IMG/VR virus record: IMGVR_UViG_3300025769_000082 | Source of the DNA: an uncultured virus (IMG/VR IMGVR_UViG_3300025769_000082) | Lineage: Duplodnaviria > Heunggongvirae > Uroviricota > Caudoviricetes | DNA length: 64,000 nt | Direction: 5' to 3' (one strand) | Shown: positions 1 to 64,000 of the stretch, one piece after another | Layout of the letters: every line of letters begins with the position of its first letter | Numbering within the stretch: the first letter of the stretch is position 1 | Program-made: the position numbers and the translations under genes | The notes under the pieces: model-generated | Seen by the model: the letters and a program-made list of their open reading frames with translations, nothing else | Told to the model about the DNA's origin: nothing | Databases searched by the model: none

Positions 1-1457
1 TGCCCCGGGATTGTCGGGACGCCGAGGTTGTCGAGTTGGACACCCGAGGATTTCAGTGCTTCCTCGAACATTTCAAGGTGAGACAGGGCGTCTTGCGGGC
101 CCCGGGTCCAAGACGTCGGATCACCCAACGCCGCGCGGAATTTCTTGAAATCGTTGTCAGACAATGCTCGGCCCGTCTGCCCGGCAACCGCCTCGGCGGC
201 CAGATACGCCAGAAGCGTATAGCGGCTTTCGAGGCTCGCGCTGTCTCGGTCAAACTCCGCCAGCATGTTGTCTCGCAGTTCGGGGGATAGACGCCCGTCG
301 TTTGCGATGTTTTCAATCAGGTCTTCCGCTGACGTACCGAAACTGTCGATCATGCTTTGGGAGAAGCGGATCAGATTACCGCGCCAGCCGACCCGCGACG
401 GATCGCTAGTGATGATCTCTTTCACCCGAGTAAGACCGTCACTGAGACTTTGCAGTTTCACACGCTGTTGGGCCGCCTTGTCTCGGTTGCTTTTGCTTTC
501 GAGACCTAGTTGCGGGGCCCCGACTTCCTCGGCGGTGCCCTCAACAGTCTTCGTTGTGACCTGAGTTCCCGGGGGGAGTTTCGCTCCGGTATGCACGTCA
601 GTCAGACCGCCGTCGTGGGTCAGACCTTGAACCATCTTCCCGTCGGGGCCTTGGTAGAAGTAAATCTGAGGCTTGACGTTGCCGGTTTTGGGCTTCGCCG
701 CGTTCTGGTCGATGACCTCTTGACTGTCTCGGGCCGAGATCGCGTCTCCCACCCCTGTCGCCTGTTCTTGAGAGACCCCTGTCACCTCTTGAAGCGGTTG
801 CGGGAGGATTTTGTCAGGCGCAATCGGCTTGAGACCCGCGTTGACCCGGGCCAGATTGACCGCGTGGGCGTTCTTTTGTGCGTCCAGCGCCATCGCGTGA
901 TGGTTGGCGCGTTCGTCTTTGAGACGCGCGATTTCCGCGTCTTGGTCGAGGCTGTTAAGGTTCGAGCCCGTGGCATTGCCAAGGGCCGACTGACGGGACC
1001 GCCAATCGGGGGCTTGCAGCGCGAAAGCGTCTTGCAGGGCGCGGTTGGCCCGGGTGTTCATGCCGTCAAAGCGGGTCAGGCCCGCCAAGACACCAGACAG
1101 GTCTCGGTTAATTTCGTCTTTCGTCCACTTGTCTTCGACGGCGGGCATGGGGCCGACCATATCCGGGGTCGGGCGCTGTCCTTCGACAATCGCTTGGACA
1201 TCACCGGGGCGGCGGGCCAAAATCTCGCCAAGGGATTTGACGGATTGCTCCATCGCCTCTTGGTCTTTGATCCGCTGGGCCTCTTTGGCCGCCGCAATCT
1301 CCATGTCTTGAATGACTTTGAGACGCTCTTGGTTGTACTTCCCGGCCTGTGCGCGAAGCTGCGCCGCCTTGATCTTGGTCGAGGGGTCGCCGAAAAGGCT
1401 TTTACCGAAACCAGCAATACTGTTTGAGAGCCCGGGGTTAGTTGTGTATCCAGCCAT
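1..1457 (-). CDS. Outer phage putative internal virion/ejection protein (partial, runs off left edge)
   Basis: Read manually: ATG at 1457 after AAGGA RBS (MAGYTTNPGLSNSIAGFGK...), open to position 1, so missing from ORF track; follows other ejection-type genes. Confidence 0.6.
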   Translation of the reverse strand, partial: MAGYTTNPGLSNSIAGFGKSLFGDPSTKIKAAQLRAQAGKYNQERLKVIQDMEIAAAKEAQRIKDQEAMEQSVKSLGEILARRPGDVQAIVEGQRPTPDMVGPMPAVEDKWTKDEINRDLSGVLAGLTRFDGMNTRANRALQDAFALQAPDWRSRQSALGNATGSNLNSLDQDAEIARLKDERANHHAMALDAQKNAHAVNLARVNAGLKPIAPDKILPQPLQEVTGVSQEQATGVGDAISARDSQEVIDQNAAKPKTGNVKPQIYFYQGPDGKMVQGLTHDGGLTDVHTGAKLPPGTQVTTKTVEGTAEEVGAPQLGLESKSNRDKAAQQRVKLQSLSDGLTRVKEIITSDPSRVGWRGNLIRFSQSMIDSFGTSAEDLIENIANDGRLSPELRDNMLAEFDRDSASLESRYTLLAYLAAEAVAGQTGRALSDNDFKKFRAALGDPTSWTRGPQDALSHLEMFEEALKSSGVQLDNLGVPTIPG

Positions 1458-1467
1458 ATCGGGTTCC

Positions 1468-2214
1468 TTACATCGGCACAAGTTTCGACCATGAAGGGGA
1501 CTTCATGGCGTTGGTTGTAGACATCCCGAACGGGTTAGCCGAGGGCCCCGGGGTGCCGCCGAACGGGTTCCACCCCGCGCCGCCAGCAAACGAGCCGACA
1601 GTACCCGCGCCGATCATAATGTCGCCGAGGAGGGTGCTACCCGACTGCACTTGCGCCGGGTTGTTGAGGATCGCTTGGCGGCCCGCGTTGGTCGTCGAGA
1701 GGCTTCCACGGCGGAAGTTGTTGACCGTCCCGATGTCTCGGTTCGTGTCTACCGTCGCGTACTGGTTCTGACGTTTGGAGCCGCCGTAGCTTTGGAGACG
1801 CGCCAGAGCGTTGAGACGGCGTCTCGTATCCGCCGAGGTATCCGCGAGTTTCTTTGCTGCGGCCTCTTGGAAGTTCGTCCCAGCGTTCTGCATCCCGGTC
1901 AGCAACAAGTTATTCGTCGTCGCGTCTTGGATGTTCTCGTTGTAGAGCGTCTCGACGCGCTGGCGTTCGGCGTCGAGTTGCTCGTCTTGGCTCTCACGGG
2001 TTTTGTGTTCGATGTTCTCGTCCAGCCGGTCGAAAGACTGCTTTTTCAGCGCGTCTTGGCGCTCGAACTCAGCCAAACGCAACCGGTTCGCCGCAGAGCG
2101 GGCGTCTTGGTTGGCCTTCATCTGAGCCTTTGCAGCTTTCTTCTGAACGTTGTTGTTATACATCGTCCCCGCTGCGGTGAGAGCCATACTCCCGATTGTT
2201 ACTGGATCGCACAT
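1468..2214 (-). CDS. Putative internal virion/ejection protein
   Basis: MCDPVTIGSMALTAAG N-terminus and Gln/Ala-rich coiled coil, typical of podovirus gp14-like ejection proteins; synteny. Confidence 0.6.
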   Translation of the reverse strand: MCDPVTIGSMALTAAGTMYNNNVQKKAAKAQMKANQDARSAANRLRLAEFERQDALKKQSFDRLDENIEHKTRESQDEQLDAERQRVETLYNENIQDATTNNLLLTGMQNAGTNFQEAAAKKLADTSADTRRRLNALARLQSYGGSKRQNQYATVDTNRDIGTVNNFRRGSLSTTNAGRQAILNNPAQVQSGSTLLGDIMIGAGTVGSFAGGAGWNPFGGTPGPSANPFGMSTTNAMKSPSWSKLVPM

Positions 2215-2235
2215 GTCCCGTGTCTCCTGTCTCGG

Positions 2236-2889
2236 TTAGTTGAACACCTTGCCCGAGCCCCGTTTTCCGGGGAGGCTAGGCGTCGGGACGCTGTACTCTT
2301 GAGCGATCCGGTCAAGGTCTGCGTTACGTTGTCCGGCCAAATACTGACTTCCGCCTGTCATGGCGACGTTGGAGAACAGGTCACCAAGAGGGGAGAACGC
2401 GGGGACTTGACCGCTAATGAACTGGGACCGGGTCAGCGCCGCGTTGGACGCGGCATCCGGGTCGGCGGAAGCGTCAAGCTGATTGAAAAGCTGTTGCCGC
2501 TCGTTCTCGACGTCGTCCCGGAGAAGCTGCCGCTGCCGGTCGGCTTCGGACAGGGTGTTCGCCTGTTGGAACTGGAACGCCTGAGACAGCTTCGCCAACT
2601 GGTCGATACCGGCCTGAGACCGGAGGTTCCCGCCGCGAGCCAAGTTGAACGTCAGGTTCTTCCGGGCTTCTTCGTGTTGATCGTTAAGCTGTGGGTTCGC
2701 GTAGTCGAGATACGCCGTCCGACGCGCGTCGTAATACGGGTCATCAAACTGCGAAAAAGTCTCGTTGATGCGGGTCTGGCCGAGTTGGATGTCGGCTTTG
2801 CGTTTTTCTTCGCGGGCTCGGGCTTCCGCCGCCTCACGGCGGGCTTGCTCTGCCGCTGAATTATCTACTTCGGGGGCTCCGCCGCACAT
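2236..2889 (-). CDS. Putative virion/ejection protein
   Basis: Likely start MCGGAPEVDNS at 2889 after GGAG; helical Ala/Gln-rich; in virion module. Confidence 0.5.
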   Translation of the reverse strand: MCGGAPEVDNSAAEQARREAAEARAREEKRKADIQLGQTRINETFSQFDDPYYDARRTAYLDYANPQLNDQHEEARKNLTFNLARGGNLRSQAGIDQLAKLSQAFQFQQANTLSEADRQRQLLRDDVENERQQLFNQLDASADPDAASNAALTRSQFISGQVPAFSPLGDLFSNVAMTGGSQYLAGQRNADLDRIAQEYSVPTPSLPGKRGSGKVFN

Positions 2890-3358
2890 GGTCTCGTCTC
2901 CAAACGTAAAGGTTAAAATCTTCACGCTGGCGACCGAAACCAGCCAATTCGGCCTCTTTTTGAGCCCCCATACTCTCCAACCATCGACACGCATCCGTGT
3001 GGGTCTTGAGGGCTCGACACTCTGCGCGGTGAACACCGTGTTCGTAGAGCGTTGGTATCATAGAGCGTTTTACATGCTTTGTCAGCGATAAAACGACCTT
3101 GGGCCACTGATCGGTGCCAAAAGCCCAGACGGACCAAACATTCGGCCAGACCGGGAGGGCCCCAATAGCAGCTACCGGCACGTTGTCGTGCCACGCGATC
3201 CACTGAAAATCCCCGTAGCCGCGTACATCTGTGGCTAAGTCTGTAGGGTCTTCCGTCCAACGGGTCGCGTATATTTCTTCCTTGTCTCGTTGTCTCATGC
3301 CCTCGGCGATCAACTCAAGTGCGTCAAAATCTGGGCCGGGGACCAACTCAACTGCCAT
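2861..3358 (-). CDS. T7 gp13-like / acetyltransferase-fold virion assembly protein
   Basis: MRQRDKEEIYA...ACRWLESMGA pattern; located after tail tube gene. Confidence 0.55.
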   Translation of the reverse strand: MAVELVPGPDFDALELIAEGMRQRDKEEIYATRWTEDPTDLATDVRGYGDFQWIAWHDNVPVAAIGALPVWPNVWSVWAFGTDQWPKVVLSLTKHVKRSMIPTLYEHGVHRAECRALKTHTDACRWLESMGAQKEAELAGFGRQREDFNLYVWRRDHVRRSPRSR

Positions 3359-4734
3359 CAGCCGACTTCCCCGGACTGATAATGCACCCCGATGTTGGCG
3401 AGGCTGGCCGCGCTGGCGTCTGTGCAGGTCAACTGCACTGAGATATGCGTCCCGGAACCAGACATTTCGATCCGGCCAAGGCGGTAGGTGCTGTTTGTGA
3501 TCGTCGCCACGGTCTCATAGACCGGGTTGAACGGGTCCAGAGCGATGCCGACGGTCCAAGTGCCGACACATGCTACGTCCAAACCCGTGAACAGTTTGGT
3601 GTTCGCCGGGTTGTCGATGAACAAAAACGGCGTTGTGATCCGCGCTTGCGAACTGTCATATGTGGTGCCGTTGGAACCGCCAAGGGTGTAAACGACGTCG
3701 CCCGCCCGGGCGATAATGCTGTTGTTCAGCACCGCGACGTAATCCAGAGACACCCCAGGGGCGTAGGTAGACCAAGCGGTAACCTTTGGCCCCGGGAAGT
3801 AGGACAAGACATAGATCGTGTCCCCCAAGACAAGCCAGAACCGGCCCGTGACCGGCTCGACGATGCTTTGAGCCAAAGCGGTAGTCGCTTCCCCGACGGT
3901 GTTGATTTGAGACACCAAGACCGGGTCGATAGGGGAACCAATATCTGAGACGGCGGCAGCGTTGGAACTGTCTCGGGCCCTTAATGAGCGGAGACCGCTG
4001 TCAGCAAGATACAAGACATCACCGTTACCGAACTGAGACACAGAGCGAGACGCGAGTGTCCCGGTCTGTTGGAGAGTTTGATCTAACGAATTGTTTAGTG
4101 GATCGACATCCATCGTCCAGATGTCCACCACTCGGCGGCTGAAAACCGCCAATTTGTTGAAGTACACTTCAAGCCCGACGGCATCGACGCCCCGGGCGTC
4201 TTGCTGCGCGAGGTTGATAAACCCGGAACCCGTCCCAACAAGGTCGGTGCAGTCCCCGGTGGCGGTAAAGTTCAACGTCTTGTCTTCGACGTGATACATC
4301 TTGGTCTGGAACGTCTTGATGTACCGGCCTTTGGCCCCTGCCCCTGTGACGAGTGTTCCGTCATAGAAGTGATCTATAGTGCCATCGACCAACTCGAACG
4401 AGACATAGAGCAAACCGTCGTAGACGTCCCAATCAACCATCCGAGACAGGTTGGACCCGGTCGATGTCGTCAACTGGACGTATGTGGTGTTGGGCTCTGT
4501 GGTGAGAGGGTTCGCAATGGTGCCGAAGACATAGATCGTGTCGCCTAACGTACAAAGACCAAACGTCCCGGCAGGGAGCGTATAGTTTTCGTCAAAAGCC
4601 AGACGCTTTTCGACCTCACCGCCAGACGAGACGTGGGCGTTTTCAAACTGTGTGAGCGTTCCCGCCGGGGAGGTATCCGAGGCTTTTCGGACGTCAAGAC
4701 CGGCGCGGAAGTCTTCGATCAGATAGAAAGCCAC
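3358..4734 (-). CDS. Tail nozzle / DNA stabilisation protein (P22 gp10-like)
   Basis: 458 aa beta-rich, DFRAGLD N-terminus, VLSYFPGPKVTAWS motif; follows adaptor. Confidence 0.6.
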   Translation of the reverse strand: MAFYLIEDFRAGLDVRKASDTSPAGTLTQFENAHVSSGGEVEKRLAFDENYTLPAGTFGLCTLGDTIYVFGTIANPLTTEPNTTYVQLTTSTGSNLSRMVDWDVYDGLLYVSFELVDGTIDHFYDGTLVTGAGAKGRYIKTFQTKMYHVEDKTLNFTATGDCTDLVGTGSGFINLAQQDARGVDAVGLEVYFNKLAVFSRRVVDIWTMDVDPLNNSLDQTLQQTGTLASRSVSQFGNGDVLYLADSGLRSLRARDSSNAAAVSDIGSPIDPVLVSQINTVGEATTALAQSIVEPVTGRFWLVLGDTIYVLSYFPGPKVTAWSTYAPGVSLDYVAVLNNSIIARAGDVVYTLGGSNGTTYDSSQARITTPFLFIDNPANTKLFTGLDVACVGTWTVGIALDPFNPVYETVATITNSTYRLGRIEMSGSGTHISVQLTCTDASAASLANIGVHYQSGEVG

Positions 4735-4737
4735 CCA

Positions 4738-5436
4738 CTACCCCCTCGTCGGAATGTAATCAATCCCGGGGCGGAGCCGGGACGCACTGTTGTTCCCGCC
4801 GCCCATAACCCAAGGACGTCGTTTCTGGCCGCCTTGGTTACTCAGGAGTTTGGTTAGGTGTTTCCGGGCGAGTTCCGCCTTGAGACTTGCGTCTTCGGAC
4901 TTCTGCCTCGCCAAAAGTTCGGCTGCCGCATGGAGGACGATCAGGTTGCTGTCCAACGTGCAAGTATCACTGTCGTCGATCAACTGAGACAGCGGAGACA
5001 GCCCCCGGAGACGCAGAGTTCCGTTGATGCTGGGGATCGGCCAGATTTCCATCTGGGTCGTATCCGGGCGGTTTCTCCACTTCTGGACCGGGTTCGACCG
5101 CTCGTCGAGAGCCGGGTCGTACAGGTTGAAGTCTTCCACCGTCAGACCGTAGTCCATTGGTGTGTACCGGCTGCCCTCGACCCACCAAACGGAGTTGACG
5201 TTAGAGAAGGGCATGTCGTCTGGGTAGTTGTAAAGATACTGCCCTGCGTAAGCCGTCGTGTCTCGGTCAACGAGCAAAAACGGCCAATCGTGTTCTTCGT
5301 AAAGAACCTCTTGGGTCCGACGAAGAACATACGCCATGTTCTCTTTGGTATTTACCCCGTGGGCGACGTTGACCGAATGACCAAGTTCGCTGCGGAGGTC
5401 CGAGATCAACTGGGTGAGTTGTACGCCGAGGGGCAT
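4738..5436 (-). CDS. Head-to-tail adaptor protein
   Basis: HDWPFL and MEIWPIP motifs; position after capsid. Confidence 0.65.
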   Translation of the reverse strand: MPLGVQLTQLISDLRSELGHSVNVAHGVNTKENMAYVLRRTQEVLYEEHDWPFLLVDRDTTAYAGQYLYNYPDDMPFSNVNSVWWVEGSRYTPMDYGLTVEDFNLYDPALDERSNPVQKWRNRPDTTQMEIWPIPSINGTLRLRGLSPLSQLIDDSDTCTLDSNLIVLHAAAELLARQKSEDASLKAELARKHLTKLLSNQGGQKRRPWVMGGGNNSASRLRPGIDYIPTRG

Positions 5437-5442
5437 AACCTA

Positions 5443-5799
5443 TTACTCCGTGGTGTCTCCGAACGGCGTGTCTTTGTCTTCTGAGACAGGCTTATTCGGC
5501 GCGGCCTTCTTCTTGGCAGCGGGTTTCTTGAAGTTCCGGTCTTCGGTCTCCATCGGAGGCTTGGTGCCGGGGAACAGCGTTTCGACTGCCGGGACGGGAT
5601 AGATAGTCGCAAGACGTTTCTTTTCCTCGCCGGGGTCGCGGTTCACTTCACCGACGACTTCAACATTGGTCACAGAACTTTCCCCATGAACCAAACGCAA
5701 GAGCGCGACTTCGGGGTAGGTTACTGGGTCGGTCTCGCCGCGAACCACGGTGTTCCGAATGTCTCCGCCAAGGGCGATTTCGCATGAGCAAAGGTGCAT
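5443..5799 (-). CDS. Hypothetical protein downstream of capsid
   Basis: Likely true start MHLCSCEIALGG at 5799 after AGGAAGGA; Lys/Ala-rich tail. Confidence 0.6.
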   Translation of the reverse strand: MHLCSCEIALGGDIRNTVVRGETDPVTYPEVALLRLVHGESSVTNVEVVGEVNRDPGEEKKRLATIYPVPAVETLFPGTKPPMETEDRNFKKPAAKKKAAPNKPVSEDKDTPFGDTTE

Positions 5800-5811
5800 G
5801 TCGATCCTTCC

Positions 5812-5855
5812 TAAAAAGTGGCCCCCGGGGGGTCTGGGAGGAAGCCCCCCGGGGT
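5812..5855 (-). terminator. Probable intrinsic terminator after outer capsid gene
   Basis: CCCCGGGGGG...CCCCCCGGGG inverted repeat followed by TTTTT on minus strand. Confidence 0.55.
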
Positions 5856-5888
5856 TGGGTTGCCCCACACTGGGAGTGGGGAGGAGAG

Positions 5889-6962
5889 TTACGCGATCTC
5901 CAACACCATCGACGAGTTGCACTGACGCGCAACCATCTGGCCGGTGCAAGTGATCGAACGGTACATCACAAACTGGTTCGACGGGCGAGCCGGGGTGTGA
6001 GTGCGTTTCCATTCGCCTTCCATCGACATCAGGAAGATCGCCTTGGTGTCGAGCCACCAGCAGAACTTCGACTTGGACAGATCGTCCAAGGTCGGGTCAT
6101 AGATGAACTTCTGACCCATGAAGTTGAGACCGGTGACAGCGAAGTCGTTTCCGCCAGAGGCGAAACCGCTGTCGCTGTAGTTACCGTTCGCCCGCATTTC
6201 CGTTTCCATCGCACCGAGGAAGTCCGAACCGCACAGAGCGAGGTTCGGGGAGCCGCCGTAGCGCGTAAGCTGACGGTGTTCCTCTTGGATAACCTGAAGC
6301 AGAGCGCCGCCACCAGCGGTCGAAGACGTGATCTGCGTCGTCGAGTTGGCAGTGGTGCGAGCGCGGTTGCGCCACCATTCGTTCCCGGCAGTAGCACGGT
6401 TGATACCGCCGACCGTACCGGTCGTCGGGTTTTCCGTGACCAGAGCGCGGATACCGGCCAGTGCTTTCGCATCGGAAGTACCATCGCCCCAAAGCAGGGT
6501 GTTCATGGTGGAAGCGTACTGTTCGCCGAGGTCTTCCAGCTTGTTTTCCAACAGGCCGACCAAGACGTGCATGTCGCGCTTGGAGTGCTGACGGGTGTTT
6601 TCACCGTTGGTGTCAACGACCGACAAACCGTCGATCTTGAGTTCGGTGTGGGTCAGGGCCATACCAATGTGCATTTCACGCCAAGCGTAGTTTGCACGGT
6701 CGATGTTGGCCGGGGTGTAGAACGACACGGTGTCGTCGTGGGTGTAACCCGTGACGCCATCGTTGGTTCCGCCCGCACCGTAGACGCCCTTGACGCCGAC
6801 GGAAATGTCGCCTTTGCCGCCGGTAAAGGTTTTCTTGGCCTTTTCCATGCGGGCCAAAAGCGGCTTCTTCTGGATGGACTGATCGAAGGCTTTGCCTTTG
6901 TTCAGATAAAAATCGAGCGAGGCGTTAGCGATGCTCGTTACTTCTGCGGCGGTAAATGCCAT
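5889..6962 (-). CDS. Major capsid protein (outer phage)
   Basis: 357 aa directly after acidic scaffold; MNTLLWGDGT...ALAGIRALV motif typical of HK97-fold podovirus capsids. Confidence 0.8.
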   Translation of the reverse strand: MAFTAAEVTSIANASLDFYLNKGKAFDQSIQKKPLLARMEKAKKTFTGGKGDISVGVKGVYGAGGTNDGVTGYTHDDTVSFYTPANIDRANYAWREMHIGMALTHTELKIDGLSVVDTNGENTRQHSKRDMHVLVGLLENKLEDLGEQYASTMNTLLWGDGTSDAKALAGIRALVTENPTTGTVGGINRATAGNEWWRNRARTTANSTTQITSSTAGGGALLQVIQEEHRQLTRYGGSPNLALCGSDFLGAMETEMRANGNYSDSGFASGGNDFAVTGLNFMGQKFIYDPTLDDLSKSKFCWWLDTKAIFLMSMEGEWKRTHTPARPSNQFVMYRSITCTGQMVARQCNSSMVLEIA

Positions 6963-6980
6963 TGTCTTGTGTCTCCGTTA

Positions 6981-8033
6981 TTAAGAACCGGAGGACGATG
7001 CCAAGCCTTGCAATGCTGCTTCCATGAGGCTGTTTGGCTGCCCTTTGGCTCCGTGAGCGTTAGAAGACAGGGCCCCGTTTGGTGTGGGACGGGTTGGCCG
7101 ACGCTGCGGTGAGACAGACTTGGTCAACTCGTTCACTTCCCGATAAGCCGCTTCGGCGTATTCAACAGCCTGTTCGACTGTCTGGGGCAAGCCCCGTTCT
7201 TGAATAATCGCTTGGGCGTACCGGCGAACGGCATCCTGTTTCTGCGAATAGTCCGGGTCTCGGTTACGGATATTCGCTTCCCAATCGGAGATAGTTTGCT
7301 GGACGTTCGAGGCGTGAGCGCGAAGCTGTTGCTCCTGTTGTTGAACCCGGTAGCGTTCGCTTTCCACCTGATAATGCTGGTCATAGGCCCGGCGTTGTGC
7401 CAACTCCCGGGCATGATCGGCAGTGATGTAACCTTGATTGACTTGCTGCTCAAGGTCAGGCGAAAGACGTTGGCCCACCATCATCTGAGCCTGTTCGACG
7501 TAGGGTTGGACCCCCGCCAGAAAAGCCTCATAGTCCCCGCGTCGGAGTGCGGCCCCAGCCCCTAAGAGCAAGGCGACGTCCTCTTGAGCGAGGTCGTGGT
7601 TGGTCATAGCCTCAACAAACGGTGCGTAGTTTGCGCGTTCCTGTCTCAGTTCGTTACGCTCAGAAAGCAATTTTTCAATCCGGCGCTTTGTCTTCGGCTT
7701 GTAGCTGTCCAACTCGGCTTGGTCGGGCTCGTCCGACAATTCGTCGTCTTCGTCCGATGCTTTCTGACTATCATCCTTTTGGTCGGCATCCGTGTCTTGA
7801 TCCGAACCGGTTTCTTGAGGGTCGGGGCCTTCCTCATTTTCGGCCTGAGAAGCTGCGAGTTCTTTTTCGACATCCAAATCGCTGTCGGCCTCGAACTCCA
7901 AGTCAATGCTGTCGGCAACAGCATCAAGCATACTCTCGGGCTCTGCACCCGTGTCTTCCGCGCTCGACGGGGACGCATCCTCGTAAGAGGTTTCGTCGAT
8001 CAGATTTTCATCGGCTGGCGAATTGTCCGACAT
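6981..8033 (-). CDS. Capsid scaffolding protein
   Basis: Very acidic N-terminus, KRRIEKLL coiled coil, between portal and capsid. Confidence 0.7.
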   Translation of the reverse strand: MSDNSPADENLIDETSYEDASPSSAEDTGAEPESMLDAVADSIDLEFEADSDLDVEKELAASQAENEEGPDPQETGSDQDTDADQKDDSQKASDEDDELSDEPDQAELDSYKPKTKRRIEKLLSERNELRQERANYAPFVEAMTNHDLAQEDVALLLGAGAALRRGDYEAFLAGVQPYVEQAQMMVGQRLSPDLEQQVNQGYITADHARELAQRRAYDQHYQVESERYRVQQQEQQLRAHASNVQQTISDWEANIRNRDPDYSQKQDAVRRYAQAIIQERGLPQTVEQAVEYAEAAYREVNELTKSVSPQRRPTRPTPNGALSSNAHGAKGQPNSLMEAALQGLASSSGS

Positions 8034-8078
8034 AACGCCTCCAAATAATTAAACTCTGGTGTCTCCACCGTGTCTTGT

Positions 8079-8108
8079 GTCTTACCACACAAGTTGTGTC
8101 TCGCGCAA
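8079..8108 (-). promoter_or_regulatory. Candidate promoter upstream of scaffold/capsid
   Basis: TTGCGC-N18-TAAGAC on minus strand with AGACACAA motif, similar to the site at 62258-62286. Confidence 0.4.
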
Positions 8109-8128
8109 TAGCCGACACACAATCTGTG

Positions 8129-10258
8129 CTAGTTCAGCCCGAGTGCCCCGGCAATCGCCCCCAGTTCCGGTGGGACGCTTTCTTCGGGGATCGGCGTGTT
8201 CGCGCCACCCTCGACCCCTTGGGCGTTCGGGTCGTTACTCGGGTCGCCCTGCACAGGCTGTTTGTTCTGGTTCTGAGACACAATCGACTGCATGTCTGCA
8301 TCGAACGCATCGTTAATATCCAGACGATCATCCAACCGGCGCAATAACTCTTTAGCCATCCACTCCGGGGATACCCCGGGAATTTGCATCAGAAGGGGGA
8401 AAATCCGCTCGGCGTTCTGGATTTCTTGGGCTTGGTTGGGCCGCCCGGTCGATCCGGCTTCGATTTCGAGGTAGATTTCCGCTGCGATGTCGCCGCGTGT
8501 CATGTCGGGCCAGACTGCGCCCTCCCCGACAATGGTTTTCACTGTCTCGGATGCTGTCTCAGCAAACAAAATCTGACCCGCAGTGCGAGCGAGCAAAGTC
8601 ATCATTTCGTCGAGATCGTCCACGTTGGACTGTGTCGCGCTGGCCTGAGAACTCTGGGCGATAGACGTTTCCGTCGCCGTAGCACCGGAGACAGACCCCA
8701 AAGTCGCCTCTTGAACGCCAACGACCCGCAAAATGTCTTCATAAACACTGTTGACCTCGTAAAGCGCCGGGTCGATAGGCGGGTTTTTAATAGGTTGTAA
8801 GACCTGATCGACCGACTGCCCGGGGGCCAAGGCGTTAAGTTCTAACACTGCGTTAGCTGGGTGGTCTTGCAGTTTCGAGACGTCTTCTTCGTCCAAGACA
8901 CCCGCAGCGACCGCTGTCTTGGGGCGGTTAGCCTTGCGGTGTTCGCGGAGACCCTGCCTCGATCTGTTATACTCTTGCTGCATGTCTCGGATTAGAGACA
9001 CGTCGCTCGGAGGGAAAATATCGCTAGGATCGTCAACTTCGTTGAGTACCAGCGGGAACCAAGGCCAAAAACGCTCGGTATAAACGTCCGGAGCCTCTGG
9101 CTCTTGCAAAAACTCAGGGTATCCGTCGCAAACGACGTAAACGAGCCCGTCCATCCGGGAGTAAACCTCCCAGACCATCGCTTCCGGGCGGGAACCATTC
9201 TCACCTTTGGCGTCTTCGCGGGTGTCGCCCATGTGGGAGATCGCCTCCGCCGCGAGATCGTCGTCCCCGGCCTCTTTCCGGGCGTAACCCCGGTAATTCG
9301 TGGCGATGTCTACCCCATAGACCTCTTGGATTGTCTCAGGAGACAGGAGGTATTCTTGCGCGACCCACTCGCACCCAGAAAAGGTTCTCAGGTTCTTGCA
9401 TTTGGTGTCCGGGATGATGCAAGTGCTATCCGGGTAATCCAACGCCAGCCCTTCACGGACTAAGACCTGTTCCTCTTTTTCGAGGGCTTGGATCGACAAA
9501 CGAAGCTGTTCGGCCTCGGCATCGTCTTTGTTGATTTCGCCGTCGGCCATATCCGCCGCCAGACGTTCCAACGTGTGGAGACGTTGGGTGAAGTCTGCGA
9601 TCTGGTTTTTGACGTCCGGTCGCATTTCCATGACACGCTGAAACCCAAGTTTGACGTAGCCGACGCCGGTCGTGATCGCCCGGCGCACGGTGAGTTTCAT
9701 CATGGATTTGAACGGGTCGATCTGTTCGTCGAGATTGTATTCGTATAGATACGCCAACGTGTCTCCGACCCGGCGGAGCATCTGGTTGTGGCTCCGGGCT
9801 TCTTCGGCTTCCGCGATGATCTGCGCGGCTTCGGCGCTCGGCGGAGCCATACCCTGCATCGCCGCTGCGCTGGCCTGTTGCGCCATCATCAACTGCCTGT
9901 TCGAGCCATCCCAGACGGTGCCGAGCAACCGGGGGCGCATTTTGGCGGAAACCCGGGGGTTTTTAGCATACAGGAAGGCAGTCTTCTGTTGGACGTGGCG
10001 ATGTGCGACGTTCGCCACATACTGCCCGTCTGCGCCTTTCCACTGCTTGCCCCTAACAAACTGTTGGTCGTCGCGCATCGACTTGAAATTCTTCTCGTAG
10101 AAGGATTTCGCCCCGGTCACACGGTCTTGCCACTGCCGAACGAGGGCCGCGCGGGCTTCTCCGGGCTCGGGCTTCTCACGGGGGACCACCGTGTCTTGGC
10201 CGTTTTCCCCGTTTTCGAGGGCTTCGACTTCGTCAAACATGTCTTCCATAATCACCAC
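8129..10258 (-). CDS. Portal protein (outer phage)
   Basis: 709 aa after TerL; YAKNPRV, GVGYVKLGF and SGATATET motifs of P22-type portals. Confidence 0.8.
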   Translation of the reverse strand: MVIMEDMFDEVEALENGENGQDTVVPREKPEPGEARAALVRQWQDRVTGAKSFYEKNFKSMRDDQQFVRGKQWKGADGQYVANVAHRHVQQKTAFLYAKNPRVSAKMRPRLLGTVWDGSNRQLMMAQQASAAAMQGMAPPSAEAAQIIAEAEEARSHNQMLRRVGDTLAYLYEYNLDEQIDPFKSMMKLTVRRAITTGVGYVKLGFQRVMEMRPDVKNQIADFTQRLHTLERLAADMADGEINKDDAEAEQLRLSIQALEKEEQVLVREGLALDYPDSTCIIPDTKCKNLRTFSGCEWVAQEYLLSPETIQEVYGVDIATNYRGYARKEAGDDDLAAEAISHMGDTREDAKGENGSRPEAMVWEVYSRMDGLVYVVCDGYPEFLQEPEAPDVYTERFWPWFPLVLNEVDDPSDIFPPSDVSLIRDMQQEYNRSRQGLREHRKANRPKTAVAAGVLDEEDVSKLQDHPANAVLELNALAPGQSVDQVLQPIKNPPIDPALYEVNSVYEDILRVVGVQEATLGSVSGATATETSIAQSSQASATQSNVDDLDEMMTLLARTAGQILFAETASETVKTIVGEGAVWPDMTRGDIAAEIYLEIEAGSTGRPNQAQEIQNAERIFPLLMQIPGVSPEWMAKELLRRLDDRLDINDAFDADMQSIVSQNQNKQPVQGDPSNDPNAQGVEGGANTPIPEESVPPELGAIAGALGLN

Positions 10259-11847
10259 CCATTCACGTTGGCTTGCATGGCCCGGTCACGCCGTTCCTTG
10301 TTGGATTGGGCTTTCACCCATGCCAGAGACCCCGGGCGGGCACCCGTGTCTCGACGTTTCCCGGAGACATACCGAGACGGGGCCATTTTGTTGAGCCCGA
10401 GCCCGATATACGCCAACGCATCAACAAAATCGTCGTGTGCGCCATGCGGGAATTTCAAAAGTTGGTCCCGAGCCGCCGGATACCAAGCGGCGAACTTGGG
10501 AAAGCGAACTTTCCCCAGCGCCATACGGGCTTGGATGCTCTGGGCTCGGGTTTGTTTGTCTGCGATTGGGGTGATTTCGTCGATAGCACAGAATGTGCGT
10601 TCTTCTATCATGCGCTTGCGGAGAAACGGCCCGATAGATTTCGAGACATGACCCTTTTCCGCCCACCACCAAAGAGGTTGATACGCCTCAATCGTGTTCA
10701 ACATGGCTTCGACCACGACATCGGTCGGCTGTTGCCGCCACCAGACATCGGGCATCACCCAAATGGTCTCGTCGCTGTCTACACCGACCGGGATCAAGAC
10801 CGTCTTGTCTCGGCCTTGTTTCGTTGAGACAGCGTGATCGCTCGCCACATAAAACTTCAACGCCTCTTTCGGCGGCAAGTCTTGGCGGCCATACGTCATA
10901 ATGTGTTCGTCTTTGAAGAAGTTGCCGTCCTCGGGGCTCGGGTGTCCCTGATAGAGAGCCGAGAAACCCCGAGGATCAGCGCGTTGGAGGTCTTTCAAGT
11001 GTTTCGACGAAAAGCGTTCCGGCCATAAGGCAGTGCCCACGGGGCGTTTCAGTGGGTCGTCTTCTTCCGCCAGCGCGGGCAAGTTAATCACTTCCCATTT
11101 CGCGGCCTCGGCGGGCTCGTAGTGGGAGTTCAACGGGTCGGTGAGACGCCCAACGAGGTCGTCTTCGTGCCAGCGGGTCTGGATAATCAGGATTTTACCG
11201 CTATCGGTCATCAGACGAGACTTTAGGTCGTCGTTGTACCAAGACCAGAGTTTATCCCGGATCGTGGGGCTATCGGCTTCTTCCCGGCCCTTGATCGGAT
11301 CGTCGATGATAAGCAAATCACCGCCGCGACCCGTAATCGTACCGCCGCGACCCGCAAAGGCGAGAGCGCCCCCACCTTCAATGGTCATAAAATCGCTGGC
11401 CTGAGACCCGGTCTCAAGACACACTTCGGGGAAGACTTGCGCGTAAAGCGGCGAGCGCATGAGGTTCCGCACAGCCCGGCCCAAGTCCACACTAAACTTT
11501 TCGTTATACGTCGCAACGATAACAGAGTGTTTGGGGTTCTTGCCCATGTACCACGCGGGCGCTGTTTTGGTGGTGATTTGTGTCTTGCCGTGTCTCGGCG
11601 GGGCCGCGAGTATCACCCGTGTCTTGTCTCCGCGCTCCACAGCCATCAAAACGTCGGCTATCAACTTGTGATGCGCTGCGGGCACATAAAGACTTTCCCG
11701 GGGGTCTTCCATGTTGTCGGGATGCGGCATGGTGAGACGCGCAAATTCCAAGAGATCGTCACGCGCTGTTAGGACAGCGCGTTTGCGCCGGAGGAGTAGT
11801 TCCCGGCGTTTGTCTCGTTCAATTTGGGCGTCTATGTCGTGCGTCAT
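10252..11847 (-). CDS. terL: Terminase large subunit (outer phage)
   Basis: PPRHGKT Walker A, LIIDDPIK Walker B, QTRWHEDD, C-terminal HDDFVDA nuclease motif. Confidence 0.95.
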   Translation of the reverse strand: MTHDIDAQIERDKRRELLLRRKRAVLTARDDLLEFARLTMPHPDNMEDPRESLYVPAAHHKLIADVLMAVERGDKTRVILAAPPRHGKTQITTKTAPAWYMGKNPKHSVIVATYNEKFSVDLGRAVRNLMRSPLYAQVFPEVCLETGSQASDFMTIEGGGALAFAGRGGTITGRGGDLLIIDDPIKGREEADSPTIRDKLWSWYNDDLKSRLMTDSGKILIIQTRWHEDDLVGRLTDPLNSHYEPAEAAKWEVINLPALAEEDDPLKRPVGTALWPERFSSKHLKDLQRADPRGFSALYQGHPSPEDGNFFKDEHIMTYGRQDLPPKEALKFYVASDHAVSTKQGRDKTVLIPVGVDSDETIWVMPDVWWRQQPTDVVVEAMLNTIEAYQPLWWWAEKGHVSKSIGPFLRKRMIEERTFCAIDEITPIADKQTRAQSIQARMALGKVRFPKFAAWYPAARDQLLKFPHGAHDDFVDALAYIGLGLNKMAPSRYVSGKRRDTGARPGSLAWVKAQSNKERRDRAMQANVNGW

Positions 11848-11857
11848 GTCTTGTGTC

Positions 11858-12298
11858 TTACACCATTAGAGACAAAAAAGCTATCGAAAGCCCAACACAC
11901 GCCCCTTCAAAGGGCTCGACAAAACGATTTGTTACTCGGGCGCGGAGCCAAGGTTGGGTTACGTTGCCGATCACCGGGGCCAGAAGCGCACCAACGAGCC
12001 ACAAATTGTTTTGTGTATCAATCTGGCCGAAATATGAGAGACAAAGTACCGAACCGGCGGCCAGTGGGGCGAACCACGCCCGGCGAAGCATAACTTTGTA
12101 CTCGTCCCAACCATCATAGCCTTGGGCGAGACCGATCCCGTAGAAGATACCGGGTAAGATCCCCCACGGGCCCAGAGCGAGGTACGAGAGGCCGAGACAC
12201 AGAGCGTATCCGAGGAGGTTGGAGCCAAACGGAAGGCGATGCCATCCACCATCGGAGAGCCGCCAGATCGCAAGTACCGGGATTGCAACAGAGAGCAT
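11858..12298 (-). CDS. Multi-pass membrane protein (homolog of 57697-58173)
   Basis: Hydrophobic; shares WRxSDGGW, GYxLC, QPWLR and NRxVE motifs with 57697-58173. Confidence 0.7.
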   Translation of the reverse strand: MLSVAIPVLAIWRLSDGGWHRLPFGSNLLGYALCLGLSYLALGPWGILPGIFYGIGLAQGYDGWDEYKVMLRRAWFAPLAAGSVLCLSYFGQIDTQNNLWLVGALLAPVIGNVTQPWLRARVTNRFVEPFEGACVGLSIAFLSLMV

Positions 12299-12750
12299 CA
12301 GAAAATCCCCTCCATGAACATTTGTTTCTCCGCAGCGCGGCGATGGACAAGCCCTTTAAGGATTTTACCCCCTGCCCGCCGCCACTTGGGGAACTCGTTC
12401 GCTGCACCGAGGTAGTTTCCCCGGTTCAGCTTCATTCTGAGAGTGGATCGCTGTAGGTTCCCGGACCCGACGTTGAACGTGAACGACGAGATTGCGTCGA
12501 AAGACGGCTGTTCGAGCCCGACTTTGATAAGCCGGTCGATTGCTGTCTCGACGTGTCTCAGTTCCCGGGCGACAAGGTCTCGGGCTTCTTCTTCGGAGAC
12601 AGGAGGGTGATCCATAGTAACAGGATCACCATTGATGTCCCAAGTAGACCCATAACCAATAGTGGCGCGGCCAGCAGGGCAAAGGTAGGGCTCGGCGCTG
12701 AAACCCTCGAAAGTGCATATAAGCGCAATCCCGGCCTCACTTGTCCTCAT
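12298..12750 (-). CDS. Endolysin, GH24 phage lysozyme
   Basis: FEG...PYLCPAG..TIGYG, SFTFNVGSGN, GLVHRRAAE. Confidence 0.93.
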   Translation of the reverse strand: MRTSEAGIALICTFEGFSAEPYLCPAGRATIGYGSTWDINGDPVTMDHPPVSEEEARDLVARELRHVETAIDRLIKVGLEQPSFDAISSFTFNVGSGNLQRSTLRMKLNRGNYLGAANEFPKWRRAGGKILKGLVHRRAAEKQMFMEGIF

Positions 12751-13196
12751 GTATGCCGTTCCCGAGCAAAAGTGCGGGAGCCGAACCAGAAGGAGACAAC
12801 AGTTGCAAACAGGGCTTGTGTCGGGTTGTCCCAGATCGTTTTGTAGAAATCCTTGGTGATATAGCCAAACGCCAGCAAGTACGTCAGCGTAAAAAACTCA
12901 ATGAAGAACAGGTACGTCAAGACAGGCCGCACAGACGCAGCGAAATCTACCACCCACGTCGATGCTCTCCGCTGTAGGCTGGCGTCGTGCTTGAGAAGGG
13001 CTTCGCCTTCGCGAATATCAGCATCGACGTGCATCATCTGGAGTTTTTGCTGGCCGATGGCTTTCTGTTGTTCAAGCTGTTTGTCCATCATACGGAGTTC
13101 ATGCGCTTGATCGCGCTTTTCCTCAAAGAACCCAAGAATTTTGGGGAGGAAACTCGTGCCAAAGCCGAGCAGTGATCCGAGTAAACTAAGCATCAA
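12747..13196 (-). CDS. Putative holin-like membrane protein
   Basis: ASVRPVLTY and SFWFGSR motifs with TM segments, adjacent to endolysin. Confidence 0.55.
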   Translation of the reverse strand: MMLSLLGSLLGFGTSFLPKILGFFEEKRDQAHELRMMDKQLEQQKAIGQQKLQMMHVDADIREGEALLKHDASLQRRASTWVVDFAASVRPVLTYLFFIEFFTLTYLLAFGYITKDFYKTIWDNPTQALFATVVSFWFGSRTFARERHT

Positions 13197-13202
13197 TCTC
13201 TC

Positions 13203-13514
13203 CTAATCAAAACAGGCCATGACTTCATGGATGTCCGCGCCCTTGAGCGTCATCTTCTGCATACACCAACGGCGGTTGTTGATGTCCTGTGTCAACTCAG
13301 CCTTGCCCGCAGTCTCGGCCTGGGTACGTTCCCACTTCGCAATCGCCTCTGGGTTGATCTTGCTGGTGACGAATTGAAGCTGGAAATACATTTGCGCCAT
13401 CGCCAGCACCAAACCGCCAATAGTCAGGATCAGCGGCAGCTTGGATAGCAACGCTCCAAAATCGACGCCCCTGCGGTCTGCCGGTGATCCGGCGCGTTCG
13501 CGCTGCTCTGCCAT
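13203..13514 (-). CDS. Hypothetical single-TM protein
   Basis: One TM segment; in lysis cassette. Confidence 0.55.
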   Translation of the reverse strand: MAEQRERAGSPADRRGVDFGALLSKLPLILTIGGLVLAMAQMYFQLQFVTSKINPEAIAKWERTQAETAGKAELTQDINNRRWCMQKMTLKGADIHEVMACFD

Positions 13515-13702
13515 CAGTAGCGAGCCTCAACCGTCCGAACCGTGCAAGTCGTCTCCATCAGGATCGGCCTTGGCAGTTCCGCTTCCTGGCGGCGCAATTC
13601 CTCCGTCGTCATCATTTCCGGCATCACGGAACAACCGCTCATCGACAAAGAAGCAAACACCGCGATGAGAACAAATCCGACACGGTTTACCACACGGCTC
13701 AT
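13514..13702 (-). CDS. Small putative lipoprotein (possible spanin component)
   Basis: Signal peptide ending in SMSGC lipobox-like motif. Confidence 0.45.
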   Translation of the reverse strand: MSRVVNRVGFVLIAVFASLSMSGCSVMPEMMTTEELRRQEAELPRPILMETTCTVRTVEARY

Positions 13703-14091
13703 CAGACATGGCCCTGCCAGATGTAGACGAGCAGCGCGCTGACAACGCCGAGCAGGGAGACGATCAGGAACGCGCCGATCTTGTGGCGCTGGCTTTCCTC
13801 CCAGAGCATGTGCTTGCGGAGATCGTCGGCAACCTCTGACACCGCGCTTTTTATGTCGGCCATGTCATCCTTGATCTCACAAAAAATACCGCTGCCGTGA
13901 ACCAACTCCGTTTCCATGACCGCCACTCGCTTGTCCAATTCCGAAATAGCCCGGCGCTTATCCTCACATGCAGCAGCAATCGCCCGGTCGGCTATGATGG
14001 GCGCGACTTCTTGCACCACCGCATGAGCAGTCTCACGGGCTATCGCCATTGATTGATGCCGGGTGACGTACTCTTGGGAGGTGTCGGCCAT
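13702..14091 (-). CDS. Hypothetical coiled-coil protein with C-terminal TM
   Basis: Coiled coil plus C-terminal hydrophobic helix; translationally coupled. Confidence 0.55.
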   Translation of the reverse strand: MADTSQEYVTRHQSMAIARETAHAVVQEVAPIIADRAIAAACEDKRRAISELDKRVAVMETELVHGSGIFCEIKDDMADIKSAVSEVADDLRKHMLWEESQRHKIGAFLIVSLLGVVSALLVYIWQGHV

Positions 14092-14102
14092 ATGTCGCTA
14101 CC

Positions 14103-14255
14103 TTACACCGGGGCTACGGGCCAAGGGTCGGCAGCGTTCTCGTCCCGCCACTGAGCGACAAAGGCTTCCGGGTCGGCAACGGTCGCCGGGAGGTTCCGCA
14201 ACAGAGCACGGATCACCGTGACCTCCTGCTCGGTCAGAGGCGGCTGGTCGGCCAT
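14103..14255 (-). CDS. Small hypothetical protein (50 aa)
   Basis: Read manually: MADQPPLTEQEVTVIRALLRNLP...; below ORF-track cut-off. Confidence 0.45.
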   Translation of the reverse strand: MADQPPLTEQEVTVIRALLRNLPATVADPEAFVAQWRDENAADPWPVAPV

Positions 14256-14345
14256 AGGTTATTCCACCGGAGTTGGGGTCGGCTTCACCGGAGCGGAGAA
14301 GCCCGGCTTCGCGGGGTTCCAGGGTTTCTGTGGCATGTCGGTCTC

Positions 14346-15911
14346 CTAGCTGGTGCCAGCCCAGGCGGCGTGGCAGTGAACCTCAACGCCGTTGGCGGTG
14401 GTGACTTTGACGACGATCTCCTGGCCGGCGTGGCTGGACAGGTCGATGCCGTTGGCGGTGACAATGTGGACGGTGTTGCCGTTGAAGGTTGTCGTCCCGT
14501 GATCGGTAGTGTCGGCCAGGGCCACGGTCTCGAACGTGGTTCCGCCGTCTGCCGACAGCTTGATGATGACGTCGGTGCCGTAGGTGATCGTACCGGCGAT
14601 CTCCTCGATCAAGACAAGGGCGCTGGCGAGGGTGATGGTTGCGCCAACGTCGTAGGCTTCGGACATATAAACGTCCATGTTTGTGGCGGCGGCAGTAAAC
14701 TCGATGCGCCAAACTGGATCAACATTGCCTGGGCCGTTCTTGTTGATGCCAGCATCCGGGGCGGTTGTGATGATCGTGTGGCTACCCGCTGGCGGGTTAG
14801 ACCATTGACCAAAATAGGGCGCTTCGGAATGGCTTTCACTGGCCGTGCTGTGGTTCTGAAAATACATCGCCGGGTAATAAATGTTGGCGTCGTTTGGAAC
14901 GGTGTAAGCACATGCATGTTCCCCCCACCCACCATTAGCGATGGTGATGTTGCCAGTAGTCGCCATCTCTGTTGGCGCTGAACTCTTACCGTTCCAGCGC
15001 ATGATAGAAAAGCGTCCGGTCGCGCTGTTACCTCCATCGTTGAACGCCCAAAAAGATTTGACGACACGCCCTCCTGGCAGCTTGTAGCCAGCATAGTGTG
15101 AAGCTCCATCCGCGCCTCTGGTAGCGTCTGCTGCTTTTGGAGCGCCAATGGCATATCCGCCAGTATTATTGTCGAGGTAGTCGCCAGTTGTGTCGTAGCG
15201 CGGTGCTGGCTTTTCAAAAAACAACAATCCATAATTGTTCGAGTAGACGACAACGCGGGAGAAGTCCTTGTCGCCGTCGGTTCCTCCAGACGTGGTGTGC
15301 ATCGAGCCGGAAGTATAGGAGTTGCCCGTCGAATAGGAGATCGGCAGCACACCAGAGCCAGAGACACGACTAACTCGCAGCCAGAAGGTCGTGGTGCTGT
15401 CGGGAACCTTCCACGGCGTTGTTGCCATAAACGTGCAAGGCGGATCGCCAGCGGTGTCGCGGAAGTCGATAACGGTCGTCGTCAGCGTGCAGTAGACCGT
15501 GCCGCCGGTCGCGGCGCTGGCGATTTCCATCTGGAACACGTCGCCATGCACTTCGCCGGCCGTACCCGCGCCGTCGTCGTTGGTGGAAATCAAGATCGTG
15601 CTGATGGTCTTGCCCACGTCGCCAGAGCCAAAGATGAGAGACTGCGAGACAACTTCGGTATCGCTGGCGTCAGTGTGACCATTATGGCTGTTGCTGATAA
15701 TCGGATTACGAGTAGTCGTGTGACCGCCCTGATCTTCACTCCAAATTTGTTGGATGCCGGATGCATCATTGAACTCATCCGAGAAGCCATTGGTCAGACC
15801 GTAGTAGTTGGCGCTGGCGTCGAGGGCGCGGAAGACTGAGAGAAGTGCAACATTGTTTTCAAGTGTGCTGGTGAGATCAGCGATTAGGTTCTTTGAAACT
15901 ACAGTTGCCAT
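14346..15911 (-). CDS. Secondary tail/receptor-binding protein
   Basis: 521 aa Thr/Gly/Ser-rich beta protein directly after tail fibre; N-terminus MATVVSKNLI resembles 59227-59859. Confidence 0.55.
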   Translation of the reverse strand: MATVVSKNLIADLTSTLENNVALLSVFRALDASANYYGLTNGFSDEFNDASGIQQIWSEDQGGHTTTRNPIISNSHNGHTDASDTEVVSQSLIFGSGDVGKTISTILISTNDDGAGTAGEVHGDVFQMEIASAATGGTVYCTLTTTVIDFRDTAGDPPCTFMATTPWKVPDSTTTFWLRVSRVSGSGVLPISYSTGNSYTSGSMHTTSGGTDGDKDFSRVVVYSNNYGLLFFEKPAPRYDTTGDYLDNNTGGYAIGAPKAADATRGADGASHYAGYKLPGGRVVKSFWAFNDGGNSATGRFSIMRWNGKSSAPTEMATTGNITIANGGWGEHACAYTVPNDANIYYPAMYFQNHSTASESHSEAPYFGQWSNPPAGSHTIITTAPDAGINKNGPGNVDPVWRIEFTAAATNMDVYMSEAYDVGATITLASALVLIEEIAGTITYGTDVIIKLSADGGTTFETVALADTTDHGTTTFNGNTVHIVTANGIDLSSHAGQEIVVKVTTANGVEVHCHAAWAGTS

Positions 15912-15920
15912 GATCTTTTC

Positions 15921-18065
15921 CTATTTCACGATGCCGTAGAGATTGATGGCCCCTGACGTGAGGTTGCCCGATGTGGAAATCAATCGGAAACCATTGACCG
16001 CCGCAACTGATTTCCAATCGCCGCCCATGGACCATGCAACACTGTTTCCGCCATTGTCAGAAAACGATGAAAGCGCCGTTACCTTGGTATATCGGTCGGT
16101 TGCGGCAGGATTGAAAATTCGGACCAGACTGCAAACGCCCCCTTCACTAGCGTTTGACGTGCCAGCGGCAGCGATGCGAAGTTCATCGTCATTATTTGCG
16201 GCCGTATCATCGTCGCTCCCGGCGCTATCCGCCGCCTTCGCCGCCCAATAATAGGCCGACGTTTCAAACGTCGAGCCCCCATCATCGGAGAACAGCAATT
16301 TCAATGGTTGTGCAGTAGTGTCCAAAAGAATGTTGACCAACTCAAGCTCATACACATCGTAGGTGCCATCAATACCCGTGGTGAAATCCAATGACGAAGA
16401 TGTGCTTGCAGTCTGCGTGTCCAAAAGAACTCGGCTTCCCGCTGGACGAGGCGTATAGAACCCCGTTGCATCGTGCGCTCGATACTCTCGGCTCTCTTTC
16501 GGCCACAGTGGAACCGGATCACGGGCGTCCGTAGTGCCTTCATTAATCGCATCGCCACTGGCGGGCCACACCCAAGCAGCTTCCGCACCGCTGTTCGTAA
16601 TCCAGACACTCCGACCAGCGACAGCACTCGGCAGTACAACACTGTCACCTTGATTAGCGCACGTAGAGATCAGCACGTTATCTGTCGTCAGCGCTTGCCC
16701 ACCTGCTTGTGTTTGTGTGGTGCTGGCTGTGACTGTTCCGACATCCATGATGAAGTTATCGGTAACTGTTAGATCACCTGGAACAGTAATATCGCCACTC
16801 AACTTGGCAGATGTAACGGTACCGTCGGCAGGAGTGCCTACGGACAGCGTAGAACCCGTCGTTGCTTCGACCTCGGCAGTACCAGTCGGTATCGCCGCAT
16901 CAAATGTCACAACTGCGCCAGACAACGACCACGTTGAACGGTGCTGCGTCACACCGTCGAACGATATGGTCGTGTTGTTCTCGGAACCAGGAGAAATAGA
17001 AAGTGTCAACTGCGTGGTCGTACCGCTGGTGTAGTCGGTGGTATCGACAAACGTATCCACCGTCATGTTACCGGCAGAGGCACCGAAGCCAACGCTGGTC
17101 CAGTCATCAGGTGTACCATCCGTATCCGCTATCAGCGTGGAACCAGAACCTGCCGCCGAGATAACCAACGACGCACCGAGGTCGATGGTCTCCGACCCCG
17201 CCGCCGTAACCGTGATAGCGTTGCCGTCGCCGGTCGTCTTCTTTAGGCTGATCCGCCATCCGTTACCTAACGTGGCGATACTTCCGAGGACAATGGAAAC
17301 TGCTCCACCAGAGGTATCAACACTTATCAACTCACCGTCTTGAGCCGCCGTCGGAGTGTAGGGGCTGTCAGCGAACGTGATGTAGGTCACGTCGTTGTAG
17401 ATGATGTTCTCAGCCGAGGCCGCAGCCGAGGCCGCACTTGCTGCAGCGTTGGTCTCACTGGTTGCGGCGTTGGTCTCACTAGTTGCAGCGTTGGTCTCTG
17501 AGGTCTGTGCGTTAGTCTCAGCCGACTCCGCAGCCGTCTGGGCTGCTTCCGCAGCGGCTTGAGCAGCTTCCGCCGCTGCCTGGGCGGTAGCAGTCCCAGC
17601 GACTTCGGTATCTACATAAGCCTTCGTGGCTGCATCCTGAGCCGACGTAGGGTCCGTCACATTCTTGATGGGCTTGGATGCCGCGTTCCAGTGCGCGTCT
17701 GCATAGTCTTCTTGCATAGCTTCGGACGCACGGTCCTCGGCTTCCTGGCTACGGTAGAACGCCTGGGTACTGTCGGTATCTAGATCAGCTTCCGTAAGGT
17801 TACCAGGAGCCGTGTAGTCCACTAGTCGTGTAGCCTTCGAGGAGTTCCGTCGAATTTGAATTACTGCACTACTGGCTGGGATAGAACCCGCATTGAAGCG
17901 GACAGTAGTCCCAGTGACAATCGTGTAGTCGTTCCCCGCTCCTTCAGTCTGGAGGGTACCAGCAACATACACTTCAACGTGGGACTCTTGGAGGTAGGAA
18001 AAGGAAATGGTGTAGTCGGTTGTTACACCGTCCCCGGTGTAGTCGTCAGTCGCAAGTTTTACCAT
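15921..18065 (-). CDS. Tail fibre with T7 gp17-like N-terminal adaptor
   Basis: YTGDGVTTDYTISFSYLQESHVEVYV gp17-type N-terminus, AATSETN repeats; C-terminal ~300 aa nearly identical to 59869-62205. Confidence 0.85.
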   Translation of the reverse strand: MVKLATDDYTGDGVTTDYTISFSYLQESHVEVYVAGTLQTEGAGNDYTIVTGTTVRFNAGSIPASSAVIQIRRNSSKATRLVDYTAPGNLTEADLDTDSTQAFYRSQEAEDRASEAMQEDYADAHWNAASKPIKNVTDPTSAQDAATKAYVDTEVAGTATAQAAAEAAQAAAEAAQTAAESAETNAQTSETNAATSETNAATSETNAAASAASAAASAENIIYNDVTYITFADSPYTPTAAQDGELISVDTSGGAVSIVLGSIATLGNGWRISLKKTTGDGNAITVTAAGSETIDLGASLVISAAGSGSTLIADTDGTPDDWTSVGFGASAGNMTVDTFVDTTDYTSGTTTQLTLSISPGSENNTTISFDGVTQHRSTWSLSGAVVTFDAAIPTGTAEVEATTGSTLSVGTPADGTVTSAKLSGDITVPGDLTVTDNFIMDVGTVTASTTQTQAGGQALTTDNVLISTCANQGDSVVLPSAVAGRSVWITNSGAEAAWVWPASGDAINEGTTDARDPVPLWPKESREYRAHDATGFYTPRPAGSRVLLDTQTASTSSSLDFTTGIDGTYDVYELELVNILLDTTAQPLKLLFSDDGGSTFETSAYYWAAKAADSAGSDDDTAANNDDELRIAAAGTSNASEGGVCSLVRIFNPAATDRYTKVTALSSFSDNGGNSVAWSMGGDWKSVAAVNGFRLISTSGNLTSGAINLYGIVK
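15940..16448. repeat. Direct repeat copy 1 (identical core, ~509 bp)
   Basis: By-eye identity with 59888-60396 (offset 43948); flanks ~15885-15939 and 16449-~16850 similar with mismatches. Confidence 0.92.
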
Positions 18066-18100
18066 GAAGACTCCATTGGGAGCCTTTATGGCCCCTCTTG

Positions 18101-21100
18101 TTAGTTAGCTAGATCAATGACTCGGAAGTCAGGGTTATCAATAACGAGGTTCCCATACCCCCGCTCAAAGGTAGAAATAAGTGTGGAGAAAGGTCGTAGC
18201 TTATTGGCTTGTTGAACGACCTCATCTACGGACGCTCGACCGGCACCTAGGCGAAAGACTTTCTCACCTAAGAGGGCTGTGTCAGCGGCTAGGCCACCAT
18301 TAACCCCGAGTGCTGTGGAGAACCAATGACCACTACGGCGGTACCTAGAAGCACCACCTAACTCAGCAGCTTGAGCGGCTGCGGATATAGGAGCCGACAG
18401 GTACGCCAAGAACCCTGAGCGGTCGAGGATTTCAAAGGCTGTGTCAGGAAGGTTCTCTTCCTCCCACATATCCGATACGTCCTCACCACGGAGCTTAGCT
18501 TTACCCATAGCAACAACAGAGCCCGCCACAAGAGTGAGCAACGCCGCTGAGGATGCCTGGACGTGTTGGCCCATAGCACCACCTTGGATCATTGGGGTGA
18601 TGAAGCGGTTCAACGTCGCAAAGCCGAACGTGTAAAACTGAAGTAGCGTCTTCATGAAGTCATTCGACATTAAGGTGGGCGTGTCCCCAATACCAGGGGT
18701 AACGATGGCACGGTTCATGTCGCGCTGAATAGCAATCTTGTAGACGTTAGCTAGTCGTACATCGAACTCACCGAAGTCAACATCTAGACGCCCGTTCTCA
18801 TCCAATCTGGAGAACTTCTTGAACTGGCCCGCTAGTTGCTCAGCTTCGGACTTACCGATACCTAAGGATGCTAATCGCGTCTTCTCGAAGTCCGTGAGCT
18901 TACTGTAGCCCATCGTCATTTCTCGAAGACGGTATGACATCTGAACGGCAACCGTTGTTTTCATAAAACGGTTCCAGAAAGGGAGTGCCCCCATGGTCGC
19001 TGAGGCCCCTGAGAGACGCTCACCAGCCCTGTCGATAGCATTCGTAATACGGTGCGTCATAGTCCCAGGGAGACCAATACCATACTGCTCAACCCGATAT
19101 AGGTCAGTGTCACCAAAGCGGCGACCGAGCATCATGGCGGAACTACCAGCCTCCAACGAATAGATGAAGGAGAGTAGTTCGTTGTGTTCTAGGTTACCCA
19201 TGGACTCCATGATCTCCTTCCCATGCTTAACAAACGCGGGTAGGATTTGATGGTGTAAGGCTACGGCCCCGACGTCCGTAAGGGACGTGAGACCGAAGCC
19301 AGAAGCAAACCGAATGACATTAGCTTGACGCATCTTCTTAGAGACCCAACGGAGAGCCGCCATACCGCCGTGACTATCCGCTTCGTACATACCGAGGAGT
19401 CGGTCCTTCATATGGTTTGTATCTTCAACCATTTGTTTAGACTCACTACGGTAACGATTAGCAAGCTTAGTGTCCCCTTTAGCTTCCGCTTCGTTGATTA
19501 GCGTACGGTAGTCATCTTCAATAGCGCCAATGACTGTCCGCTTGTTCATATCATTAGAGACTCCCCAGGCGTCGAACTCCAAACCCTTCTGTAGCCCAAA
19601 GACTTCACGAAGAGCGAGGTGACCCGAAAGCTGCTCGTACTGCGTGTTTAGAAGGTTAGGGAGGTCCCGTCGGAGGAATGATCGACCAAAGCCTCGGTCA
19701 GCTAAGGCCTCCTTACGGAGGGCGTCGTCGTTGATATGGATCACACGCTCTTTGAAGCGTCCTGTTTCCCCTACAACGTCATCAAGGACCGTACCCGTCG
19801 AAGGGACGTGCCGTCCTTTTGCCAACTGTCTGGCGATCTTCTCTACGATATCAGTGATACCGGGGAGCTTGTTGTGCTTCTTTAGCTCCCGCTTTATCCC
19901 ACGTACGGTCTTGGCGTTTTTGTTACGCTCTTTATTGTATGTACGTACAAGCTGCCGCTCTTGGAACTTTCGACCCTTGAGATACTCTTCTTGCATCTCC
20001 AAACGGCGAAGCTCGATCTGAACAGCCTCTAGCTTCCGTGCGAGACTCTGCTCCTCACGGATCAATGGGTTTAGACCAAACTGAGCTTCCTTAGCTGTGG
20101 CGTCTGCTGTAGCAGTTCCTATAGTCGTCGGAGTAGGCTCGGCGAGGTGACTTGCGGTCTTAGCCTCACCCAATGGAAGATCAAACGCAGTACTCTTCAC
20201 CTCACCACCTACGGGGATGAACTGCTGCTGACGGGCTAGGGTAGTCGTCCTAGCGGCCTCAGCGGCCTTGGCGAAGGCCCTAGCGTTCTTCTTAGCGACC
20301 TTAGTGGCCTCACGGGCTTTTCTATGACTAAGCGCTAACTCATCCCTCTTCTTGAGGGCTAGCTTGCGGGTAACCTTGACAGTTTCCCGGTCCACCAACT
20401 TAAGGGTGCGTAGGGTCTCACCAGCGGTTAGCTCGGACTGTTTTAGTTTCTCTTCAGCGCCCTTAAGCTCGTTCTCAAGCATTTCAGATTTCAGCCAGAA
20501 GCTGTCACCCGCATACTCGTCAGCTATCTCTCTATGGAGTTGAGGGTTAGTATCTGCAAGTTCATCGAACTCAGTCCGCGATAACTTCTTAGACTCTTCA
20601 AGCCATATATGGAACAGGTCGCTGTCGTGGTTGATAGCTACACGGTACAGGAAATTCTTAAACTCATCGAAATTCTCAGTGATCGTGTAGGGGTCCCAGG
20701 ACTGCATGACACCATAATCCCTACCAAGGGCTTTAGGCCTCGCCTGTTCTAATTCGATGTTTGGGTTAAGCTCAGACACCCGTTGGTCACGGGCTGCTCG
20801 AGCGTCAGCTATGATCTTATCTTGAGTCGCTTGTACAGTAGCAAAGTCATCAGAACCCCGCGCCGCCTTCTTAGCAGCGTTAGCAGTCTTTATGATGCTG
20901 TTGGTCTCAGCACGGATCATTGCACGGTCAGCAAGGAGCGAGGCTAAGTTATCTTCATCCCTGAGGACCCCAAGCTCCAACATCTTGGACTCGAAGAACT
21001 CATTAGCCTTGTGGATTTCCTCAGCGTACTGCTTTGAAGCAACCCTGATCTTTTCAAGCCCAGACTTCCCAAACGTCTCCGCGATACGCGCTTCTAGGGC

Positions 21101-22342
21101 GTCATCCACAATATCGTTGTGGAGAGAGCGGAGGGTCATTTCGTTGTAGGCGTTGGCAATCTCTCCGGACTTCTTAAATCCAGGTATACGACTGACACCT
21201 AGGTCTTTAACTAAGTTACGAAGGATACTTTCTCCAGTGACCTGAGCGGTCTTCCCTACGTTAGTGTAGAAGTCCCGAATGTCTTCAGCAGACAAGGTGG
21301 TAGCGTGACCAGCCCGATTAGCATTAGTAAAGATATGGGATGTATTGACCAACGCTGTGAATATCTTACGACCGACTTGACTAGCAGAGTTAAATGCACG
21401 ACCTGTCGGAGTCGCTTGGTTTATCTTCTGAGCAACAAAGTTATCACGCTCTCGGCCTCCTCCTCGAACCTTAACCTGATCAGGTCGCCCAAGGACACCA
21501 TCGGTGTTCTCTGCAGCGCTTACAGTACCAGGAGTCTGCTCGCCGCTGAAGGTCTCCGTACGGCCTTCACCAGGAGTGTAGACCGAAACGTCCTCATCTA
21601 TATTAGGGTGGAACGGGTTATCTGGGTTACTGGGATGGAGGGGATGCGTCGGGCTCCTTGCGAACGCAAAGGCCCCTAGACCGCCCGCAAGGACCGTGGA
21701 GGCCCCTATGTTCATGAAGGACTCTTCTAAGGTGCGGAGGTCTTGGAACTGGTGGAGAAGAGCCTCACTCACGCCTGTGAGGGCCGTGGTTTGCGTTAGG
21801 AAGCGCGTCAGCTTAACTGCGCGTGTAGCCTTACCAGCCACACCGACCACAGGGATATAGGTCGTGGGATCAAGTAAGGCTGTAGCGAAGGCACCAGTGA
21901 GTGACCCCGCGATGTTACCTTCCATTACGCGGAGAGCTTCACGCTCTTCCTCGATGGAGGTTACTCTAGCGTTGAACTGATCCTCATTGAACACGTCATC
22001 GAACAGACCGTCGTTGATGGCAAACGCCATATCCTGGGTCTTATCTTCGTCCCAATTTGATTGGATGTACTCAGCGACATTAAAGCCATCATCGATCACT
22101 TCAAAGTCTGGGTTATTCACGCGACGCTGAAGTGTAGCTTTTCCCGTACGGAGAGCTTCAATAGCGAAGTTCTCACGGACCGCCGCCGCTTGGAAGGCAT
22201 CGAAGAACGTCGGTGCTTCGTTCTCACTCAACGCGGCGAAACGAGAACGTCCCTCATTAGGGTCAAACGAGAAGGCCCCATTTACAGGAAGTTCCGTGCG
22301 GGGTGCCTCATCGACGAACAAGTCGTCGTTAGTCTCGGCCAT
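18101..22342 (-). CDS. Large internal virion protein (T7 gp16-like position)
   Basis: 1413 aa helical protein immediately upstream of tail fibre. Confidence 0.7.
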   Translation of the reverse strand: MAETNDDLFVDEAPRTELPVNGAFSFDPNEGRSRFAALSENEAPTFFDAFQAAAVRENFAIEALRTGKATLQRRVNNPDFEVIDDGFNVAEYIQSNWDEDKTQDMAFAINDGLFDDVFNEDQFNARVTSIEEEREALRVMEGNIAGSLTGAFATALLDPTTYIPVVGVAGKATRAVKLTRFLTQTTALTGVSEALLHQFQDLRTLEESFMNIGASTVLAGGLGAFAFARSPTHPLHPSNPDNPFHPNIDEDVSVYTPGEGRTETFSGEQTPGTVSAAENTDGVLGRPDQVKVRGGGRERDNFVAQKINQATPTGRAFNSASQVGRKIFTALVNTSHIFTNANRAGHATTLSAEDIRDFYTNVGKTAQVTGESILRNLVKDLGVSRIPGFKKSGEIANAYNEMTLRSLHNDIVDDALEARIAETFGKSGLEKIRVASKQYAEEIHKANEFFESKMLELGVLRDEDNLASLLADRAMIRAETNSIIKTANAAKKAARGSDDFATVQATQDKIIADARAARDQRVSELNPNIELEQARPKALGRDYGVMQSWDPYTITENFDEFKNFLYRVAINHDSDLFHIWLEESKKLSRTEFDELADTNPQLHREIADEYAGDSFWLKSEMLENELKGAEEKLKQSELTAGETLRTLKLVDRETVKVTRKLALKKRDELALSHRKAREATKVAKKNARAFAKAAEAARTTTLARQQQFIPVGGEVKSTAFDLPLGEAKTASHLAEPTPTTIGTATADATAKEAQFGLNPLIREEQSLARKLEAVQIELRRLEMQEEYLKGRKFQERQLVRTYNKERNKNAKTVRGIKRELKKHNKLPGITDIVEKIARQLAKGRHVPSTGTVLDDVVGETGRFKERVIHINDDALRKEALADRGFGRSFLRRDLPNLLNTQYEQLSGHLALREVFGLQKGLEFDAWGVSNDMNKRTVIGAIEDDYRTLINEAEAKGDTKLANRYRSESKQMVEDTNHMKDRLLGMYEADSHGGMAALRWVSKKMRQANVIRFASGFGLTSLTDVGAVALHHQILPAFVKHGKEIMESMGNLEHNELLSFIYSLEAGSSAMMLGRRFGDTDLYRVEQYGIGLPGTMTHRITNAIDRAGERLSGASATMGALPFWNRFMKTTVAVQMSYRLREMTMGYSKLTDFEKTRLASLGIGKSEAEQLAGQFKKFSRLDENGRLDVDFGEFDVRLANVYKIAIQRDMNRAIVTPGIGDTPTLMSNDFMKTLLQFYTFGFATLNRFITPMIQGGAMGQHVQASSAALLTLVAGSVVAMGKAKLRGEDVSDMWEEENLPDTAFEILDRSGFLAYLSAPISAAAQAAELGGASRYRRSGHWFSTALGVNGGLAADTALLGEKVFRLGAGRASVDEVVQQANKLRPFSTLISTFERGYGNLVIDNPDFRVIDLAN

Positions 22343-22508
22343 ACTTCACTTGTCTCCGTAGGTAGATAATGTAGACGAACATCATGATGGTTAGGACAGG
22401 CCAACCGTACACAAATATGTACACATTGGCCTCTTCATAGGTGGTCCCCGTCGATGCGGCGATCCACTTAAGTACACCCACGCAAATCCAGAAGACTGTG
22501 TCCGTCAT
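22329..22508 (-). CDS. Small membrane protein (59 aa)
   Basis: Read manually: MTDTVFWICVGVLKWIAASTGTTYEEANVYIFVYGWP... after GGAGG RBS. Confidence 0.55.
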   Translation of the reverse strand: MTDTVFWICVGVLKWIAASTGTTYEEANVYIFVYGWPVLTIMMFVYIIYLRRQVKYGRD

Positions 22509-22516
22509 AGTTCCTC

Positions 22517-24313
22517 CTAGGCGGCTGTGTCAGTGTCAAATCCAGTGTTGTCGTCAGTCGTCTCGGTCTCTTCTTGCTCACCCGTGATGGGTCCTAGATC
22601 GATCTCGAACTTTGCACCCGCACCTTCCTCCGTGGCACCAAACAACGCCCCAGCCCGACGGACTACGGCGTAAGGACCAACGGCACCTGAACTCGTCAGG
22701 ACCTGACCAGCAATCTCAGATATATGAGCCACCTTATCCAAAAACGTCGGGAACTTTTTTTGGAGCTTCTTAGCATCGTTGAAGTTATACACGTCGCGAA
22801 CTACAAGATGTCCGCGCTCATCTATGCGCCACGCAAAGTCACCTAGAGTAGCCTTCACCGAGAACTTAGAATCCCCGATCAGCTTAAAGGAAGAGGGATC
22901 GACGTCCTTGGTACCATTCGTGTAGTCCTTAGTGTAGGAGACACCCGCCCACTTGGTGGGACCAGCGGACACGTCAATACCCTGACGTTCCGCCGCACGA
23001 AACGCTACGTCCTTAATGTAAGTCTGTTCATTACTATTGAAGTAATCCGCGCCCCTCACATCGTCTAGGTCGAAGCCTAGAATGTGTGACATATAGCCAC
23101 GTATATGTGACGGAACTATGTCAGCGAGCAATGAGCCTTCAACCTTAGGCTCTTCGGACTCAGGAGCTTTAGGCTTCCTACGAGGAACTACGTCAGCGAG
23201 TGATGAGCCTTCAACCTTAAGCTCTTCGGACTCAGGAGCTTTAGGCTTCCTACGAGGTACCGGGAGACGGTACGCTTGCCGGTTAGTAGTCTCGGCCTCT
23301 AAAGATACCGAAAACTTATGAGAGAGTTTCTCGTCAGTGTACTCACGAGTAATGCTACCCATCGCTGGAACTTGCTCTGTGATCATATCGATCACTAAGC
23401 TCTGACCAACGTGAATCTTATCAGGGTTTTTGATATCGTTCAGATTAACCAGGTCTTCTACCGTCGTATTGAATTGCTGAGCAATCTTAGACAACGAGTC
23501 GCCGCGCTGGACTTCGTAATTCGAGAGCATGTCACTCCCAGTACCACCGACCAACACCTCATCACCAAAACGGTCATTGAAGGCGAGCTTAAACTCCTCG
23601 GTGTTACCAAAGAATTGCTGTGCTTCAATATCACGGCGGTTCTGAATACCTCTGTGATTTTCCTTATTAGATCGGTTTAGGATTTCCTCTGCTGCCAGCT
23701 TCGTCTCACCTTGTCGAACAAACTCAGTAAGACGTGGACCGATCAATGAGGGAGCGTTGTACGCGAGAGAAGTCAGGGCGATCATTTGGTGTTCAGGGAT
23801 GTACACGTCCTTACCGATCTTGTTCCTGACGATCTCTTCATACTCAGGGACGATGTTGTCAAACAATGCGCGGCTTTGAGTCGGCAACAGCCGATCCTTA
23901 CCCTCACGTATGTCATCGAAGTCCACACCAGGGAGAGAACGCTCCCAAAGCTCACGAGCCTCAGGAGAGTCCATATTGAAGCCTAGGCCTACCGTACGGT
24001 TGCCCTTATGGTCTTTATAGACTTCTAGGCGCTCACCCTCACGCTGCCGGATGAAATCATACAGGCGGTCACGATAGCGGTTACCGGGTTGGGCGTTTTT
24101 CCCATCCCGTGCGGAAGGACCATTCTCCATAATATGTTCCCTCTGAAGTGCTTGGAGTTTACTAAAAGCCCCAGAGAACGTCTTAGGAGCCCCACCGACG
24201 TGGCGGGTGATCCCCGCACTCGGGGAAATCCGTTCGTCCTCAGCAAGTCGGGAAACGGAGTCGTCATAGAAGTTCTGAACGAACTCCTCTTCCTTCACAG
24301 GATTCTTAATCAT
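22517..24313 (-). CDS. Virion-associated lysozyme with LysM domain
   Basis: REGERLEVYKDHKGNRTVGLGFN lysozyme motif; YEVQRGDSLSKIAQQFNTTVEDLVNLNDIKNPDKIHVGQSL LysM. Confidence 0.85.
   Translation of the reverse strand: MIKNPVKEEEFVQNFYDDSVSRLAEDERISPSAGITRHVGGAPKTFSGAFSKLQALQREHIMENGPSARDGKNAQPGNRYRDRLYDFIRQREGERLEVYKDHKGNRTVGLGFNMDSPEARELWERSLPGVDFDDIREGKDRLLPTQSRALFDNIVPEYEEIVRNKIGKDVYIPEHQMIALTSLAYNAPSLIGPRLTEFVRQGETKLAAEEILNRSNKENHRGIQNRRDIEAQQFFGNTEEFKLAFNDRFGDEVLVGGTGSDMLSNYEVQRGDSLSKIAQQFNTTVEDLVNLNDIKNPDKIHVGQSLVIDMITEQVPAMGSITREYTDEKLSHKFSVSLEAETTNRQAYRLPVPRRKPKAPESEELKVEGSSLADVVPRRKPKAPESEEPKVEGSLLADIVPSHIRGYMSHILGFDLDDVRGADYFNSNEQTYIKDVAFRAAERQGIDVSAGPTKWAGVSYTKDYTNGTKDVDPSSFKLIGDSKFSVKATLGDFAWRIDERGHLVVRDVYNFNDAKKLQKKFPTFLDKVAHISEIAGQVLTSSGAVGPYAVVRRAGALFGATEEGAGAKFEIDLGPITGEQEETETTDDNTGFDTDTAA
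23112..23257. repeat. Intragenic 72-bp tandem duplication
   Basis: Encodes VPRRKPKAPESEE(L/P)KVEGS(S/L)LAD twice. Confidence 0.85.
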
Positions 24314-24325
24314 CGTGTGTCCTTG

Positions 24326-26755
24326 TTATGGCGAATCAGCCCCACTGGCCTGTAACTGTTTAACTTCCTCGGAAACCTTATTGATCCTACGCTGTCTTTC
24401 GATAGCTTCGGCGTGACGCTTATCTAAGGCATCAAAGTCTACTTGTTCCTTGAGGTAGTCCGCGTTACGGAAGTCTAATATAAACTCATATGCTGGAGAG
24501 GGCGCCCCGTGATGTCTAATCTTAAAGAGAGCCCTTGCGCGGGGGGAAAGGGTCTTTTTGATCATCTCCGCATCGACGCCAGGGTTACCCGTAAGCTTCA
24601 CCATCTCGAATGCTGCTTCATTCACACCACCTAACGCGACCATTGATCCGGAACGCTTAGGGATACGGATTTCGGCGTCAGGACGGATAGCCACTGCTTG
24701 ACCGCTCACGTTGAGTTCGTGATAATTACCGCGCCAGTTCGTAGTGATATCGTCAACGTCGAGCCCTGGGAATACCTCCGCTAGCTCATCTAAAGCTAGG
24801 TTAAACTCTTCCATAGTATTAACAGTCTGACCATTGAATACTACAGCCTCCCCTAGCCGGTTGAGCCCCATACCGTCAGAAGCAAGGGTAGCAAAAGGCT
24901 TACCATCTCGGACTTGAATAGAGATATCGGTACCGAGTAGGGCTCCTTTAACTCTAGCGTCTACGACATCGCGCCACTTGTCTGGATTGCTCTGCATGTA
25001 GATTGATCTAAGGGTTGCGGTTCTCATAGCTTCACGGACTTCGTTGGACACTTCCATGTCACCGAACGCCCGGTCAATACGAGCATTGAGTTGTTCATCA
25101 GCACTCTTAGTAGGCGTCGGTGGGATGATATCCTTAGCTTTAATGTTAAAGGACTTATCGCCGCGACTAGCCACAAACGATTCAGTGAGCTTAATCACCT
25201 CATTGAGCGGGGAATCAGACGTACTGACCTCGGTGTGGATGACTTCGTAGATTTCCATCGTACGGGAACTGAAGTGACGGTATGCGGCTTGTGGTCCCGC
25301 TTTATCAATCAATGCACGAATACCTTGGTACGTTGCATTAACCTTGTTGGGATCATCGAACCGCGTAATGGCAGCTTCAGTCTCGGCCTGAAGAGCAGGT
25401 GGATACGTGTCCATCTGCGTGATCAGGTCCACCACCTTACCTTGAGTCGCTGGGTCACTGAGGCTAGCTACTTGAGTCTCTACTGTGGGATCATCAGCTT
25501 CGTCCCCAGGGACACCGGGGAGTACCATAGGTGTCCGTAAAGCCTCTACAAACCCACGATTGATGGCAGTACGTTCCTTGTCAGACTTGGCGTCATGTAT
25601 GGTTTTACCGTTCTCGAGAGCTATCCTGAACGTATTGAGGTCGCTCTGTTTACCGGTCAGCCCTTTGATCTGGTTGTTTAGGTTCTGCTTGAGACCGAGA
25701 GCGGTTACCTCGACAGCATACATATCTTCAAAGTCCGCAATACTCTGCGCTACAAACATCGCGTCTTCCATGGATCGTATAGAACTTATAGACTCTGAAA
25801 TATTAGCGGAGATACGACGCTCTTCTTCAGTGTTCGCCAGGAGGAGGTTATTCGTCAGTTTATCGTTGAGCTTCTCTGCTTCCTGACTAAATGAAGTAAG
25901 GAAAGAACTATTCTCATCGCTACCCGAACCCGCCGAGGCCATGATTCTCTTGAGGGCGTTGATCTCGTCCTTACTCTCCGCAGTAGCAACAAGAGTTCTA
26001 AAAAGCGAGAGCTTACCACTACCCGCTGTTGGGGTAGTTGACGACGTGTTGAGGACCTTAGCGTAGAAGCCTGTCGTATTCGTTAAGGCTGTGGCACCTT
26101 GGTTGAAGGACTCGACATTATAGGTCGCAGGGTCCCGCTTGAAAGTTTGTACAGCGTTATTCGTAACCCTACCGATCTTATCAGTAGTCTCTCGAAGAGT
26201 GTTCGCTTGCTCGAACTGACGGATCGTCGGATCAGCTTGCTTCAGGAACATACGCTCAGCGGCTTGTTGTGCAACTGAGGACTCTAGGGGATCCTTGAAC
26301 GCTTCCTTACGGAACGTCTGGTAGAAACTATGAGGGTCCGTACCGGGCGGCTGTTTGGACAACGCCTTAGTGAAGTCCGTTGCGACCTCTTGACCGAGCT
26401 TGATGCCGATCTGTGTATCAAAGGACTCTATATACGCATCACTGCTTACATGGTCCGGGTTTACGATACCGTTCCGACCATCTTGCTCCCCTTGTCGGAT
26501 AGCTTCTTCTACACGCTTCTTTCTGTCTTGCTCATTCACCGCCATTAACGTGTTAGCAGCGGAGCCGAAGAACTTACCGAAGTTCGTGTCTAGCTGTTCC
26601 ATAGGACTTAACATCTGGCGGGCCAGGGAAGCGGTACGAGTTACCGGTGCTGCTGTGTTAGGGATCGAAGCTGTGGGCGCACGACGTTCCGTGGTGCCTA
26701 CAGAGGGACCTTGGGATACCCCCTCGGACCTATTAATATTAGTACGTCGGGCCAT
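24326..26755 (-). CDS. Internal virion protein (gp15-like position)
   Basis: 809 aa in ejection module; synteny only. Confidence 0.6.
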   Translation of the reverse strand: MARRTNINRSEGVSQGPSVGTTERRAPTASIPNTAAPVTRTASLARQMLSPMEQLDTNFGKFFGSAANTLMAVNEQDRKKRVEEAIRQGEQDGRNGIVNPDHVSSDAYIESFDTQIGIKLGQEVATDFTKALSKQPPGTDPHSFYQTFRKEAFKDPLESSVAQQAAERMFLKQADPTIRQFEQANTLRETTDKIGRVTNNAVQTFKRDPATYNVESFNQGATALTNTTGFYAKVLNTSSTTPTAGSGKLSLFRTLVATAESKDEINALKRIMASAGSGSDENSSFLTSFSQEAEKLNDKLTNNLLLANTEEERRISANISESISSIRSMEDAMFVAQSIADFEDMYAVEVTALGLKQNLNNQIKGLTGKQSDLNTFRIALENGKTIHDAKSDKERTAINRGFVEALRTPMVLPGVPGDEADDPTVETQVASLSDPATQGKVVDLITQMDTYPPALQAETEAAITRFDDPNKVNATYQGIRALIDKAGPQAAYRHFSSRTMEIYEVIHTEVSTSDSPLNEVIKLTESFVASRGDKSFNIKAKDIIPPTPTKSADEQLNARIDRAFGDMEVSNEVREAMRTATLRSIYMQSNPDKWRDVVDARVKGALLGTDISIQVRDGKPFATLASDGMGLNRLGEAVVFNGQTVNTMEEFNLALDELAEVFPGLDVDDITTNWRGNYHELNVSGQAVAIRPDAEIRIPKRSGSMVALGGVNEAAFEMVKLTGNPGVDAEMIKKTLSPRARALFKIRHHGAPSPAYEFILDFRNADYLKEQVDFDALDKRHAEAIERQRRINKVSEEVKQLQASGADSP

Positions 26756-26822
26756 TAGGGCTCCTTAATGTTTAGACTTCATCGGTCAAGTTCTAGTCGA
26801 AGCTATCTTTCGGCTGGGCGAC

Positions 26823-27509
26823 CTAGCCCTTCGATATACCTTGGTCTTTCCTATAATCAGCGCCAATCTTCAGGGAACTATCAACGAACCCTATGGCCGC
26901 GTTGGTCCTTTTACTCGAGGCTCTGATCGCCGCATTATGCTGCAATTGATCTGCCGCTAAGCTGGTAGACCGAGTACGTTGGAAACTACTTAAGGTGTCA
27001 CTTGAGTACCTAGAGTCTGCCGCTGTGATACGGTTGAACTGATTTGTATTAACCACGCCGCGTCGGGCCCTCTCTAATTTCATATCTCGGACACGTTGTA
27101 TCTGAATAGAGTTGAGGTCAGACCCAATGTTGTACCCAGTCTGAACAACGAGTCCCGTGGCTACTGCGGTTGATAGGTTCTCTGAAGCTGCCCTTAAGTT
27201 CCCCAACTCTTGGTTCGCCTGTCGGACACGTTCACTAGAGGCTCGTACAGCGTCTTCCTCAATCTGTGCTTCAGTCTCAAGGATACTTTCGGTAGCGAGC
27301 GCTGCTTCCTTATTTGCAGCAGCGATCTCAGACTCACGGAACCGTGCGGCTTGGGCATCATCCTCGGCCCGCTCCTGGGCAGCAAGCTTACGCGCTTGTT
27401 CAGCTTGCTGGTTTGCAGCGTCCTGAGAGGCGTTAGCTTGGGCGATTGACGTGAAAGTACCTAACGCGGCTGATCCGATAGCCATTATAGCTAGTGTTTC
27501 TGTACCCAT
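26823..27509 (-). CDS. Internal virion protein (gp14-like)
   Basis: Hydrophobic N-terminus then Ala/Gln coiled coil; follows tail tubular B. Confidence 0.6.
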   Translation of the reverse strand: MGTETLAIMAIGSAALGTFTSIAQANASQDAANQQAEQARKLAAQERAEDDAQAARFRESEIAAANKEAALATESILETEAQIEEDAVRASSERVRQANQELGNLRAASENLSTAVATGLVVQTGYNIGSDLNSIQIQRVRDMKLERARRGVVNTNQFNRITAADSRYSSDTLSSFQRTRSTSLAADQLQHNAAIRASSKRTNAAIGFVDSSLKIGADYRKDQGISKG

Positions 27510-29950
27510 TACTCTTGCCTAGTCAGTTCGTTGAATTGTCCTATCCAAGCCACCGAGGTGATCTTAGATGGTAGGTGTGTACTGTTGATGATTTCGAGTT
27601 TCACGGTGTCACCACGGGAGCCCACAGGGAATCGTTGACTACCTGAGACAATAGGGACCCGACCAATTAGATTACCCGCGTCCCCGAGAACCCGTCCGGT
27701 CATTGCGAACGTACGGGCAGTACGGGAGGTTGGAGTCACTTTGAACTGGAAGAAACCAGTGTCCGCATAATTCACCCATAGACGTTTAATCTGTAACCGT
27801 CCGGTGGTGATCGTTTGGTCACTAGAGTCTCGTAGGTACTGCTTAGACAACTCAACCAGCATCGTGTAGTTAAACCCAATGATGGCTGTACTGGCACTAA
27901 AGTCACCAGACACCGTGAAGGCTGTCGTGGTGGTAAAGGTCGGTGTTAGTTGTCGTCCCTCATCATCGGTACCAAAACCGGCACCAAGAATCACCGCAAG
28001 GTCCGTAGACGAACCATGGGCATAAGGTAGTGTCCAAGTGGTGAGTCCTGTACCCGCGTCATACACACCCGTCACCTCGGCCCATTGGTCCAGTAGAACT
28101 GGTGTAGAATGGCTTGAGGGACCATCAGTGATATTAACGGGGAGACGTTCCATATACGTCGTATTATCGGGCTGACGAATAATCAGGGAGAGATACCCAT
28201 TCAGGAATGCCATCGCATGGATACGCGCACCTGTACGGAACTTCCAAGTACCCCAAGCCCTTTGGACCTTCTCGGTACCGTTGTTGTAGTACCGGTAAGT
28301 GTAGAGAGCATCACGGTCGTCTGAGGACAGGCACCAGAGGGTACTGGTAGCCGCATCACCCACAAGCCGGATCATGTTGGCGGGGAGATACCCGAACACA
28401 TGAATAGCCGTGTCTACGGCCTTAGAGAACAACTGATCGTCCTCTAGGACGTACTCAAGGATCGTGGAGGTCTGACCTGTCGTAGCTGCAAGATAAAGCT
28501 CATCAGCTAACGCTAGAGGTTGTGCTTTAATCTCTGTCTTATAGTTCGTAGTCGGATCAATTACCGCATTCTCGGGAGACATAACTGCTGCCGATCCCGA
28601 GGAGATATCGAACTGCGTCTTATCCGACGTAACAAAGAGCGACTTAGCGAAAGGAACCGCGTGGCGTAGGATAGAAACTTCCGGAGTCGCAGCTACAAGA
28701 CCTACAGGGTCAGAGTTAGTAACGACGGAGGCTTGATCCGGCCAGAAGTTGAAGTAGTCACCCGCCTGGGATGAATATGCGATTTCATCCGCGAAGAACC
28801 AAAGACGATTACGGTGGAACGTCAGGTCATTAACCTTCGCCCCAATGAAGTCTGGATTAGGAGTGACAGTCGCGTCGCCCACAGGCCTGGAATTGTACGT
28901 CCCACGCTTGAACGTAAATGTACCATCCGCTTCCCGTACGATGACATGAGGCATCGTCGCTACATCAAAGGAATTAGCCGCATTAGGGTCAGCGATCTCT
29001 TCCCAGAACCATACGGAGCCCGTACGGTCCAGTGTGGCGAAGTAGTAGCCCTCAGGAAATGCATCCGGTGAAACCTTCCAGATGTCACCAGTGTTACAAC
29101 CGGTGTCCGAGGTGTCCCATATGTTAGCCGGGGAACCTACGTCGTAGACGCCCAGGTACGCGGGAATGGACTCACCAGCCCGTGGTAGATCAGCGAAGGA
29201 CCGGGAAGGTCCATAGATGGTGGTCGTAATCGTTGTGTTGTCAATTGAACACACGACGGACTTATTTGCGATGACCGTCGTATCCAACAGAGTAGTGAAC
29301 GCAAAGCCATTCTCTGGGTCCGTAGTGTTGAGGAGATATGTGGTGTCTTTAAACGTAGCAGTAATCGTGTGGGTGCCCGTCCCAGCGACCGTGGTCCGCG
29401 TACGGATGTACGGGTAGATCGTTACAGTGGCCGAAGAGTTCGTAGTGAAGGTGTGCATAGTCACTTCTTCACCACCGAAGGCACCGGTGGCGGAACCCTC
29501 AACGACTACCGTGAGTCCCCCCGCAAGGTCCGTCATGGTGAGGTCAATCTGCGTCTCGGAAGACGGGTATGAGATTTGACCACTAGACGAGGTCACGGGA
29601 GAGACGGTGCTATCCTGTGCGAACACAAGGTACCGAGTACCATCATCGACGTTTACGGTCTTAGCAGTACCGGATGAGTCATAGATAATGGGAATACCCG
29701 CGTTGATGAATATCCAATATTGCTCCGTGGAGTCTCGCTCATAAGCGTGAGCGGCGACAACATCACTGGTCCCGATCTCCGGGATAGCAGTTTGGTACTC
29801 AGAGCCCATACGCTTCTCAAAGCCACCAGAGACGACACTGAATAAACAGTTGTCGGCCTCTTGGACCTGTCCAGGGAGCCGTACGGCATCAGGTTGCCGC
29901 GAGACCCCCTGATGCAACGTCTTGATACGTTGCTCCTCAAGGGACGCCAT
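27509..29950 (-). CDS. Tail tubular protein B (T7 gp12-like)
   Basis: GVSRQPD, TMPHVIVRE, FHRNRL, KVQRAWGTW, GRLQIKR motifs. Confidence 0.93.
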   Translation of the reverse strand: MASLEEQRIKTLHQGVSRQPDAVRLPGQVQEADNCLFSVVSGGFEKRMGSEYQTAIPEIGTSDVVAAHAYERDSTEQYWIFINAGIPIIYDSSGTAKTVNVDDGTRYLVFAQDSTVSPVTSSSGQISYPSSETQIDLTMTDLAGGLTVVVEGSATGAFGGEEVTMHTFTTNSSATVTIYPYIRTRTTVAGTGTHTITATFKDTTYLLNTTDPENGFAFTTLLDTTVIANKSVVCSIDNTTITTTIYGPSRSFADLPRAGESIPAYLGVYDVGSPANIWDTSDTGCNTGDIWKVSPDAFPEGYYFATLDRTGSVWFWEEIADPNAANSFDVATMPHVIVREADGTFTFKRGTYNSRPVGDATVTPNPDFIGAKVNDLTFHRNRLWFFADEIAYSSQAGDYFNFWPDQASVVTNSDPVGLVAATPEVSILRHAVPFAKSLFVTSDKTQFDISSGSAAVMSPENAVIDPTTNYKTEIKAQPLALADELYLAATTGQTSTILEYVLEDDQLFSKAVDTAIHVFGYLPANMIRLVGDAATSTLWCLSSDDRDALYTYRYYNNGTEKVQRAWGTWKFRTGARIHAMAFLNGYLSLIIRQPDNTTYMERLPVNITDGPSSHSTPVLLDQWAEVTGVYDAGTGLTTWTLPYAHGSSTDLAVILGAGFGTDDEGRQLTPTFTTTTAFTVSGDFSASTAIIGFNYTMLVELSKQYLRDSSDQTITTGRLQIKRLWVNYADTGFFQFKVTPTSRTARTFAMTGRVLGDAGNLIGRVPIVSGSQRFPVGSRGDTVKLEIINSTHLPSKITSVAWIGQFNELTRQE

Positions 29951-30552
29951 TAGAAAGTCCGTTGCCCCGTTCGTTGTGAAATGTAATAGCCGTGGGAGTT
30001 ATCGGTGAGTTCGTTCGCGTCCTCTTGGTCAGCCTCGTAGTCCATTAACGCGGCCCAGGCAGATGCCTCGTCTTCCGCTGTGAACGTATCGAGGGCGACA
30101 GACCCCATTTCGGACTTCTGGAATTTACGCGCCGCATGGTACGCAATGAAGCTCTGAAGTTCGTGGGGGAGGTCCGCGAAGTCGTACTCCCAAGTGATCT
30201 CGACGTAGAGCGTCGGTTTATTCGTCCAAGTGAACGTCTGGTTCTTAATGTCGTAGAGTTTACGAACACCACTATCATCACGGACGGAAACTTTTATATC
30301 TTTATCAACACCTGTGGTGTCGATACGCATAGCTTTATTTGGAACACGGTACTCGGTGTTAGCATCACGAGTGAGCTTCCAATCGTACTCAGTGTTACAG
30401 TTCCAGCCCTTCGTCAGAACATCCTTTGTAACGCGATCAAGAAACCGCTCAGCGGTCTCGGCGTCGGGGAGGCCCGAGTCGAGAGAGGACACAGGCTCCT
30501 CGTCGATTGCATCAAGCATGATGTTGACGGCTTGAATTTTAGTCAGAGACAT
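29950..30552 (-). CDS. Tail tubular protein A (T7 gp11-like)
   Basis: AVNIMLDAIDEEPVSSL, GWNCNTE, FIAYHAARKF. Confidence 0.92.
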   Translation of the reverse strand: MSLTKIQAVNIMLDAIDEEPVSSLDSGLPDAETAERFLDRVTKDVLTKGWNCNTEYDWKLTRDANTEYRVPNKAMRIDTTGVDKDIKVSVRDDSGVRKLYDIKNQTFTWTNKPTLYVEITWEYDFADLPHELQSFIAYHAARKFQKSEMGSVALDTFTAEDEASAWAALMDYEADQEDANELTDNSHGYYISQRTGQRTF

Positions 30553-30563
30553 ATGTCTTCCCT

Positions 30564-30603
30564 ATAAACAACAAAGACCCCCCTTGGTCGAAACCAAGGG
30601 GGG
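30564..30603 (-). terminator. T-phi-like intrinsic terminator after capsid
   Basis: CCCCCCTTGG-TTTCGA-CCAAGGGGGG then TCTTTGTTGTTT on minus strand. Confidence 0.85.
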
Positions 30604-30625
30604 CAGTTGGAGGAACTAGACCTTC

Positions 30626-31615
30626 TTACGAGGTCTTCACCTCAATGGCGCATTCAGGTCGGAGGGTGCCATGACCCACCAACATCTTCGCCACGAGGAA
30701 GTCTTCGAGACGACGCGTGTCGCGCTCGGACTCGAAGTTAATGTCCATCACCTTGACGGTACCAATAGCCATGGGAACCCAGCCAATACCGGTGGTGGTG
30801 GAGTAGTCACCGCGATACTTCGCGTAGACGTTAGTCGCAGCCGACTCATCCGTCACGAATGGCGCGTTACGAGTCTTAAGGACCGTAACACCATCAATGA
30901 CCATCGACTCAACGCGAGAGTTGATTCCACCCGAGGAGGGTTGACCAGAAAAGTCACGGTTGAGGACGAGGTAATTACCATTCGAATCCGCTGCATACTT
31001 GATAGCGTCAAAGACGTACCAGTTGACTGCGAGATAACGCGGGGCCGTTTCAGGGACATCCGCCTCGAACCACACACGGTTCATTTCGCGGATCACTTCG
31101 ATCCACTCAATACCGCTAGTCGTTGAGGTGTTCACAGCGTTGGCGTCAGTAATGACGTTACCAGCCGGGAACGGACCATCAGCAGTCGAACGGGCGGTGG
31201 TGATCAACTGACGGGCGACGTTCTTATCGAACACCTTAGCCAGTTCCGCACCCATTGCGTCCGCGAACTTAGACCGAACGTCAAAGTGCGAGAGCATCTT
31301 GTCGAGGTCCGACAAAGCCGTGTGCGACACGAGGATGTCATCAACGGTGATCTGGACTTCGGTCGTATCGATGTCTTCACCCAGCAGTTCAGTACCAGGA
31401 GTGTGATATTCCGAAGTCGCTTTCCACGTCTTCGGGAACTTGTAGCTTCGAGCGCCGCCGCTAACAGTCTTGACCTCATGCTTGTCCATAAAGACAGTAG
31501 CAAGGTCAAAAGCTGCCATAACTTCGCCGCCGAAGACATCCAGCCACAGGTTACGGGAGTCCGACGCGGACTGACCATAACCGAAACGTGCCGGATTAGA
31601 GGGAGTACCAGCCAT
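30626..31615 (-). CDS. Major capsid protein (T7 gp10-like)
   Basis: LWLDVFGGEVMAAF, YHTPGTEL, GHGTLRPECA. Confidence 0.95.
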   Translation of the reverse strand: MAGTPSNPARFGYGQSASDSRNLWLDVFGGEVMAAFDLATVFMDKHEVKTVSGGARSYKFPKTWKATSEYHTPGTELLGEDIDTTEVQITVDDILVSHTALSDLDKMLSHFDVRSKFADAMGAELAKVFDKNVARQLITTARSTADGPFPAGNVITDANAVNTSTTSGIEWIEVIREMNRVWFEADVPETAPRYLAVNWYVFDAIKYAADSNGNYLVLNRDFSGQPSSGGINSRVESMVIDGVTVLKTRNAPFVTDESAATNVYAKYRGDYSTTTGIGWVPMAIGTVKVMDINFESERDTRRLEDFLVAKMLVGHGTLRPECAIEVKTS

Positions 31616-31629
31616 AATCTATGACCTCC

Positions 31630-32139
31630 TTAAGCCGCCACGGTGCCGGTGATGACGCCAGCGTCGATAAGGTCCTGAATCAAGGTCCCTACAACGTCGG
31701 CAATCTCCGCGTCGGCTGCGGTGTCGCAGTCCATAGCGCGGTCGGCAGTGTGGTTGGTGATGGTGTAGGCATTGTCGTGTGAGACGAAGGCAATACCTTC
31801 GACTAGAACTTGACCACTCTTGGACGAATCCGAGCGGAGGAAGTTCACTCTGTTGTTTGAATTACTAGATGCGATGACATTCGCGTCAAGGCGGTCCAAC
31901 TGTTTGTTGGTATCATCGTACGTCGCAATACCGATTTCCCACTTGGACGGATCGTCCAGGGAAACGGCTTTGTACGCAATAGTGTCCGAGTCAGTCATAT
32001 CCGTGAACGGAGATTTACCAATCGGGGTCTCAGCAAAGTTCTCATAGCTGGACAGACCGACTTCAAACTCCGAAGCAGCGGCACAAGACTGAACGAACTG
32101 AGCGTACACAGTGGCTGCAAAGCCAACTACATGAGCCAT
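31630..32139 (-). CDS. Putative minor virion/decoration protein
   Basis: WEIGIATY...VIASSNSNNRVNF motif reminiscent of fibre-type N-terminal modules; directly upstream of capsid. Confidence 0.45.
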   Translation of the reverse strand: MAHVVGFAATVYAQFVQSCAAASEFEVGLSSYENFAETPIGKSPFTDMTDSDTIAYKAVSLDDPSKWEIGIATYDDTNKQLDRLDANVIASSNSNNRVNFLRSDSSKSGQVLVEGIAFVSHDNAYTITNHTADRAMDCDTAADAEIADVVGTLIQDLIDAGVITGTVAA

Positions 32140-32339
32140 AGGTTTTGTTCACCTGTTATGGTTATTGTTATTATTGAGGGTGAAGTTTCGGATTCCCCGT
32201 CCTCGATAGATTATCCAGCCGTAGCCAGGTCTAGAGTACTTAGGGTCACACACGACACGCTGAGCCTCTCTCAAGGAGCCACCTTGAGAACAGGTAACAA
32301 GGAACGTGCCGTATTCTAGCGACGGCTAGTCGCGTTGAA

Positions 32340-32951
32340 TTAGGGTTTTGATTTGAAGTTCTGAATGAACAACTCTCGCTCCATCGGCGAGGATTTCGCT
32401 AGGAAATACTGAAGGGCTGTAAGGAGTTCAGTACGACCTAAGGAGAAGTCTATAGGGAGTACGTCTCTCCCGTATTGGTACAAAGGTTTAAGGAGGGGAC
32501 TAGCAGGGGGAATGGTGATTTTTATACCGAGCCCTTGGGCTAGCCCTAACCAACGGTACATCGCAGGGCGTTGGGTCTCATACTCACCCATCTTCTCCAT
32601 GTCGATGCCCCACAAGCCAATCTCGTCAACACCTTCGTAGATAGCGAGGGCGACCATGTAGCAAAGCGTACAACTAAAGTCATCGAAGTACGCCTCGATA
32701 ATCTCATCCAGAGGGAACTTCTTAGACCGACGACAGATAGGCTCGCGCATATATAACACTACGCCAGACTTCTCAGCCTTCTTGAGGTACGACTTGTCGG
32801 GAACCATAACTTGATGGTCGTACATATCAAATAGACGATCCACCCTACGTAGTTTGGTATCCCAGGGAAGGCCCCATATCTCCCAGGACTTGTCGTCGAA
32901 AGGTGCGTCCTTCCGACTATCGGCCTGACCGATCACTGCGACCTTACGCAC
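32340..32951 (-). CDS. Hypothetical protein, possible GT29/DUF115-like glycosyltransferase fold
   Basis: KVAVIG N-terminus and ALAIYEGVDEIGLWGIDM motif. Confidence 0.5.
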   Translation of the reverse strand: MRKVAVIGQADSRKDAPFDDKSWEIWGLPWDTKLRRVDRLFDMYDHQVMVPDKSYLKKAEKSGVVLYMREPICRRSKKFPLDEIIEAYFDDFSCTLCYMVALAIYEGVDEIGLWGIDMEKMGEYETQRPAMYRWLGLAQGLGIKITIPPASPLLKPLYQYGRDVLPIDFSLGRTELLTALQYFLAKSSPMERELFIQNFKSKP

Positions 32952-33143
32952 CTAGGGACCATCGAATATAGAATGGGACGTACCAGTGGCTTACCGTTTT
33001 ATAAAATATAGGGTCACTTTGTACCATTACAGAGAACTCCTGTCGAAAGTATCTAAGCTGAACCGGAGGGTCACGTCCGCGTTGTTGGTGTCGGTGTCCG
33101 CTACAAAGTACAGCACGTCGACTGATGTACCGATAAGGGTCTT

Positions 33144-33193
33144 GAAAATGATAAATAAGCCCCCTCCCAGTAATTGGTCTGTAGGGAGGGGGC
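33144..33193 (-). terminator. Probable terminator after scaffold gene
   Basis: GCCCCCTCCC...GGGAGGGGGC stem followed by TTATTTATCATTTT. Confidence 0.6.
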
Positions 33194-33222
33194 ATCAACC
33201 TGATACTCAGGAGTACCAGTGT

Positions 33223-34056
33223 CTAGTATTCGTCGTCTTCAAATTGAGACGCTGCAACCCTCGAGGCTACTTCCTTACGGAAGGTTGGGTCATTACGGTA
33301 CTTATCGGACTTCATATCTTCCTTCATCTGATTACGACTCTTATAACCGTCACCAGAGAAGCCAGACGAGGCTTCATCACCGAAGATCATGAGACCTTCT
33401 TGACCTGTAGGGGTTGCAGATTTCATCTTACCCTTAATCGTATCGACAGCAGCTTTCCAACCAGGACCGGCAAGCATCTCGTTATATGCCGCCTGTTCAT
33501 CCGTAGAGAGGTTGTCGAGACACCACACGTTCATCTTATCCCAACCGTCGGTACCTCCGACATACTCCAAGGCTTCGCTCTGGGAGTTCTCCAGGCGGTA
33601 CTTCGCATTCTCGATATAGCTGTCGATAAGCTCTTCGGGAATACCACGGTCCACCAAGGACTTCTTAGCGTCTTCAGGGATACCACCGGTCTCGACAATC
33701 GATTGCCCGAGGGCGTCCATATCTAGACCAGCTTCAGTAACGATGTCTTTGACGGCTTCGTCTTCACTAGTCTTGTCACTCGCTGCAGACTTCTCATCAC
33801 TCGCTGCAGACTTCTCATCCTTAGTCAGGCGGTATTGGAGTTCTTTAGCGTGGTTCTGCCAGTTGTACTCACCGGTCTTAGGGTTATAAAACTTCTCCTG
33901 TCCGCCTTCAGGCATCGGCGGGACCGGTGGGGTCTCAGAGTCGTCATGCTCTTCTTGTGATTGGCGGAAATTACTCGCCATCATTTCGTTGTACTCATCG
34001 GAACCAGGTACGGGACCTTGGTCTTCTTGGGTTACCTCTTGGGACTCAGGCATCAT
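33223..34056 (-). CDS. Capsid assembly scaffold (T7 gp9-like)
   Basis: Acidic; VGGTDGWDKM and DMKSDKYRNDPTFRKEV motifs. Confidence 0.9.
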   Translation of the reverse strand: MMPESQEVTQEDQGPVPGSDEYNEMMASNFRQSQEEHDDSETPPVPPMPEGGQEKFYNPKTGEYNWQNHAKELQYRLTKDEKSAASDEKSAASDKTSEDEAVKDIVTEAGLDMDALGQSIVETGGIPEDAKKSLVDRGIPEELIDSYIENAKYRLENSQSEALEYVGGTDGWDKMNVWCLDNLSTDEQAAYNEMLAGPGWKAAVDTIKGKMKSATPTGQEGLMIFGDEASSGFSGDGYKSRNQMKEDMKSDKYRNDPTFRKEVASRVAASQFEDDEY

Positions 34057-34064
34057 TCCTCCAG

Positions 34065-35594
34065 TTATTGTGGCGGCGCAACAGCTTGCTGTGCCGCAGC
34101 AACACCACCAGCCTCAGCCACACTTTGGCCGATCTGTGCTGCCATTTGTTCTTGTTGTTTCTGTGCGACCTCCGCTTCCGAACGTACAGCGTCGGACAGT
34201 TGGAGACCATTGAAGAGCTTACCGAGAAGCTCAGGCATCTTGACGTACATCAACGTAGCTTCATCAAACCCTTGGAGGGTCTGGAGAGCTTGTGTGACAC
34301 GAACCACGTCCTGTTCGCGACCAAGGGCCTCTAGGCCCGTAATCACAGTTGGCTCCACAATACCGTCAGGCCATTCAGGTAGCTGTTCGTTCGACTGCAT
34401 CTGAGCGATCAAACGCATAAGACGGTTACGTTGCATATCCTGGGAGAGCATCGAGAAGACACCGCCGAGGGAGCCTTCAAGCTCTTCAGTCATGAGACGA
34501 AGCTCAGTAGCTGTAACACGTTCAGCATCACGACGAGCCGAAGAGTTCATAAGGAAGGCTGAGGCAAGTTCCTGACTGAGTCGTGAAATCTCCTCTTGGG
34601 CGACTGCAAGACCAGCAGTGTTCGTGAACTGCTTCATTTCCACATCTTCAGGGTTACCGACAATGTAGTCACCGTTCTCGGCTTGGGCGAGACGACGGCG
34701 AAGCTTAAGACCACCAGCAGCATTTGGACGAACCATATTGATATGGCGCGAGGCCATAGCAGCACCTTCGACCATTGCCTTACGGAGGTGGTTTAGTGAA
34801 ATAAGGTCGGCTATATGATCATCGACCTTAGACCGAGCATAGTCTTCCCCGAGTCCCTGGGACCAACCTAAGCTGTTAAAGGGTAGAACCTTAGTCTTAC
34901 CCACGGAAGCCCCAATAACTTCATCACCTAACTCTTGATGTACCCGCCAAGTACCGTCTTTAAGACGCTTGACCCAAGTGTACAGGTTAATCTTCTCCTG
35001 ACCATTCTGAGGTACGTCTTTGACTAATCCCCTGACTTCTTCAGGGAGGTTGTCAGGGTAGACTTTCTCTTCAATCACCAGTTCAATAAGGCGACCAGCG
35101 GGGTCTTTAACCTGACAGTACTGATCTAGGCGGTAGGCCTTGATCCGGTTGTCAGGGAGCATCTGCTCGAGGACGTTACCAGCGACTACGAGGTGCTGGA
35201 GAACGGTGTTCGTAGGGGACCGCCATTGTCGGCGTTCAATCTCTGAGTTAATCAGAGTTTCTACGTTGACTAAGCTACCCTCAATTTCAGCACTTACCGG
35301 TGAACCTTCAGCCAGGACTACCTCAGCGGGGATTTGCAAGCGGAAGCTAGACGTCCCCGGCGGGTATAAGGCTGTTAGGAGACGGGAGGCTAGGAAGACG
35401 ACACCCCTAGCACCTAAACCCTGGAAGGGCTCAACGAGTAGGGATGAACCAGTGTGCCCATCCGGAGGTAGGATACTGGGGATCGTCATTTCGGCATTAC
35501 GCCTTGCGCGACGTAAATATGGTTCGCGCTTAACAGCTAGCGCCTTATATCGGGCGTTCGCTGTAACTCTTTTATCAGACATCCTACCTCTCAA
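34065..35594 (-). CDS. Portal / head-tail connector (T7 gp8-like)
   Basis: QGLGARGVVFLASRL, RDAERVTATE, ITGLEALGR. Confidence 0.95.
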   Translation of the reverse strand: MRGRMSDKRVTANARYKALAVKREPYLRRARRNAEMTIPSILPPDGHTGSSLLVEPFQGLGARGVVFLASRLLTALYPPGTSSFRLQIPAEVVLAEGSPVSAEIEGSLVNVETLINSEIERRQWRSPTNTVLQHLVVAGNVLEQMLPDNRIKAYRLDQYCQVKDPAGRLIELVIEEKVYPDNLPEEVRGLVKDVPQNGQEKINLYTWVKRLKDGTWRVHQELGDEVIGASVGKTKVLPFNSLGWSQGLGEDYARSKVDDHIADLISLNHLRKAMVEGAAMASRHINMVRPNAAGGLKLRRRLAQAENGDYIVGNPEDVEMKQFTNTAGLAVAQEEISRLSQELASAFLMNSSARRDAERVTATELRLMTEELEGSLGGVFSMLSQDMQRNRLMRLIAQMQSNEQLPEWPDGIVEPTVITGLEALGREQDVVRVTQALQTLQGFDEATLMYVKMPELLGKLFNGLQLSDAVRSEAEVAQKQQEQMAAQIGQSVAEAGGVAAAQQAVAPPQ

Positions 35595-35861
35595 TTAAAC
35601 GCCAATAGACAGACCTGTTGAAGTACCGTTGTTCCCGGTATTCAATGCGATCCGAAGGCGATCACGGTTGACCCGCTCTGATTGTTTCTTGGCCTCCTTC
35701 CGCGCAATCTCTAAACCACCCGCGTCAGGGCGACTCGCCGTAGGGTCTTTCTTACTTACTACTGGAGGAGGTGGTGGTGGAGGCGGCGGGGCCGGTAGCG
35801 GTTCCGCTACTTTTACTGGTGTTGGAGCGGGCGGCTTCGGGGAGGAGAAAATACCACCCAT
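35595..35861 (-). CDS. Virion assembly protein (T7 gp7.3-like)
   Basis: MGGIFSSPKPP, Pro-rich, LRIAL C-terminus; upstream of portal. Confidence 0.6.
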   Translation of the reverse strand: MGGIFSSPKPPAPTPVKVAEPLPAPPPPPPPPPVVSKKDPTASRPDAGGLEIARKEAKKQSERVNRDRLRIALNTGNNGTSTGLSIGV

Positions 35862-35863
35862 GA

Positions 35864-36316
35864 TTATAACCTCTTTTTATGCATAGTCCCAATCTGTGGG
35901 AACCCAAGTTTCTCATAAAGCTGAGCCGTCCTATCAGCGTGGATGGACGAGGAGATACCTAAGACTAAGTCTTTAGCCCCAGAATCCTTAGCCCACACCT
36001 CAAGCCGCTTTAAGAGGCGGGGTCCAGTAGTCCCCCCACGGAATAGGGGGTCCACGTAGAAGAGGAGGTCAGCGGCGCATTTATCGGACCCGAAGAAGTG
36101 CTTGTAGATGAAACCAGCGATCATCCCTTTGAGGATGTTCCCATCCACCGCGACGAAGGCTGCGTAATTCTGACGATCTGTGAGTGCTGAGTGACCAAGG
36201 TTCCTGAGGTCTTGGGGATCATAGTCCAAGTGACTATAGCCCCCTTCATCATGGAACATGGCACCTAGCTTGATCATCGCGTCTATGTCTGACGCCTGAT
36301 ACTCACGGATCATCAT
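35864..36316 (-). CDS. GNAT family acetyltransferase
   Basis: FYVDPLFRGG...LYEKLGF. Confidence 0.85.
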   Translation of the reverse strand: MMIREYQASDIDAMIKLGAMFHDEGGYSHLDYDPQDLRNLGHSALTDRQNYAAFVAVDGNILKGMIAGFIYKHFFGSDKCAADLLFYVDPLFRGGTTGPRLLKRLEVWAKDSGAKDLVLGISSSIHADRTAQLYEKLGFPQIGTMHKKRL

Positions 36317-36527
36317 CCTGATCGGCTCCTTGCTCTTCAGCTTTAAGACTGACTAGTATGTCGATCATGTCACGAGCCCCGGCGTACCGGTTAGCCGCCT
36401 CGATAGACTCCCCAGGGAGAATACAACGGGCGGGCCACTCAGTATCTAGTAGGTCGATGAGTCCGTAAGCGGTCATAGGTAGCGTTATTTCGGTTTCTAG
36501 GTCCACTAAGGGTCCTTTATTACTCAT
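36303..36527 (-). CDS. Hypothetical protein (gp6.7-like position)
   Basis: LIDLLDTEWP...YAGARDMIDIL; coupled ORF. Confidence 0.6.
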   Translation of the reverse strand: MSNKGPLVDLETEITLPMTAYGLIDLLDTEWPARCILPGESIEAANRYAGARDMIDILVSLKAEEQGADQDDDP

Positions 36528-36748
36528 TGATCACTCCTATTCTTGGATTTAGACTGTACAGCAAGGTTCTTTTTACTGTTATTCCGGGGATTATGGTCCT
36601 TGTGGTGGACATCCTTCCCATCCCCCTTAGAGACCCTACCCTCCTTCGACAGCTCACGACGGGCAGCATTCCTTGAAGCCCGCCGCTTTTTCTGTTCCGA
36701 CTTAGAATGGTAGTCGAGGTACTCCTTACGATAATCACGTTCCGCCAT
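36524..36748 (-). CDS. Small HNH endonuclease
   Basis: GDGKDVHHKDHNPRNNSKKNL. Confidence 0.8.
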   Translation of the reverse strand: MAERDYRKEYLDYHSKSEQKKRRASRNAARRELSKEGRVSKGDGKDVHHKDHNPRNNSKKNLAVQSKSKNRSDQ

Positions 36749-36750
36749 AG

Positions 36751-38448
36751 TCAGACTCCACAGGTTCCACCATGTCCGGTAAGAGAGCAGACATCGTGTG
36801 TTTCAACATGCTCTTCAAACTCCTCACCGAGCCTATTAACAGCGTCTTCATAAGGAACAGACACCAAAGGCTGACCACCACGAGCCCCATCGGGATAAGC
36901 GGTAAAGCCACGAAGGCGATGAGCGTACTTTGAAAGAGCGTCAACAAAACTTCCGACCGTGTCAGGGTTGTTCTCCTTAGAGCCCCACTCAGGGAGGTTA
37001 ATCGTTGAAGAGATCGACATATCAACGAAGTCTTGAACATCGGCCTGGAAACTAATCCGCCGTTCATAGTCAGTAGAGAGATCGATGGCGGACTCGATGG
37101 TTTCCGGCTTGGTTCCATAAAGATCGATAAGCTCTTGGGCAGCGGCGTCTATGACGTACTGGTAGTGCCACCGAGTTCCTGACTTGAGATAACGTCTTCG
37201 ATAAGCAACTGCGTAGACCGGCTCAATTCCTGTAGAGGTCCCTGCAAGTATGCCAATTGAACCTGTAGGCGCGATGGCGCGATTGGCAATAGGTTGGCTA
37301 ATCGATAATGCATTTGAGACACGTTCAGATGTAACGTCACTAACTCGCTTGTAAACGTGGAGCCATCGTTTGAGTTCCTCTGTAACATGGTACTTCTCCC
37401 CTTGTTTGATTAGCCATTCATGTAGCCCCATTAGACCTAGACCGAGACGTCGGTTCTTTTCTCGGACTTGTTTGACTTTGTCATACGGGAGGTCAGCTCG
37501 TAGCGTTCCACACAGTAGGAATGTGGTGGCACACTCAACGACCTCCTTAAGTTCATTAAGCGACTCAATCCGACCAAGATTGAGGGAGCCCAAGTTACAC
37601 ACGTCGCTGTCGTCGGCGCTGGTGACTTCGGTACAGGCGTTTCGTAAGGTCTCGTTCTCTTGCTCAAAGAAGTTGAAGGAGAAACCTGGTTCACCCGTCG
37701 ATAGGGCCTGAAGGCAGTTCTGACGGAATACATCACCTACCTCCCCGGTCTTCCAAAAGTCCAACAACCACTCGGTGTCATAGTTCAATGAAATGTTCGT
37801 CATGTCGAGTGGAGCTGGGAAATTGAAGTCGTCCTTCTTCACGTCAGCTAACGACTGTCCCGTACTACCAACAGGCATATCGTGCCAGTTCTTTGCTGCT
37901 AGAAGTGCGCCAGCATCACCGTGTTTCCAATTCAGGCTGGCGTAGATTGCAGAGCGTCTTGACCCACCCTGCATAACTCTCCGACCAATCTCATTGATCA
38001 TCTGTATCTTTGGGATCGGACCGGAGGACAGACCCCCGGTACCTTTCAGCTTCTGACCTTGGGGACGGTAGACGGAGTAATCCGTCCCAATACCCCCACC
38101 GGTCATCAGACAGCTTTCAGACTTCCACGACAGATTAGCCCAATCCTCCCTGGTGTCTTCCTCAGCGCGAAGGAGATAACAGTTGTTGAAGAACTTCTTA
38201 TCACGTCCCGCGTAATAGAGGTACCGCCCACCAGGGATGAACTTTAGGTCCCTGATGAACTCGTAGGTCCTACTCCGGACATCCTTAGATACACCCCCCG
38301 AGGTAACGTATGGCGACATCACGTCGTCAACGAGAATACGCGAGAGGTCGTCCCAAGTTTCACAACCCTCATGTGCGTACTTGTGATTGAAGATGTCCTC
38401 AGAGAATTGCGAACGAAACATAGGGTTTCGGTTGGAACGAAAAGTCAT
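36751..38448 (-). CDS. nrdJ: Class II (adenosylcobalamin) ribonucleotide reductase
   Basis: PGGRYLY, NNCY, RNACTE, CNLGS, IAPTGSIG motifs; no beta subunit gene nearby. Confidence 0.85.
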   Translation of the reverse strand: MTFRSNRNPMFRSQFSEDIFNHKYAHEGCETWDDLSRILVDDVMSPYVTSGGVSKDVRSRTYEFIRDLKFIPGGRYLYYAGRDKKFFNNCYLLRAEEDTREDWANLSWKSESCLMTGGGIGTDYSVYRPQGQKLKGTGGLSSGPIPKIQMINEIGRRVMQGGSRRSAIYASLNWKHGDAGALLAAKNWHDMPVGSTGQSLADVKKDDFNFPAPLDMTNISLNYDTEWLLDFWKTGEVGDVFRQNCLQALSTGEPGFSFNFFEQENETLRNACTEVTSADDSDVCNLGSLNLGRIESLNELKEVVECATTFLLCGTLRADLPYDKVKQVREKNRRLGLGLMGLHEWLIKQGEKYHVTEELKRWLHVYKRVSDVTSERVSNALSISQPIANRAIAPTGSIGILAGTSTGIEPVYAVAYRRRYLKSGTRWHYQYVIDAAAQELIDLYGTKPETIESAIDLSTDYERRISFQADVQDFVDMSISSTINLPEWGSKENNPDTVGSFVDALSKYAHRLRGFTAYPDGARGGQPLVSVPYEDAVNRLGEEFEEHVETHDVCSLTGHGGTCGV

Positions 38449-38882
38449 ATGGTGTCCTCTATCAAAATTTCCATTTCAGGTGGTTGGTAATTAGGTCCTT
38501 TAAGAATTTTCCCGTCTTCCCGTCGAATAGGACGCCCGTCGTCTCCTAATTTAGTCATGTTGGAATCGTGAACACGCTTGAACGCGGCATCCTTAGGTAG
38601 ACCGAAGGTCACGAACATACTGTCCAATACGTACTGGAGATCACACAGTTCCTTAAGGAGGTTTGCCTTACACCGACGCTGGGTAGCCGCACCCTTCTTC
38701 ATGTAAATGGCATTGTGAACAGCGCGTACTGCCTCCCCTACCTCAAGGAACTCCTCAGCGATTAAGGTCATTGAGAGACCAAGGTCATTGAGTGTGGTTG
38801 AGTCTAGTGGGAGATCAACTGGCTTCTCGTAAGCCTCATGCATTTGACGAACGAGATTAACACTACCGGCATACCGCATCAT
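38445..38882 (-). CDS. MazG-like NTP pyrophosphohydrolase
   Basis: EEFLE...KELCDLQYV, RVHDSNMTK, RREDGKILKGPNY. Confidence 0.85.
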   Translation of the reverse strand: MMRYAGSVNLVRQMHEAYEKPVDLPLDSTTLNDLGLSMTLIAEEFLEVGEAVRAVHNAIYMKKGAATQRRCKANLLKELCDLQYVLDSMFVTFGLPKDAAFKRVHDSNMTKLGDDGRPIRREDGKILKGPNYQPPEMEILIEDTI

Positions 38883-39133
38883 CGCATCACCCCCGTCAGG
38901 TGGTCGAACGACTCTGACTCAGCGTTTTCGATGAGTCGGTTGAGGTACCACTGGGCTTTTTTAAGGTCTTTGATCTTCGTCCCTTTATGAGGGGCTCGGA
39001 TGATGTATTTGATGATGTTACCTTCGGTAAAGTTGAGGTCCCAGGCGGTGATGAAATCGTAGACTTCGATACTACCGAGGGTGTAGTGCGTAGGGTGGTT
39101 GATATAATCTTCACGGGCGTCGTTGGATGCCAT
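38879..39133 (-). CDS. DUF3310 protein (gp1.7-like nucleotide kinase family)
   Basis: INHPTHY, GNIIKY, DLKKAQWYL; start 39133 after AGGAG. Confidence 0.8.
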   Translation of the reverse strand: MASNDAREDYINHPTHYTLGSIEVYDFITAWDLNFTEGNIIKYIIRAPHKGTKIKDLKKAQWYLNRLIENAESESFDHLTGVMR

Positions 39134-39915
39134 AACGTGATCTCCTGGGTTTCGTGATTGTAGTCCTCCGCTCGCAGGATTCGGGCCATTCGAGCGTTGT
39201 AGATAGCGTCGTCCTCGGTCGAACCACCTTTGACGTAGTAGTCCACAATGCTCTGCCAGAGCGTACACGATTCTCCTGGTGTCCATTTGACTTCCTTATC
39301 TCCTCTACGCTTTCCCTTGGTGATCTCTCGTACTGAACGAGTGAGACGGTGGGGGTTCGCTAGAATAACCTCCGCTGCCTTAGCCCCACTCCCAGGAGCC
39401 CCTGAGTAACCATCCACAGCGTCACCAACGATGGTCTGGGTCATCCAGTTCCGATCAGCTATAGCTTTACTGATCTTCATTGGGCGTTTCATACTGTCGG
39501 GATTGAAGAACCGACACGGTACAGACATCAGGTCTTTATCGATGGTTATAACAACAGCGTTAGGGTCCTTAGCGGCGAGGAGAGACAACACGTCGTCAGC
39601 CTCCAACCACGGGATCGTGACGGTGGTGTATTTCTCACGGATATACTCAATGGCAGTACTGAGACCTATAGGACGGGACTTATCCTTTCGGTTCTCTTTG
39701 TAAGAACCCCCAAGCGTCTTACGGAAGTTGTTGGTGTCCGATAGACACATGACCACCTTGGCCTTTCGGAACCGGTGGGTCCACTTTTGTACGAGGTGGT
39801 CTACGGTATCGTGAACCTTCGATGGATCGAATACTGGCCCGTCGCCGAAGTCATCCTCAACCACGGCTGACGCACGGTACGCAATGATGTCTGCGTCGAT
39901 CAGCGCGGTGGTCAT
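38896..39915 (-). CDS. 5'-3' exonuclease (T7 gp6-like)
   Basis: LIDADIIAY, YKENR, LEADD, IDKDL, GDAVDGYSG. Confidence 0.9.
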   Translation of the reverse strand: MTTALIDADIIAYRASAVVEDDFGDGPVFDPSKVHDTVDHLVQKWTHRFRKAKVVMCLSDTNNFRKTLGGSYKENRKDKSRPIGLSTAIEYIREKYTTVTIPWLEADDVLSLLAAKDPNAVVITIDKDLMSVPCRFFNPDSMKRPMKISKAIADRNWMTQTIVGDAVDGYSGAPGSGAKAAEVILANPHRLTRSVREITKGKRRGDKEVKWTPGESCTLWQSIVDYYVKGGSTEDDAIYNARMARILRAEDYNHETQEITLWHPTTPVKIISTTLRTTPSVVSKSTISSPPGTSTLPKVTSSNTSSEPLIKGRRSKTLKKPSGTSTDSSKTLSQSRSTT

Positions 39916-40009
39916 CAGAGACTTGCCAAGGTGATGATAGCCATAACAAAGCACATGACGATTAGGATACCCGTCACAACCTCGAGTATTCGATCTACAA
40001 TGCTATACA

Positions 40010-41818
40010 TCAGTGTGTTTCCTTCCAGTTAGCGCCGATCTTGTAGGACCCAGAGAGCGGACACTTAAGACCAAGACGGACCCCCGCCTCGGTAATAGCG
40101 CCAGCGAAGGTCTCGCCAACAAGTTCAGCGTATTCTTTAGGTGTAGATAATTGGACCTCATCATGAACATTGACGAGGTAGTTGAATGGGACTTCAGGTA
40201 ACATCTCGTTCATAGTCTCATCGAAGATCACGAGGGCATGTTTCATCACAACAGCACCAGCACCTTGAAGGAGCGTATTAAGGGCTGAGTGTGCTGATAC
40301 GGACTCAATGTACCGACCGTCCAAGGACTTCAAAGGTACGCCGTTAAGGTGACCCTTATGCTTCTTCTTTAACGCGGCCTGGAGAGGACCAAGACCCTTA
40401 ATGTTCGTTTCCAGACCGTCCCTAATCTGCTTACCAAGGTCCCCTAGGGAACCCTTACGACGGGGCTTCTTAGCGGCGTCGGAATCGTCGTGACAGATCA
40501 TCCCGAGCTTCGGGTTACCAGCACCATAAAGGTACCCGTAGGTCGCGTTTTTTGTGTAGGGGTCTCGGTTATGGAAATTGATTGCCCGCTGCGTCATTGT
40601 ATGGACGTCGGTACCATCGTCCTTAGAACCTGACACCACAGCCGACGCGTATAGTCCATCATCCCATCTAGCGAGGTAGTGTCCAAGCATACGAAGCTCT
40701 AGACCATCAGCGTCACAACCAACCATCACCTCACCCTCGTCAGCCATCCACACAGCCCGCATACGAAGTTCTTTCTTATCGACATTAGCTAGGTTAGGTG
40801 AGAAGTGAGACATCCGGTGCGTACGCGCACCAATAGGATTCACCGCTCCGTGGACTCGGCCATTACGTTCATGTTTAAGCCAAGAGTTCTCGCCATCCGC
40901 GATCTGTCCGAGTTGCTTAATGATCCTGAGGTAACGGTTAAATTCCGCAGCCTCAGAGTACTTAAGCTCCGCTAATACCGACTCATCGATCTGAGGGGCA
41001 CCTGTCGGTGTGAACTTACGTGGCTTCCATCCGTACTTAGTCGTGAGACGGTTAGCCACCTGTTGACGAGAGCCAGGGTTGAATGGGACGGTCTTGGTCT
41101 TATGACGTCCCCAGGACCCAGGGGCGTTCCCTGCGGCCTTCTTAGTCTCCCACTCCTTCCCATCTTCCGTCACCCAGTATCGAGACTTCATGTTCTCGAT
41201 GTGTGGTGGGAAGATTTCTTGTAGACGCGCTTCGATGTCAGATAGTTCTTGGCGGAGCTCACCCACTAGATCATAACAAGCATCGAGATTAAGACGGAAA
41301 CCATGTTGCTCTTGTCGGGCCATAATGAAAGCAACCTTGTGTTCCGTAGTAACTGCAAGATCACCCTGACGTTTAGCTTCGGTTAGTAGACGGCGGTAGA
41401 CTGCCGCTGTGACTTTACAGTCGTTTAGGCAGTAAGCCCCCAACTCAGGGCTCCAACGGTCGAACTCTGTATGGTCGCCTTTTGGAAACTTTAGGCGGTC
41501 ACCCCAGCCAGCCAGACTATGCTTCCCTGTCGGGTGCCACAGTCTGGAAACGACTAGCGTATCCCATATCTGCTCTTTACGAAGTGTTCCAGGGTAGAAG
41601 CGCTCAATAGCCCAGTAGTCGTAGCTGGTGCCATTGTGGAACACTACGCGGTCAGCGGTTCGTAACCGTTGGAGCCCCTCGGACATCGGAGGGTATCCAG
41701 ACTGGTCAGCATAGAGGACACCATTGTCGCCAGACGGATCACAAACACCCAGGCACCAGATTCGAGTGATGCCGGGTAGGAGATCATCGGCTTCAATGTC
41801 AGCGATCAGCGTGGTCAT
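40010..41818 (-). CDS. DNA polymerase family A (T7 gp5-like)
   Basis: DIEAD exonuclease motif, DADGLELR, YGYLYGAG, VHDE. Confidence 0.95.
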   Translation of the reverse strand: MTTLIADIEADDLLPGITRIWCLGVCDPSGDNGVLYADQSGYPPMSEGLQRLRTADRVVFHNGTSYDYWAIERFYPGTLRKEQIWDTLVVSRLWHPTGKHSLAGWGDRLKFPKGDHTEFDRWSPELGAYCLNDCKVTAAVYRRLLTEAKRQGDLAVTTEHKVAFIMARQEQHGFRLNLDACYDLVGELRQELSDIEARLQEIFPPHIENMKSRYWVTEDGKEWETKKAAGNAPGSWGRHKTKTVPFNPGSRQQVANRLTTKYGWKPRKFTPTGAPQIDESVLAELKYSEAAEFNRYLRIIKQLGQIADGENSWLKHERNGRVHGAVNPIGARTHRMSHFSPNLANVDKKELRMRAVWMADEGEVMVGCDADGLELRMLGHYLARWDDGLYASAVVSGSKDDGTDVHTMTQRAINFHNRDPYTKNATYGYLYGAGNPKLGMICHDDSDAAKKPRRKGSLGDLGKQIRDGLETNIKGLGPLQAALKKKHKGHLNGVPLKSLDGRYIESVSAHSALNTLLQGAGAVVMKHALVIFDETMNEMLPEVPFNYLVNVHDEVQLSTPKEYAELVGETFAGAITEAGVRLGLKCPLSGSYKIGANWKETH

Positions 41819-41854
41819 ATACCATATCTCCGATATCAGTGGTTACTGAAGTTC

Positions 41855-42313
41855 TTAGGTAGTAGAAAGAAACTCTGCTTGTTGGCGGAGACGTAAATGG
41901 TCAGCCATCTCTAAGATTGATGAGATAACTAGTTCATCATCGTCGCGATTAGACTTGATCCAGTTGTAACAGTTCAGGACCCATCGGGTGTTCTCCATGG
42001 TGTATCCTTTGGTAGAGTCTATGCGGTCTAAGGATGGACCAAAGGGGTGAGGACCCTCTCTTACGGTGAACACGAAGGGGACCCCAGTCACTTCGCAGTA
42101 GAGAGGTATAGAGGTGTAGTGTAAGTCGTACTCCATCAACCTCTTACGTGCGCGTCGGGAAGCTGCCGAACATAACGTGACGCAACGACCTTCTCTAGTC
42201 TCACGGTAAGCCTTCTTAACACCGGCTATCTTCTCCTTATTCGCTTCGTAGTACGTCCTATTATTCTCCCGCTTCTTTACCTTCCGCTCTTCCTCAATCG
42301 AACTCTTCACCAT
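41855..42313 (-). CDS. Putative HNH-like endonuclease
   Basis: SLDRIDSTKGYTMENTRWV. Confidence 0.7.
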   Translation of the reverse strand: MVKSSIEEERKVKKRENNRTYYEANKEKIAGVKKAYRETREGRCVTLCSAASRRARKRLMEYDLHYTSIPLYCEVTGVPFVFTVREGPHPFGPSLDRIDSTKGYTMENTRWVLNCYNWIKSNRDDDELVISSILEMADHLRLRQQAEFLSTT

Positions 42314-43931
42314 CCGCTTCCTCCGGTAATTCCCGTTGGAAGTCCGTTCCGCATTCCTTTAGCCGTCCGGTTTTACTTTCATACTCAAGGGTACCAGCAG
42401 TACCGGTGAACCCCGCGTAGCGATTCTTTAGGACTCTCAAAGTTATAAGGTTCCCATCCTCATCTGACTGTTGGTCTCGCTCCGCTGCGATCACGGTGTC
42501 AGATAATTGGGATATCGATTGGCTACCCCGTAAGTCACTCAACTCAACCTGAGCCCCCCGCTCATGTGACTTGGTTTTAGTCGTACGCTTGAGGTGGTTC
42601 ACAAGGATGAGACCGCACTTGGTCTCCTCAGTGAAGCTCCGCAGGGCCGTCATGGTGTTGTCGATGGCGCGGCGTTCGTCCTCCCCCAGGTCCAGCCCAC
42701 TCACCACGATACTTAGGTGATCAAGGATGATCCACGGGCACTCAAGGCCCTTGACGAGGTACGACAGTTTACGGAGTAGGTTGTCCGCACCCGTACTGCC
42801 CCAATGGTCGTAGAAATAATACCGTCCGGTACCGAGGGTCTCATCGAACGCCTTACGACGCTCATCGTCAGTGATCTTGGTATTCGGAAGGTGTAAAGTT
42901 TTGTTACAGTGGATCGACATAAGGCGAAGACCAGAACGACTACTGCTCTCCTCCAACGCTACATAGCCCACGTTCTGTTTTAGCGTGTTACCAAGGTGGT
43001 GAGCTATCTCAGCACAGATCGTGGACTTACCCGTACCTGTACCAGCGGTCAGCGCGATGATCTCCCCCCGTCGCATACCGTACGTGAGATCATTGAGACC
43101 CTTCCAAGGGAAGGGGGTTCCCATTTCCACAGGTGCGTTGACGTCATCCCAAAGCGAATTGCCGTTGATGATACCATCCGGACGTGCCACCTCAGCATTC
43201 CAAACAGCGACTTGAAGCTCCTTTATCTTCCGAGCTAGGAGCATCTCGTTGGCGTCTTTATACCCCTCAGGTAAACGAGCGATGGCGGCTTTACCAGGAG
43301 TGAGTATTTCAGCACACTCTTGTGCGGCCTTCTGTCCTGGCTCATCACTGTCGAACATAAAGACAACAACCTCGAACGACTCAATCCAGTCGATGTTCGC
43401 TTTGATTGACTTATAGGCCGCAGCGGCACCATTAGGAACTGAGACGACGGGCCAGGAGAGGTTAGTCACCTGGGAGTAAGACATAGCGTCGATCTCACCT
43501 TCGGTGATCACGAGCCGCTTACCACCTGATTGCCAAAGCTTACGACCAAACAACTTATTGTCTAAGGTACCAGTGATGGAGAAGTCTTTACCCGCGAAAC
43601 GTAACTTCTGACCTATCACCTTTCCTTTATCGTCATGATATGGCGCTACATGACATGGTGTCCCACGAAAGTTAGATTTAGAGTAACCAAACTTCTTACA
43701 CGTATCAAGACGGAGCCCACGCTTAGGCATGTCAATATACTCACCGATAGGGGCGAGACTACTCTTCACCTTGTTAGTCACTGGGCGCTCCTCCTCGTCA
43801 CCACCAGCACCGACCTTTCGGTTGGTCTCACACGAAAAACAATGAGACCAACCGGAGGTGTATATGACCCGTGCGTCTGAGGAGCCGCAGTCCTCACAAG
43901 GGACGTGTAATTCAGCTACCTCTTCACTCAT
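42294..43931 (-). CDS. Primase-helicase (T7 gp4-like)
   Basis: CxxC zinc finger, TEGEIDA TOPRIM, AGTGTGKS, ILDHL, LRGS, KNR. Confidence 0.96.
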   Translation of the reverse strand: MSEEVAELHVPCEDCGSSDARVIYTSGWSHCFSCETNRKVGAGGDEEERPVTNKVKSSLAPIGEYIDMPKRGLRLDTCKKFGYSKSNFRGTPCHVAPYHDDKGKVIGQKLRFAGKDFSITGTLDNKLFGRKLWQSGGKRLVITEGEIDAMSYSQVTNLSWPVVSVPNGAAAAYKSIKANIDWIESFEVVVFMFDSDEPGQKAAQECAEILTPGKAAIARLPEGYKDANEMLLARKIKELQVAVWNAEVARPDGIINGNSLWDDVNAPVEMGTPFPWKGLNDLTYGMRRGEIIALTAGTGTGKSTICAEIAHHLGNTLKQNVGYVALEESSSRSGLRLMSIHCNKTLHLPNTKITDDERRKAFDETLGTGRYYFYDHWGSTGADNLLRKLSYLVKGLECPWIILDHLSIVVSGLDLGEDERRAIDNTMTALRSFTEETKCGLILVNHLKRTTKTKSHERGAQVELSDLRGSQSISQLSDTVIAAERDQQSDEDGNLITLRVLKNRYAGFTGTAGTLEYESKTGRLKECGTDFQRELPEEADGEEFD

Positions 43932-44140
43932 ACTGCGGCCTTACTATTCGTACGAGCGAGGTTCTCCCAACGCTTAGCGGACTTACGGAATCGCTTCGGT
44001 AAAGTCCTTGCGTTACCGTTATGGTCACGGGTTATCCAAACACAACCACGGTCTTCATTCGTCGAAGGGCAGGGTGCCTTGGGTCCACCGTAAGTAATCG
44101 TCCCCTCGTCTGTCGTTATCGTCAGCGTTACCTTTTGCAT
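43928..44140 (-). CDS. Hypothetical protein
   Basis: RBS GGAG; coupled ORF. Confidence 0.45.
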   Translation of the reverse strand: MQKVTLTITTDEGTITYGGPKAPCPSTNEDRGCVWITRDHNGNARTLPKRFRKSAKRWENLARTNSKAAV

Positions 44141-44327
44141 TCCTATTCTCCAGTGCGATTGCCTCGTCGAGTAAGGCCTTGAGGTTCGCGTTGTTATGCC
44201 AATCCTCTATAGACAAACCGCTCCAAGTCTGTGTGAGACCTGATCGACGAGTGAGTTGTTGAAAGGCTAATTGGGTCTTCCGCCAACGGATGGCGGCGTT
44301 GTAGACCTCGTCTCTAAGGTCCCGCAT
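44055..44327 (-). CDS. Hypothetical protein
   Basis: Fills gap in operon. Confidence 0.45.
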   Translation of the reverse strand: MRDLRDEVYNAAIRWRKTQLAFQQLTRRSGLTQTWSGLSIEDWHNNANLKALLDEAIALENRNAKGNADDNDRRGDDYLRWTQGTLPFDE

Positions 44328-44332
44328 TAGTA

Positions 44333-44545
44333 CTACGCCTTAACCGACAGATCACTCTTATGGTAGCGTACATATCGCTGCCCTGTGTTATCGACACGGC
44401 GTTCCCTAGAAATGGGAAAACCGCACTCCTCCAAGTCCGAAATCCGGCGCGGGAGTGCCCGGATACGGTAGAGTGCCTGAGCCTCAATATTTGAGATTGA
44501 CCCGACTTTGTTGAGGTGTTCGCGGACCTGTTCAACTTGCGTCAT
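44333..44545 (-). CDS. Small winged-helix DNA-binding protein
   Basis: GSISNIEAQALYRIRALPRRISDLEECGFPI. Confidence 0.75.
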   Translation of the reverse strand: MTQVEQVREHLNKVGSISNIEAQALYRIRALPRRISDLEECGFPISRERRVDNTGQRYVRYHKSDLSVKA

Positions 44546-45005
44546 GAAATTCCTCCAGTTCTATCCAATGCACAAAGAAGCCGGGGACTTCCCCATCCTC
44601 GGCATATCTCTTGAAAGCCTTCAGCCCGACGACTTGCGTATCGTCTTTCCAGAAACGCTTACCCGCCGTCATGGCGTCGAGAGGCCCCTTCACGTAGTTA
44701 TCAATATCACCACGAGGGGTTTGGAGCTTTCCGGTCTTAGGCTTAGTCATCACCGCCTCGACGAGAACGACCACGGGTTTATCCGTAGGCGTTCCGTCGT
44801 AGGCGGCAGCGGCGGGGTATGCTTCCTTCCGCCATACAGTGTACCGCTTACCGTAGTAGACACCCCACCGCGTCACTTTAGGGCGACTAGCTGGCACCGG
44901 TTCATTCAAGAAGCTGAATGATTTAAGGGGACCCGAGGTCCCCTTCCGCATGTCAGCTAATGCTTGAGCAGCGAGCGACTTAGTCGAACTCGTTGTCGTC
45001 TTCAT
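44532..45005 (-). CDS. rusA: RusA-like Holliday junction resolvase
   Basis: GDIDNYVKGPLDAM...WKDDTQV; start uncertain. Confidence 0.85.
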   Translation of the reverse strand: MKTTTSSTKSLAAQALADMRKGTSGPLKSFSFLNEPVPASRPKVTRWGVYYGKRYTVWRKEAYPAAAAYDGTPTDKPVVVLVEAVMTKPKTGKLQTPRGDIDNYVKGPLDAMTAGKRFWKDDTQVVGLKAFKRYAEDGEVPGFFVHWIELEEFHDAS

Positions 45006-45573
45006 CACTACTATCACTGACGTCACTCGGTACGTCCGCGACGTAACCTTCTTCATCCTCAAAGTCAGCGGCCCCGTCGCCACCACCAGTTGAGTTCTTC
45101 TCGATCAGTTGTACGTTACGCAGCTTGAGACTGATCCCACTACCGAAGCCATCGTACGGTTTGACGATCATCGACAGCTTGATCTTGTCACCGGACATCG
45201 CTGTGGTACCTTCCGGCAGCACTTGCCGAGCGGAGTCAAACTGCGATGGTTTGTACTTAGAGTTGACCTTGAGAAGCATCTTGCCCGCGAACTCTTCACG
45301 CGCATTCCCGTCCCTATCGGTCTCGTCGTCACCATCATGGAAAGGTAATTTGAAGTTCTTCTTCAGCTTTGGACCATGCTCCTTCGCGTGAGCGGTACCG
45401 ATATCCTCAACCTTACTCATGAAGGCTTCAGTCTCTGCGTTTTTATCGAGGACCAGGGTGACCTTATACTTCGGATCATCCTTATCGAACTTATCGTCAG
45501 GCTTCGAGAGCCATGTGAATGCGGCGGTACCAGCCGGGGAGACGATGCAGGGGAATTTAGCCATAGTAGTCAT
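44980..45573 (-). CDS. Single-stranded DNA-binding protein (T7 gp2.5-like)
   Basis: SPAGTAAF..L.KPD, GISLKLRNVQLIE, acidic tail ending in F-D. Confidence 0.9.
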   Translation of the reverse strand: MTTMAKFPCIVSPAGTAAFTWLSKPDDKFDKDDPKYKVTLVLDKNAETEAFMSKVEDIGTAHAKEHGPKLKKNFKLPFHDGDDETDRDGNAREEFAGKMLLKVNSKYKPSQFDSARQVLPEGTTAMSGDKIKLSMIVKPYDGFGSGISLKLRNVQLIEKNSTGGGDGAADFEDEEGYVADVPSDVSDSSDEDDNEFD

Positions 45574-45817
45574 ATCCTTCGATTTCATTGATTAGTGCGC
45601 TGTGGAGGAGATCAACGTAGACCTCTCCTGTATGGTCGAGACCTTCACCACCGCTAAGAGCGGCGCTAAGCGCGAGGGCCATATTCTCGGAAATATCTAT
45701 GGTGTAGCGTCCGTCAACTTCTTCGACGAATAACTCAAAGTCATCATCTGAAAGTTCTTCGACGATGGCCCCGCTCATCACGAGGTCGGTATAAACATCC
45801 ATTGGAATGATCGGCAT
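45557..45817 (-). CDS. Highly acidic small protein
   Basis: About 20 D/E and one R in 86 aa; directly downstream of phage promoter. Confidence 0.7.
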   Translation of the reverse strand: MPIIPMDVYTDLVMSGAIVEELSDDDFELFVEEVDGRYTIDISENMALALSAALSGGEGLDHTGEVYVDLLHSALINEIEGYDYYG

Positions 45818-45826
45818 TATCGTTAT

Positions 45827-45851
45827 CTCCTCTATAAGGGTCCGCTATTAA
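45827..45851 (-). promoter_or_regulatory. Phage RNAP promoter
   Basis: TTAATAGCGGACCCTTATAGAGGAG, T7-like layout, 24/25 identical to 50631-50655. Confidence 0.85.
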
Positions 45852-45882
45852 CTGAGAGGTATATTCGTGGTCACTGATACCT

Positions 45883-47547
45883 TTAGGAAAAGAAAAAGTC
45901 CGCCTTCAAGACCTCAGAAACCTCGAAGTCACCGAGAGGTGGGGGATCGGGTAGTGACACACCGACGGCGTTTCGGGCGACGCTTTCGTGGAAGGTTACG
46001 AGCCAGTTATCTTTGTACATATCATAAGCGACCTCACGAGTGACATGTGCCAGCCGTGAGGCGTGACACGCATGGACACCATATGAGTCGTGGATCACGT
46101 CGAAGTCTGTTATCCCCTCAGACGTAAGCCGGTTGATAACCATCTGACACATAGCCGCATCTTGGGAATGGACGACGTTTGGTGATGCCGCGAGGGTAGA
46201 CTTACGGAGATTGATGCCAAGGCCCTCTTCCGCTGTAAACAGACGCAGCTTACCGCACAAAGTATTCACACGACCGGCAGACAGGTTGTGATATGACTGT
46301 GTTAGGGTGGAGCCTATCGAGTTGCTCCACATGAACGGCATGTGCTGCTCACTGACTGCGCGGGCACACTTTTGGAAGTAGCCCATCAGTTCCTTACCTT
46401 TCGTAATTGTACCTTCGAGTGCCTCAGATATACACTCTTGGAGATACTTAGCCGCTGAGAGTCGGTCACCCACGTCAAAGATTTCGGTGAAGCCATCACT
46501 CATAATTTGCGTCTGGATACCACGCTCGGTCACTCCATAGCTTGTTGTCATACACGCCCGTTTGACGTGGTTACGTTTGAGTGCTGGGGCCCACTTGGAC
46601 GCGAGTGGGTGTCCGGTACAGACGTCTTCATGGACGCGGGCCTTCACACGATTGAGGACCTCAAGATATAGGTCCTGACGGGGACCAGGGGCACAGTTGG
46701 TCGCTACAGCACCGACCGGGTCCCTAGCCATTAACGACAGATGCTGTAGCCCGTTTTGGGAACCGTCGATGTTGACGGGTAGATGACTATGGAAGTCGAA
46801 GGGGTCAGACAACTCCGACGCTAACCGTAACTCATGAGCCGTCGCTAGGAACTGTAACGGGTCCTCAAGTTCTAGCCACCAGCGGTTTTCTTCCGGGTTT
46901 TCTACGCACTCAAAGGCTCGGGTCAGGTGGTCCTGGGCCCACGTTATCCTATCATCCCTTGTCAGTTTATCCTGACCCGCTGTTGTCGCTAACCGGAACA
47001 ACAACCATCTGTAACCTTCAAGCCCAATACGCTCACCGTCGGCAAACATCAGTAGTGACTTGACGAGGTCTGGGCCTTGCGGGTGAAATTCCTGACTCAT
47101 CGGATACATACGTGTCCGGAAATCAAAGTTCCAAGGATGCCAGTGACGCTCATACTTCGACATCATCTGGGCGACATGGAGTACGCGGATGATGACGGCG
47201 TATTTGTTTAAGGCTGTCCCGTTCATTGAATGGACATCACCCCGGTAGCGTTTATGGTAGGTCCTCTGTTCTTCAGACATCGCCGCCCAGGTCTCAGCGT
47301 CATACTTCGGTGGCATGGGTTCCAAGGCCAGGCCAGGAATGATACCACCCAACGAGTCTTCCGCTGCGTTAGCTTTCTGTAGTACGTCGAGGATGTACTG
47401 GTTCACTCGGCGAGGTGTTGCTTGGACACTGTTTAGGGCATCGACAGCACCCTGTGATATGAATTGTGGCGATCCCGCAGTGTGCCGGTGGAGCGTCTCG
47501 GTCACGAACGGTGTTTGGATTAGGTAATACCCGCCTGTATAGCTCAA
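45883..47547 (-). CDS. T7-like RNA polymerase, C-terminal catalytic part
   Basis: DFRTRMY, DGSQNGLQH (motif A), RNHVKRACMTTSYG (B), IHDSY (C), ends DFFFS; TTG start after GGAGG. Confidence 0.92.
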   Translation of the reverse strand: MSYTGGYYLIQTPFVTETLHRHTAGSPQFISQGAVDALNSVQATPRRVNQYILDVLQKANAAEDSLGGIIPGLALEPMPPKYDAETWAAMSEEQRTYHKRYRGDVHSMNGTALNKYAVIIRVLHVAQMMSKYERHWHPWNFDFRTRMYPMSQEFHPQGPDLVKSLLMFADGERIGLEGYRWLLFRLATTAGQDKLTRDDRITWAQDHLTRAFECVENPEENRWWLELEDPLQFLATAHELRLASELSDPFDFHSHLPVNIDGSQNGLQHLSLMARDPVGAVATNCAPGPRQDLYLEVLNRVKARVHEDVCTGHPLASKWAPALKRNHVKRACMTTSYGVTERGIQTQIMSDGFTEIFDVGDRLSAAKYLQECISEALEGTITKGKELMGYFQKCARAVSEQHMPFMWSNSIGSTLTQSYHNLSAGRVNTLCGKLRLFTAEEGLGINLRKSTLAASPNVVHSQDAAMCQMVINRLTSEGITDFDVIHDSYGVHACHASRLAHVTREVAYDMYKDNWLVTFHESVARNAVGVSLPDPPPLGDFEVSEVLKADFFFS

Positions 47548-47710
47548 GTTCTGCCTCCATATTAGTTATGCGACGTTGTAAGTTGTCAGCGTCACGACAC
47601 GCATCGAGGTATCTAATCCTGTAACCCTGAGGGTCTTCTGGTGGTTGGGGTTGAGGTGTATCTGGCTTGTTGAATCTATCGCTCAGATACTCATGATCGT
47701 CATAGGCCAC
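47369..47710 (-). CDS. Small ORF between the two RNAP halves
   Basis: GTG start after GAGGAG; coiled-coil-like N-half; 3' half overlaps RNAP C-part in another frame. Confidence 0.5.
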   Translation of the reverse strand: MAYDDHEYLSDRFNKPDTPQPQPPEDPQGYRIRYLDACRDADNLQRRITNMEAELELYRRVLPNPNTVRDRDAPPAHCGIATIHITGCCRCPKQCPSNTSPSEPVHPRRTTES

Positions 47711-48524
47711 TTACTGTCTCCTCATCGAGTTGCCAAGGTAGTGGGGGTGCAATCATCGGTAGTCGGTATGGTTGTGATGTCGATAACTCTTCGTTGATGG
47801 TCTTGAGAGCAGCAATAGCCTCGGGAGCGACACGTATCACTCGCTTCTGTTGTCCTCTGTGGGCGAACGAGTATAGGTAGAACCACCCACCCCCGTGTGT
47901 GATTGCTGTATGTAATAGGGCGGCACCAACATGCGCTCGGGTACCGGATGACCACTCAGTCCGTTTGATATCTTCCCGACCAGAACGCCACTTCTGAAAA
48001 ATCCTACGGGTTACGACACCTTTCTTAGAGCCAATAATCCTTGCTGCATCCTCAGAGGCCCGCCGCCAATTCTCAAAGTCGATCTCGTCACGGACGGCAT
48101 CAGCAATAGCTAGTGATACCCGAGTCACACCCGCATCCACCTCTACCGAGGATAAGGTGTAGCAGTTCAGGATTATCCGGACAGTGATCAGTGCTAGTTT
48201 ATCAGCGGGAAGGGCTGTAACACCAACAGCCCACCCAGGTTGTGGTCCACGCTTACCAGCACTTACCTTAGCCGAAGCTTGTAGATCGAGGATGCCCCTG
48301 AGTAGGCCCTGGTCCTCGGTACCCACGATGTCCCGAGCTATCCTCATACCAGCATCACCGTCACCAATACCGACCTCCGTCCGCGTCACTGATCCGTCCG
48401 GTCGGCGCTTAACCCGCCACTGCTTTTCACGGAACCGTTGGATGCCTTCCTCGACACCTGAAATCTCCAATTTCTTCTGAGCTTCAACTTGATGAATGTT
48501 CACAGTGTTCCGTTGGTGTGCCAT
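47700..48524 (-). CDS. T7-like RNA polymerase, N-terminal domain part
   Basis: QKKLE...GIQRFR, WS....AHVGAALL, PMIAPPLPW match T7 RNAP N-terminal landmarks; start 48524 after AAGGGG. Confidence 0.85.
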   Translation of the reverse strand: MAHQRNTVNIHQVEAQKKLEISGVEEGIQRFREKQWRVKRRPDGSVTRTEVGIGDGDAGMRIARDIVGTEDQGLLRGILDLQASAKVSAGKRGPQPGWAVGVTALPADKLALITVRIILNCYTLSSVEVDAGVTRVSLAIADAVRDEIDFENWRRASEDAARIIGSKKGVVTRRIFQKWRSGREDIKRTEWSSGTRAHVGAALLHTAITHGGGWFYLYSFAHRGQQKRVIRVAPEAIAALKTINEELSTSQPYRLPMIAPPLPWQLDEETVSGL

Positions 48525-48754
48525 TGATAACCCCTTGTTCCTATCGGCTCCAACGCATAACCCCGGCTTATCGGGGGCGGCGCATACGTCGTCTACGCTT
48601 CCAGATGTCATCGTGTGTCGCTTTCCTCGCTCGTTTCGCTAAAAACCTTAATACCTCACCCTTGCGTAGCGCCTGTTGCCCTCGTTCGTCGTGGCTCGGG
48701 TGATACACATTGATACACATTGATATATCATCAATCGGCTTTGATATATCATAG

Positions 48755-48949
48755 CTAATCAACGAGTCGTAGTCTCTCGATCTCGGTCATTGCTTTGGGA
48801 CGCACGCGTTCGCATTCATGTGCATGGAAGATTTCACCATCAGGAAACTGGACGCCATACGCGTAGTGGCCGAAGTGGTCGTCCATCCAAGTAGCTTGCT
48901 CGATCTTCCCGGTCTTGGGGTGAAAGGTTGGTGCGGTGAAGTTACTCAT
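48755..48949 (-). CDS. Hypothetical protein
   Basis: GGAGG RBS; plausible globular sequence. Confidence 0.6.
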   Translation of the reverse strand: MSNFTAPTFHPKTGKIEQATWMDDHFGHYAYGVQFPDGEIFHAHECERVRPKAMTEIERLRLVD

Positions 48950-48979
48950 TGGTTTTCCTCCAGGGCCACCGGAAGGTGT

Positions 48980-49210
48980 TCAATCATGGGACGCCTTTCT
49001 GATTTCCAGGATTTCGTCATCACGGACAGCGAAGCAGCGACGCCAGCCGTGGTAAGAGACAAGCGGACGGCCGCGTCGTCGAGGGTCGCCGTCCACAGAG
49101 CTGATGGACCACACCTTCCGCCAAACGGCGCGGTAGTTTGTCCGTGTGGCAGCTTTGAACTTGATGGTATCTCCAGGCTGAATGGCGCTTATTTGTTTTG
49201 CTGTTGGCAT
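48980..49210 (-). CDS. Hypothetical protein
   Basis: GAGG RBS. Confidence 0.6.
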   Translation of the reverse strand: MPTAKQISAIQPGDTIKFKAATRTNYRAVWRKVWSISSVDGDPRRRGRPLVSYHGWRRCFAVRDDEILEIRKASHD

Positions 49211-49270
49211 GGGTCAGGTTTTCCTCTCAATGATGGTGACGTTGGTGACGTGCTTGTTTCCCGTAAGTCT

Positions 49271-50389
49271 CTAAGAGGTGTTTAATAGATCAGCCGCACG
49301 TTGGGACACCTCAGCTACATCCACATGGATGTACTTAGAGGTCATCGAGGTCCCTGTGTGACCGAGGAGAGGCATAATCTGAGCGATGGATAACCCCCGC
49401 ATAGCGAGCTTGGTCGCAAACGTATCACGCAGGGTATGTACCGTAGCGGTACCGCGTGTCTTAACGATGGACCTATCATCGTTAAGCCCTGCTCGGTTCA
49501 TCGCGGCACGTATGGACTCGGTGGAGTGAGCCCTATGGTTCTTAGGGTCCACCTTGCACTTATACCACCGTGGGAACACATACATATTAGCCCCTCGGTT
49601 GTCCCAACGCCGACGTATGACCGAGTACAGTCGATCGGTCATAATCAAGTTAGCCTCATTACCGACCTTCTGCCGGTACAAGTTGATCGTGCGGCAGTTC
49701 ATGGACACAGATGACCATGATGTAGATACCGCCTCGCCGTGGCGACAACCAGTGTCCAACAGGTATACCACAAGATCATAGGCGTCTTGCATCATCTGCC
49801 GCCGAGGTGTCCCCATGTCCGAGGAGGCTCCTTCGACCGGACGATGTGGATCGAGTTCGTGGAGTAGCCGCTCCTCCTCTTCCAGCGTCAGCGACCTTGT
49901 CTTCGGTTTGTAACGGAATGTCGGAAAGGACACGACCGGTTGTACATCATACCCCCAATGGTCCTTAGCCAACTTCCACACACGCTTAAGCTGTTGTACC
50001 TCGATACAGATCGTAGACTCAGCCAATCCCTCAGCAAACCGAGCCTCGACCAACGTACTGATTAAAGCAGACGTGAGATCAAGTAGTGGCGTACTGAGTG
50101 GTAAACGGAAACCCGGGCCGTCACCAAACAGCTTATCACGCCGCCACTGGGCTTGGCGTTTGGTGGACGGTAGTCTCAGAGTACCAAGGTATCGATCCAT
50201 AGCGTCTACCAGACGTACACGCTCCTTATCACCGAACTGATGAGAATTGAGGCGTCGCTCATACTCGGTAGCTTCTACTCTACGAGCATCAGTCTTATTC
50301 GTACGTTTGGTAGACCCACGGTATCGCTTACCACCAACGGTAAAATCGTACCACCAATAGTTAGAGCGTTGTTTCCTGATAAGTGACAT
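49271..50389 (-). CDS. int: Tyrosine integrase
   Basis: Arm-binding N-terminus, TGCR, HTLRDT, LGH, Y catalytic motifs. Confidence 0.95.
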   Translation of the reverse strand: MSLIRKQRSNYWWYDFTVGGKRYRGSTKRTNKTDARRVEATEYERRLNSHQFGDKERVRLVDAMDRYLGTLRLPSTKRQAQWRRDKLFGDGPGFRLPLSTPLLDLTSALISTLVEARFAEGLAESTICIEVQQLKRVWKLAKDHWGYDVQPVVSFPTFRYKPKTRSLTLEEEERLLHELDPHRPVEGASSDMGTPRRQMMQDAYDLVVYLLDTGCRHGEAVSTSWSSVSMNCRTINLYRQKVGNEANLIMTDRLYSVIRRRWDNRGANMYVFPRWYKCKVDPKNHRAHSTESIRAAMNRAGLNDDRSIVKTRGTATVHTLRDTFATKLAMRGLSIAQIMPLLGHTGTSMTSKYIHVDVAEVSQRAADLLNTS

Positions 50390-50398
50390 ATCTGATGT

Positions 50399-50623
50399 TA
50401 CCCTTTGGTTTCTCCTGGTACCCTTGGTACCCTTTGGTTTCTCCTGGTACCCTTTAGTTTCGGAAATCCTCCAGTTTCGGAAATCCAGATAAGAGCCTTC
50501 TTAAGGTGTCACTCTAGGTGTCACTCTAGGTGTCACTCTAAGTGGACCTTAGTGGACCTAGGTCTCTTTAGGTTTATAGTATATATTGTCATTCATAGAG
50601 TGATACTCTAAGTGATACTCTAA
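50399..50623. repeat. Non-coding array of short direct repeats (candidate attP arms or origin)
   Basis: ACCCTTTGGTTTCTCCTGGTACCCTT x2, AGTTTCGGAAATCC x2, AGGTGTCACTCT x3, AGTGGACCT x2, AGTGATACTCTA x2. Confidence 0.75.
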
Positions 50624-50630
50624 GGGGACC

Positions 50631-50655
50631 CTCCTCTATAAGGGTCCTCTATTAA
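50631..50655 (-). promoter_or_regulatory. Phage RNAP promoter
   Basis: TTAATAGAGGACCCTTATAGAGGAG. Confidence 0.85.
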
Positions 50656-50748
50656 AGGCCCTTAATCACAAGTGCTATGAATAGCAAGATATAACAAGCA
50701 CATAGCCACACTTGGAGACGATCTAAAGGGTCCCAATGTTTCATACGA

Positions 50749-50940
50749 CTATCCCTCCAGTTCAGCTTGTTGTTCAACCCATAAGTTGTAACCATTGGCC
50801 TCTAGCTCATACTCAGGTATATCACCATATTGATCGTTCAACCATTCCTGATAATCATCCCAGAACTCAGGGTTCCTAGGGTCCCAGGTGAAACCACAGC
50901 GCCTGATGTGTCTGATATAGTCTACGAGTTGTGGGTTCAT
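50749..50940 (-). CDS. Early hypothetical protein (acidic)
   Basis: Start MNPQLVDY after AAGGAGG. Confidence 0.6.
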   Translation of the reverse strand: MNPQLVDYIRHIRRCGFTWDPRNPEFWDDYQEWLNDQYGDIPEYELEANGYNLWVEQQAELEG

Positions 50941-51248
50941 AGGGTCACCTCCTTGAATTGACTGATACGCATACGCACTCGGTGCTGCCCAGGTCGCCAC
51001 ACATAGACCCACTTGCGACCAACCCTGGCCCACACATGACGAACCCCGGAACCAAGGTCCGGAGATTCACCGTTGAGCCATAGGGTGAACCGCTCATAAC
51101 CTTTGTTCGATGGTGGTTGTGGTAGTCGTGCGTATAACACCCTATCATCGGTCTTAGATCGACGCTTATGACGGATGGTTGTGCTTGTCTGTGGTCGTTT
51201 GGTTGCATCCAAGAACGCTGGTATGGACAATAGATCGAGGTCCGTCAT
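50937..51248 (-). CDS. Early hypothetical protein
   Basis: Coupled ORF with DLLSIPAFLD N-terminus. Confidence 0.6.
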   Translation of the reverse strand: MTDLDLLSIPAFLDATKRPQTSTTIRHKRRSKTDDRVLYARLPQPPSNKGYERFTLWLNGESPDLGSGVRHVWARVGRKWVYVWRPGQHRVRMRISQFKEVTL

Positions 51249-51628
51249 TGGAGAACCTCAGGCGTGGTCATGTTGAACTTGTGGGCAAGTTTTAGAAGCT
51301 TGTCACGCCATTCTCGAGGCTCGCTTTGGTCGTGTAGGTACTGGAGGGCACCCAACAAACGGTATAGCTCGGAACCCTTGGCGTCGGTATCCTTGGAGCC
51401 AAAGATATGCTCAATAACAACCAATCCGTAATCGTATCCAAACATATCGTCGATATCCTTACCCTCAAGCTCTATATTGTAGATTTCATCAGGGATAAGA
51501 CACCCGACAGCACACTTGGCACCATCAGGCGCGTGGTAGACGCACTCGCTGATGATCCTTGTAGCCTTCCGATATTGGGTCATCAGATGAGTGGCGGCGA
51601 TGTCAAAGGCCTCTTGCGTGGTATACAT
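51245..51628 (-). CDS. Early hypothetical protein
   Basis: CVY..PDG.KCAVGCLIPDE.Y and LQYLHD motif of a common phage early family. Confidence 0.7.
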   Translation of the reverse strand: MYTTQEAFDIAATHLMTQYRKATRIISECVYHAPDGAKCAVGCLIPDEIYNIELEGKDIDDMFGYDYGLVVIEHIFGSKDTDAKGSELYRLLGALQYLHDQSEPREWRDKLLKLAHKFNMTTPEVLQ

Positions 51629-51911
51629 GTGGTTAGTCCTCTTGTTGTTGCTTATGCTTAGGCTTACGAGTGTATCGGCTTCGGTCCCTAATTACACGAC
51701 AACGACAGACTGGGTGCGACAAGGCCTTAGCCACTGGGTTACCTTTAGATTTCAATGGTTTAGGCTTCATGCTTGCTGCCCCTTGTCAGAAAAGTGTCGG
51801 TTTATTCGTCCAGGTAGTCAGGGACCATTTCATCATACTGAAAAAACGGGTCGACCAAGGCCTCTAGGTGATCGAGTAGGGTTGACCTATCATCAGTCAT
51901 CACACTGCCAT

Positions 51912-52148
51912 TCATAGCATGATATCCCTTCCCTCGGCTCGTCGATAGTTCACCGGGTCTGTACTAGCTTCCACGCTATACTCCACCGGCATAGACCACG
52001 CCCTCCAGCGAGCACGACCTGACGCCTCAGCTTCAGCCTCGGTGGCGAAGCGTTGTGCGTTTCCGACAGTCTCGCCTGAAGGAAATGTGAACATTGGACG
52101 ATATGACGTCACGGTGTTACGCTCAACGGCGTTCATGCGACCGGTCAT
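51912..52148 (-). CDS. Early hypothetical protein
   Basis: AGGAG RBS; NAQRFATEAEA motif. Confidence 0.65.
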   Translation of the reverse strand: MTGRMNAVERNTVTSYRPMFTFPSGETVGNAQRFATEAEAEASGRARWRAWSMPVEYSVEASTDPVNYRRAEGRDIML

Positions 52149-52174
52149 TGCTTATCTCCTGTATGTGTGTCGTT

Positions 52175-52218
52175 CTACAGCCTCGGCCCCGCAACCGTCT
52201 CCAGCTCGGGGCGTTGGC
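52175..52218 (-). other. Conserved hairpin element copy 1
   Basis: ~44-nt imperfect direct repeat of 52628-52671; GNRA-capped stem on minus strand. Confidence 0.7.
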
Positions 52219-52244
52219 GATGGCGGCGCGATTGGGGCGGCTGG

Positions 52245-52523
52245 CTATGCCCAGCGTTTGATGAACCGCACAAGCTGGCGCTCATCGCGGCGAAGAACCT
52301 TCAGCTCGTCGCGATCATAATCAGAACACCAATCGATCTGGTCAAGCACCAAGTCCAGGCGATGACGCGCCTCGCCAATCAAGTGCGCGTCGTCGTACTT
52401 GGCGCTGACCTCGGCAGGGGTCCCGGCTTCCAGCATTCCGTCTGCAACGTCGATATCCTCGAACTGATGGACAAGCTCGCTGACTTTGAACGCGGCTTTG
52501 ACGATGGGGCGGAGGTTGGTCAT
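52245..52523 (-). CDS. Early hypothetical protein
   Basis: Start MTNLRPIV after AGGAG. Confidence 0.65.
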   Translation of the reverse strand: MTNLRPIVKAAFKVSELVHQFEDIDVADGMLEAGTPAEVSAKYDDAHLIGEARHRLDLVLDQIDWCSDYDRDELKVLRRDERQLVRFIKRWA

Positions 52524-52559
52524 GGGTGGTCTCCTGGTTGGTTGTTGTTGCTGACAGGG

Positions 52560-52588
52560 GTTATCGCACGTCAGCAACAACGTGTCAA
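52560..52588 (-). promoter_or_regulatory. Host sigma70-type early promoter
   Basis: TTGACA-N17-GATAAC. Confidence 0.7.
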
Positions 52589-52627
52589 CAAGAAAATTTA
52601 CTGCTCGTCTCCTCGGTTGGTGTTGTC

Positions 52628-52671
52628 CTACCGCCTCGGCCCCGCAACCGTTTCCGGCTCGAGGCGTTGGC
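52628..52671 (-). other. Conserved hairpin element copy 2
   Basis: See 52175-52218. Confidence 0.7.
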
Positions 52672-52690
52672 TATATATCGCGGATGAGGT

Positions 52691-52912
52691 CTAGCCGAAA
52701 ACAGTGAAACCCCGACTGGCGAAGTAGTGAAAATTCCCCTGGGTGTCAAGCATCATCGGCGCGAACCGCTTGCTTATAGGGTCTGCAACGATAGTGTAGC
52801 GTAACCGCCGACGCGTCTCGGGGTCAAACCCCTGGGTAACATCAGTGATACCCTTGCGGGCGTTCGCCGCTGTGGCGTATGTCTTCTTAGGCTGGAAGGT
52901 AAATTCCATCAT
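52691..52912 (-). CDS. Early hypothetical protein
   Basis: Start MMEFTFQPKK after GGAG. Confidence 0.6.
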   Translation of the reverse strand: MMEFTFQPKKTYATAANARKGITDVTQGFDPETRRRLRYTIVADPISKRFAPMMLDTQGNFHYFASRGFTVFG

Positions 52913-52958
52913 TTGTCTATCTCCACTTCTGGCGGGCATCATTGCCCTTTCGATGATG

Positions 52959-52987
52959 CATATAGGACCATCGGTCCTAATTGTCAA
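52959..52987 (-). promoter_or_regulatory. Host sigma70-type promoter with palindromic operator
   Basis: TTGACA-N17-TATATG; TAGGACC-N3-GGTCCTA overlaps the spacer and -10. Confidence 0.7.
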
Positions 52988-53004
52988 TAGGAAAACCACA
53001 TGAC

Positions 53005-53238
53005 TTATTTGACCTTAGCGATCCGCCCGTCACGCATTGTCACTTCTGCGAAAAACTCGCGTCCACGGCCGGTAATATACGGGCGGTGCGCCACAGTCAG
53101 TATACCGTCAGGTCTATATTCTGGACCGAACATGCTGGTTTCAGTGTACCGCAGCGGTTCCCCTATGGCGGCTTTAAGTTGTTTTTTGGTGTCGTAGTTT
53201 ACGATCATCATTTTGGTCATTCCTTTATTCATGGTCAC
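53005..53238 (-). CDS. Early hypothetical protein
   Basis: TKKQLKAAIG.PL.Y.ETSMFGPEY motif; start uncertain. Confidence 0.65.
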   Translation of the reverse strand: MTMNKGMTKMMIVNYDTKKQLKAAIGEPLRYTETSMFGPEYRPDGILTVAHRPYITGRGREFFAEVTMRDGRIAKVK

Positions 53239-53398
53239 TAATCAGATAGGGTATACGGAAACGATTATTTCACCCTTACCGGGCGCGAACCGCTCAAGGG
53301 CATCATCCAAATTCCAGCCCCGTTCCGTATCTTCGTATACCTTGGTATCGTCATTGTATCGCCATTTGATTACATACGTGGTCATGATCAATCCCCTT

Positions 53399-53996
53399 TC
53401 AATTCAATTCGTCGATGATGGATACACTAGCGCCTTCATTGAGAGTGTATCCCTCAAACACGTCATCGAACGTGACCCGGACTTGCCCATGGTCGTTGCA
53501 ACTAGTTATATCAGCAATCCGCCCGCGATATGTGTGATCCGTCAGGATCATTCCAGGCCATAGTTGATTGACTTTGATTTCGCGTGTTTTCATGATCAAC
53601 CTTTACGGATGGTTTTGGGTGAAACTATGGGTGCCACTTTATCACTAGTCTGGTGATCCGCCGGGAAGTTACACATTGCATGGCGACTGATCCGGACCAC
53701 ACTGTCGTCAGGGAAACCTAAGGTTCGCGTGGCAGTCTTAATCAAATGATCAACAGTCGCGGCATGTAAACGCTTCCGTCGTCGCATTTCCTTGAATTTG
53801 TTAGTCATTTCCATATCCCTTCCGGTATCGTGTGGCGAATAGAGTGTGGCACCTTACTGATGACATATAAAGCATCGAGCGCGCGCCAGTCATCATCGGT
53901 GTTTGACCATGTGTGTATTTCCAAAGCACGACGTTGGAAGGCACGTTCCCACGCTGGTCTCCGACGCATGGCTGTTATGGTTTCCTTACGGGTCAT
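53399..53996 (-). CDS. Three small coupled early ORFs (53399-53599, 53596-53814, 53805-53996)
   Basis: Overlapping start/stop codons, AAGG RBSs. Confidence 0.5.
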
Positions 53997-54030
53997 TCTG
54001 AATTCCTTTCGGTATATTCGTGGTCACTGA

Positions 54031-54759
54031 TCATGCAGCGCGTCGGACAAAGCCGCTTTTGTCATTCTTCGCGTCACCCTTAGCTTTAAGACCCACGATG
54101 ACACCTGCTTTGTCTTTAAAGCGCAGGTCAGTTTCGTCGCCATCAATTACGGTATACCCTATGTGCATTCCGGGCACCTTGTCGAATACCATCGCAACAT
54201 TACCGCCATTCAACAACACGTCAGCACAAGCGTCCCCATTATCTTCGGTTGCGCTAAAAGTTACGTGGTAATTTTTAGGCATATTACCCTTGGCGAAGGC
54301 CAAGGCGCGTTTAGTAACCTTTGTATAGTCATAGAATTGCACGTCAGGGAACATATCCATTATGTTAAAACTATTAAGACCCCACGTGACCCGCTCAAAT
54401 GCGATATCACTCGAACCATTGAGACGTACGACAGGTGTTAGACCCTCACGCTTGGCTTTACGCACAAGCGCTTTAATTTCCTTGACCAACAAGTTCATGA
54501 AGGTCGCTCTATCATCGAAATACAGCTTAGTTTTTTCTAAACGACTATCACGGATGGTGTTAGTGTCATCGCCACGTTTTATGATATTGGCGCGACCCGC
54601 GTACCATCCTAGGCAAGCGGTCTTACATCCGGCGCTGGCTTGTGGACATACGTTATGCCCCGAAAGGTCTGCGGGTGCCATATACATGACCCCGGTCAGG
54701 AAACCGGCCTTTACGCCTTTGATGGTTTTCGCGTCGGCATTGATTGACAAAAGTTTCAT
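54031..54759 (-). CDS. GP88-family protein
   Basis: CPQASAGCKTACL, VRLNGSSD, QFYDYTK, DGDETDLRF, GLKAKG. Confidence 0.75.
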   Translation of the reverse strand: MKLLSINADAKTIKGVKAGFLTGVMYMAPADLSGHNVCPQASAGCKTACLGWYAGRANIIKRGDDTNTIRDSRLEKTKLYFDDRATFMNLLVKEIKALVRKAKREGLTPVVRLNGSSDIAFERVTWGLNSFNIMDMFPDVQFYDYTKVTKRALAFAKGNMPKNYHVTFSATEDNGDACADVLLNGGNVAMVFDKVPGMHIGYTVIDGDETDLRFKDKAGVIVGLKAKGDAKNDKSGFVRRAA

Positions 54760-54954
54760 TGGATTAATTCCCTTTCCATTCCTTTGTTACGGGACTGTCC
54801 CCGTCAGACCAAGGCGTAGTGCCTTGCTGGTATTGATAGTTATAAAGGGATCACTGATAAATGAATAGCTCTAATTTGGAACAAGTCTTGTGCCGCCAAG
54901 GAACAAAAAAAACAGGGCAGGGGCTCAGATGTAAAACCATTCCAGACACCAGCA

Positions 54955-55565
54955 CCCTGACCCGGTCACCCTGGTGACCCCTGGTCCTACGTCTTAGCGT
55001 CCCTGGTCACCCTGCCCTGCACCAGCGATGTCTATCTAATATCATGCGGCAGCATCGGTATCCCTTGGTCACCCTGGCACCTAGCGTCCCCGTCGGTTTA
55101 GTGTGCCGCCGACGAGCCCGAAAGCCACCGAGTGACCCGTCGTCAACTAATCTGAGCCAAGCCGACTTTTTCTGAACGGCCTTGTTCGAGAGGGGGGGCA
55201 TGGGGGATTTCAGCGTTCGAGTTGGGGAGGGAACCTATAGCCTCATGAAATTTATTCTAAAATCACCATCTAAGGTCCCATGGTCACCCTAAGCCCCCAA
55301 CGTACCCCAGGTCCCTCCAGGTTGCCCCAGGATCAACAACTCGACCCTCCCGGCTACCCTGGGTACCCCTGGGGCGACTTAGGGCCTCCTGGGGCATCCT
55401 AGGGCCTCCTAGGGCATCTTAAGGTCTCCTAGGGCATCTTAAGGTCTCCTAGGTACCCCTGGGGCGACTTAGGGCCTCCTAGGGTCTCCTGAGAGTCCTA
55501 AGGGAGCGCGGGGTCCACACCCGGCCTGATGGGACTGGGGGACACCCGCACTCTACCTTAGGGTC
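54955..55565. repeat. Probable genome-terminus region of T7-like phage with short-repeat arrays
   Basis: Non-coding, between TerL and first early gene; 10-bp-period AGGGCCTCCT/AGGGCATCTT/AAGGTCTCCT array at ~55361-55500 and CCCTGGTCAC repeats at ~54955-55090. Confidence 0.7.
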
Positions 55566-55596
55566 TTAGGTCAGCTTTCTGCTGACTCTAAGTCGG

Positions 55597-57483
55597 TCAG
55601 TGGACGGTCATAAAGACCTCGGCTCGGAAGCCATCCGCCTTACGTTTACCGCGACGGGTCCTCGGACCTAGCTTGAAGCCTTCCTCATAGTTCTCGAGGA
55701 AGTCGTCTACCTCATCTTGCATTCGTTGGTCGTGGATAGCCTGAGCGGCGTCGTCCACGTCTTGACCCATAGCGAGTGTGAAATGAGCGACGGCCCCTGC
55801 AAGGGCGTCGAGACGGTCTTCATGCTTTAGGCACTTACGATCTCTAGTGATATGCGTAAGTTGATATAACAGGCTGTAAGCCAGCTCATCGTCACGTCGT
55901 CGGGCTTCGTGGCGGGCAACAGACTCATCTAGAACCAGACGGTGCTGGGTCATTACGGTCTCAAGGGTATCAATGATACGCGCCTCTTTCTGCCCCTTAG
56001 CCCATGCGGACTCCTTGACGGTACAACCTCCAGGCCAGACCTTAGCCAGTACAGGGCCGAATGCAGCAACCCACATACCTTGACCATAGTTAGGTTCGAC
56101 CTCAACGACGTTCACGTTGAAACGCTTAGCGTCCACAGCGATCTGCGTCATTGCCTCGGCTGGGTCCCCCGCATGACCCCCAGAATGGAGACAGTACAGG
56201 ATACCATTGAGGTTCTTTACGACGGCCCATGCCGTCTCATCCTTACCCCGACCAGCAGGGTCTACAAACAACACTGAGCCCTCATAGTGTTCCCAGGTGT
56301 CATCCACCATCAATGGACGAAGCATAAAGTCCCCTGAGAACCCTACGTTGGGGATATCCTTGACGACGTTCTTGGCGTCAGAGTGTCTCCCCCATTGAAG
56401 GGTAAGGGGTGCTTTCGTCGGATTGATTGAGAAGATCATGAGGTCATGTTGCTTAAGTGGATACTTCTCAGCATCGGATAGCGCAGTATCCAACATATAC
56501 TGAAGGGAATACCAAGCCCTACCACCAGCCTCCAGCTTACTAAGCTCATCCAAGGAGAAGCGAGCCGGGTCAGTAATCTGACCGTAATCCATATCACCTT
56601 GGTCATGGAGTTCCCTGAGGTAGAACGCGAGAATGTTTACACGTTCGTCAGTGTCCTCGACCTTAAGTTCGTAGTTCTCGACCTTATCATGGGTTGGGTA
56701 ACGAATAGGGATAGCGAAACATCGAAAGCCCTGCTCCGTAACCTGACGGTTATAGACGGACTCCTCGGTCTGTGGTGTCCCTAAGTAGAAGATATCCCCA
56801 CGACCATGCTCAGTCTTAACAATGGCCTCAAACTCCCGACAGATGTCGATGAGTTGTTGTCGTGCTTCCTCGGACTTAGAGTTCTGAGGTATCTCGATAT
56901 CATCCGCAATAATGGTTGTAGCACGGTCACCCGTAACCTGGCCCAGGATAGCCGCAGCACGAACTGAGGGGCTCTGGGACAAGCTCGATAGAGCGACGTC
57001 AAACCGATCCGCTTGGTCACGCCTATGCGCCCCATCCTCCCTATGACCCTCTAGGAGCCATTGGTAGATCGGCATAGAACTCAGGAGTGCCCGTAGCTGA
57101 GACACGAAGGCTTTGGACTTATTAGCCGTAGCCGACGTCACAAGTATCTTCTCGTCCCTTGGGTTCCTGGCAAGCAACCAAGCACCAAAAGCTGCAGTGA
57201 TGTAGGACTTACCGACACCACGGAAACAGCGAATGATATCCTTCCGGTGCTCATCACGAAGAGCCTCACGCTCAGGGACACTTAGGTACGCCCATTCGTG
57301 GCTGTCTGCCCCATACTGAAGACGTGCAGCGATCTCAAGCTGAGCCTTGGTAGGCGTTGGTAGACCTAGGTGTTCCCAGGTGACTACCAGCGCGTTCCTA
57401 AAGTCCTCGAAGATCGACCATACGTCCTCAGGGAACCGTTGCTCCCAATGAGGACGGCCATCTACGAGAGACGGTTTAAGCAT
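55597..57483 (-). CDS. terL: Terminase large subunit (T7 gp19-like)
   Basis: FRGVGKSYIT, IIADDIE, LGTPQTE, DPAGRGKDET, QKEARIIDTLE, HEDRLDAL. Confidence 0.95.
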   Translation of the reverse strand: MLKPSLVDGRPHWEQRFPEDVWSIFEDFRNALVVTWEHLGLPTPTKAQLEIAARLQYGADSHEWAYLSVPEREALRDEHRKDIIRCFRGVGKSYITAAFGAWLLARNPRDEKILVTSATANKSKAFVSQLRALLSSMPIYQWLLEGHREDGAHRRDQADRFDVALSSLSQSPSVRAAAILGQVTGDRATTIIADDIEIPQNSKSEEARQQLIDICREFEAIVKTEHGRGDIFYLGTPQTEESVYNRQVTEQGFRCFAIPIRYPTHDKVENYELKVEDTDERVNILAFYLRELHDQGDMDYGQITDPARFSLDELSKLEAGGRAWYSLQYMLDTALSDAEKYPLKQHDLMIFSINPTKAPLTLQWGRHSDAKNVVKDIPNVGFSGDFMLRPLMVDDTWEHYEGSVLFVDPAGRGKDETAWAVVKNLNGILYCLHSGGHAGDPAEAMTQIAVDAKRFNVNVVEVEPNYGQGMWVAAFGPVLAKVWPGGCTVKESAWAKGQKEARIIDTLETVMTQHRLVLDESVARHEARRRDDELAYSLLYQLTHITRDRKCLKHEDRLDALAGAVAHFTLAMGQDVDDAAQAIHDQRMQDEVDDFLENYEEGFKLGPRTRRGKRKADGFRAEVFMTVH

Positions 57484-57697
57484 GACCTAAAGGCTTATAC
57501 TCTGCCGAGGCCGCATACTTCTTTAGCATCGGACTAACTTGTTCAGCCGTCGTAATCTCGGATGCGTTGTGGAACAACTTGAGGAAGCCGACTGCGGCAT
57601 TAAGCATAGGAGCCGCTACGTCCTCCACTTCGACCTGAGTGATCAGGGCCTTAAGGACCGCTTGTTTCAGGTCATGCGTCGTCTTTTCGTCTGACAT
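57476..57697 (-). CDS. Terminase small subunit (T7 gp18-like)
   Basis: MLNAAVGFLK motif; overlaps TerL start. Confidence 0.65.
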   Translation of the reverse strand: MSDEKTTHDLKQAVLKALITQVEVEDVAAPMLNAAVGFLKLFHNASEITTAEQVSPMLKKYAASAEYKPLGHA

Positions 57698-58173
57698 TAA
57701 AACTCCAGTGTTACTGCGAGGGCTGCTACAGCAATAGCTACAGCCAAGGCTTCGAGACCCTCAACGTACCTGTTGGAATGACCCGGCCAGTCCTGACGCT
57801 CCACCCATGGACGAAGCCAGGGCTGGCAGACATTCGCTGCATAGATCAGGATGAACCCGAAGGTGCCTAAGGTCATTGGGTATACGTCGTAGACCGTAAG
57901 TCCACATAGGAATACACCAGCGACTAAGGACGGCCAGGGACGGATTAACATAGGCTTAAACATATCCCACTTATTGTACCCAGCAGTCAGGCACCGCCCG
58001 TATAGACCGCCCACAACAAGAGCAACCACACAGTTGTAAGTCGTACCAAAGACGCTGAGGACGCATAAGGTGTAACCAAGGATTGTGGAGCCCTTGATCC
58101 TAAAGGGCCAGCCTCCATCAGAGACACGCCACGCTGGGAGGAGAACGCTGAGGAAGCTAGTTAGAAATGTCAT
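57697..58173 (-). CDS. Multi-pass membrane protein (homolog of 11858-12298)
   Basis: Shared WRVSDGGW, QPWLR and NRYVE motifs. Confidence 0.7.
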   Translation of the reverse strand: MTFLTSFLSVLLPAWRVSDGGWPFRIKGSTILGYTLCVLSVFGTTYNCVVALVVGGLYGRCLTAGYNKWDMFKPMLIRPWPSLVAGVFLCGLTVYDVYPMTLGTFGFILIYAANVCQPWLRPWVERQDWPGHSNRYVEGLEALAVAIAVAALAVTLEF

Positions 58174-58565
58174 TGATGATCCTTCCAGACCTTTACGCCC
58201 TTCTCGACCGAGCGGCCTACGATATAGCCACCTATACCGATCTTAAGGAGATCGAAGACGGCCAAGAGGACTGACTCTGGCATGTTCTCGGGTTGAATAC
58301 CGAACCAGTAGAGAAATAGGAGACCAAGGAACGAAAGCATAGTGATTGGTCGCCAATTACGTTGGAGCCAACTCTCACCTTGAGCCTCTGCGACGATGAT
58401 CTGCGCCGCCGCTTCAATCTCTTTCATCTGACCTGTGAGGACCATTTCCTGCAGCTTCGCCTTAATAGCGGCGGCTTGGTCCTTGTCCTCTACAGATTGA
58501 TCAATGACACTGAATATTCCTTTGAGAAGAGGAGCAGCGACGGCTGTAAGAATTCCTCCAATCAT
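58170..58565 (-). CDS. 3TM-type holin
   Basis: AEAQGESWLQRNWRP and GIGGYIVGRSVEK motifs; start MIGG likely. Confidence 0.8.
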   Translation of the reverse strand: MIGGILTAVAAPLLKGIFSVIDQSVEDKDQAAAIKAKLQEMVLTGQMKEIEAAAQIIVAEAQGESWLQRNWRPITMLSFLGLLFLYWFGIQPENMPESVLLAVFDLLKIGIGGYIVGRSVEKGVKVWKDHQ

Positions 58566-58566
58566 A

Positions 58567-58941
58567 TTAAGCTCCAGAGTTAATATTGACAAGGATGACG
58601 AAGTAATTATAAGGAGCGTCTTTATGAGTCGCTAGACGCCAGACTGATAAAAGATTGCCTGAGTCTTTAGCCACATAAGTATAGATATGCTCTTCAAGAG
58701 TAACCTCAAGAATCACTTGGAATTGTATACAGTCCCCTTTACTGAGTAAGGTGTGGTAGAAGTTTGAGGCTTCCTTGAAGCCCTTAGTCTCATTCTTTAC
58801 CGCTAACTCTAGAATAGCACTCTCAGATACACAGACCCAACTGGTCCTACCTGTTTCCCCAGGTTCGTATGCGCTAGCTGGATTCAAGCCATACGTAAGC
58901 ATTACCACCACGGCCAATACCGCAGCGATGAAGTTCTTCAT
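58567..58941 (-). CDS. Secreted hypothetical protein
   Basis: N-terminal signal peptide, two Cys. Confidence 0.65.
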   Translation of the reverse strand: MKNFIAAVLAVVVMLTYGLNPASAYEPGETGRTSWVCVSESAILELAVKNETKGFKEASNFYHTLLSKGDCIQFQVILEVTLEEHIYTYVAKDSGNLLSVWRLATHKDAPYNYFVILVNINSGA

Positions 58942-58981
58942 ATGATATAAGTTCCTTTGAGTCTTTGGGGGGCTGAGGGAC

Positions 58982-59212
58982 CTAGTAAGTATTTCCCCCT
59001 AGGTACCCTGCGATAGCACCAGCAGCTAGGATAAGACCTACAACTAGGCGTTCTACCATGGTGCGATTATTGACCTTATCCTCTAGACGACCAACACGTC
59101 CGTTCTGTTTTTCGACGTTCTCTTTGATCGTTAAGACATGAGTTTCTATCCGTGCTAACCTATCGATTACTTGTGGATGGACTTCACGTCGTTCATTGGA
59201 ATTATCGGACAC
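58982..59212 (-). CDS. Coiled-coil protein with C-terminal TM (lysis-cassette type)
   Basis: RLARIET...QNGRVGRLE followed by TM. Confidence 0.6.
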   Translation of the reverse strand: MSDNSNERREVHPQVIDRLARIETHVLTIKENVEKQNGRVGRLEDKVNNRTMVERLVVGLILAAGAIAGYLGGNTY

Positions 59213-59226
59213 TATTTATTACCAAT

Positions 59227-59859
59227 TTACTTCTTGATGCCGTAGACGGCGATGGTGCCAGACGCCATGTTGCCACTGAATTTGAATTGAAGACCATTAT
59301 AAACAGCACCAACAGTGTATGCTCCCCCGTAATAAAACCCACGGGAAATAGAACTTGTGGCTTCTACATATGCGCCTGTCATATGAAACTGAAAATACGG
59401 CGTAGCACCAGCCATGCGACATTGAGCAATAAAGGATACTCCACCTTCAGAAGCATCATTGCTCACACCTCCTGCTGTAAAACTAAATGAAGCGGCTCCG
59501 TTATTGTTGACAGCGGTTGTCGTACCCGCTTGATTGGTTTCAGTGCCGCCAGCATGATAGTTACCCGCTGTTTCATAGGTAGCCCCGAGGTCATCGGACA
59601 CCAGCATCTCTAGACCTTGCGCGTCCGTCGATGGAACGATGTTTGTAGCAATTACTTCAATTACGTCAAACGTGCCATCACCCATCGCCGCGTCTGCAAA
59701 ATCCAATGACGCGGATGTGCTGGCGGTTTGTGTGTCTATCAGAACACGATTTCCCGGCAATGCCGCCGCCAGCCGCTCCGCGTAAGTATTAACGCCAGAC
59801 TGGTCGATGGTTTCACCTAAAACACCGCCGATCAGGTTCTTTGAGATTGTAGTTGCCAT
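59227..59859 (-). CDS. Secondary tail protein carrying a paralog of the tail-fibre tip domain
   Basis: RVLIDTQTASTSASLDF...SGTIAVYGIKK parallels RVLLDTQTASTSSSLDF...SGAINLYGIVK. Confidence 0.75.
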   Translation of the reverse strand: MATTISKNLIGGVLGETIDQSGVNTYAERLAAALPGNRVLIDTQTASTSASLDFADAAMGDGTFDVIEVIATNIVPSTDAQGLEMLVSDDLGATYETAGNYHAGGTETNQAGTTTAVNNNGAASFSFTAGGVSNDASEGGVSFIAQCRMAGATPYFQFHMTGAYVEATSSISRGFYYGGAYTVGAVYNGLQFKFSGNMASGTIAVYGIKK

Positions 59860-59868
59860 GATCTTTTC

Positions 59869-62205
59869 CTATTTCACGATACCATAAAGATTGATGGCCC
59901 CTGACGTGAGGTTGCCCGATGTGGAAATCAATCGGAAACCATTGACCGCCGCAACTGATTTCCAATCGCCGCCCATGGACCATGCAACACTGTTTCCGCC
60001 ATTGTCAGAAAACGATGAAAGCGCCGTTACCTTGGTATATCGGTCGGTTGCGGCAGGATTGAAAATTCGGACCAGACTGCAAACGCCCCCTTCACTAGCG
60101 TTTGACGTGCCAGCGGCAGCGATGCGAAGTTCATCGTCATTATTTGCGGCCGTATCATCGTCGCTCCCGGCGCTATCCGCCGCCTTCGCCGCCCAATAAT
60201 AGGCCGACGTTTCAAACGTCGAGCCCCCATCATCGGAGAACAGCAATTTCAATGGTTGTGCAGTAGTGTCCAAAAGAATGTTGACCAACTCAAGCTCATA
60301 CACATCGTAGGTGCCATCAATACCCGTGGTGAAATCCAATGACGAAGATGTGCTTGCAGTCTGCGTGTCCAAAAGAACTCGGCTTCCCGCTGGACGTGGC
60401 GTATAGAACCCCGTTGCATCATGCGCTCGATACTCCCGGCTCTCTTTCGGCCACAATGGGACAGGATCACGGGCGTCCGTAGTGCCTTCGTTGATTGCGT
60501 CACCACTCGCGGGCCATACCCACGCAGCTTCCGCCCCGCTGTTTGTAATCCAGACACTTCGACCAGCCGCAGCACTCGGCAACACAACACTGTCACCTTG
60601 ATTAGCGCACGTAGAGATCAGCACGTTATCTGTCGTCAGTGCTTGCCCACCTGCTTGTGTTTGTGTGGTGCTAGCCGTGACTGTTCCAACATCCATGATG
60701 AAGTTATCGGTGACGGTCAGATCGCCTGGGACAGTAAGATCGCCACTCAACTTCGCAGATGTAACCGTGCCATCGGCGGGAGTACCCACGGACAGAGTAG
60801 TACCAGTTACAGCTTCAACCTCTCCTACTCCTGCGGGAATAGCAGCATCAAAGGTTACGGTGACGTTGGATACGGTGTAAGTGGAATGGTGTTGGAATAC
60901 CCCATCAAAGAAGATTTGTACGTTGTTCTCTGATCCTGGGGCAGTAGACAATGTTACGGTAGTAGACGAACCCGCCGTAAAATCTACGCCGTCCGTCAAA
61001 GTATCAACCGTCATATCCCCCGCGCCACCCCCGAAAGATACACTAGCCCAGTCATCAGGAGATAAATCTATATCTCCAGTATATGTTGCAGCAGAACCAG
61101 ACACCCCGAGCGTGTCGCTAGCCCCGAGATTAATGGTATCGGTCCCGTTAGGAGTTACCGTTACTGCGTTACCGTCTCCTGTAGACTTTTTAATGGTGAT
61201 CCGCCACCCATTCCCCGCAGTAGCAATACTAGGTAGGTTAACGGTGACAGCACCCCCCGAGGTGTCTACACTGATTAACTCCCCATCCTGTGTAGTAGCG
61301 AGTGTATAGGGGCTGTCAGAATTGGTAATATAGGTTACGTCGTTAAACAGTATCTTGTCGGCAGAAGCCGCCGCTGCCGCCGCACTCGCCGCCGCGTTGG
61401 TCTCAGACGTACTGGCGTTTGACGCCGAGGTACTGGCGGCGCCCGCAGACGCCGCCGCGTTTGTCTCGGCTGTCTCAGCCGCCGCCTGTGCCGCCTCCGC
61501 CGCGCTCTGCGCTGTCTCAGCCGCCGTCTGGGCCGCATTCACGCCATACGCCATAGCCCGAACTTGATAATTATTCGTCCCGACAGTCGTATTCGCCGAA
61601 AAAGTGAGGCTTGTCCCCGAGACAGTGTAATCTGTCACCGGGTCCATGATGTTTCCGTTGTGGTCAAAGACGAAAAGGATGTTTTCGTCCGTCCCCATGT
61701 TCTCGGAGAGGGTAAACGGCCCCGTCGTCCCGTCCCCGGAGAGGCGATCAGCCAAAACAGTCGCGTCTACACTCTCAGGAGACGCAAAAATCTGCCAATA
61801 TGAGTTTGTCGTGAAGTCCGTCGCGAACGCCCCGGACGTATGCGCCACGATGCACACATAACTCGCGCCGTCCACTTGCACCACGTCTGACAATGCATAG
61901 TCTGTCGCCGTGACCCAAGCCCCCAAGAAATTCAGATTGGTGTTCAAAAGCGCCAAAACGTCCGACCCAATCTGATCGACGTCGATGGACCCCCCTTTCA
62001 AGTACCCATCGTCGCCAATCTGTGTCCGAACGAAATCAACAATGTCAGCGATCCGCCCCCGGTGGTGGGCAAACTCCGCGTCGAGTTTGTCTCCGGGCTG
62101 TTGATCCGTCGGATTACTCGTTGAGTAATCTTCAAAATCATATTGCTGTGTGGGTGCTGTAGGGGCCGCCATCCAAATGCCTCCCGCCGGGTTAGGGTCG
62201 GTCAT
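59869..62205 (-). CDS. Tail fibre with outer-phage N-terminus
   Basis: N-terminus unrelated to gp17-type; C-terminal part shared with 15921-18065; start may be 62172. Confidence 0.8.
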   Translation of the reverse strand: MTDPNPAGGIWMAAPTAPTQQYDFEDYSTSNPTDQQPGDKLDAEFAHHRGRIADIVDFVRTQIGDDGYLKGGSIDVDQIGSDVLALLNTNLNFLGAWVTATDYALSDVVQVDGASYVCIVAHTSGAFATDFTTNSYWQIFASPESVDATVLADRLSGDGTTGPFTLSENMGTDENILFVFDHNGNIMDPVTDYTVSGTSLTFSANTTVGTNNYQVRAMAYGVNAAQTAAETAQSAAEAAQAAAETAETNAAASAGAASTSASNASTSETNAAASAAAAAASADKILFNDVTYITNSDSPYTLATTQDGELISVDTSGGAVTVNLPSIATAGNGWRITIKKSTGDGNAVTVTPNGTDTINLGASDTLGVSGSAATYTGDIDLSPDDWASVSFGGGAGDMTVDTLTDGVDFTAGSSTTVTLSTAPGSENNVQIFFDGVFQHHSTYTVSNVTVTFDAAIPAGVGEVEAVTGTTLSVGTPADGTVTSAKLSGDLTVPGDLTVTDNFIMDVGTVTASTTQTQAGGQALTTDNVLISTCANQGDSVVLPSAAAGRSVWITNSGAEAAWVWPASGDAINEGTTDARDPVPLWPKESREYRAHDATGFYTPRPAGSRVLLDTQTASTSSSLDFTTGIDGTYDVYELELVNILLDTTAQPLKLLFSDDGGSTFETSAYYWAAKAADSAGSDDDTAANNDDELRIAAAGTSNASEGGVCSLVRIFNPAATDRYTKVTALSSFSDNGGNSVAWSMGGDWKSVAAVNGFRLISTSGNLTSGAINLYGIVK
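59888..60396. repeat. Direct repeat copy 2 (identical core)
   Basis: Matches 15940-16448. Confidence 0.92.
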
Positions 62206-62257
62206 GTCTCCCGGGCGCGACTACGGGTTGGGTCTGGACGCGGATGAATTTGAGGTG

Positions 62258-62286
62258 ATTTTAGTGCTTTTTGTGTCTTGGCGCAA
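62258..62286 (-). promoter_or_regulatory. Candidate promoter for outer tail-fibre operon
   Basis: TTGCGC-N17-TAAAAT with AGACACAA in the spacer. Confidence 0.55.
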
Positions 62287-62386
62287 TAGTTTGTGTCGCG
62301 AGACACAGTCTTCGTGTCTCGGGGGGTGATTTTTTAAGTGAGGGGTGGTGGATGCGCTGTAAAAACTCTTTGGGGTTTTTCCAGCT

Positions 62387-62493
62387 ACAGCTTTTTACAG
62401 TTTGTTGAAAAGTTTGAAATCCAGAAATTTTCTCGGACAGCTTTTCACAGTTTGTTGAAAAGTTTGAAATCCAGAAATTTTCTCGGACAGCTT
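62387..62493. repeat. AT-rich 50-bp tandem repeat (2 copies plus 7 nt)
   Basis: ACAGCTTTT(T/C)ACAGTTTGTTGAAAAGTTTGAAATCCAGAAATTTTCTCGG x2. Confidence 0.9.
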
Positions 62494-62551
62494 ACGCGCG
62501 ACGCCGCGCTCCCCCCGGGCTCCCCCCGGGGGGTCGGGTCGGCGGCGGGCC

Positions 62552-62776
62552 GTGTCTCGGCCCCGTGTCTCGGCGTCTCGGTCTCGGCGTCTCGGTCTCG
62601 GCCCCGTCTCGCCGCGCCGGGCTCGACGCCGCGCGTCGTCGCCGGGCTCGACGTCGTCGGTCGGCGGGTCGGGCCCGGGTCTCGCCCCGGGATAGGGCGG
62701 GCTCTCGCCCGGGTCTCGGCGGGTCTCGGGCCGGGTCGCGGCACTAATCGCGGCGCGTCTCGGTCTCGGCGTCTCA
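62552..62776. repeat. GTCTCG short-repeat array
   Basis: More than ten GTCTC(G) copies in non-coding GC-rich DNA. Confidence 0.75.
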
Positions 62777-62998
62777 ATCTCGACCGGCGAGGGCGTCTAA
62801 TTCGGCGTCGATCTCGGCGAGACTCATATCGCCCGCCGCCCGGGTGCCGGGTCGGGTCGGCGCGTCTTGGTGCTTGCCCAATAGGCCCGCGATCTCGGCG
62901 AGCGTTCGCGCCGCTTGGACCCGCGCGGCGGCGGCGGCGGTCTTATCGTTTATGACGTCGCGCAAAGCGGCGAGGATAATATCACTATCTGTTTGCAT
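62774..62998 (-). CDS. Hypothetical protein, possible terminase small subunit
   Basis: ARVQAARTLAEIAGLLGK and MSLAEIDAEL resemble TerS C-terminal patterns. Confidence 0.45.
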   Translation of the reverse strand: MQTDSDIILAALRDVINDKTAAAAARVQAARTLAEIAGLLGKHQDAPTRPGTRAAGDMSLAEIDAELDALAGRD

Positions 62999-63413
62999 TA
63001 TAACGCCCCGTTAGGTCGGCCCACGCCCGACCGTCGCCCGCTTGGGCGGCGACATAGGCGAGAACGACGGCGGCCCTCTCGGCGAGAGACCGGGCCGCCC
63101 GATATACCGGCAAGCGTAAGACGTCGGGCGGCGCGTCTTGGATTGCGTCGAGCGCCGCTTGTCGGCGGGCGTGTCGGGCTCGACGCTCGGGCGTCGGTTT
63201 ATGGTCGGGATTGTTTCGCAAGGCCGCGCGGTCGGCCCCGGTCAAATGATACCGGCAATGTTCGAGGCCCCACGCCGCCCGGTTCCGACATGGTCGGTCG
63301 TTTTGTCGCGACCAACCGGCGCACGTCTTGGCGGTCGCGAACGGCGACCCAAAACCGGCGGCGGCCCGCTTGGTTTTGAACGTCTCGGATTGCGTCGGGT
63401 TTTTGTTTGCCAT
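62985..63413 (-). CDS. CCCH zinc-finger protein (HGGxSTG-like)
   Basis: C-x10-C-x10-C-x2-H pattern (TCAGW...PCRN...HCRYH). Confidence 0.55.
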   Translation of the reverse strand: MANKNPTQSETFKTKRAAAGFGSPFATAKTCAGWSRQNDRPCRNRAAWGLEHCRYHLTGADRAALRNNPDHKPTPERRARHARRQAALDAIQDAPPDVLRLPVYRAARSLAERAAVVLAYVAAQAGDGRAWADLTGRYNANR

Positions 63414-63439
63414 GCCCGGGATGATACCCGACGCCGCGC

Positions 63440-63468
63440 TTGCGTTCTATATCACACATTGTTATATA
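63440..63468 (+). promoter_or_regulatory. Sigma70-type promoter
   Basis: TTGCGT-N17-TATATA with TG extension, in AT-rich divergent gap. Confidence 0.6.
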
Positions 63469-63537
63469 TTGACGTGTCGGGCGACGCCGCCCGACGGCAA
63501 ACACTCGAACCGACTAAACACAAGGAACCAACAAACC

Positions 63538-64000
63538 ATGACAAACACATACACAAGCGAAGGCCGCACGGCTTTAAAAGCGGCGATCACAAACAGCCCG
63601 GCATGGGGCGACTATAAAGATGCGCACGGCGTCACGTCGGGCGGCCTTACGGTCGCCGGTCTCGAAAAGGCCGCCGCCGCCCTCGGTATCGACGCCCGGC
63701 AATATGCGAAAGACGTTTTCGCCCCGGCAACGCCGCCGGTCGCCGCGCCGGTCGCCGCCCCGGTCGAGGTCGAGGCCGCCCCGGTCGTCGAGGTCGAGGC
63801 CGCCCCGGTCGAGACCCAAGACGGCGAGACCGCCGACGCAATCGCCCGCGATATTTTGAGCGGTTCAATCGCCGACATGGCCGCCCGGGTCGAGACCTTG
63901 GCCGCCCGGGCCCTCGACGCCGAGACCGCCGCCGCCGAGACGTCGGCACGTCTCGCCGCCGCAATGGCGGCCCCGGGCTCGAACGTCGTCGCAATGCCGA
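63538..64000 (+). CDS. Outer phage early protein (partial, runs off right edge)
   Basis: Read manually: MTNTYTSEGRTALKAAITNSPAW... after AAGGA, Ala/Pro/Glu linker, no stop before end. Confidence 0.7.
   Translation, partial: MTNTYTSEGRTALKAAITNSPAWGDYKDAHGVTSGGLTVAGLEKAAAALGIDARQYAKDVFAPATPPVAAPVAAPVEVEAAPVVEVEAAPVETQDGETADAIARDILSGSIADMAARVETLAARALDAETAAAETSARLAAAMAAPGSNVVAMP

Follow-up and report, generated by a model that had tools for sequence, protein, structure and literature searches.

Positions 1-64,000 of IMG/VR record IMGVR_UViG_3300025769_000082 (uncultured virus, Caudoviricetes; 64,000 nt, referred to here as the window) contain two sets of podophage genes, one lying wholly within the other, and the question raised by this arrangement is whether a T7-like phage is truly nested in the tail-fibre gene of a second phage, or whether two separate genomes have been joined in assembly. 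We examined the repeat at which the two meet, the integrity of each genome, and the arrangement of the same genes in independent contigs and in relatives.

Two genomes meet at an exact repeat

The segments 15940-16448 and 59888-60396, which the first-pass annotation had matched by eye, form a direct repeat in which 509/509 nt are identical by MAFFT alignment and mismatch listing, with the last mismatch on the left at 15939 and the first on the right at 16449; both copies are in the 3' ends of tail-fibre genes (Table 1). They are spaced 43,948 bp from start to start and bracket a T7-like genome of that period, as the earlier estimate of about 43.95 kb had it. The core sits within a longer region of graded homology (15881-17585 and 59829-61533, 81.2% identity over 1711 columns), and because the 400 nt neighbouring the core differ by about 10%, the lack of any difference over 509 nt is not due to chance. 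Besides this 1.7-kb fibre homology, a self-BLAST of the inner against the outer part of the window gave only one match of 58 nt (79%), between 59699-59756 and each repeat copy, beside the fibre. The resolved genomes are 43,948 bp (inner) and 43,790 bp (outer), and the joined form corresponds to a circle of 87,738 bp.

Table 1. Positions of features in the window.
Feature	Position	Strand	Description
Outer podophage late region	1..15939	-	p521, lysis, TerL2, portal, capsid protein, internal virion proteins
Outer capsid protein	5889-6962
Outer portal	8129-10258
Outer TerL2	10252-11847
Outer lysozyme	12298-12750
p521	14346..15911	-	outer phage gene downstream of fibre; GC 0.566, like outer; 100% identical in G002
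Extended graded homology, copy 1	15881..17585	-	partner 59829-61533; first ~10 codons of downstream gene, intergenic spacer and C-terminal 511 fibre codons
Fibre B	15921..18065	-	714 aa; T7 gp17-type N-terminal adaptor (PF03906, E 1.9e-26, residues 8-155); inner phage's own
Core repeat, copy 1	15940..16448	-	fibre B residues about 540-709, C-terminal β-sandwich tip domain; phrog_14820 on residues 541-712
Inner temperate T7-like podophage	16449..59887	-	circularly permuted; unit with one core copy 43,948 bp
Inner major capsid protein	30626-31615
Inner portal-type adaptor	34065-35594
Inner single-subunit RNA polymerase	45883..48611	-	two ORFs (47700-48611 and 45883-47547) about 150 nt apart; PF14700, PF00940
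Inner tyrosine integrase	49271..50389	-	phrog_1, PF00589; about 9.5 kb from nearer junction
Non-coding stretch between TerL1 and early genes	55201..55596	.	10-nt periodic repeats at 55358-55490
Inner TerL, T7 gp19 type	55597..57483	-	PF22530, E 3.6e-32; phrog_38
Inner holin	58170-58592
p210	59227..59859	-	small second tip protein, inner phage; phrog_14820; GC 0.496, like inner
Fibre A	59869..62205	-	778 aa; N-terminus not T7-type, CBM5/12 motif PF02839; outer phage's own
Core repeat, copy 2	59888..60396	-	same tip domain at fibre A end; phrog_14820 on residues 605-776
Outer fibre A N-terminal side	60397..64000	.	fibre A N-terminal part, divergent control region with 50-nt tandem repeat, plus-strand genes

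The two separate head and terminase sets described earlier are present, each part having its own TerL, portal-type gene and capsid gene, with a holin in the inner part and a lysozyme in the outer. At the junctions the reading is hybrid, as had been reported: the gp17-type fibre B leads into outer genes, and fibre A, in which a Pfam domain search did not find PF03906, leads into lysis and terminase genes of the inner phage. Followed along the minus strand, the inner genome reads p210, lysis, TerL1, probable terminus, early genes, integrase, RNA polymerase, replication, head, tail, internal virion proteins and fibre B. Its structural and packaging genes are in T7 order (portal, scaffold, capsid, tail tube A/B, internal virion proteins, gp17-type fibre, with TerL at the right end), an order that rests on PF03906, PF22530 and phrog_449, 267, 446, 457 and 342, and in which the link from fibre to TerL is restored in the window only after the repeat is resolved. 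With a single-subunit RNA polymerase, here in two ORFs (PF00940, E 3.4e-83), and this gene order, the inner phage is a T7-like podophage of the Autographiviridae type. The non-coding stretch beside its TerL is probably a collapsed terminal repeat or concatemer junction.

Direct repeats at the ends of an element that encodes a tyrosine integrase could also reflect insertion of the T7-like phage by that integrase at an att site in the other phage's fibre gene. However, the integrase and the short-repeat array beside TerL are both mid-element, the integrase is placed as in the free genomes of relatives, and the point of permutation falls at the fibre gene and not beside the integrase. Nor is the repeat a short att core, its 509 nt being coding and lying inside the 1.7-kb region of graded homology. 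This anatomy contradicts att-site insertion, which we regard as exceedingly improbable, and it upholds the first-pass view, in which integrase att sites at the junctions were rejected.

Each phage is recovered apart from the other

Three independent contigs contain one or other of the phages. G001 (99.8% identical to the inner genome over 16356-40094) and L006 (100% over 16353-23985) carry only the inner phage, and G002, from another assembly, carries only the outer. G002 positions 1-16054 and 39793-40947 correspond at 100% to window positions 16054-1 and 64000-62846, and the outer genome thereby closes on itself, running from the window end through 23.7 kb to the window start. Both edges of the window fall within outer-phage genes, and the ORF beginning at 63328 runs on in G002 as a 580-aa CobS/CbbQ-like AAA protein. 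The 23.7-kb stretch encodes an integrase, a repressor, DNA polymerase, primase/helicase, an SNF2 helicase and cobS/cobT-like genes, with PHROG matches for 12 of its 21 ORFs and Pfam matches for 10. No host-like flank or genes were found in the outer genome of G002, which is continuous through the integrase region.

These contigs bear directly on the idea that the window derives from one large natural phage with two structural gene sets. The sequence of the window is continuous and its late genes are all on one strand, in favour of such a phage, but each set is also found by itself in independent contigs, GC content differs between the parts (0.576 outer versus 0.516 inner), and there are two each of terminase, portal, capsid gene, integrase and DNA polymerase. 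Closure of the outer genome in G002 without the inner one contradicts this explanation, leaving it with a negligible probability.

Two of the contigs end inside the core, L006 at 16353 (96 nt inside) and G002 at 16054 (115 nt inside), and these ends would fit a repeat left unresolved in those assemblies, an argument that is soft because the two offsets match no single obvious k-mer size. Searches with boundary and core patterns gave one match each among viral contigs, L006 and G002, and none in metagenome contigs; no independent contig spanned the core in the joined or the resolved arrangement, nor was either hybrid junction found in one.

Relatives of both phages have only the resolved gene orders. 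Of the six T7-like relatives compared, five have a gp17-N-type fibre after gp16 and a T7-type TerL about 4.3-5.7 kb beyond it, the upstream reach at the sixth locus being too short to score; three long contigs of these relatives are 44.1-46.1 kb, and their integrase occupies the same position as in the inner phage. For the outer phage there is a single relative (L077), in which one 17-kb contig runs from the cobS/T region to the fibre-A N-terminus and, about 6 kb on, to lysis genes and TerL2. With the full T7-like gene set of the inner genome and closure of the outer through G002, these orders agree with the earlier proposal that resolution yields two intact genomes. The closest parallels to the inner phage are L034, L060, L062 and L071, uncultured temperate T7-like phages whose integrase lies between the right end and the gene for RNA polymerase, and which share with it both the order TerL, p242-like gene, integrase, RNA polymerase and the order gp16, gp17-type fibre, TerL. 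Their TerL proteins are, however, only 55-62% identical to that of the inner phage (at most 41% for cultured phages), and its interrupted RNA polymerase also sets it apart from this group.

Exchange of the fibre tip

Fibres A and B share their distal part, the final 511 aa being 86% identical, and the N-terminus of fibre A matches the fibre of the outer-phage relative at 83% identity. The 509-nt core corresponds to one β-sandwich domain, which in fibre B is predicted with a pLDDT of about 96. The fibre homology falls into three tiers of divergence (0%, about 10% and about 38%), and in the 10% tier 33 of 35 changed codons are synonymous. The graded homology and its three tiers indicate repeated recombination at the fibre, and a comparison of G001 with the window reveals a swap of tip alleles within a backbone that has 6 mismatches in 23.4 kb, so the exchange of tips is recent. 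A lower-identity member of the tip family is encoded by a third, much larger phage (G003, an 89-kb fragment). The inner phage also has a paralogue of the tip domain, p210 (40% identity), which follows a short N-terminal peptide, MATTISKNLI; p521 of the outer phage (MATVVSKNLI) resembles p210 only over the first ~10 residues.

The sharply bounded near-identity, the unrelated genomes on either side and the lineage-specific adaptors, as read from sequence, all point to exchange of a distal tail-fibre module. We conclude that the shared tip reflects a real and recent gene exchange between phages, and that the distal part of the fibre has passed between unrelated phages more than once, the latest patch being one protein domain. 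Since that latest transfer is too recent for any substitution, the two phages appear to share a host and to take part in ongoing traffic of receptor modules. A common pool of fibre-tip domains serves two unrelated podophages and, at lower identity, the third, larger phage. The first-pass annotation had interpreted the locus as a co-integrate intermediate of receptor-module exchange; the module exchange is borne out as a completed patch, but an intermediate caught in the act is not, a mis-join being better supported.

Origin of the join

Judged from the sequence and its relatives, the window most probably represents two separate phage genomes that the assembler threaded into one path via their shared repeat. 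In the assembly graph each genome would form a circle, the T7-like one through its collapsed terminal repeat, and the two circles would share one edge to give a figure-eight. From an arbitrary choice at that edge, a path could leave the outer phage and tour the whole inner circle, and on its return the sole unused exit would be the outer phage, such that one genome would appear nested in the other between two letter-identical copies of the repeat. Three features expected of such a path are present: an identical repeat at the junctions, complete and self-closing components, and separate recovery of these in independent assemblies. Self-closure, separate occurrence and the lack of an independent contig with a hybrid junction favour the mis-join, as does the size of an 87.7-kb circle, twice the capsid load suggested by relatives of about 44 kb; what had been a caveat to the earlier annotation is thus the better-supported reading. 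The join across the repeat is unsupported rather than disproved.

A highly similar region in co-occurring viruses is named as a cause of chimeric contigs (PMC5610896), and both fragmented assemblies and chimeric contigs are attributed to repeat regions (PMC10104058). The window resembles such repeat-mediated chimeras in that two co-occurring viruses are involved and the contig switches at a highly similar region, but differs in making a full tour of one circle and returning, so that whole genomes are nested and not halves fused. The base rate of chimeras in the cited benchmark is low (under 5%), which weighs against a mis-join, and if long reads or wide inserts spanned 509 nt, the contig would by its very assembly speak for linkage.

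A real cointegrate would arise by one homologous crossover in the 509-nt segment between a circular T7-like phage and the other phage genome, either as an 87.7-kb circle in co-infected cells or as one prophage lying within another that is already resident, and a second crossover can resolve it. The geometry is exactly what one crossover at the shared fibre segment would make of two circles, as first proposed, with direct repeats equal to the homology and reciprocal hybrid fibre operons at both junctions. Integrases in both phages lead one to expect circular intracellular forms, and the graded homology with its three tiers and the tip-allele swap are consistent with recombination at this site. 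Both phages also encode Gp2.5-like annealing proteins and exonucleases, and because two phages so equipped for recombination evidently meet in one host, real crossovers at the fibre site must occur at some frequency. However, neither hybrid junction occurs in the independent contigs searched, the outer phage forms a closed genome with no host flanks in G002, and at about twice the genome size of relatives the joined form is unlikely to be packaged. A transient intermediate would moreover be rarer than its parents and would not be expected to dominate an assembly, and an assembler given reads shorter than the core could not distinguish it from the resolved pair. We therefore consider a cointegrate unlikely, and it is similarly doubtful that the contig is faithful to a cointegrate of two unrelated temperate podophages abundant enough to assemble, such as a T7-like prophage nested in the other's fibre gene.

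If the nesting is an artefact, the window is mainly a warning: a contig of twice the expected genome size, in which two phage genomes that each close on themselves meet at an exact repeat, needs to be split before it enters any count as a new large phage or a 'phage in phage'. The underlying biology is modest but clean. Were the join true, the window would offer a rare view from nature of a single-crossover intermediate in receptor-module exchange, and a T7-like phage could lysogenise without its own att site.

There are two classical points of comparison. In Campbell-type insertion, a circular phage crosses over once with homologous DNA in another phage and ends up inserted between direct repeats of the homology, and tandem or double lysogens of int-defective lambda represent such insertion into a resident prophage by general recombination. 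Those partners are homologous over their full length and laboratory-selected, whereas here they are unrelated, share only 1.7 kb of fibre homology, and have a putative linkage. The second is tail-fibre mosaicism, in which distal modules are exchanged among unrelated phages, as in comparisons of P2, Mu, P1, lambda and T-even fibres. The fibre-tip exchange described here is ordinary mosaicism of this kind, with a sharply bounded, near-identical receptor-end segment on lineage-specific N-terminal adaptors (T7 gp17-type versus other), and stands apart in that the latest patch coincides exactly with one domain and contains no differences, that there are three tiers of divergence, and that the tip family extends to G003.

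Gene content and the repeated fibre segment

Annotation of the window ORFs (PHROG scans on 38 + 30 ORFs and a Pfam scan on 34 ORFs) places all of the late genes on the minus strand. The first-pass annotation had read both fibre junctions as hybrid, with the gp17-type fibre B leading into the lysis and terminase genes of the outer phage and fibre A into those of the T7-like inner phage, and the PHROG and Pfam scans bear this out. Pairwise alignment likewise confirms the direct repeat that had been proposed at these junctions, with 509 nt (15940-16448 = 59888-60396) identical without a mismatch and a start-to-start spacing of 43,948 nt; the nearest mismatches are at 15939 on the left and 16449 on the right. 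This core is the best-conserved segment of an extended homology that pairs 15881-17585 with 59829-61533 (81.2% over 1711 columns). The only other match between inner and outer sequence in a whole-window self-BLAST is 58 nt long and 79% identical (59699-59756), is located beside the fibre, and matches each repeat copy.

Features of the window, of the G002 stretch joining its two ends, and of a third phage
Feature	Position	Strand	Remarks
Fibre A	59869-62205	-	778 aa; CBM5/12 motif; T7 adaptor domain absent
p210	59227-59859	-	gene after fibre A
Holin	58170-58592	-	3-TM
TerL1	55597-57483	-	T7-type large terminase, inner phage; PF22530
Non-coding stretch with 10-nt periodic repeats	55358-55490		between TerL1 and early genes; CCTAGGRGNC-like units
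Tyrosine integrase, inner phage	49271-50389	-	after early genes
Single-subunit RNA polymerase, inner phage	45883-48611	-	two ORFs (303 aa + 554 aa)
Inner replication genes		-	after RNA polymerase; ssDNA-binding/annealing protein, primase/helicase, endonuclease, DNA polymerase, exonuclease
Inner MazG-like protein, ribonucleotide reductase		-	after exonuclease, before portal
Inner virion genes		-	portal, scaffold, capsid, tail tube A and B, internal virion proteins, then fibre B
Fibre B	15921-18065	-	714 aa; T7 gp17 N-terminal domain PF03906, E 1.9e-26
p521	14346-15911	-	first gene after fibre B, different phage
Lysozyme, outer phage	12298-12750	-	
TerL2	10252-11847	-	second large terminase; overlaps second portal
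Second portal, outer phage	8129-10258	-	
Second capsid gene, outer phage	5889-6962	-	internal virion proteins also present
G002 stretch, further genes			955-aa protein, virion protein, second tyrosine integrase, HTH repressor
G002 stretch, nucleic-acid genes (i)			dGTP diphosphohydrolase-like protein, resolvase, SNF2 helicase, DUF2800 nuclease
G002 stretch, nucleic-acid genes (ii)			Enc34-type ssDNA-binding protein, family-A DNA polymerase, primase/helicase
G002 stretch, cob-like genes			CobT-like (VWA), CobS/CbbQ-like (AAA)
Third-phage tandem tip proteins	9596-12232 (locus positions)		L007, L008, L011 (records G003, G005, G004); 439 + 323 aa

Several smaller features accompany these genes. 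The array of 10-nt repeats is probably the collapsed terminal-repeat region of the inner phage. Between the two RNA polymerase ORFs lie ~150 nt in which stops interrupt the polymerase frames and a different frame holds a small ORF; the matches of the two halves in relatives adjoin each other in one frame (e.g. 11766-12575 and 12582-14252 in L060). A minor insertion, splitting of the gene or a defect could each account for the arrangement. A 598-aa internal virion protein (22517-24313) with lysozyme/transglycosylase matches contains a 72-nt tandem duplication (23112-23255, 94% identical), also present in G001, an independent contig of the inner phage. An ARAGORN tRNA-Leu(GAG) call of 96 nt at 885-980 on the plus strand is antisense within a 493-aa minus-strand ORF in GC-rich sequence and is probably false. 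A 50-nt tandem repeat (62387-62486, 98% identical) sits in the divergent region that separates fibre A from the outer plus-strand genes, and it may be an operator or origin-like element.

Two genomes that close separately

The independent public viral contig G002 (40,947 bp), which contains only the outer phage, is 100% identical at positions 1-16054 to window 16054 to 1 and at positions 39793-40947 to window 64000 to 62846. Because it matches both window ends, the sequence running rightward from window 64000 returns to window 1 after 23,738 bp. Of the 21 ORFs in this stretch, 12 have PHROG matches and 10 have Pfam matches, and neither scan reveals a host-like flank among them. Adjacent genes of the outer phage encode a CobS/CbbQ-like AAA protein (580 aa) and a CobT-like VWA protein (631 aa; window 63328-64000, G002 36814-40465), and CobS and CobT gene pairs occur in some marine podophages. 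Resolved at the repeat, the outer genome is 16,448 + 3,604 + 23,738 = 43,790 bp and the inner genome 43,948 bp, and the two joined as in the window form a circle of 87,738 bp. The earlier claim that resolution yields two intact phages thus stands, both parts being complete and self-closing, the inner by its gene set and the outer by way of G002. G002, whose ends correspond to window 16054 and 62846, lacks the entire fibre A together with 640 nt on its upstream side; a local search found no repeat explaining the break at 62846, and the fibre region may be micro-diverse in the G002 sample.

We compared six loci of T7-like relatives with TerL proteins 55-62% identical to TerL1. Five of the six have gp16 followed by a gp17-N-type fibre and, 4.3-5.7 kb further, a T7-type TerL, the sixth having too little upstream sequence; in four loci TerL leads to integrase, and three of these reach RNA polymerase. 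The long contigs of these relatives (n=3) are 44.1-46.1 kb. For the outer phage there is a single relative, L077; its TerL2 is 83% identical, and its fibre shares 83% identity with fibre A in the first 223 residues. On one 17-kb contig, L077 has the cobS/T region, then the fibre, then unrelated genes spanning ~6 kb, and lastly the lysis genes of outer type and TerL2; the contig lacks a T7-like insert. The five T7-like loci and L077 thus make the resolved arrangement the norm in both lineages. Neither terminase has a close cultured relative, the best identities being 56% for TerL2 (a Microcystis phage) and 41% for TerL1 (Mesorhizobium, Rhizobium, Limnohabitans and Roseobacter podophages). A search with window DNA 15000-19000 matched 4 records at coverage of 2% or less; a search of bacterial genomes for host or prophage context gave no relative of the tip and, for TerL2, 1 candidate but 0 loci.

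Origin of the nested arrangement

Judged from these sequences, the nesting is quite probably a join made by the assembler through the shared repeat, and it is most likely not a biological structure. With both parts complete and self-closing, the two genomes would form a figure-eight in the assembly graph, in which an arbitrary turn at the shared edge would fix the rest of the observed path; the two repeat copies would necessarily be identical because the shared edge would be printed twice. The two phages were recovered apart in other assemblies, the inner in G001 and in a further contig, L006, and the outer in G002. If the data are short reads, the contig cannot tell which flanks are linked through the 509 identical bases, whichever arrangement is the true one. 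Insertion of one phage into the other by an integrase is rejected on anatomy, as is a single large phage, and the probability that we leave to each is negligible.

A real cointegrate of both phages, either as a free circle or as a nested prophage, has more in its favor. Both phages encode annealing and exonuclease functions as well as integrases, so they could plausibly form circles and cross over in a common host. However, at 87.7 kb the molecule is twice the genome size of the relatives and its packaging would be unlikely, and from general T7 biology a single-crossover intermediate is expected to be rare beside its parents. We consider such a cointegrate improbable, and the little probability left over belongs to some explanation that we have not thought of.

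For the assembler join, the literature names the cause, a highly similar region shared by co-occurring viruses (PMC5610896), and describes fragmented assemblies and chimeric contigs as products of repeat regions (PMC10104058); counting against such a join, the base rate of chimeras in benchmarking is low. L006 is 100% identical to window 16353-23985 and ends 96 nt inside the core, and G002 ends 115 nt inside it from the opposite side. Contig ends ~100 nt into the core are as expected for an unresolved repeat in those assemblies, but this argument is suggestive only, because a single k-mer size, considered as the cause of the ends at 16353, 16054 and 62846, was rejected, the 96- and 115-nt offsets fitting none. 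Among viral contigs, boundary patterns for contigs crossing the core matched only G002 and L006, neither of which crosses it, and core-centre and left-boundary patterns gave 0 matches among metagenome contigs. No near-identical contig over 40-60 kb of the window was found with p210 (3 loci, all 63%), TerL1 (50 loci, best 74%) or the fibre-A N-terminus (1 locus, 81%) as query. Fibre A 60397-62845 occurs in no other record of the searched viral-contig collection, and a pattern from the divergent tip of G001 matched only G001 itself.

Exchange of the fibre tip

The shared fibre tip is certainly real. Fibres A and B share 86% identity in their final 511 residues, and codon-by-codon comparison shows tiers of divergence: fibre B residues 204-413 differ from fibre A at ~38% of nucleotides with numerous amino-acid changes, residues 414-540 differ at ~10% with 33 of the 35 changed codons synonymous, and the 509-nt core, the third tier, has zero differences. 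Identity is ~86% over the final 19 coding nt plus the 40 nt that follow the stop, a stretch that takes in the first ~10 codons of the downstream gene.

The core matches a single domain (PHROG 14820; fibre B residues 541-712, fibre A 605-776), which an AlphaFold model from 46 aligned sequences predicts to be all-β (pLDDT ~96, against ~50 for the preceding linker). Foldseek against the PDB gave no match at E <= 0.001, and a VIA wide search gave generic lectin, galectin or GH32 C-terminal β-sandwich likeness, the best with Z 8.2 and rmsd 3.4 Å over 127 residues, in a Z range rated common by the tool. The modeled fold is compatible with a carbohydrate-binding receptor tip and proves nothing specific; with Z <= 8.2 lying within that common range, we claim no specific receptor chemistry.

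G001 provides independent proof of natural tip swapping. It carries a different distal allele of the fibre. Of its 51 differences from the window inner genome over 23,739 nt, 45 fall within 16362-16704 and just 6 in the other 23.4 kb; its positions 1-551, compared with window 16154-16704, are 87% identical over 16356-16704 and give no BLAST alignment below 16356. At six sites in 16488-16692 G001 agrees with the outer-phage copy and not with the window inner copy, and the distal region of the fibre is therefore a fine mosaic. L006, from yet another assembly, confirms that the window fibre-B allele continues 96 nt into the core.

Related tips are also found elsewhere. The p210 product is a tip-family member with 40% identity, and a third, much larger phage, G003 (an 89-kb fragment, CheckV completeness 52%), has two tandem proteins whose tips share 50-63% identity with the shared tip and with p210; TerL1-type and TerL2-type terminases are both absent from it. 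The genes after the two fibres share a start of ~10 residues (MATVVSKNLI / MATTISKNLI; 15881-15939, 59829-59887) and are otherwise unrelated, and in the third phage a 24-residue match to this start comes after the tandem tip genes (L007 12237-12308). The shared start may act as a peptide by which a second receptor-binding protein docks.

Beneath the nesting, two unrelated phages have recently exchanged a fibre tip the size of one domain, and events of this kind are already known. Tip sharing of this kind is classic tail-fibre mosaicism, which implies that the phages sharing the tip have a common host.

Follow-up and report, generated by a model that had tools for sequence, protein, structure and literature searches.

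The RNA polymerase (RNAP) of an integrase-carrying, T7-like phage was found to be encoded by two separate conserved genes and not by one. Both genes lie on the minus strand of the window, by which we mean the whole 64,000-nucleotide stretch of viral DNA that was analysed. T7 RNAP serves in textbooks as the standard example of a polymerase made of one chain and is a mainstay of biotechnology, and split versions of it have been engineered as logic gates and biosensors. As judged by sequence comparison, the two-gene layout is real and old, and it is common to many uncultured relatives. We consider it very probable that the T7-type polymerase of this phage is made as two separately translated proteins, which would form a non-covalent complex. 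Of the two, the 274-aa N piece would supply the promoter-binding and refolding part (T7 residues ~1-278), and the 554-aa C piece would supply everything from the GGY motif onwards, which includes the active site and the specificity loop together with the thumb, palm and fingers. The two genes are probably co-transcribed, because they share a strand and no terminator-like site separates them. The C piece would be translated from its own ribosome-binding site, the N and C proteins would bind each other, and their complex would be the active enzyme.

Gene layout and homology to T7 RNA polymerase

Table 1. Features of the split polymerase region (positions in the window).
Feature	Position	Strand	Basis
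First 22-mer copy, T7-promoter-like, immediately 3' of the RNAP C gene	45830..45851	(-)	exact match
Gene for the RNAP C piece (554 aa, starts with TTG)	45883..47547	(-)	Pfam RNA_pol (PF00940), C-piece residues 173-525, 3.4e-83; T7 alignment
Third-frame ORF, 113 aa, GTG start	47369..47710	(-)	sequence
Spacer between the N and C genes, 152 nt	47548..47699	(-)	sequence
Ribosome-binding site of the C piece (GGAGG, 6 nt upstream of its TTG)	47554..47558	(-)	read from sequence
RNAP N piece gene	47700..48524	(-)	Pfam RPOL_N (PF14700), 9e-15; T7 94-279 alignment
Tyrosine integrase, lying upstream of the RNAP genes in the same orientation	49271..50389	(-)	PHROG 1, 1.4e-39
Second 22-mer copy, upstream of the integrase-RNAP gene block	50634..50655	(-)	exact match

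The N ORF encodes 274 aa when read from the ATG at 48524 and 303 aa when read from the in-frame ATG at 48611; it ends in ...PMIAPPLPWQLDEETVSGL*, with the stop codon at 47700-47702 (-). The C ORF opens with TTG-AGC-TAT-ACA-GGC-GGG (L/M-S-Y-T-G-G). The initial annotation had described ORFs of 274 and 554 aa, separated by 152 nt and a change of frame, with GGAGG 6 nt before a TTG, and all of these facts held on the minus strand. The T7-like gene set around the split RNAP was intact. Most relatives start the C piece with ATG, and the TTG used here counts against the translation of two separate proteins.

HMMER comparison against the PDB aligned the N ORF with T7 RNAP residues 94-279 and the C ORF with residues 317/318-882, the alignment envelope of the latter starting at T7 283. 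Overall, the N piece corresponded to approximately T7 residues 1-278, with homology reaching W278, and the C piece to approximately 283-883, beginning at GGY (T7 283-286) and extending to the C-terminal end. The N piece contains an AT-rich-loop-like GKRGPQP, a β-hairpin and a PPLPW end. The C piece contains the end of the N-terminal domain, the thumb with a DxxGR-type motif (DFRTR), the palm and the fingers, and the T7 motifs A (NIDGSQNGLQH), B (KRACMTTSYG) and C (HDS) and the C-terminal DFFFS were all present. It matched the PHROG 414 RNA polymerase at 1.8e-137 over profile positions 249-816 of 816, and residues D261, K329, Y337, G338, H486, D487 and F553 were invariant across 36 aligned C pieces. 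Together the two pieces total 828 aa, and the N-terminal domain is full-size. T7 RNAP runs unbroken across the cut region, PPKPW(278)TGITGGGY(283-286). The earlier statements that T7 is contiguous at the break, that motifs A, B and C and the aromatic C-terminus are intact, and that the summed length of ~830 aa is normal were borne out by the T7 stretch, by the T7 alignment with the 36 C pieces and by the total length, respectively. T7-like single-subunit RNAPs are characterised by a single polypeptide, whereas here a stop, the 152-nt spacer and another frame intervene, and the same was true of most close relatives.

The cut coincides with a short surface linker, W278-G283 in T7 numbering. This linker measures 8-17 aa in the window's clade versus 5 aa in T7, and it is often replaced by a stop, a spacer and a restart. 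The N-terminal domain of T7 RNAP is conventionally defined as residues 1-325. The break had been placed at the junction between the promoter-binding domain and the core; the division into an N-terminal part and the rest stood, but the cut at T7 278/283 falls inside the conventional N-terminal domain, of which the C piece keeps the last ~40 residues. Promoter recognition would need both pieces, because the C piece also carries the specificity loop.

The initial annotation had also regarded the cognate promoters as conserved. The 22-mer TTAATAG(A/C)GGACCCTTATAGAG was present in two copies in the window, with 0 expected by chance. The sequences of both copies are similar to T7 phi1.1A/B, and one copy lies directly after the RNAP gene, as phi1.1A/B do after T7 gene 1. 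The likeness and the placement agree with the claim, but it rests on two sites, because the 22-mer occurs only twice in the window. A looser 14-mer search revealed no extra promoter copy, and a repeat search of positions 9000-51500 revealed no further promoter-like family among the 20 largest families listed. That there are just two putative phage promoter copies counts against an active pair of proteins.

Split and fused relatives

When the N piece was used as the query, word matching recovered only the piece itself, and an exhaustive HMMER search was needed to find its relatives. Among the best 150 N-piece relatives from the latter search, 138 were ≤350 aa long, with matches that stopped at the PxPW motif, and 10 were fused (772-910 aa). 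Among the best 120 C-piece relatives (37-55% identity), 101 were C-only proteins of ≤600 aa with the catalytic domain alone, and the other 19 were fused (808-850 aa). GG[YFW] began at residue 4-16 in 97 of the 101 C-only proteins. The relatives with the same split that were sought thus turned up in large numbers, as a family whose N and C pieces stand alone and share the cut.

At the DNA level, the window-type split (class A) was represented by 29 rows from 25 distinct phages. The spacers in these relatives ranged from -4 to ~1685 nt, lengths that are approximate, since the C-piece start was taken as whichever ATG, GTG or TTG lies nearest upstream of the GGY motif. Unrelated genes can sit inside the spacer, such as a Bro-N protein in locus L095 (3.7e-22), opposite-strand genes in L099 and a two-gene cassette in L085. 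This cargo excludes read-through, frameshifting and splicing as a general route by which the pieces could be joined.

Across nine pairs, dN/dS was 0.076-0.55 for the N piece and 0.089-0.36 for the C piece; the least saturated pair, L155/L188, gave 0.076 and 0.089, respectively. Both pieces are, on these estimates, under purifying selection. When this copy is viewed alone, its stop, its 152-nt out-of-frame spacer and its rare TTG restart resemble damage, as if a degenerating prophage carried a pseudogene that yields no active RNAP. However, the cut is retained at 37-55% identity with both pieces at full length, dN/dS lies far below 1, the catalytic motifs are intact, a ribosome-binding site stands at the restart and the neighbouring T7-like genes are in place, and a broken gene is accordingly very unlikely. 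The earlier view of a natural split and not a decaying pseudogene was upheld by the same-cut family, by purifying selection and by an independent 99.7% variant with the same layout. The opposite picture, in which close relatives are all unsplit and selection is relaxed, was not seen, given the predominance of split C relatives and a dN/dS of 0.08-0.09 in the best pair.

The layout was also compared with three viral-contig loci of other records. L002 was 100% identical to the window over 9662 nt, and L003 was 100% identical over 4492 nt, covering the C-gene end only. L001 was 99.78% identical over 7299 nt without a gap and had the same split layout; a comparison over 3500 nt gave 99.66% identity and 0 gaps. 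Inside the two RNAP genes, L001 differed from the window at four positions (three synonymous and one non-synonymous), and the spacer showed no difference. The N protein cluster was listed on 15 contigs. The nearest genome record available (G001) was without an RNAP match. An assembly or sequencing error, which could in principle create a stop and a frame change, is a general possibility in metagenome assemblies with nothing beyond that in its favour, and the matches to the three loci, the identical spacer in L001 and the 15 contigs of the N cluster make its likelihood negligible. For the window copy itself the selection evidence is thin, because only four differences separate it from the variant, and the argument rests mainly on the family.

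A FastTree phylogeny was built from 167 C domains, after exact duplicates and the class A loci L188, L196 and L204, whose C pieces are cut by contig ends, had been dropped. The script scored L215 as split, yet the locus resembles a fused gene with a frameshift, and it was left out of both classes. The window's clade comprised 42 leaves (support 0.858), in which 22 split and 20 fused leaves were interleaved, and it occurs as prophages in Alpha- and Betaproteobacteria. The interleaving could stem either from a single ancient split followed by about six re-fusions or from many separate splitting events. Class A split loci were present, for example, in the genome records of Devosia enhydra ATCC 23634 and Variovorax sp. 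J22G73 (L089 and L100, respectively). Cultured-phage matches to the window C piece were all ≤33% identical. The RNAP was fused in all of Eistla, Paso, Atu_ph03, HTVC022P, MedDCM-S45-C18 and MedDCM-S46-C10.

The AF2 model of the N piece alone (pLDDT 92.1, pTM 0.84) had the fold of the T7 N-terminal domain, and a Foldseek search with this model gave T7 RNAP chains as the best matches (E 1.7e-9, TMq up to 0.68). The free N piece was modelled nearer to the elongation-state fold (TMq 0.63-0.68) than to the promoter-bound fold (0.44-0.46). Such a preference would suit an N piece that acts as a dissociable, sigma-like initiation factor, required to bind and melt the promoter, supplied separately and giving a temperate phage a two-input switch on its own transcription, but the choice of conformation by AF2 may be a modelling bias. 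The same idea could draw on the T7-like AT-rich-loop region and β-hairpin of the N piece, on the separate translation starts, on relatives whose genes lie up to ~1.7 kb apart with a Bro-N antirepressor-like protein included, and on the integrase directly upstream of the RNAP genes. However, fused relatives adjoin integrases as well, so that a separable subunit such as the initial annotation proposed is not tied to the temperate life style. Within the clade the two forms, split and fused, are intermixed, which suggests that the two states are nearly equivalent and counts against a sigma-like factor. In T7, the refolded N-terminal domain belongs to the elongation complex, and the departure of the N piece is therefore not expected. 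We regard a sigma-like role as improbable.

The spacer and its third-frame ORF

All three frames in the region differ, as a shift of +1 leads from the N frame to the third-frame ORF and another +1 leads to the C frame. The GTG of the third-frame ORF overlaps the N stop (GTGGCCTATGA), and its 3' part enters the C gene by 179 nt. A GAGGAG was located at 47718-47723, 7 nt upstream of the ORF start. The ORF may be a small gene housed in the spacer, or what is left of such a gene. Neither Pfam nor PHROG assigned it to a family, and a word search returned no homologue; at the equivalent position, the relatives L155/L188 and L157/L159 have small ORFs that are coupled to the N stop.

That this ORF bridges the spacer counts against two separate proteins. 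It starts atop the N stop and passes the C start, and the successive steps of +1 would fit a single polypeptide that arises through recoding, be it a double +1 frameshift along this ORF or ribosome hopping, or through splicing of the RNA or of the protein. However, a ribosome that hops from CUA to CUA would end up in the third frame and not in the C frame, two programmed shifts would be required, and the relatives' spacers extend up to ~1.7 kb with opposite-strand genes. The spacer also contained no intron or other RNA family (best Rfam E 8.7), its predicted RNA structure showed no excess over shuffled sequences (z 0.04), and Pfam revealed no intein domain. A single joined chain is hardly credible on these grounds, and separate translation of the N and C pieces remains the preferred reading.

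On the same Rfam and folding results, an intron or other structured RNA in the spacer was rejected, as was an intein on the Pfam result. No terminator-like site and no minus-strand sigma-70-like site were found in the spacer. The insertion of a homing endonuclease as the cause of the split was likewise rejected, since no nuclease family was hit by any of 22 spacer ORFs, of which 21 came from relatives and one from the window; one was a Bro-N protein, one contained a SWIM zinc finger and 20 were without a family.

Comparison with natural and engineered splits

Our literature search found no paper on a natural RNAP split in Autographiviridae. Boeckman et al. (2022) is said to deal with temperate T7-like phages. 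The closest precedent lies among the pelagiphages: as described in the available part of Chen et al. 2019 (mSystems, PMC6811365), RNAP genes are fragmented in HTVC019Pvirus group III pelagiphages and in a Fonsibacter prophage, no unsplit reads were seen and the interruption was judged not to be recent. Because pelagiphage RNAP fragmentation is thus already in print, the present analysis adds breadth and detail and no new principle.

We compared the window with the pelagiphage HTVC025P (MH598799), whose RNAP is annotated as fragmented and consists of gp09, an N piece of ~330 aa, and gp12, a C piece of 558 aa. Both are temperate T7-like podoviruses with an integrase directly upstream and co-oriented N and C genes, between which HTVC025P has the small genes gp10 and gp11 and the window a candidate small gene. 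In contrast, HTVC025P is cut at ~T7 292, with GGYY on the N piece, whereas the window is cut at T7 278/283, before GGYY. The two C pieces shared 27.6% identity. HTVC025P fell in a seven-leaf clade with fused marine phages (support 0.865), far from the window's clade, and its host is SAR11 and not the Alpha- and Betaproteobacteria of the latter.

The initial annotation had named N4 RNAPII as the known heterodimeric relative. According to the available text of Lenneman and Rothman-Denes 2015 (PMC4496689), this T7-like heterodimer consists of gp15 (269 aa) and gp16 (404 aa), 673 aa in total, and is active when reconstituted. The resemblance held, as two proteins carry non-overlapping parts of T7 RNAP and jointly contain all motifs, but N4 is not the closest precedent, the fragmented pelagiphage RNAPs being nearer. 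From the same text (PMC4496689), the N4 cut lies later, with the N-terminus, thumb and DxxGR on gp15 and the palm and fingers on gp16, whereas the thumb and DFRTR of the window are on the C piece. The N4 enzyme is also described there as reduced, without sequence-specific double-strand promoter recognition and dependent on gp1 and gp2 (PMC4496689), in contrast to the full-size N-terminal domain of the window.

In the available part of Segall-Shapiro et al. 2014 (PMC4299498), T7 RNAP can be divided at surface-exposed seams, including 67, 179 and 601, and the co-expressed fragments reassemble. A T7 phage with its RNAP as two peptides had strongly reduced fitness at the start, as stated in the accessible text of PMC6009699; such splits are artificial, whereas the natural split is kept across a clade. 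The natural clade may offer self-assembling halves tuned by evolution, and its cut at 278/283 differs from the seams named in the accessible text of PMC4299498. It also amounts to a test made by nature of whether the transition from initiation to elongation depends on a covalent bond that joins the refolding N-terminal domain to the body. The RNAP gene can flip between split and fused forms and gather unrelated genes at the joint. One may speculate, although we think it unlikely, that the linker W278-G283 is both a gene-insertion site and a regulatory joint, with a sigma-like N piece dosed separately, inserted genes, such as small coupled ORFs, a Bro-N antirepressor-like protein and uncharacterised two-gene cassettes, that are expressed in step with polymerase assembly or control it, a logical AND gate that links lysogeny to lytic transcription, and switching between split and fused forms that is selected and not neutral drift.

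Two further cut sites were observed besides that of the window, the one at ~T7 292 in HTVC025P and one at T7 300/301 in a second group, class B. An engineered split T7 RNAP reportedly has a seam near residue 301. Class B comprised 11 metagenomic loci (e.g. L071) on T7-like phage contigs, with adjacent N and C pieces. Its cut falls at T7 H300/S301, after the GGGY...LPxVR segment, whereas the window is cut earlier. The class B genes overlapped by 1-4 nt or were ≤38 nt apart, and cultured-phage matches to a class B C piece were all ≤40.1% identical. Class B was monophyletic (11/11, support 1.0), and the seven-leaf clade of HTVC025P nested within a 24-leaf clade that also contained it.

Anatomy of the two polymerase genes

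The T7-type RNA polymerase (RNAP) of the window was found to be encoded by two genes in different reading frames, an N gene and a C gene, and the details of the initial annotation (the end of the N ORF, the length of the gap, the frame change, the TTG start and the GGAGG) were all correct. Pfam assigned RPOL_N (9e-15) to the N ORF and RNA_pol (3.4e-83) to the C ORF. HMMER comparison with PDB sequences aligned the N ORF with T7 RNAP residues 94-279 and the C ORF with residues 317/318-882, the envelope of the latter alignment beginning at 283. T7 RNAP is one chain, with five residues from W278 to GGGY at 283-286, and the alignment of both ORFs mapped the break between W278 and G283. The C piece retains motifs A, B and C as well as the aromatic C-terminus, and the catalytic-motif and C-terminal aromatic residues were invariant across 36 aligned C pieces.

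Coordinates of the RNAP genes and associated features (positions in the window unless a locus is named)
Feature	Position	Strand or location	Remarks
N ORF	stop 47700-47702	(-)	274 aa from ATG 48524, 303 aa from ATG 48611; ends PMIAPPLPWQLDEETVSGL, then stop
Spacer between N and C genes	47548-47699	(-)	152 nt
C ORF	45883-47547	(-)	554 aa; start TTG-AGC-TAT-ACA-GGC-GGG (L/M-SYTGGYY)
GGAGG	47554-47558	(-)	6 bases upstream of TTG start of C ORF
Integrase	49271-50389	(-)	upstream of RNAP genes, three small ORFs between
Two-gene cassette	L085:1961-3351	between RNAP N and C genes	267 aa + 195 aa, overlapping stop/start; no Pfam family

The N piece corresponds to approximately residues 1-278 of T7 RNAP, and its GKRGPQP stretch aligned with the region of the T7 AT-rich recognition loop. 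When the N piece was modeled alone (AF2, from 42 stand-alone homologues; pLDDT 92.1, pTM 0.84), the fold was of high confidence and contained a β-hairpin at residues 215-232, which would be the counterpart of the T7 intercalating hairpin. Foldseek placed the model closest to the T7 RNAP elongation complexes 8dh1, 1msw and 1h38 (TMq 0.63-0.68, rmsd 5-6 Å), while the promoter and initiation complexes 1cez and 3e2e gave TMq values of 0.44-0.46 and an rmsd of 13-14 Å. This elongation-like shape of the free N piece may reflect a modeling bias or may hint at the resting state of the unlinked domain. What remains of the N-terminal domain is on the C piece, together with the thumb, palm and fingers and, judged by alignment position, the specificity loop. 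Because that loop and the rest of the N-terminal domain lie on the C piece, promoter recognition would need both pieces, as would catalysis, and we infer a T7-like enzyme formed by non-covalent assembly of the two proteins.

Authenticity of the split and selection on both pieces

An assembly artefact is very unlikely, because three other viral-contig records carry the region. Record L002 was identical to the window over 9662 nt and L003 over 4492 nt, the latter covering only the end of the C gene, and L001 showed 99.78% identity over 7299 nt with zero gaps. Compared with L001, the window has two synonymous changes and one non-synonymous change in the N gene, one synonymous change in the C gene and none in the spacer.

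Stand-alone relatives of each piece were common. A search of 5.8 billion proteins with the C piece yielded, excluding the window's own protein, a best 120 with 36-55% identity, of which 101 were no longer than 600 aa and contained the catalytic domain only, the other 19 being fused proteins of 808-850 aa. A GG[YFW] motif starts at residue 4-16 in 97 of the 101 short proteins, which therefore begin where the window's C piece does; the other four have a variant motif or start further downstream. Similarly, when 1.84 billion representatives were searched exhaustively with the N piece by HMMER, 254 proteins matched at E ≤0.001. Among the best 150 of these, 138 were no longer than 350 aa, 10 were fused (772-910 aa) and two were of intermediate length, and the matches stop at PPLPW of the query.

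We computed dN/dS for nine pairs of split relatives whose DNA sequences were available, most of them near synonymous-site saturation. The N gene gave 0.076-0.55 and the C gene 0.089-0.36; in the best pair, L155/L188, the values were 0.076 and 0.089, respectively. By this codon comparison, both pieces are under purifying selection. Together with the many C-only and stand-alone N relatives, it rules out a broken gene and supports the earlier view of a natural, selected split rather than a decaying pseudogene.

Spacer content, cut sites and evolutionary history

Viral, genome and metagenome collections supplied 234 loci, which we classified, together with the window, by our own N and C profiles: 135 were fused, 41 were split, 50 had a partial C match and nine had no N match on the locus. 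L215, a split row that looks like a fused gene with a frameshift, was left out. Class A, with 29 of the 41 split rows (25 distinct phages), is cut between PxPW and GGY as in the window; class B, with 11, is cut approximately 20 residues later. Class A was present in genome records of Asaia, Devosia, Variovorax and Rhizobacter and in MAGs labelled Acetobacteraceae, Thalassobaculaceae, Rhodospirillales, Magnetococcales and Xylophilus. In one Thalassobaculaceae MAG, a 5-Mb chromosome has two copies of a split locus (L088 and L096), approximately 0.5 Mb apart and in opposite orientation, whose N and C match coordinates and scores are identical.

In class A, the distance from N stop to C start ranged from -4 to about 1685 nt, lengths that are approximate as starts were picked by a simple rule, and the window's spacer is mid-range. 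The spacer of L095 encodes a Bro-N protein (3.7e-22), that of L099 contains opposite-strand ORFs, one of them a SWIM zinc-finger protein, and the small ORFs in two homologous pairs (L155/L188 and L157/L159) show translational coupling to the N stop. The cassette in L085, a prophage of a Proteobacteria MAG, could be a defence or toxin-antitoxin-like moron.

Since unrelated and opposite-strand genes occupy the spacers of relatives, read-through, frameshifting, hopping and splicing are excluded as a general route to a single chain. A CUA-to-CUA hop in the window would land in the wrong frame for the C gene. The window's spacer matched nothing in Rfam, was no more structured as RNA than expected (z 0.04) and lacked both terminator-like sites and sigma-70-like sites on the minus strand. 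A third-frame ORF, with a GTG start overlapping the N stop and GAGGAG 7 nt upstream of it, spans the entire spacer and the first 179 nt of the C gene. Pfam, PHROG and word searches detected no family or homologue for this ORF, which may represent either a small gene comparable to those in the relatives or what is left of one.

The class A cut lies between W278 and G283 in T7 numbering, and that of class B at H300/S301, its N piece ending ...GGGYH..LPxVRxH and its C piece starting MRK... In HTVC025P, a cultured Pelagibacter phage with a fragmented RNAP, the cut is at about residue 292, and GGYY is retained on the N piece. Two C-domain trees were built (FastTree, LG model, T7 root), one of 163 sequences and one of 167 that added HTVC025P and three named phages. 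Class B was monophyletic (11/11, support 1.0), HTVC025P grouped with fused marine phages in a 7-leaf clade, and class A fell inside a separate 42-leaf clade (support 0.385 in the smaller tree and 0.858 in the larger) where split leaves (22) and fused ones (20) were interleaved. By these placements, a cut near this joint has arisen at least three times. Parsimony on the 163-sequence tree counted eight split/fused state changes, and within the window's clade the state has flipped repeatedly. The direction there could be one old split followed by about six re-fusions, or many independent splits. In fused proteins of this clade, the W-to-GGY gap was 8-17 residues (median 10, n=20); outside it, the gap was exactly five in 97 of 109 fused proteins, six fused loci being left unplaced in this comparison. 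Such a long, variable linker agrees with either re-fusion over a former spacer or an easily cut loop. An N piece acting as a regulatable initiation subunit is not favored, as split and fused forms alternate freely and the fused relatives are equally temperate.

N4 RNAPII, named earlier as the known relative, is a validated heterodimer, described in PMC4496689 as a reduced, cofactor-dependent enzyme cut after the thumb and DxxGR. In contrast, the window's cut precedes the thumb, which lies on the C piece, and the closer precedent is the HTVC025P type of fragmented RNAP. RNAP fragmentation in pelagiphages is already in print, in one paragraph: there, Chen et al. reported no unsplit reads and judged the interruption not recent (PMC6811365). 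In the HTVC025P GenBank record, both gp09 (329 aa) and gp12 (558 aa) carry an RNA polymerase annotation; two small genes separate them, and an integrase lies upstream. The cut site and lineage of HTVC025P differ from those of the window, the C pieces are 27.6% identical, and class A has other carriers. All six further named phages examined (Eistla, Paso, Atu_ph03, HTVC022P, MedDCM-S45-C18 and MedDCM-S46-C10) have a fused RNAP, and no cultured phage searched with the window's C piece matched above 33% identity. Nothing further on natural splits in Autographiviridae was found in the literature searched, whose coverage mostly leaves out subscription journals. The present analysis adds a distinct cut site, an independent, large proteobacterial prophage clade, a labile split state and a joint that serves as a site for extra genes.

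Genomic setting and promoters

The RNAP genes belong to a T7-like gene set. On the minus strand, the integrase, three small ORFs and the N and C genes are followed by a gp2.5-like SSB, RusA, primase/helicase, endonuclease VII, DNA polymerase, exonuclease, MazG-like protein and ribonucleotide reductase, and then by portal, scaffold, capsid, tail tube proteins, internal virion proteins and fibre. The replication module includes a gene resembling that of the ribonucleotide reductase large subunit and one for a MazG-like pyrophosphohydrolase (36751-38448 and 38445-38882); such auxiliary genes are common in marine T7-like phages.

The cognate promoters had been called conserved. A T7-promoter-like 22-mer does exist, resembling T7 phi1.1A/B (TTAATA...TATAG) but one base longer, and its two copies, one directly after the C gene in a T7-like position and one upstream of the integrase, offer thin support for conservation. 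From the upstream copy to the integrase start (50396-50620, minus strand), we observed dense, differing short tandem direct repeats of 2-3 copies each, with units CTTAGAGTATCA, AAGGTCCACT, TAGAGTGACACC and GGATTTCCGAAACT plus a 29-nt unit at 50396-50453. These look like protein-binding-site arrays in the control region before the integrase-RNAP block.

The 8129-11847 and 55597-62205 regions each contain a large-terminase gene, and the two are unrelated (25% identity over 107 aa, E 0.022). One (10252-11847) precedes a P22-like portal (8129-10258) in a stretch with a higher G+C content (0.57). The other (55597-57483) is T7-sized, with 628 aa, and is located upstream of the integrase together with a holin and another tail-fibre set. 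The window may hold tandem prophages or a single prophage permuted relative to the T7 map. A PHROG 14820 C-terminal module is common to three proteins (15921-18065, 59227-59859 and 59869-62205), two of which are tail fibres, one at each end of the T7-like region.
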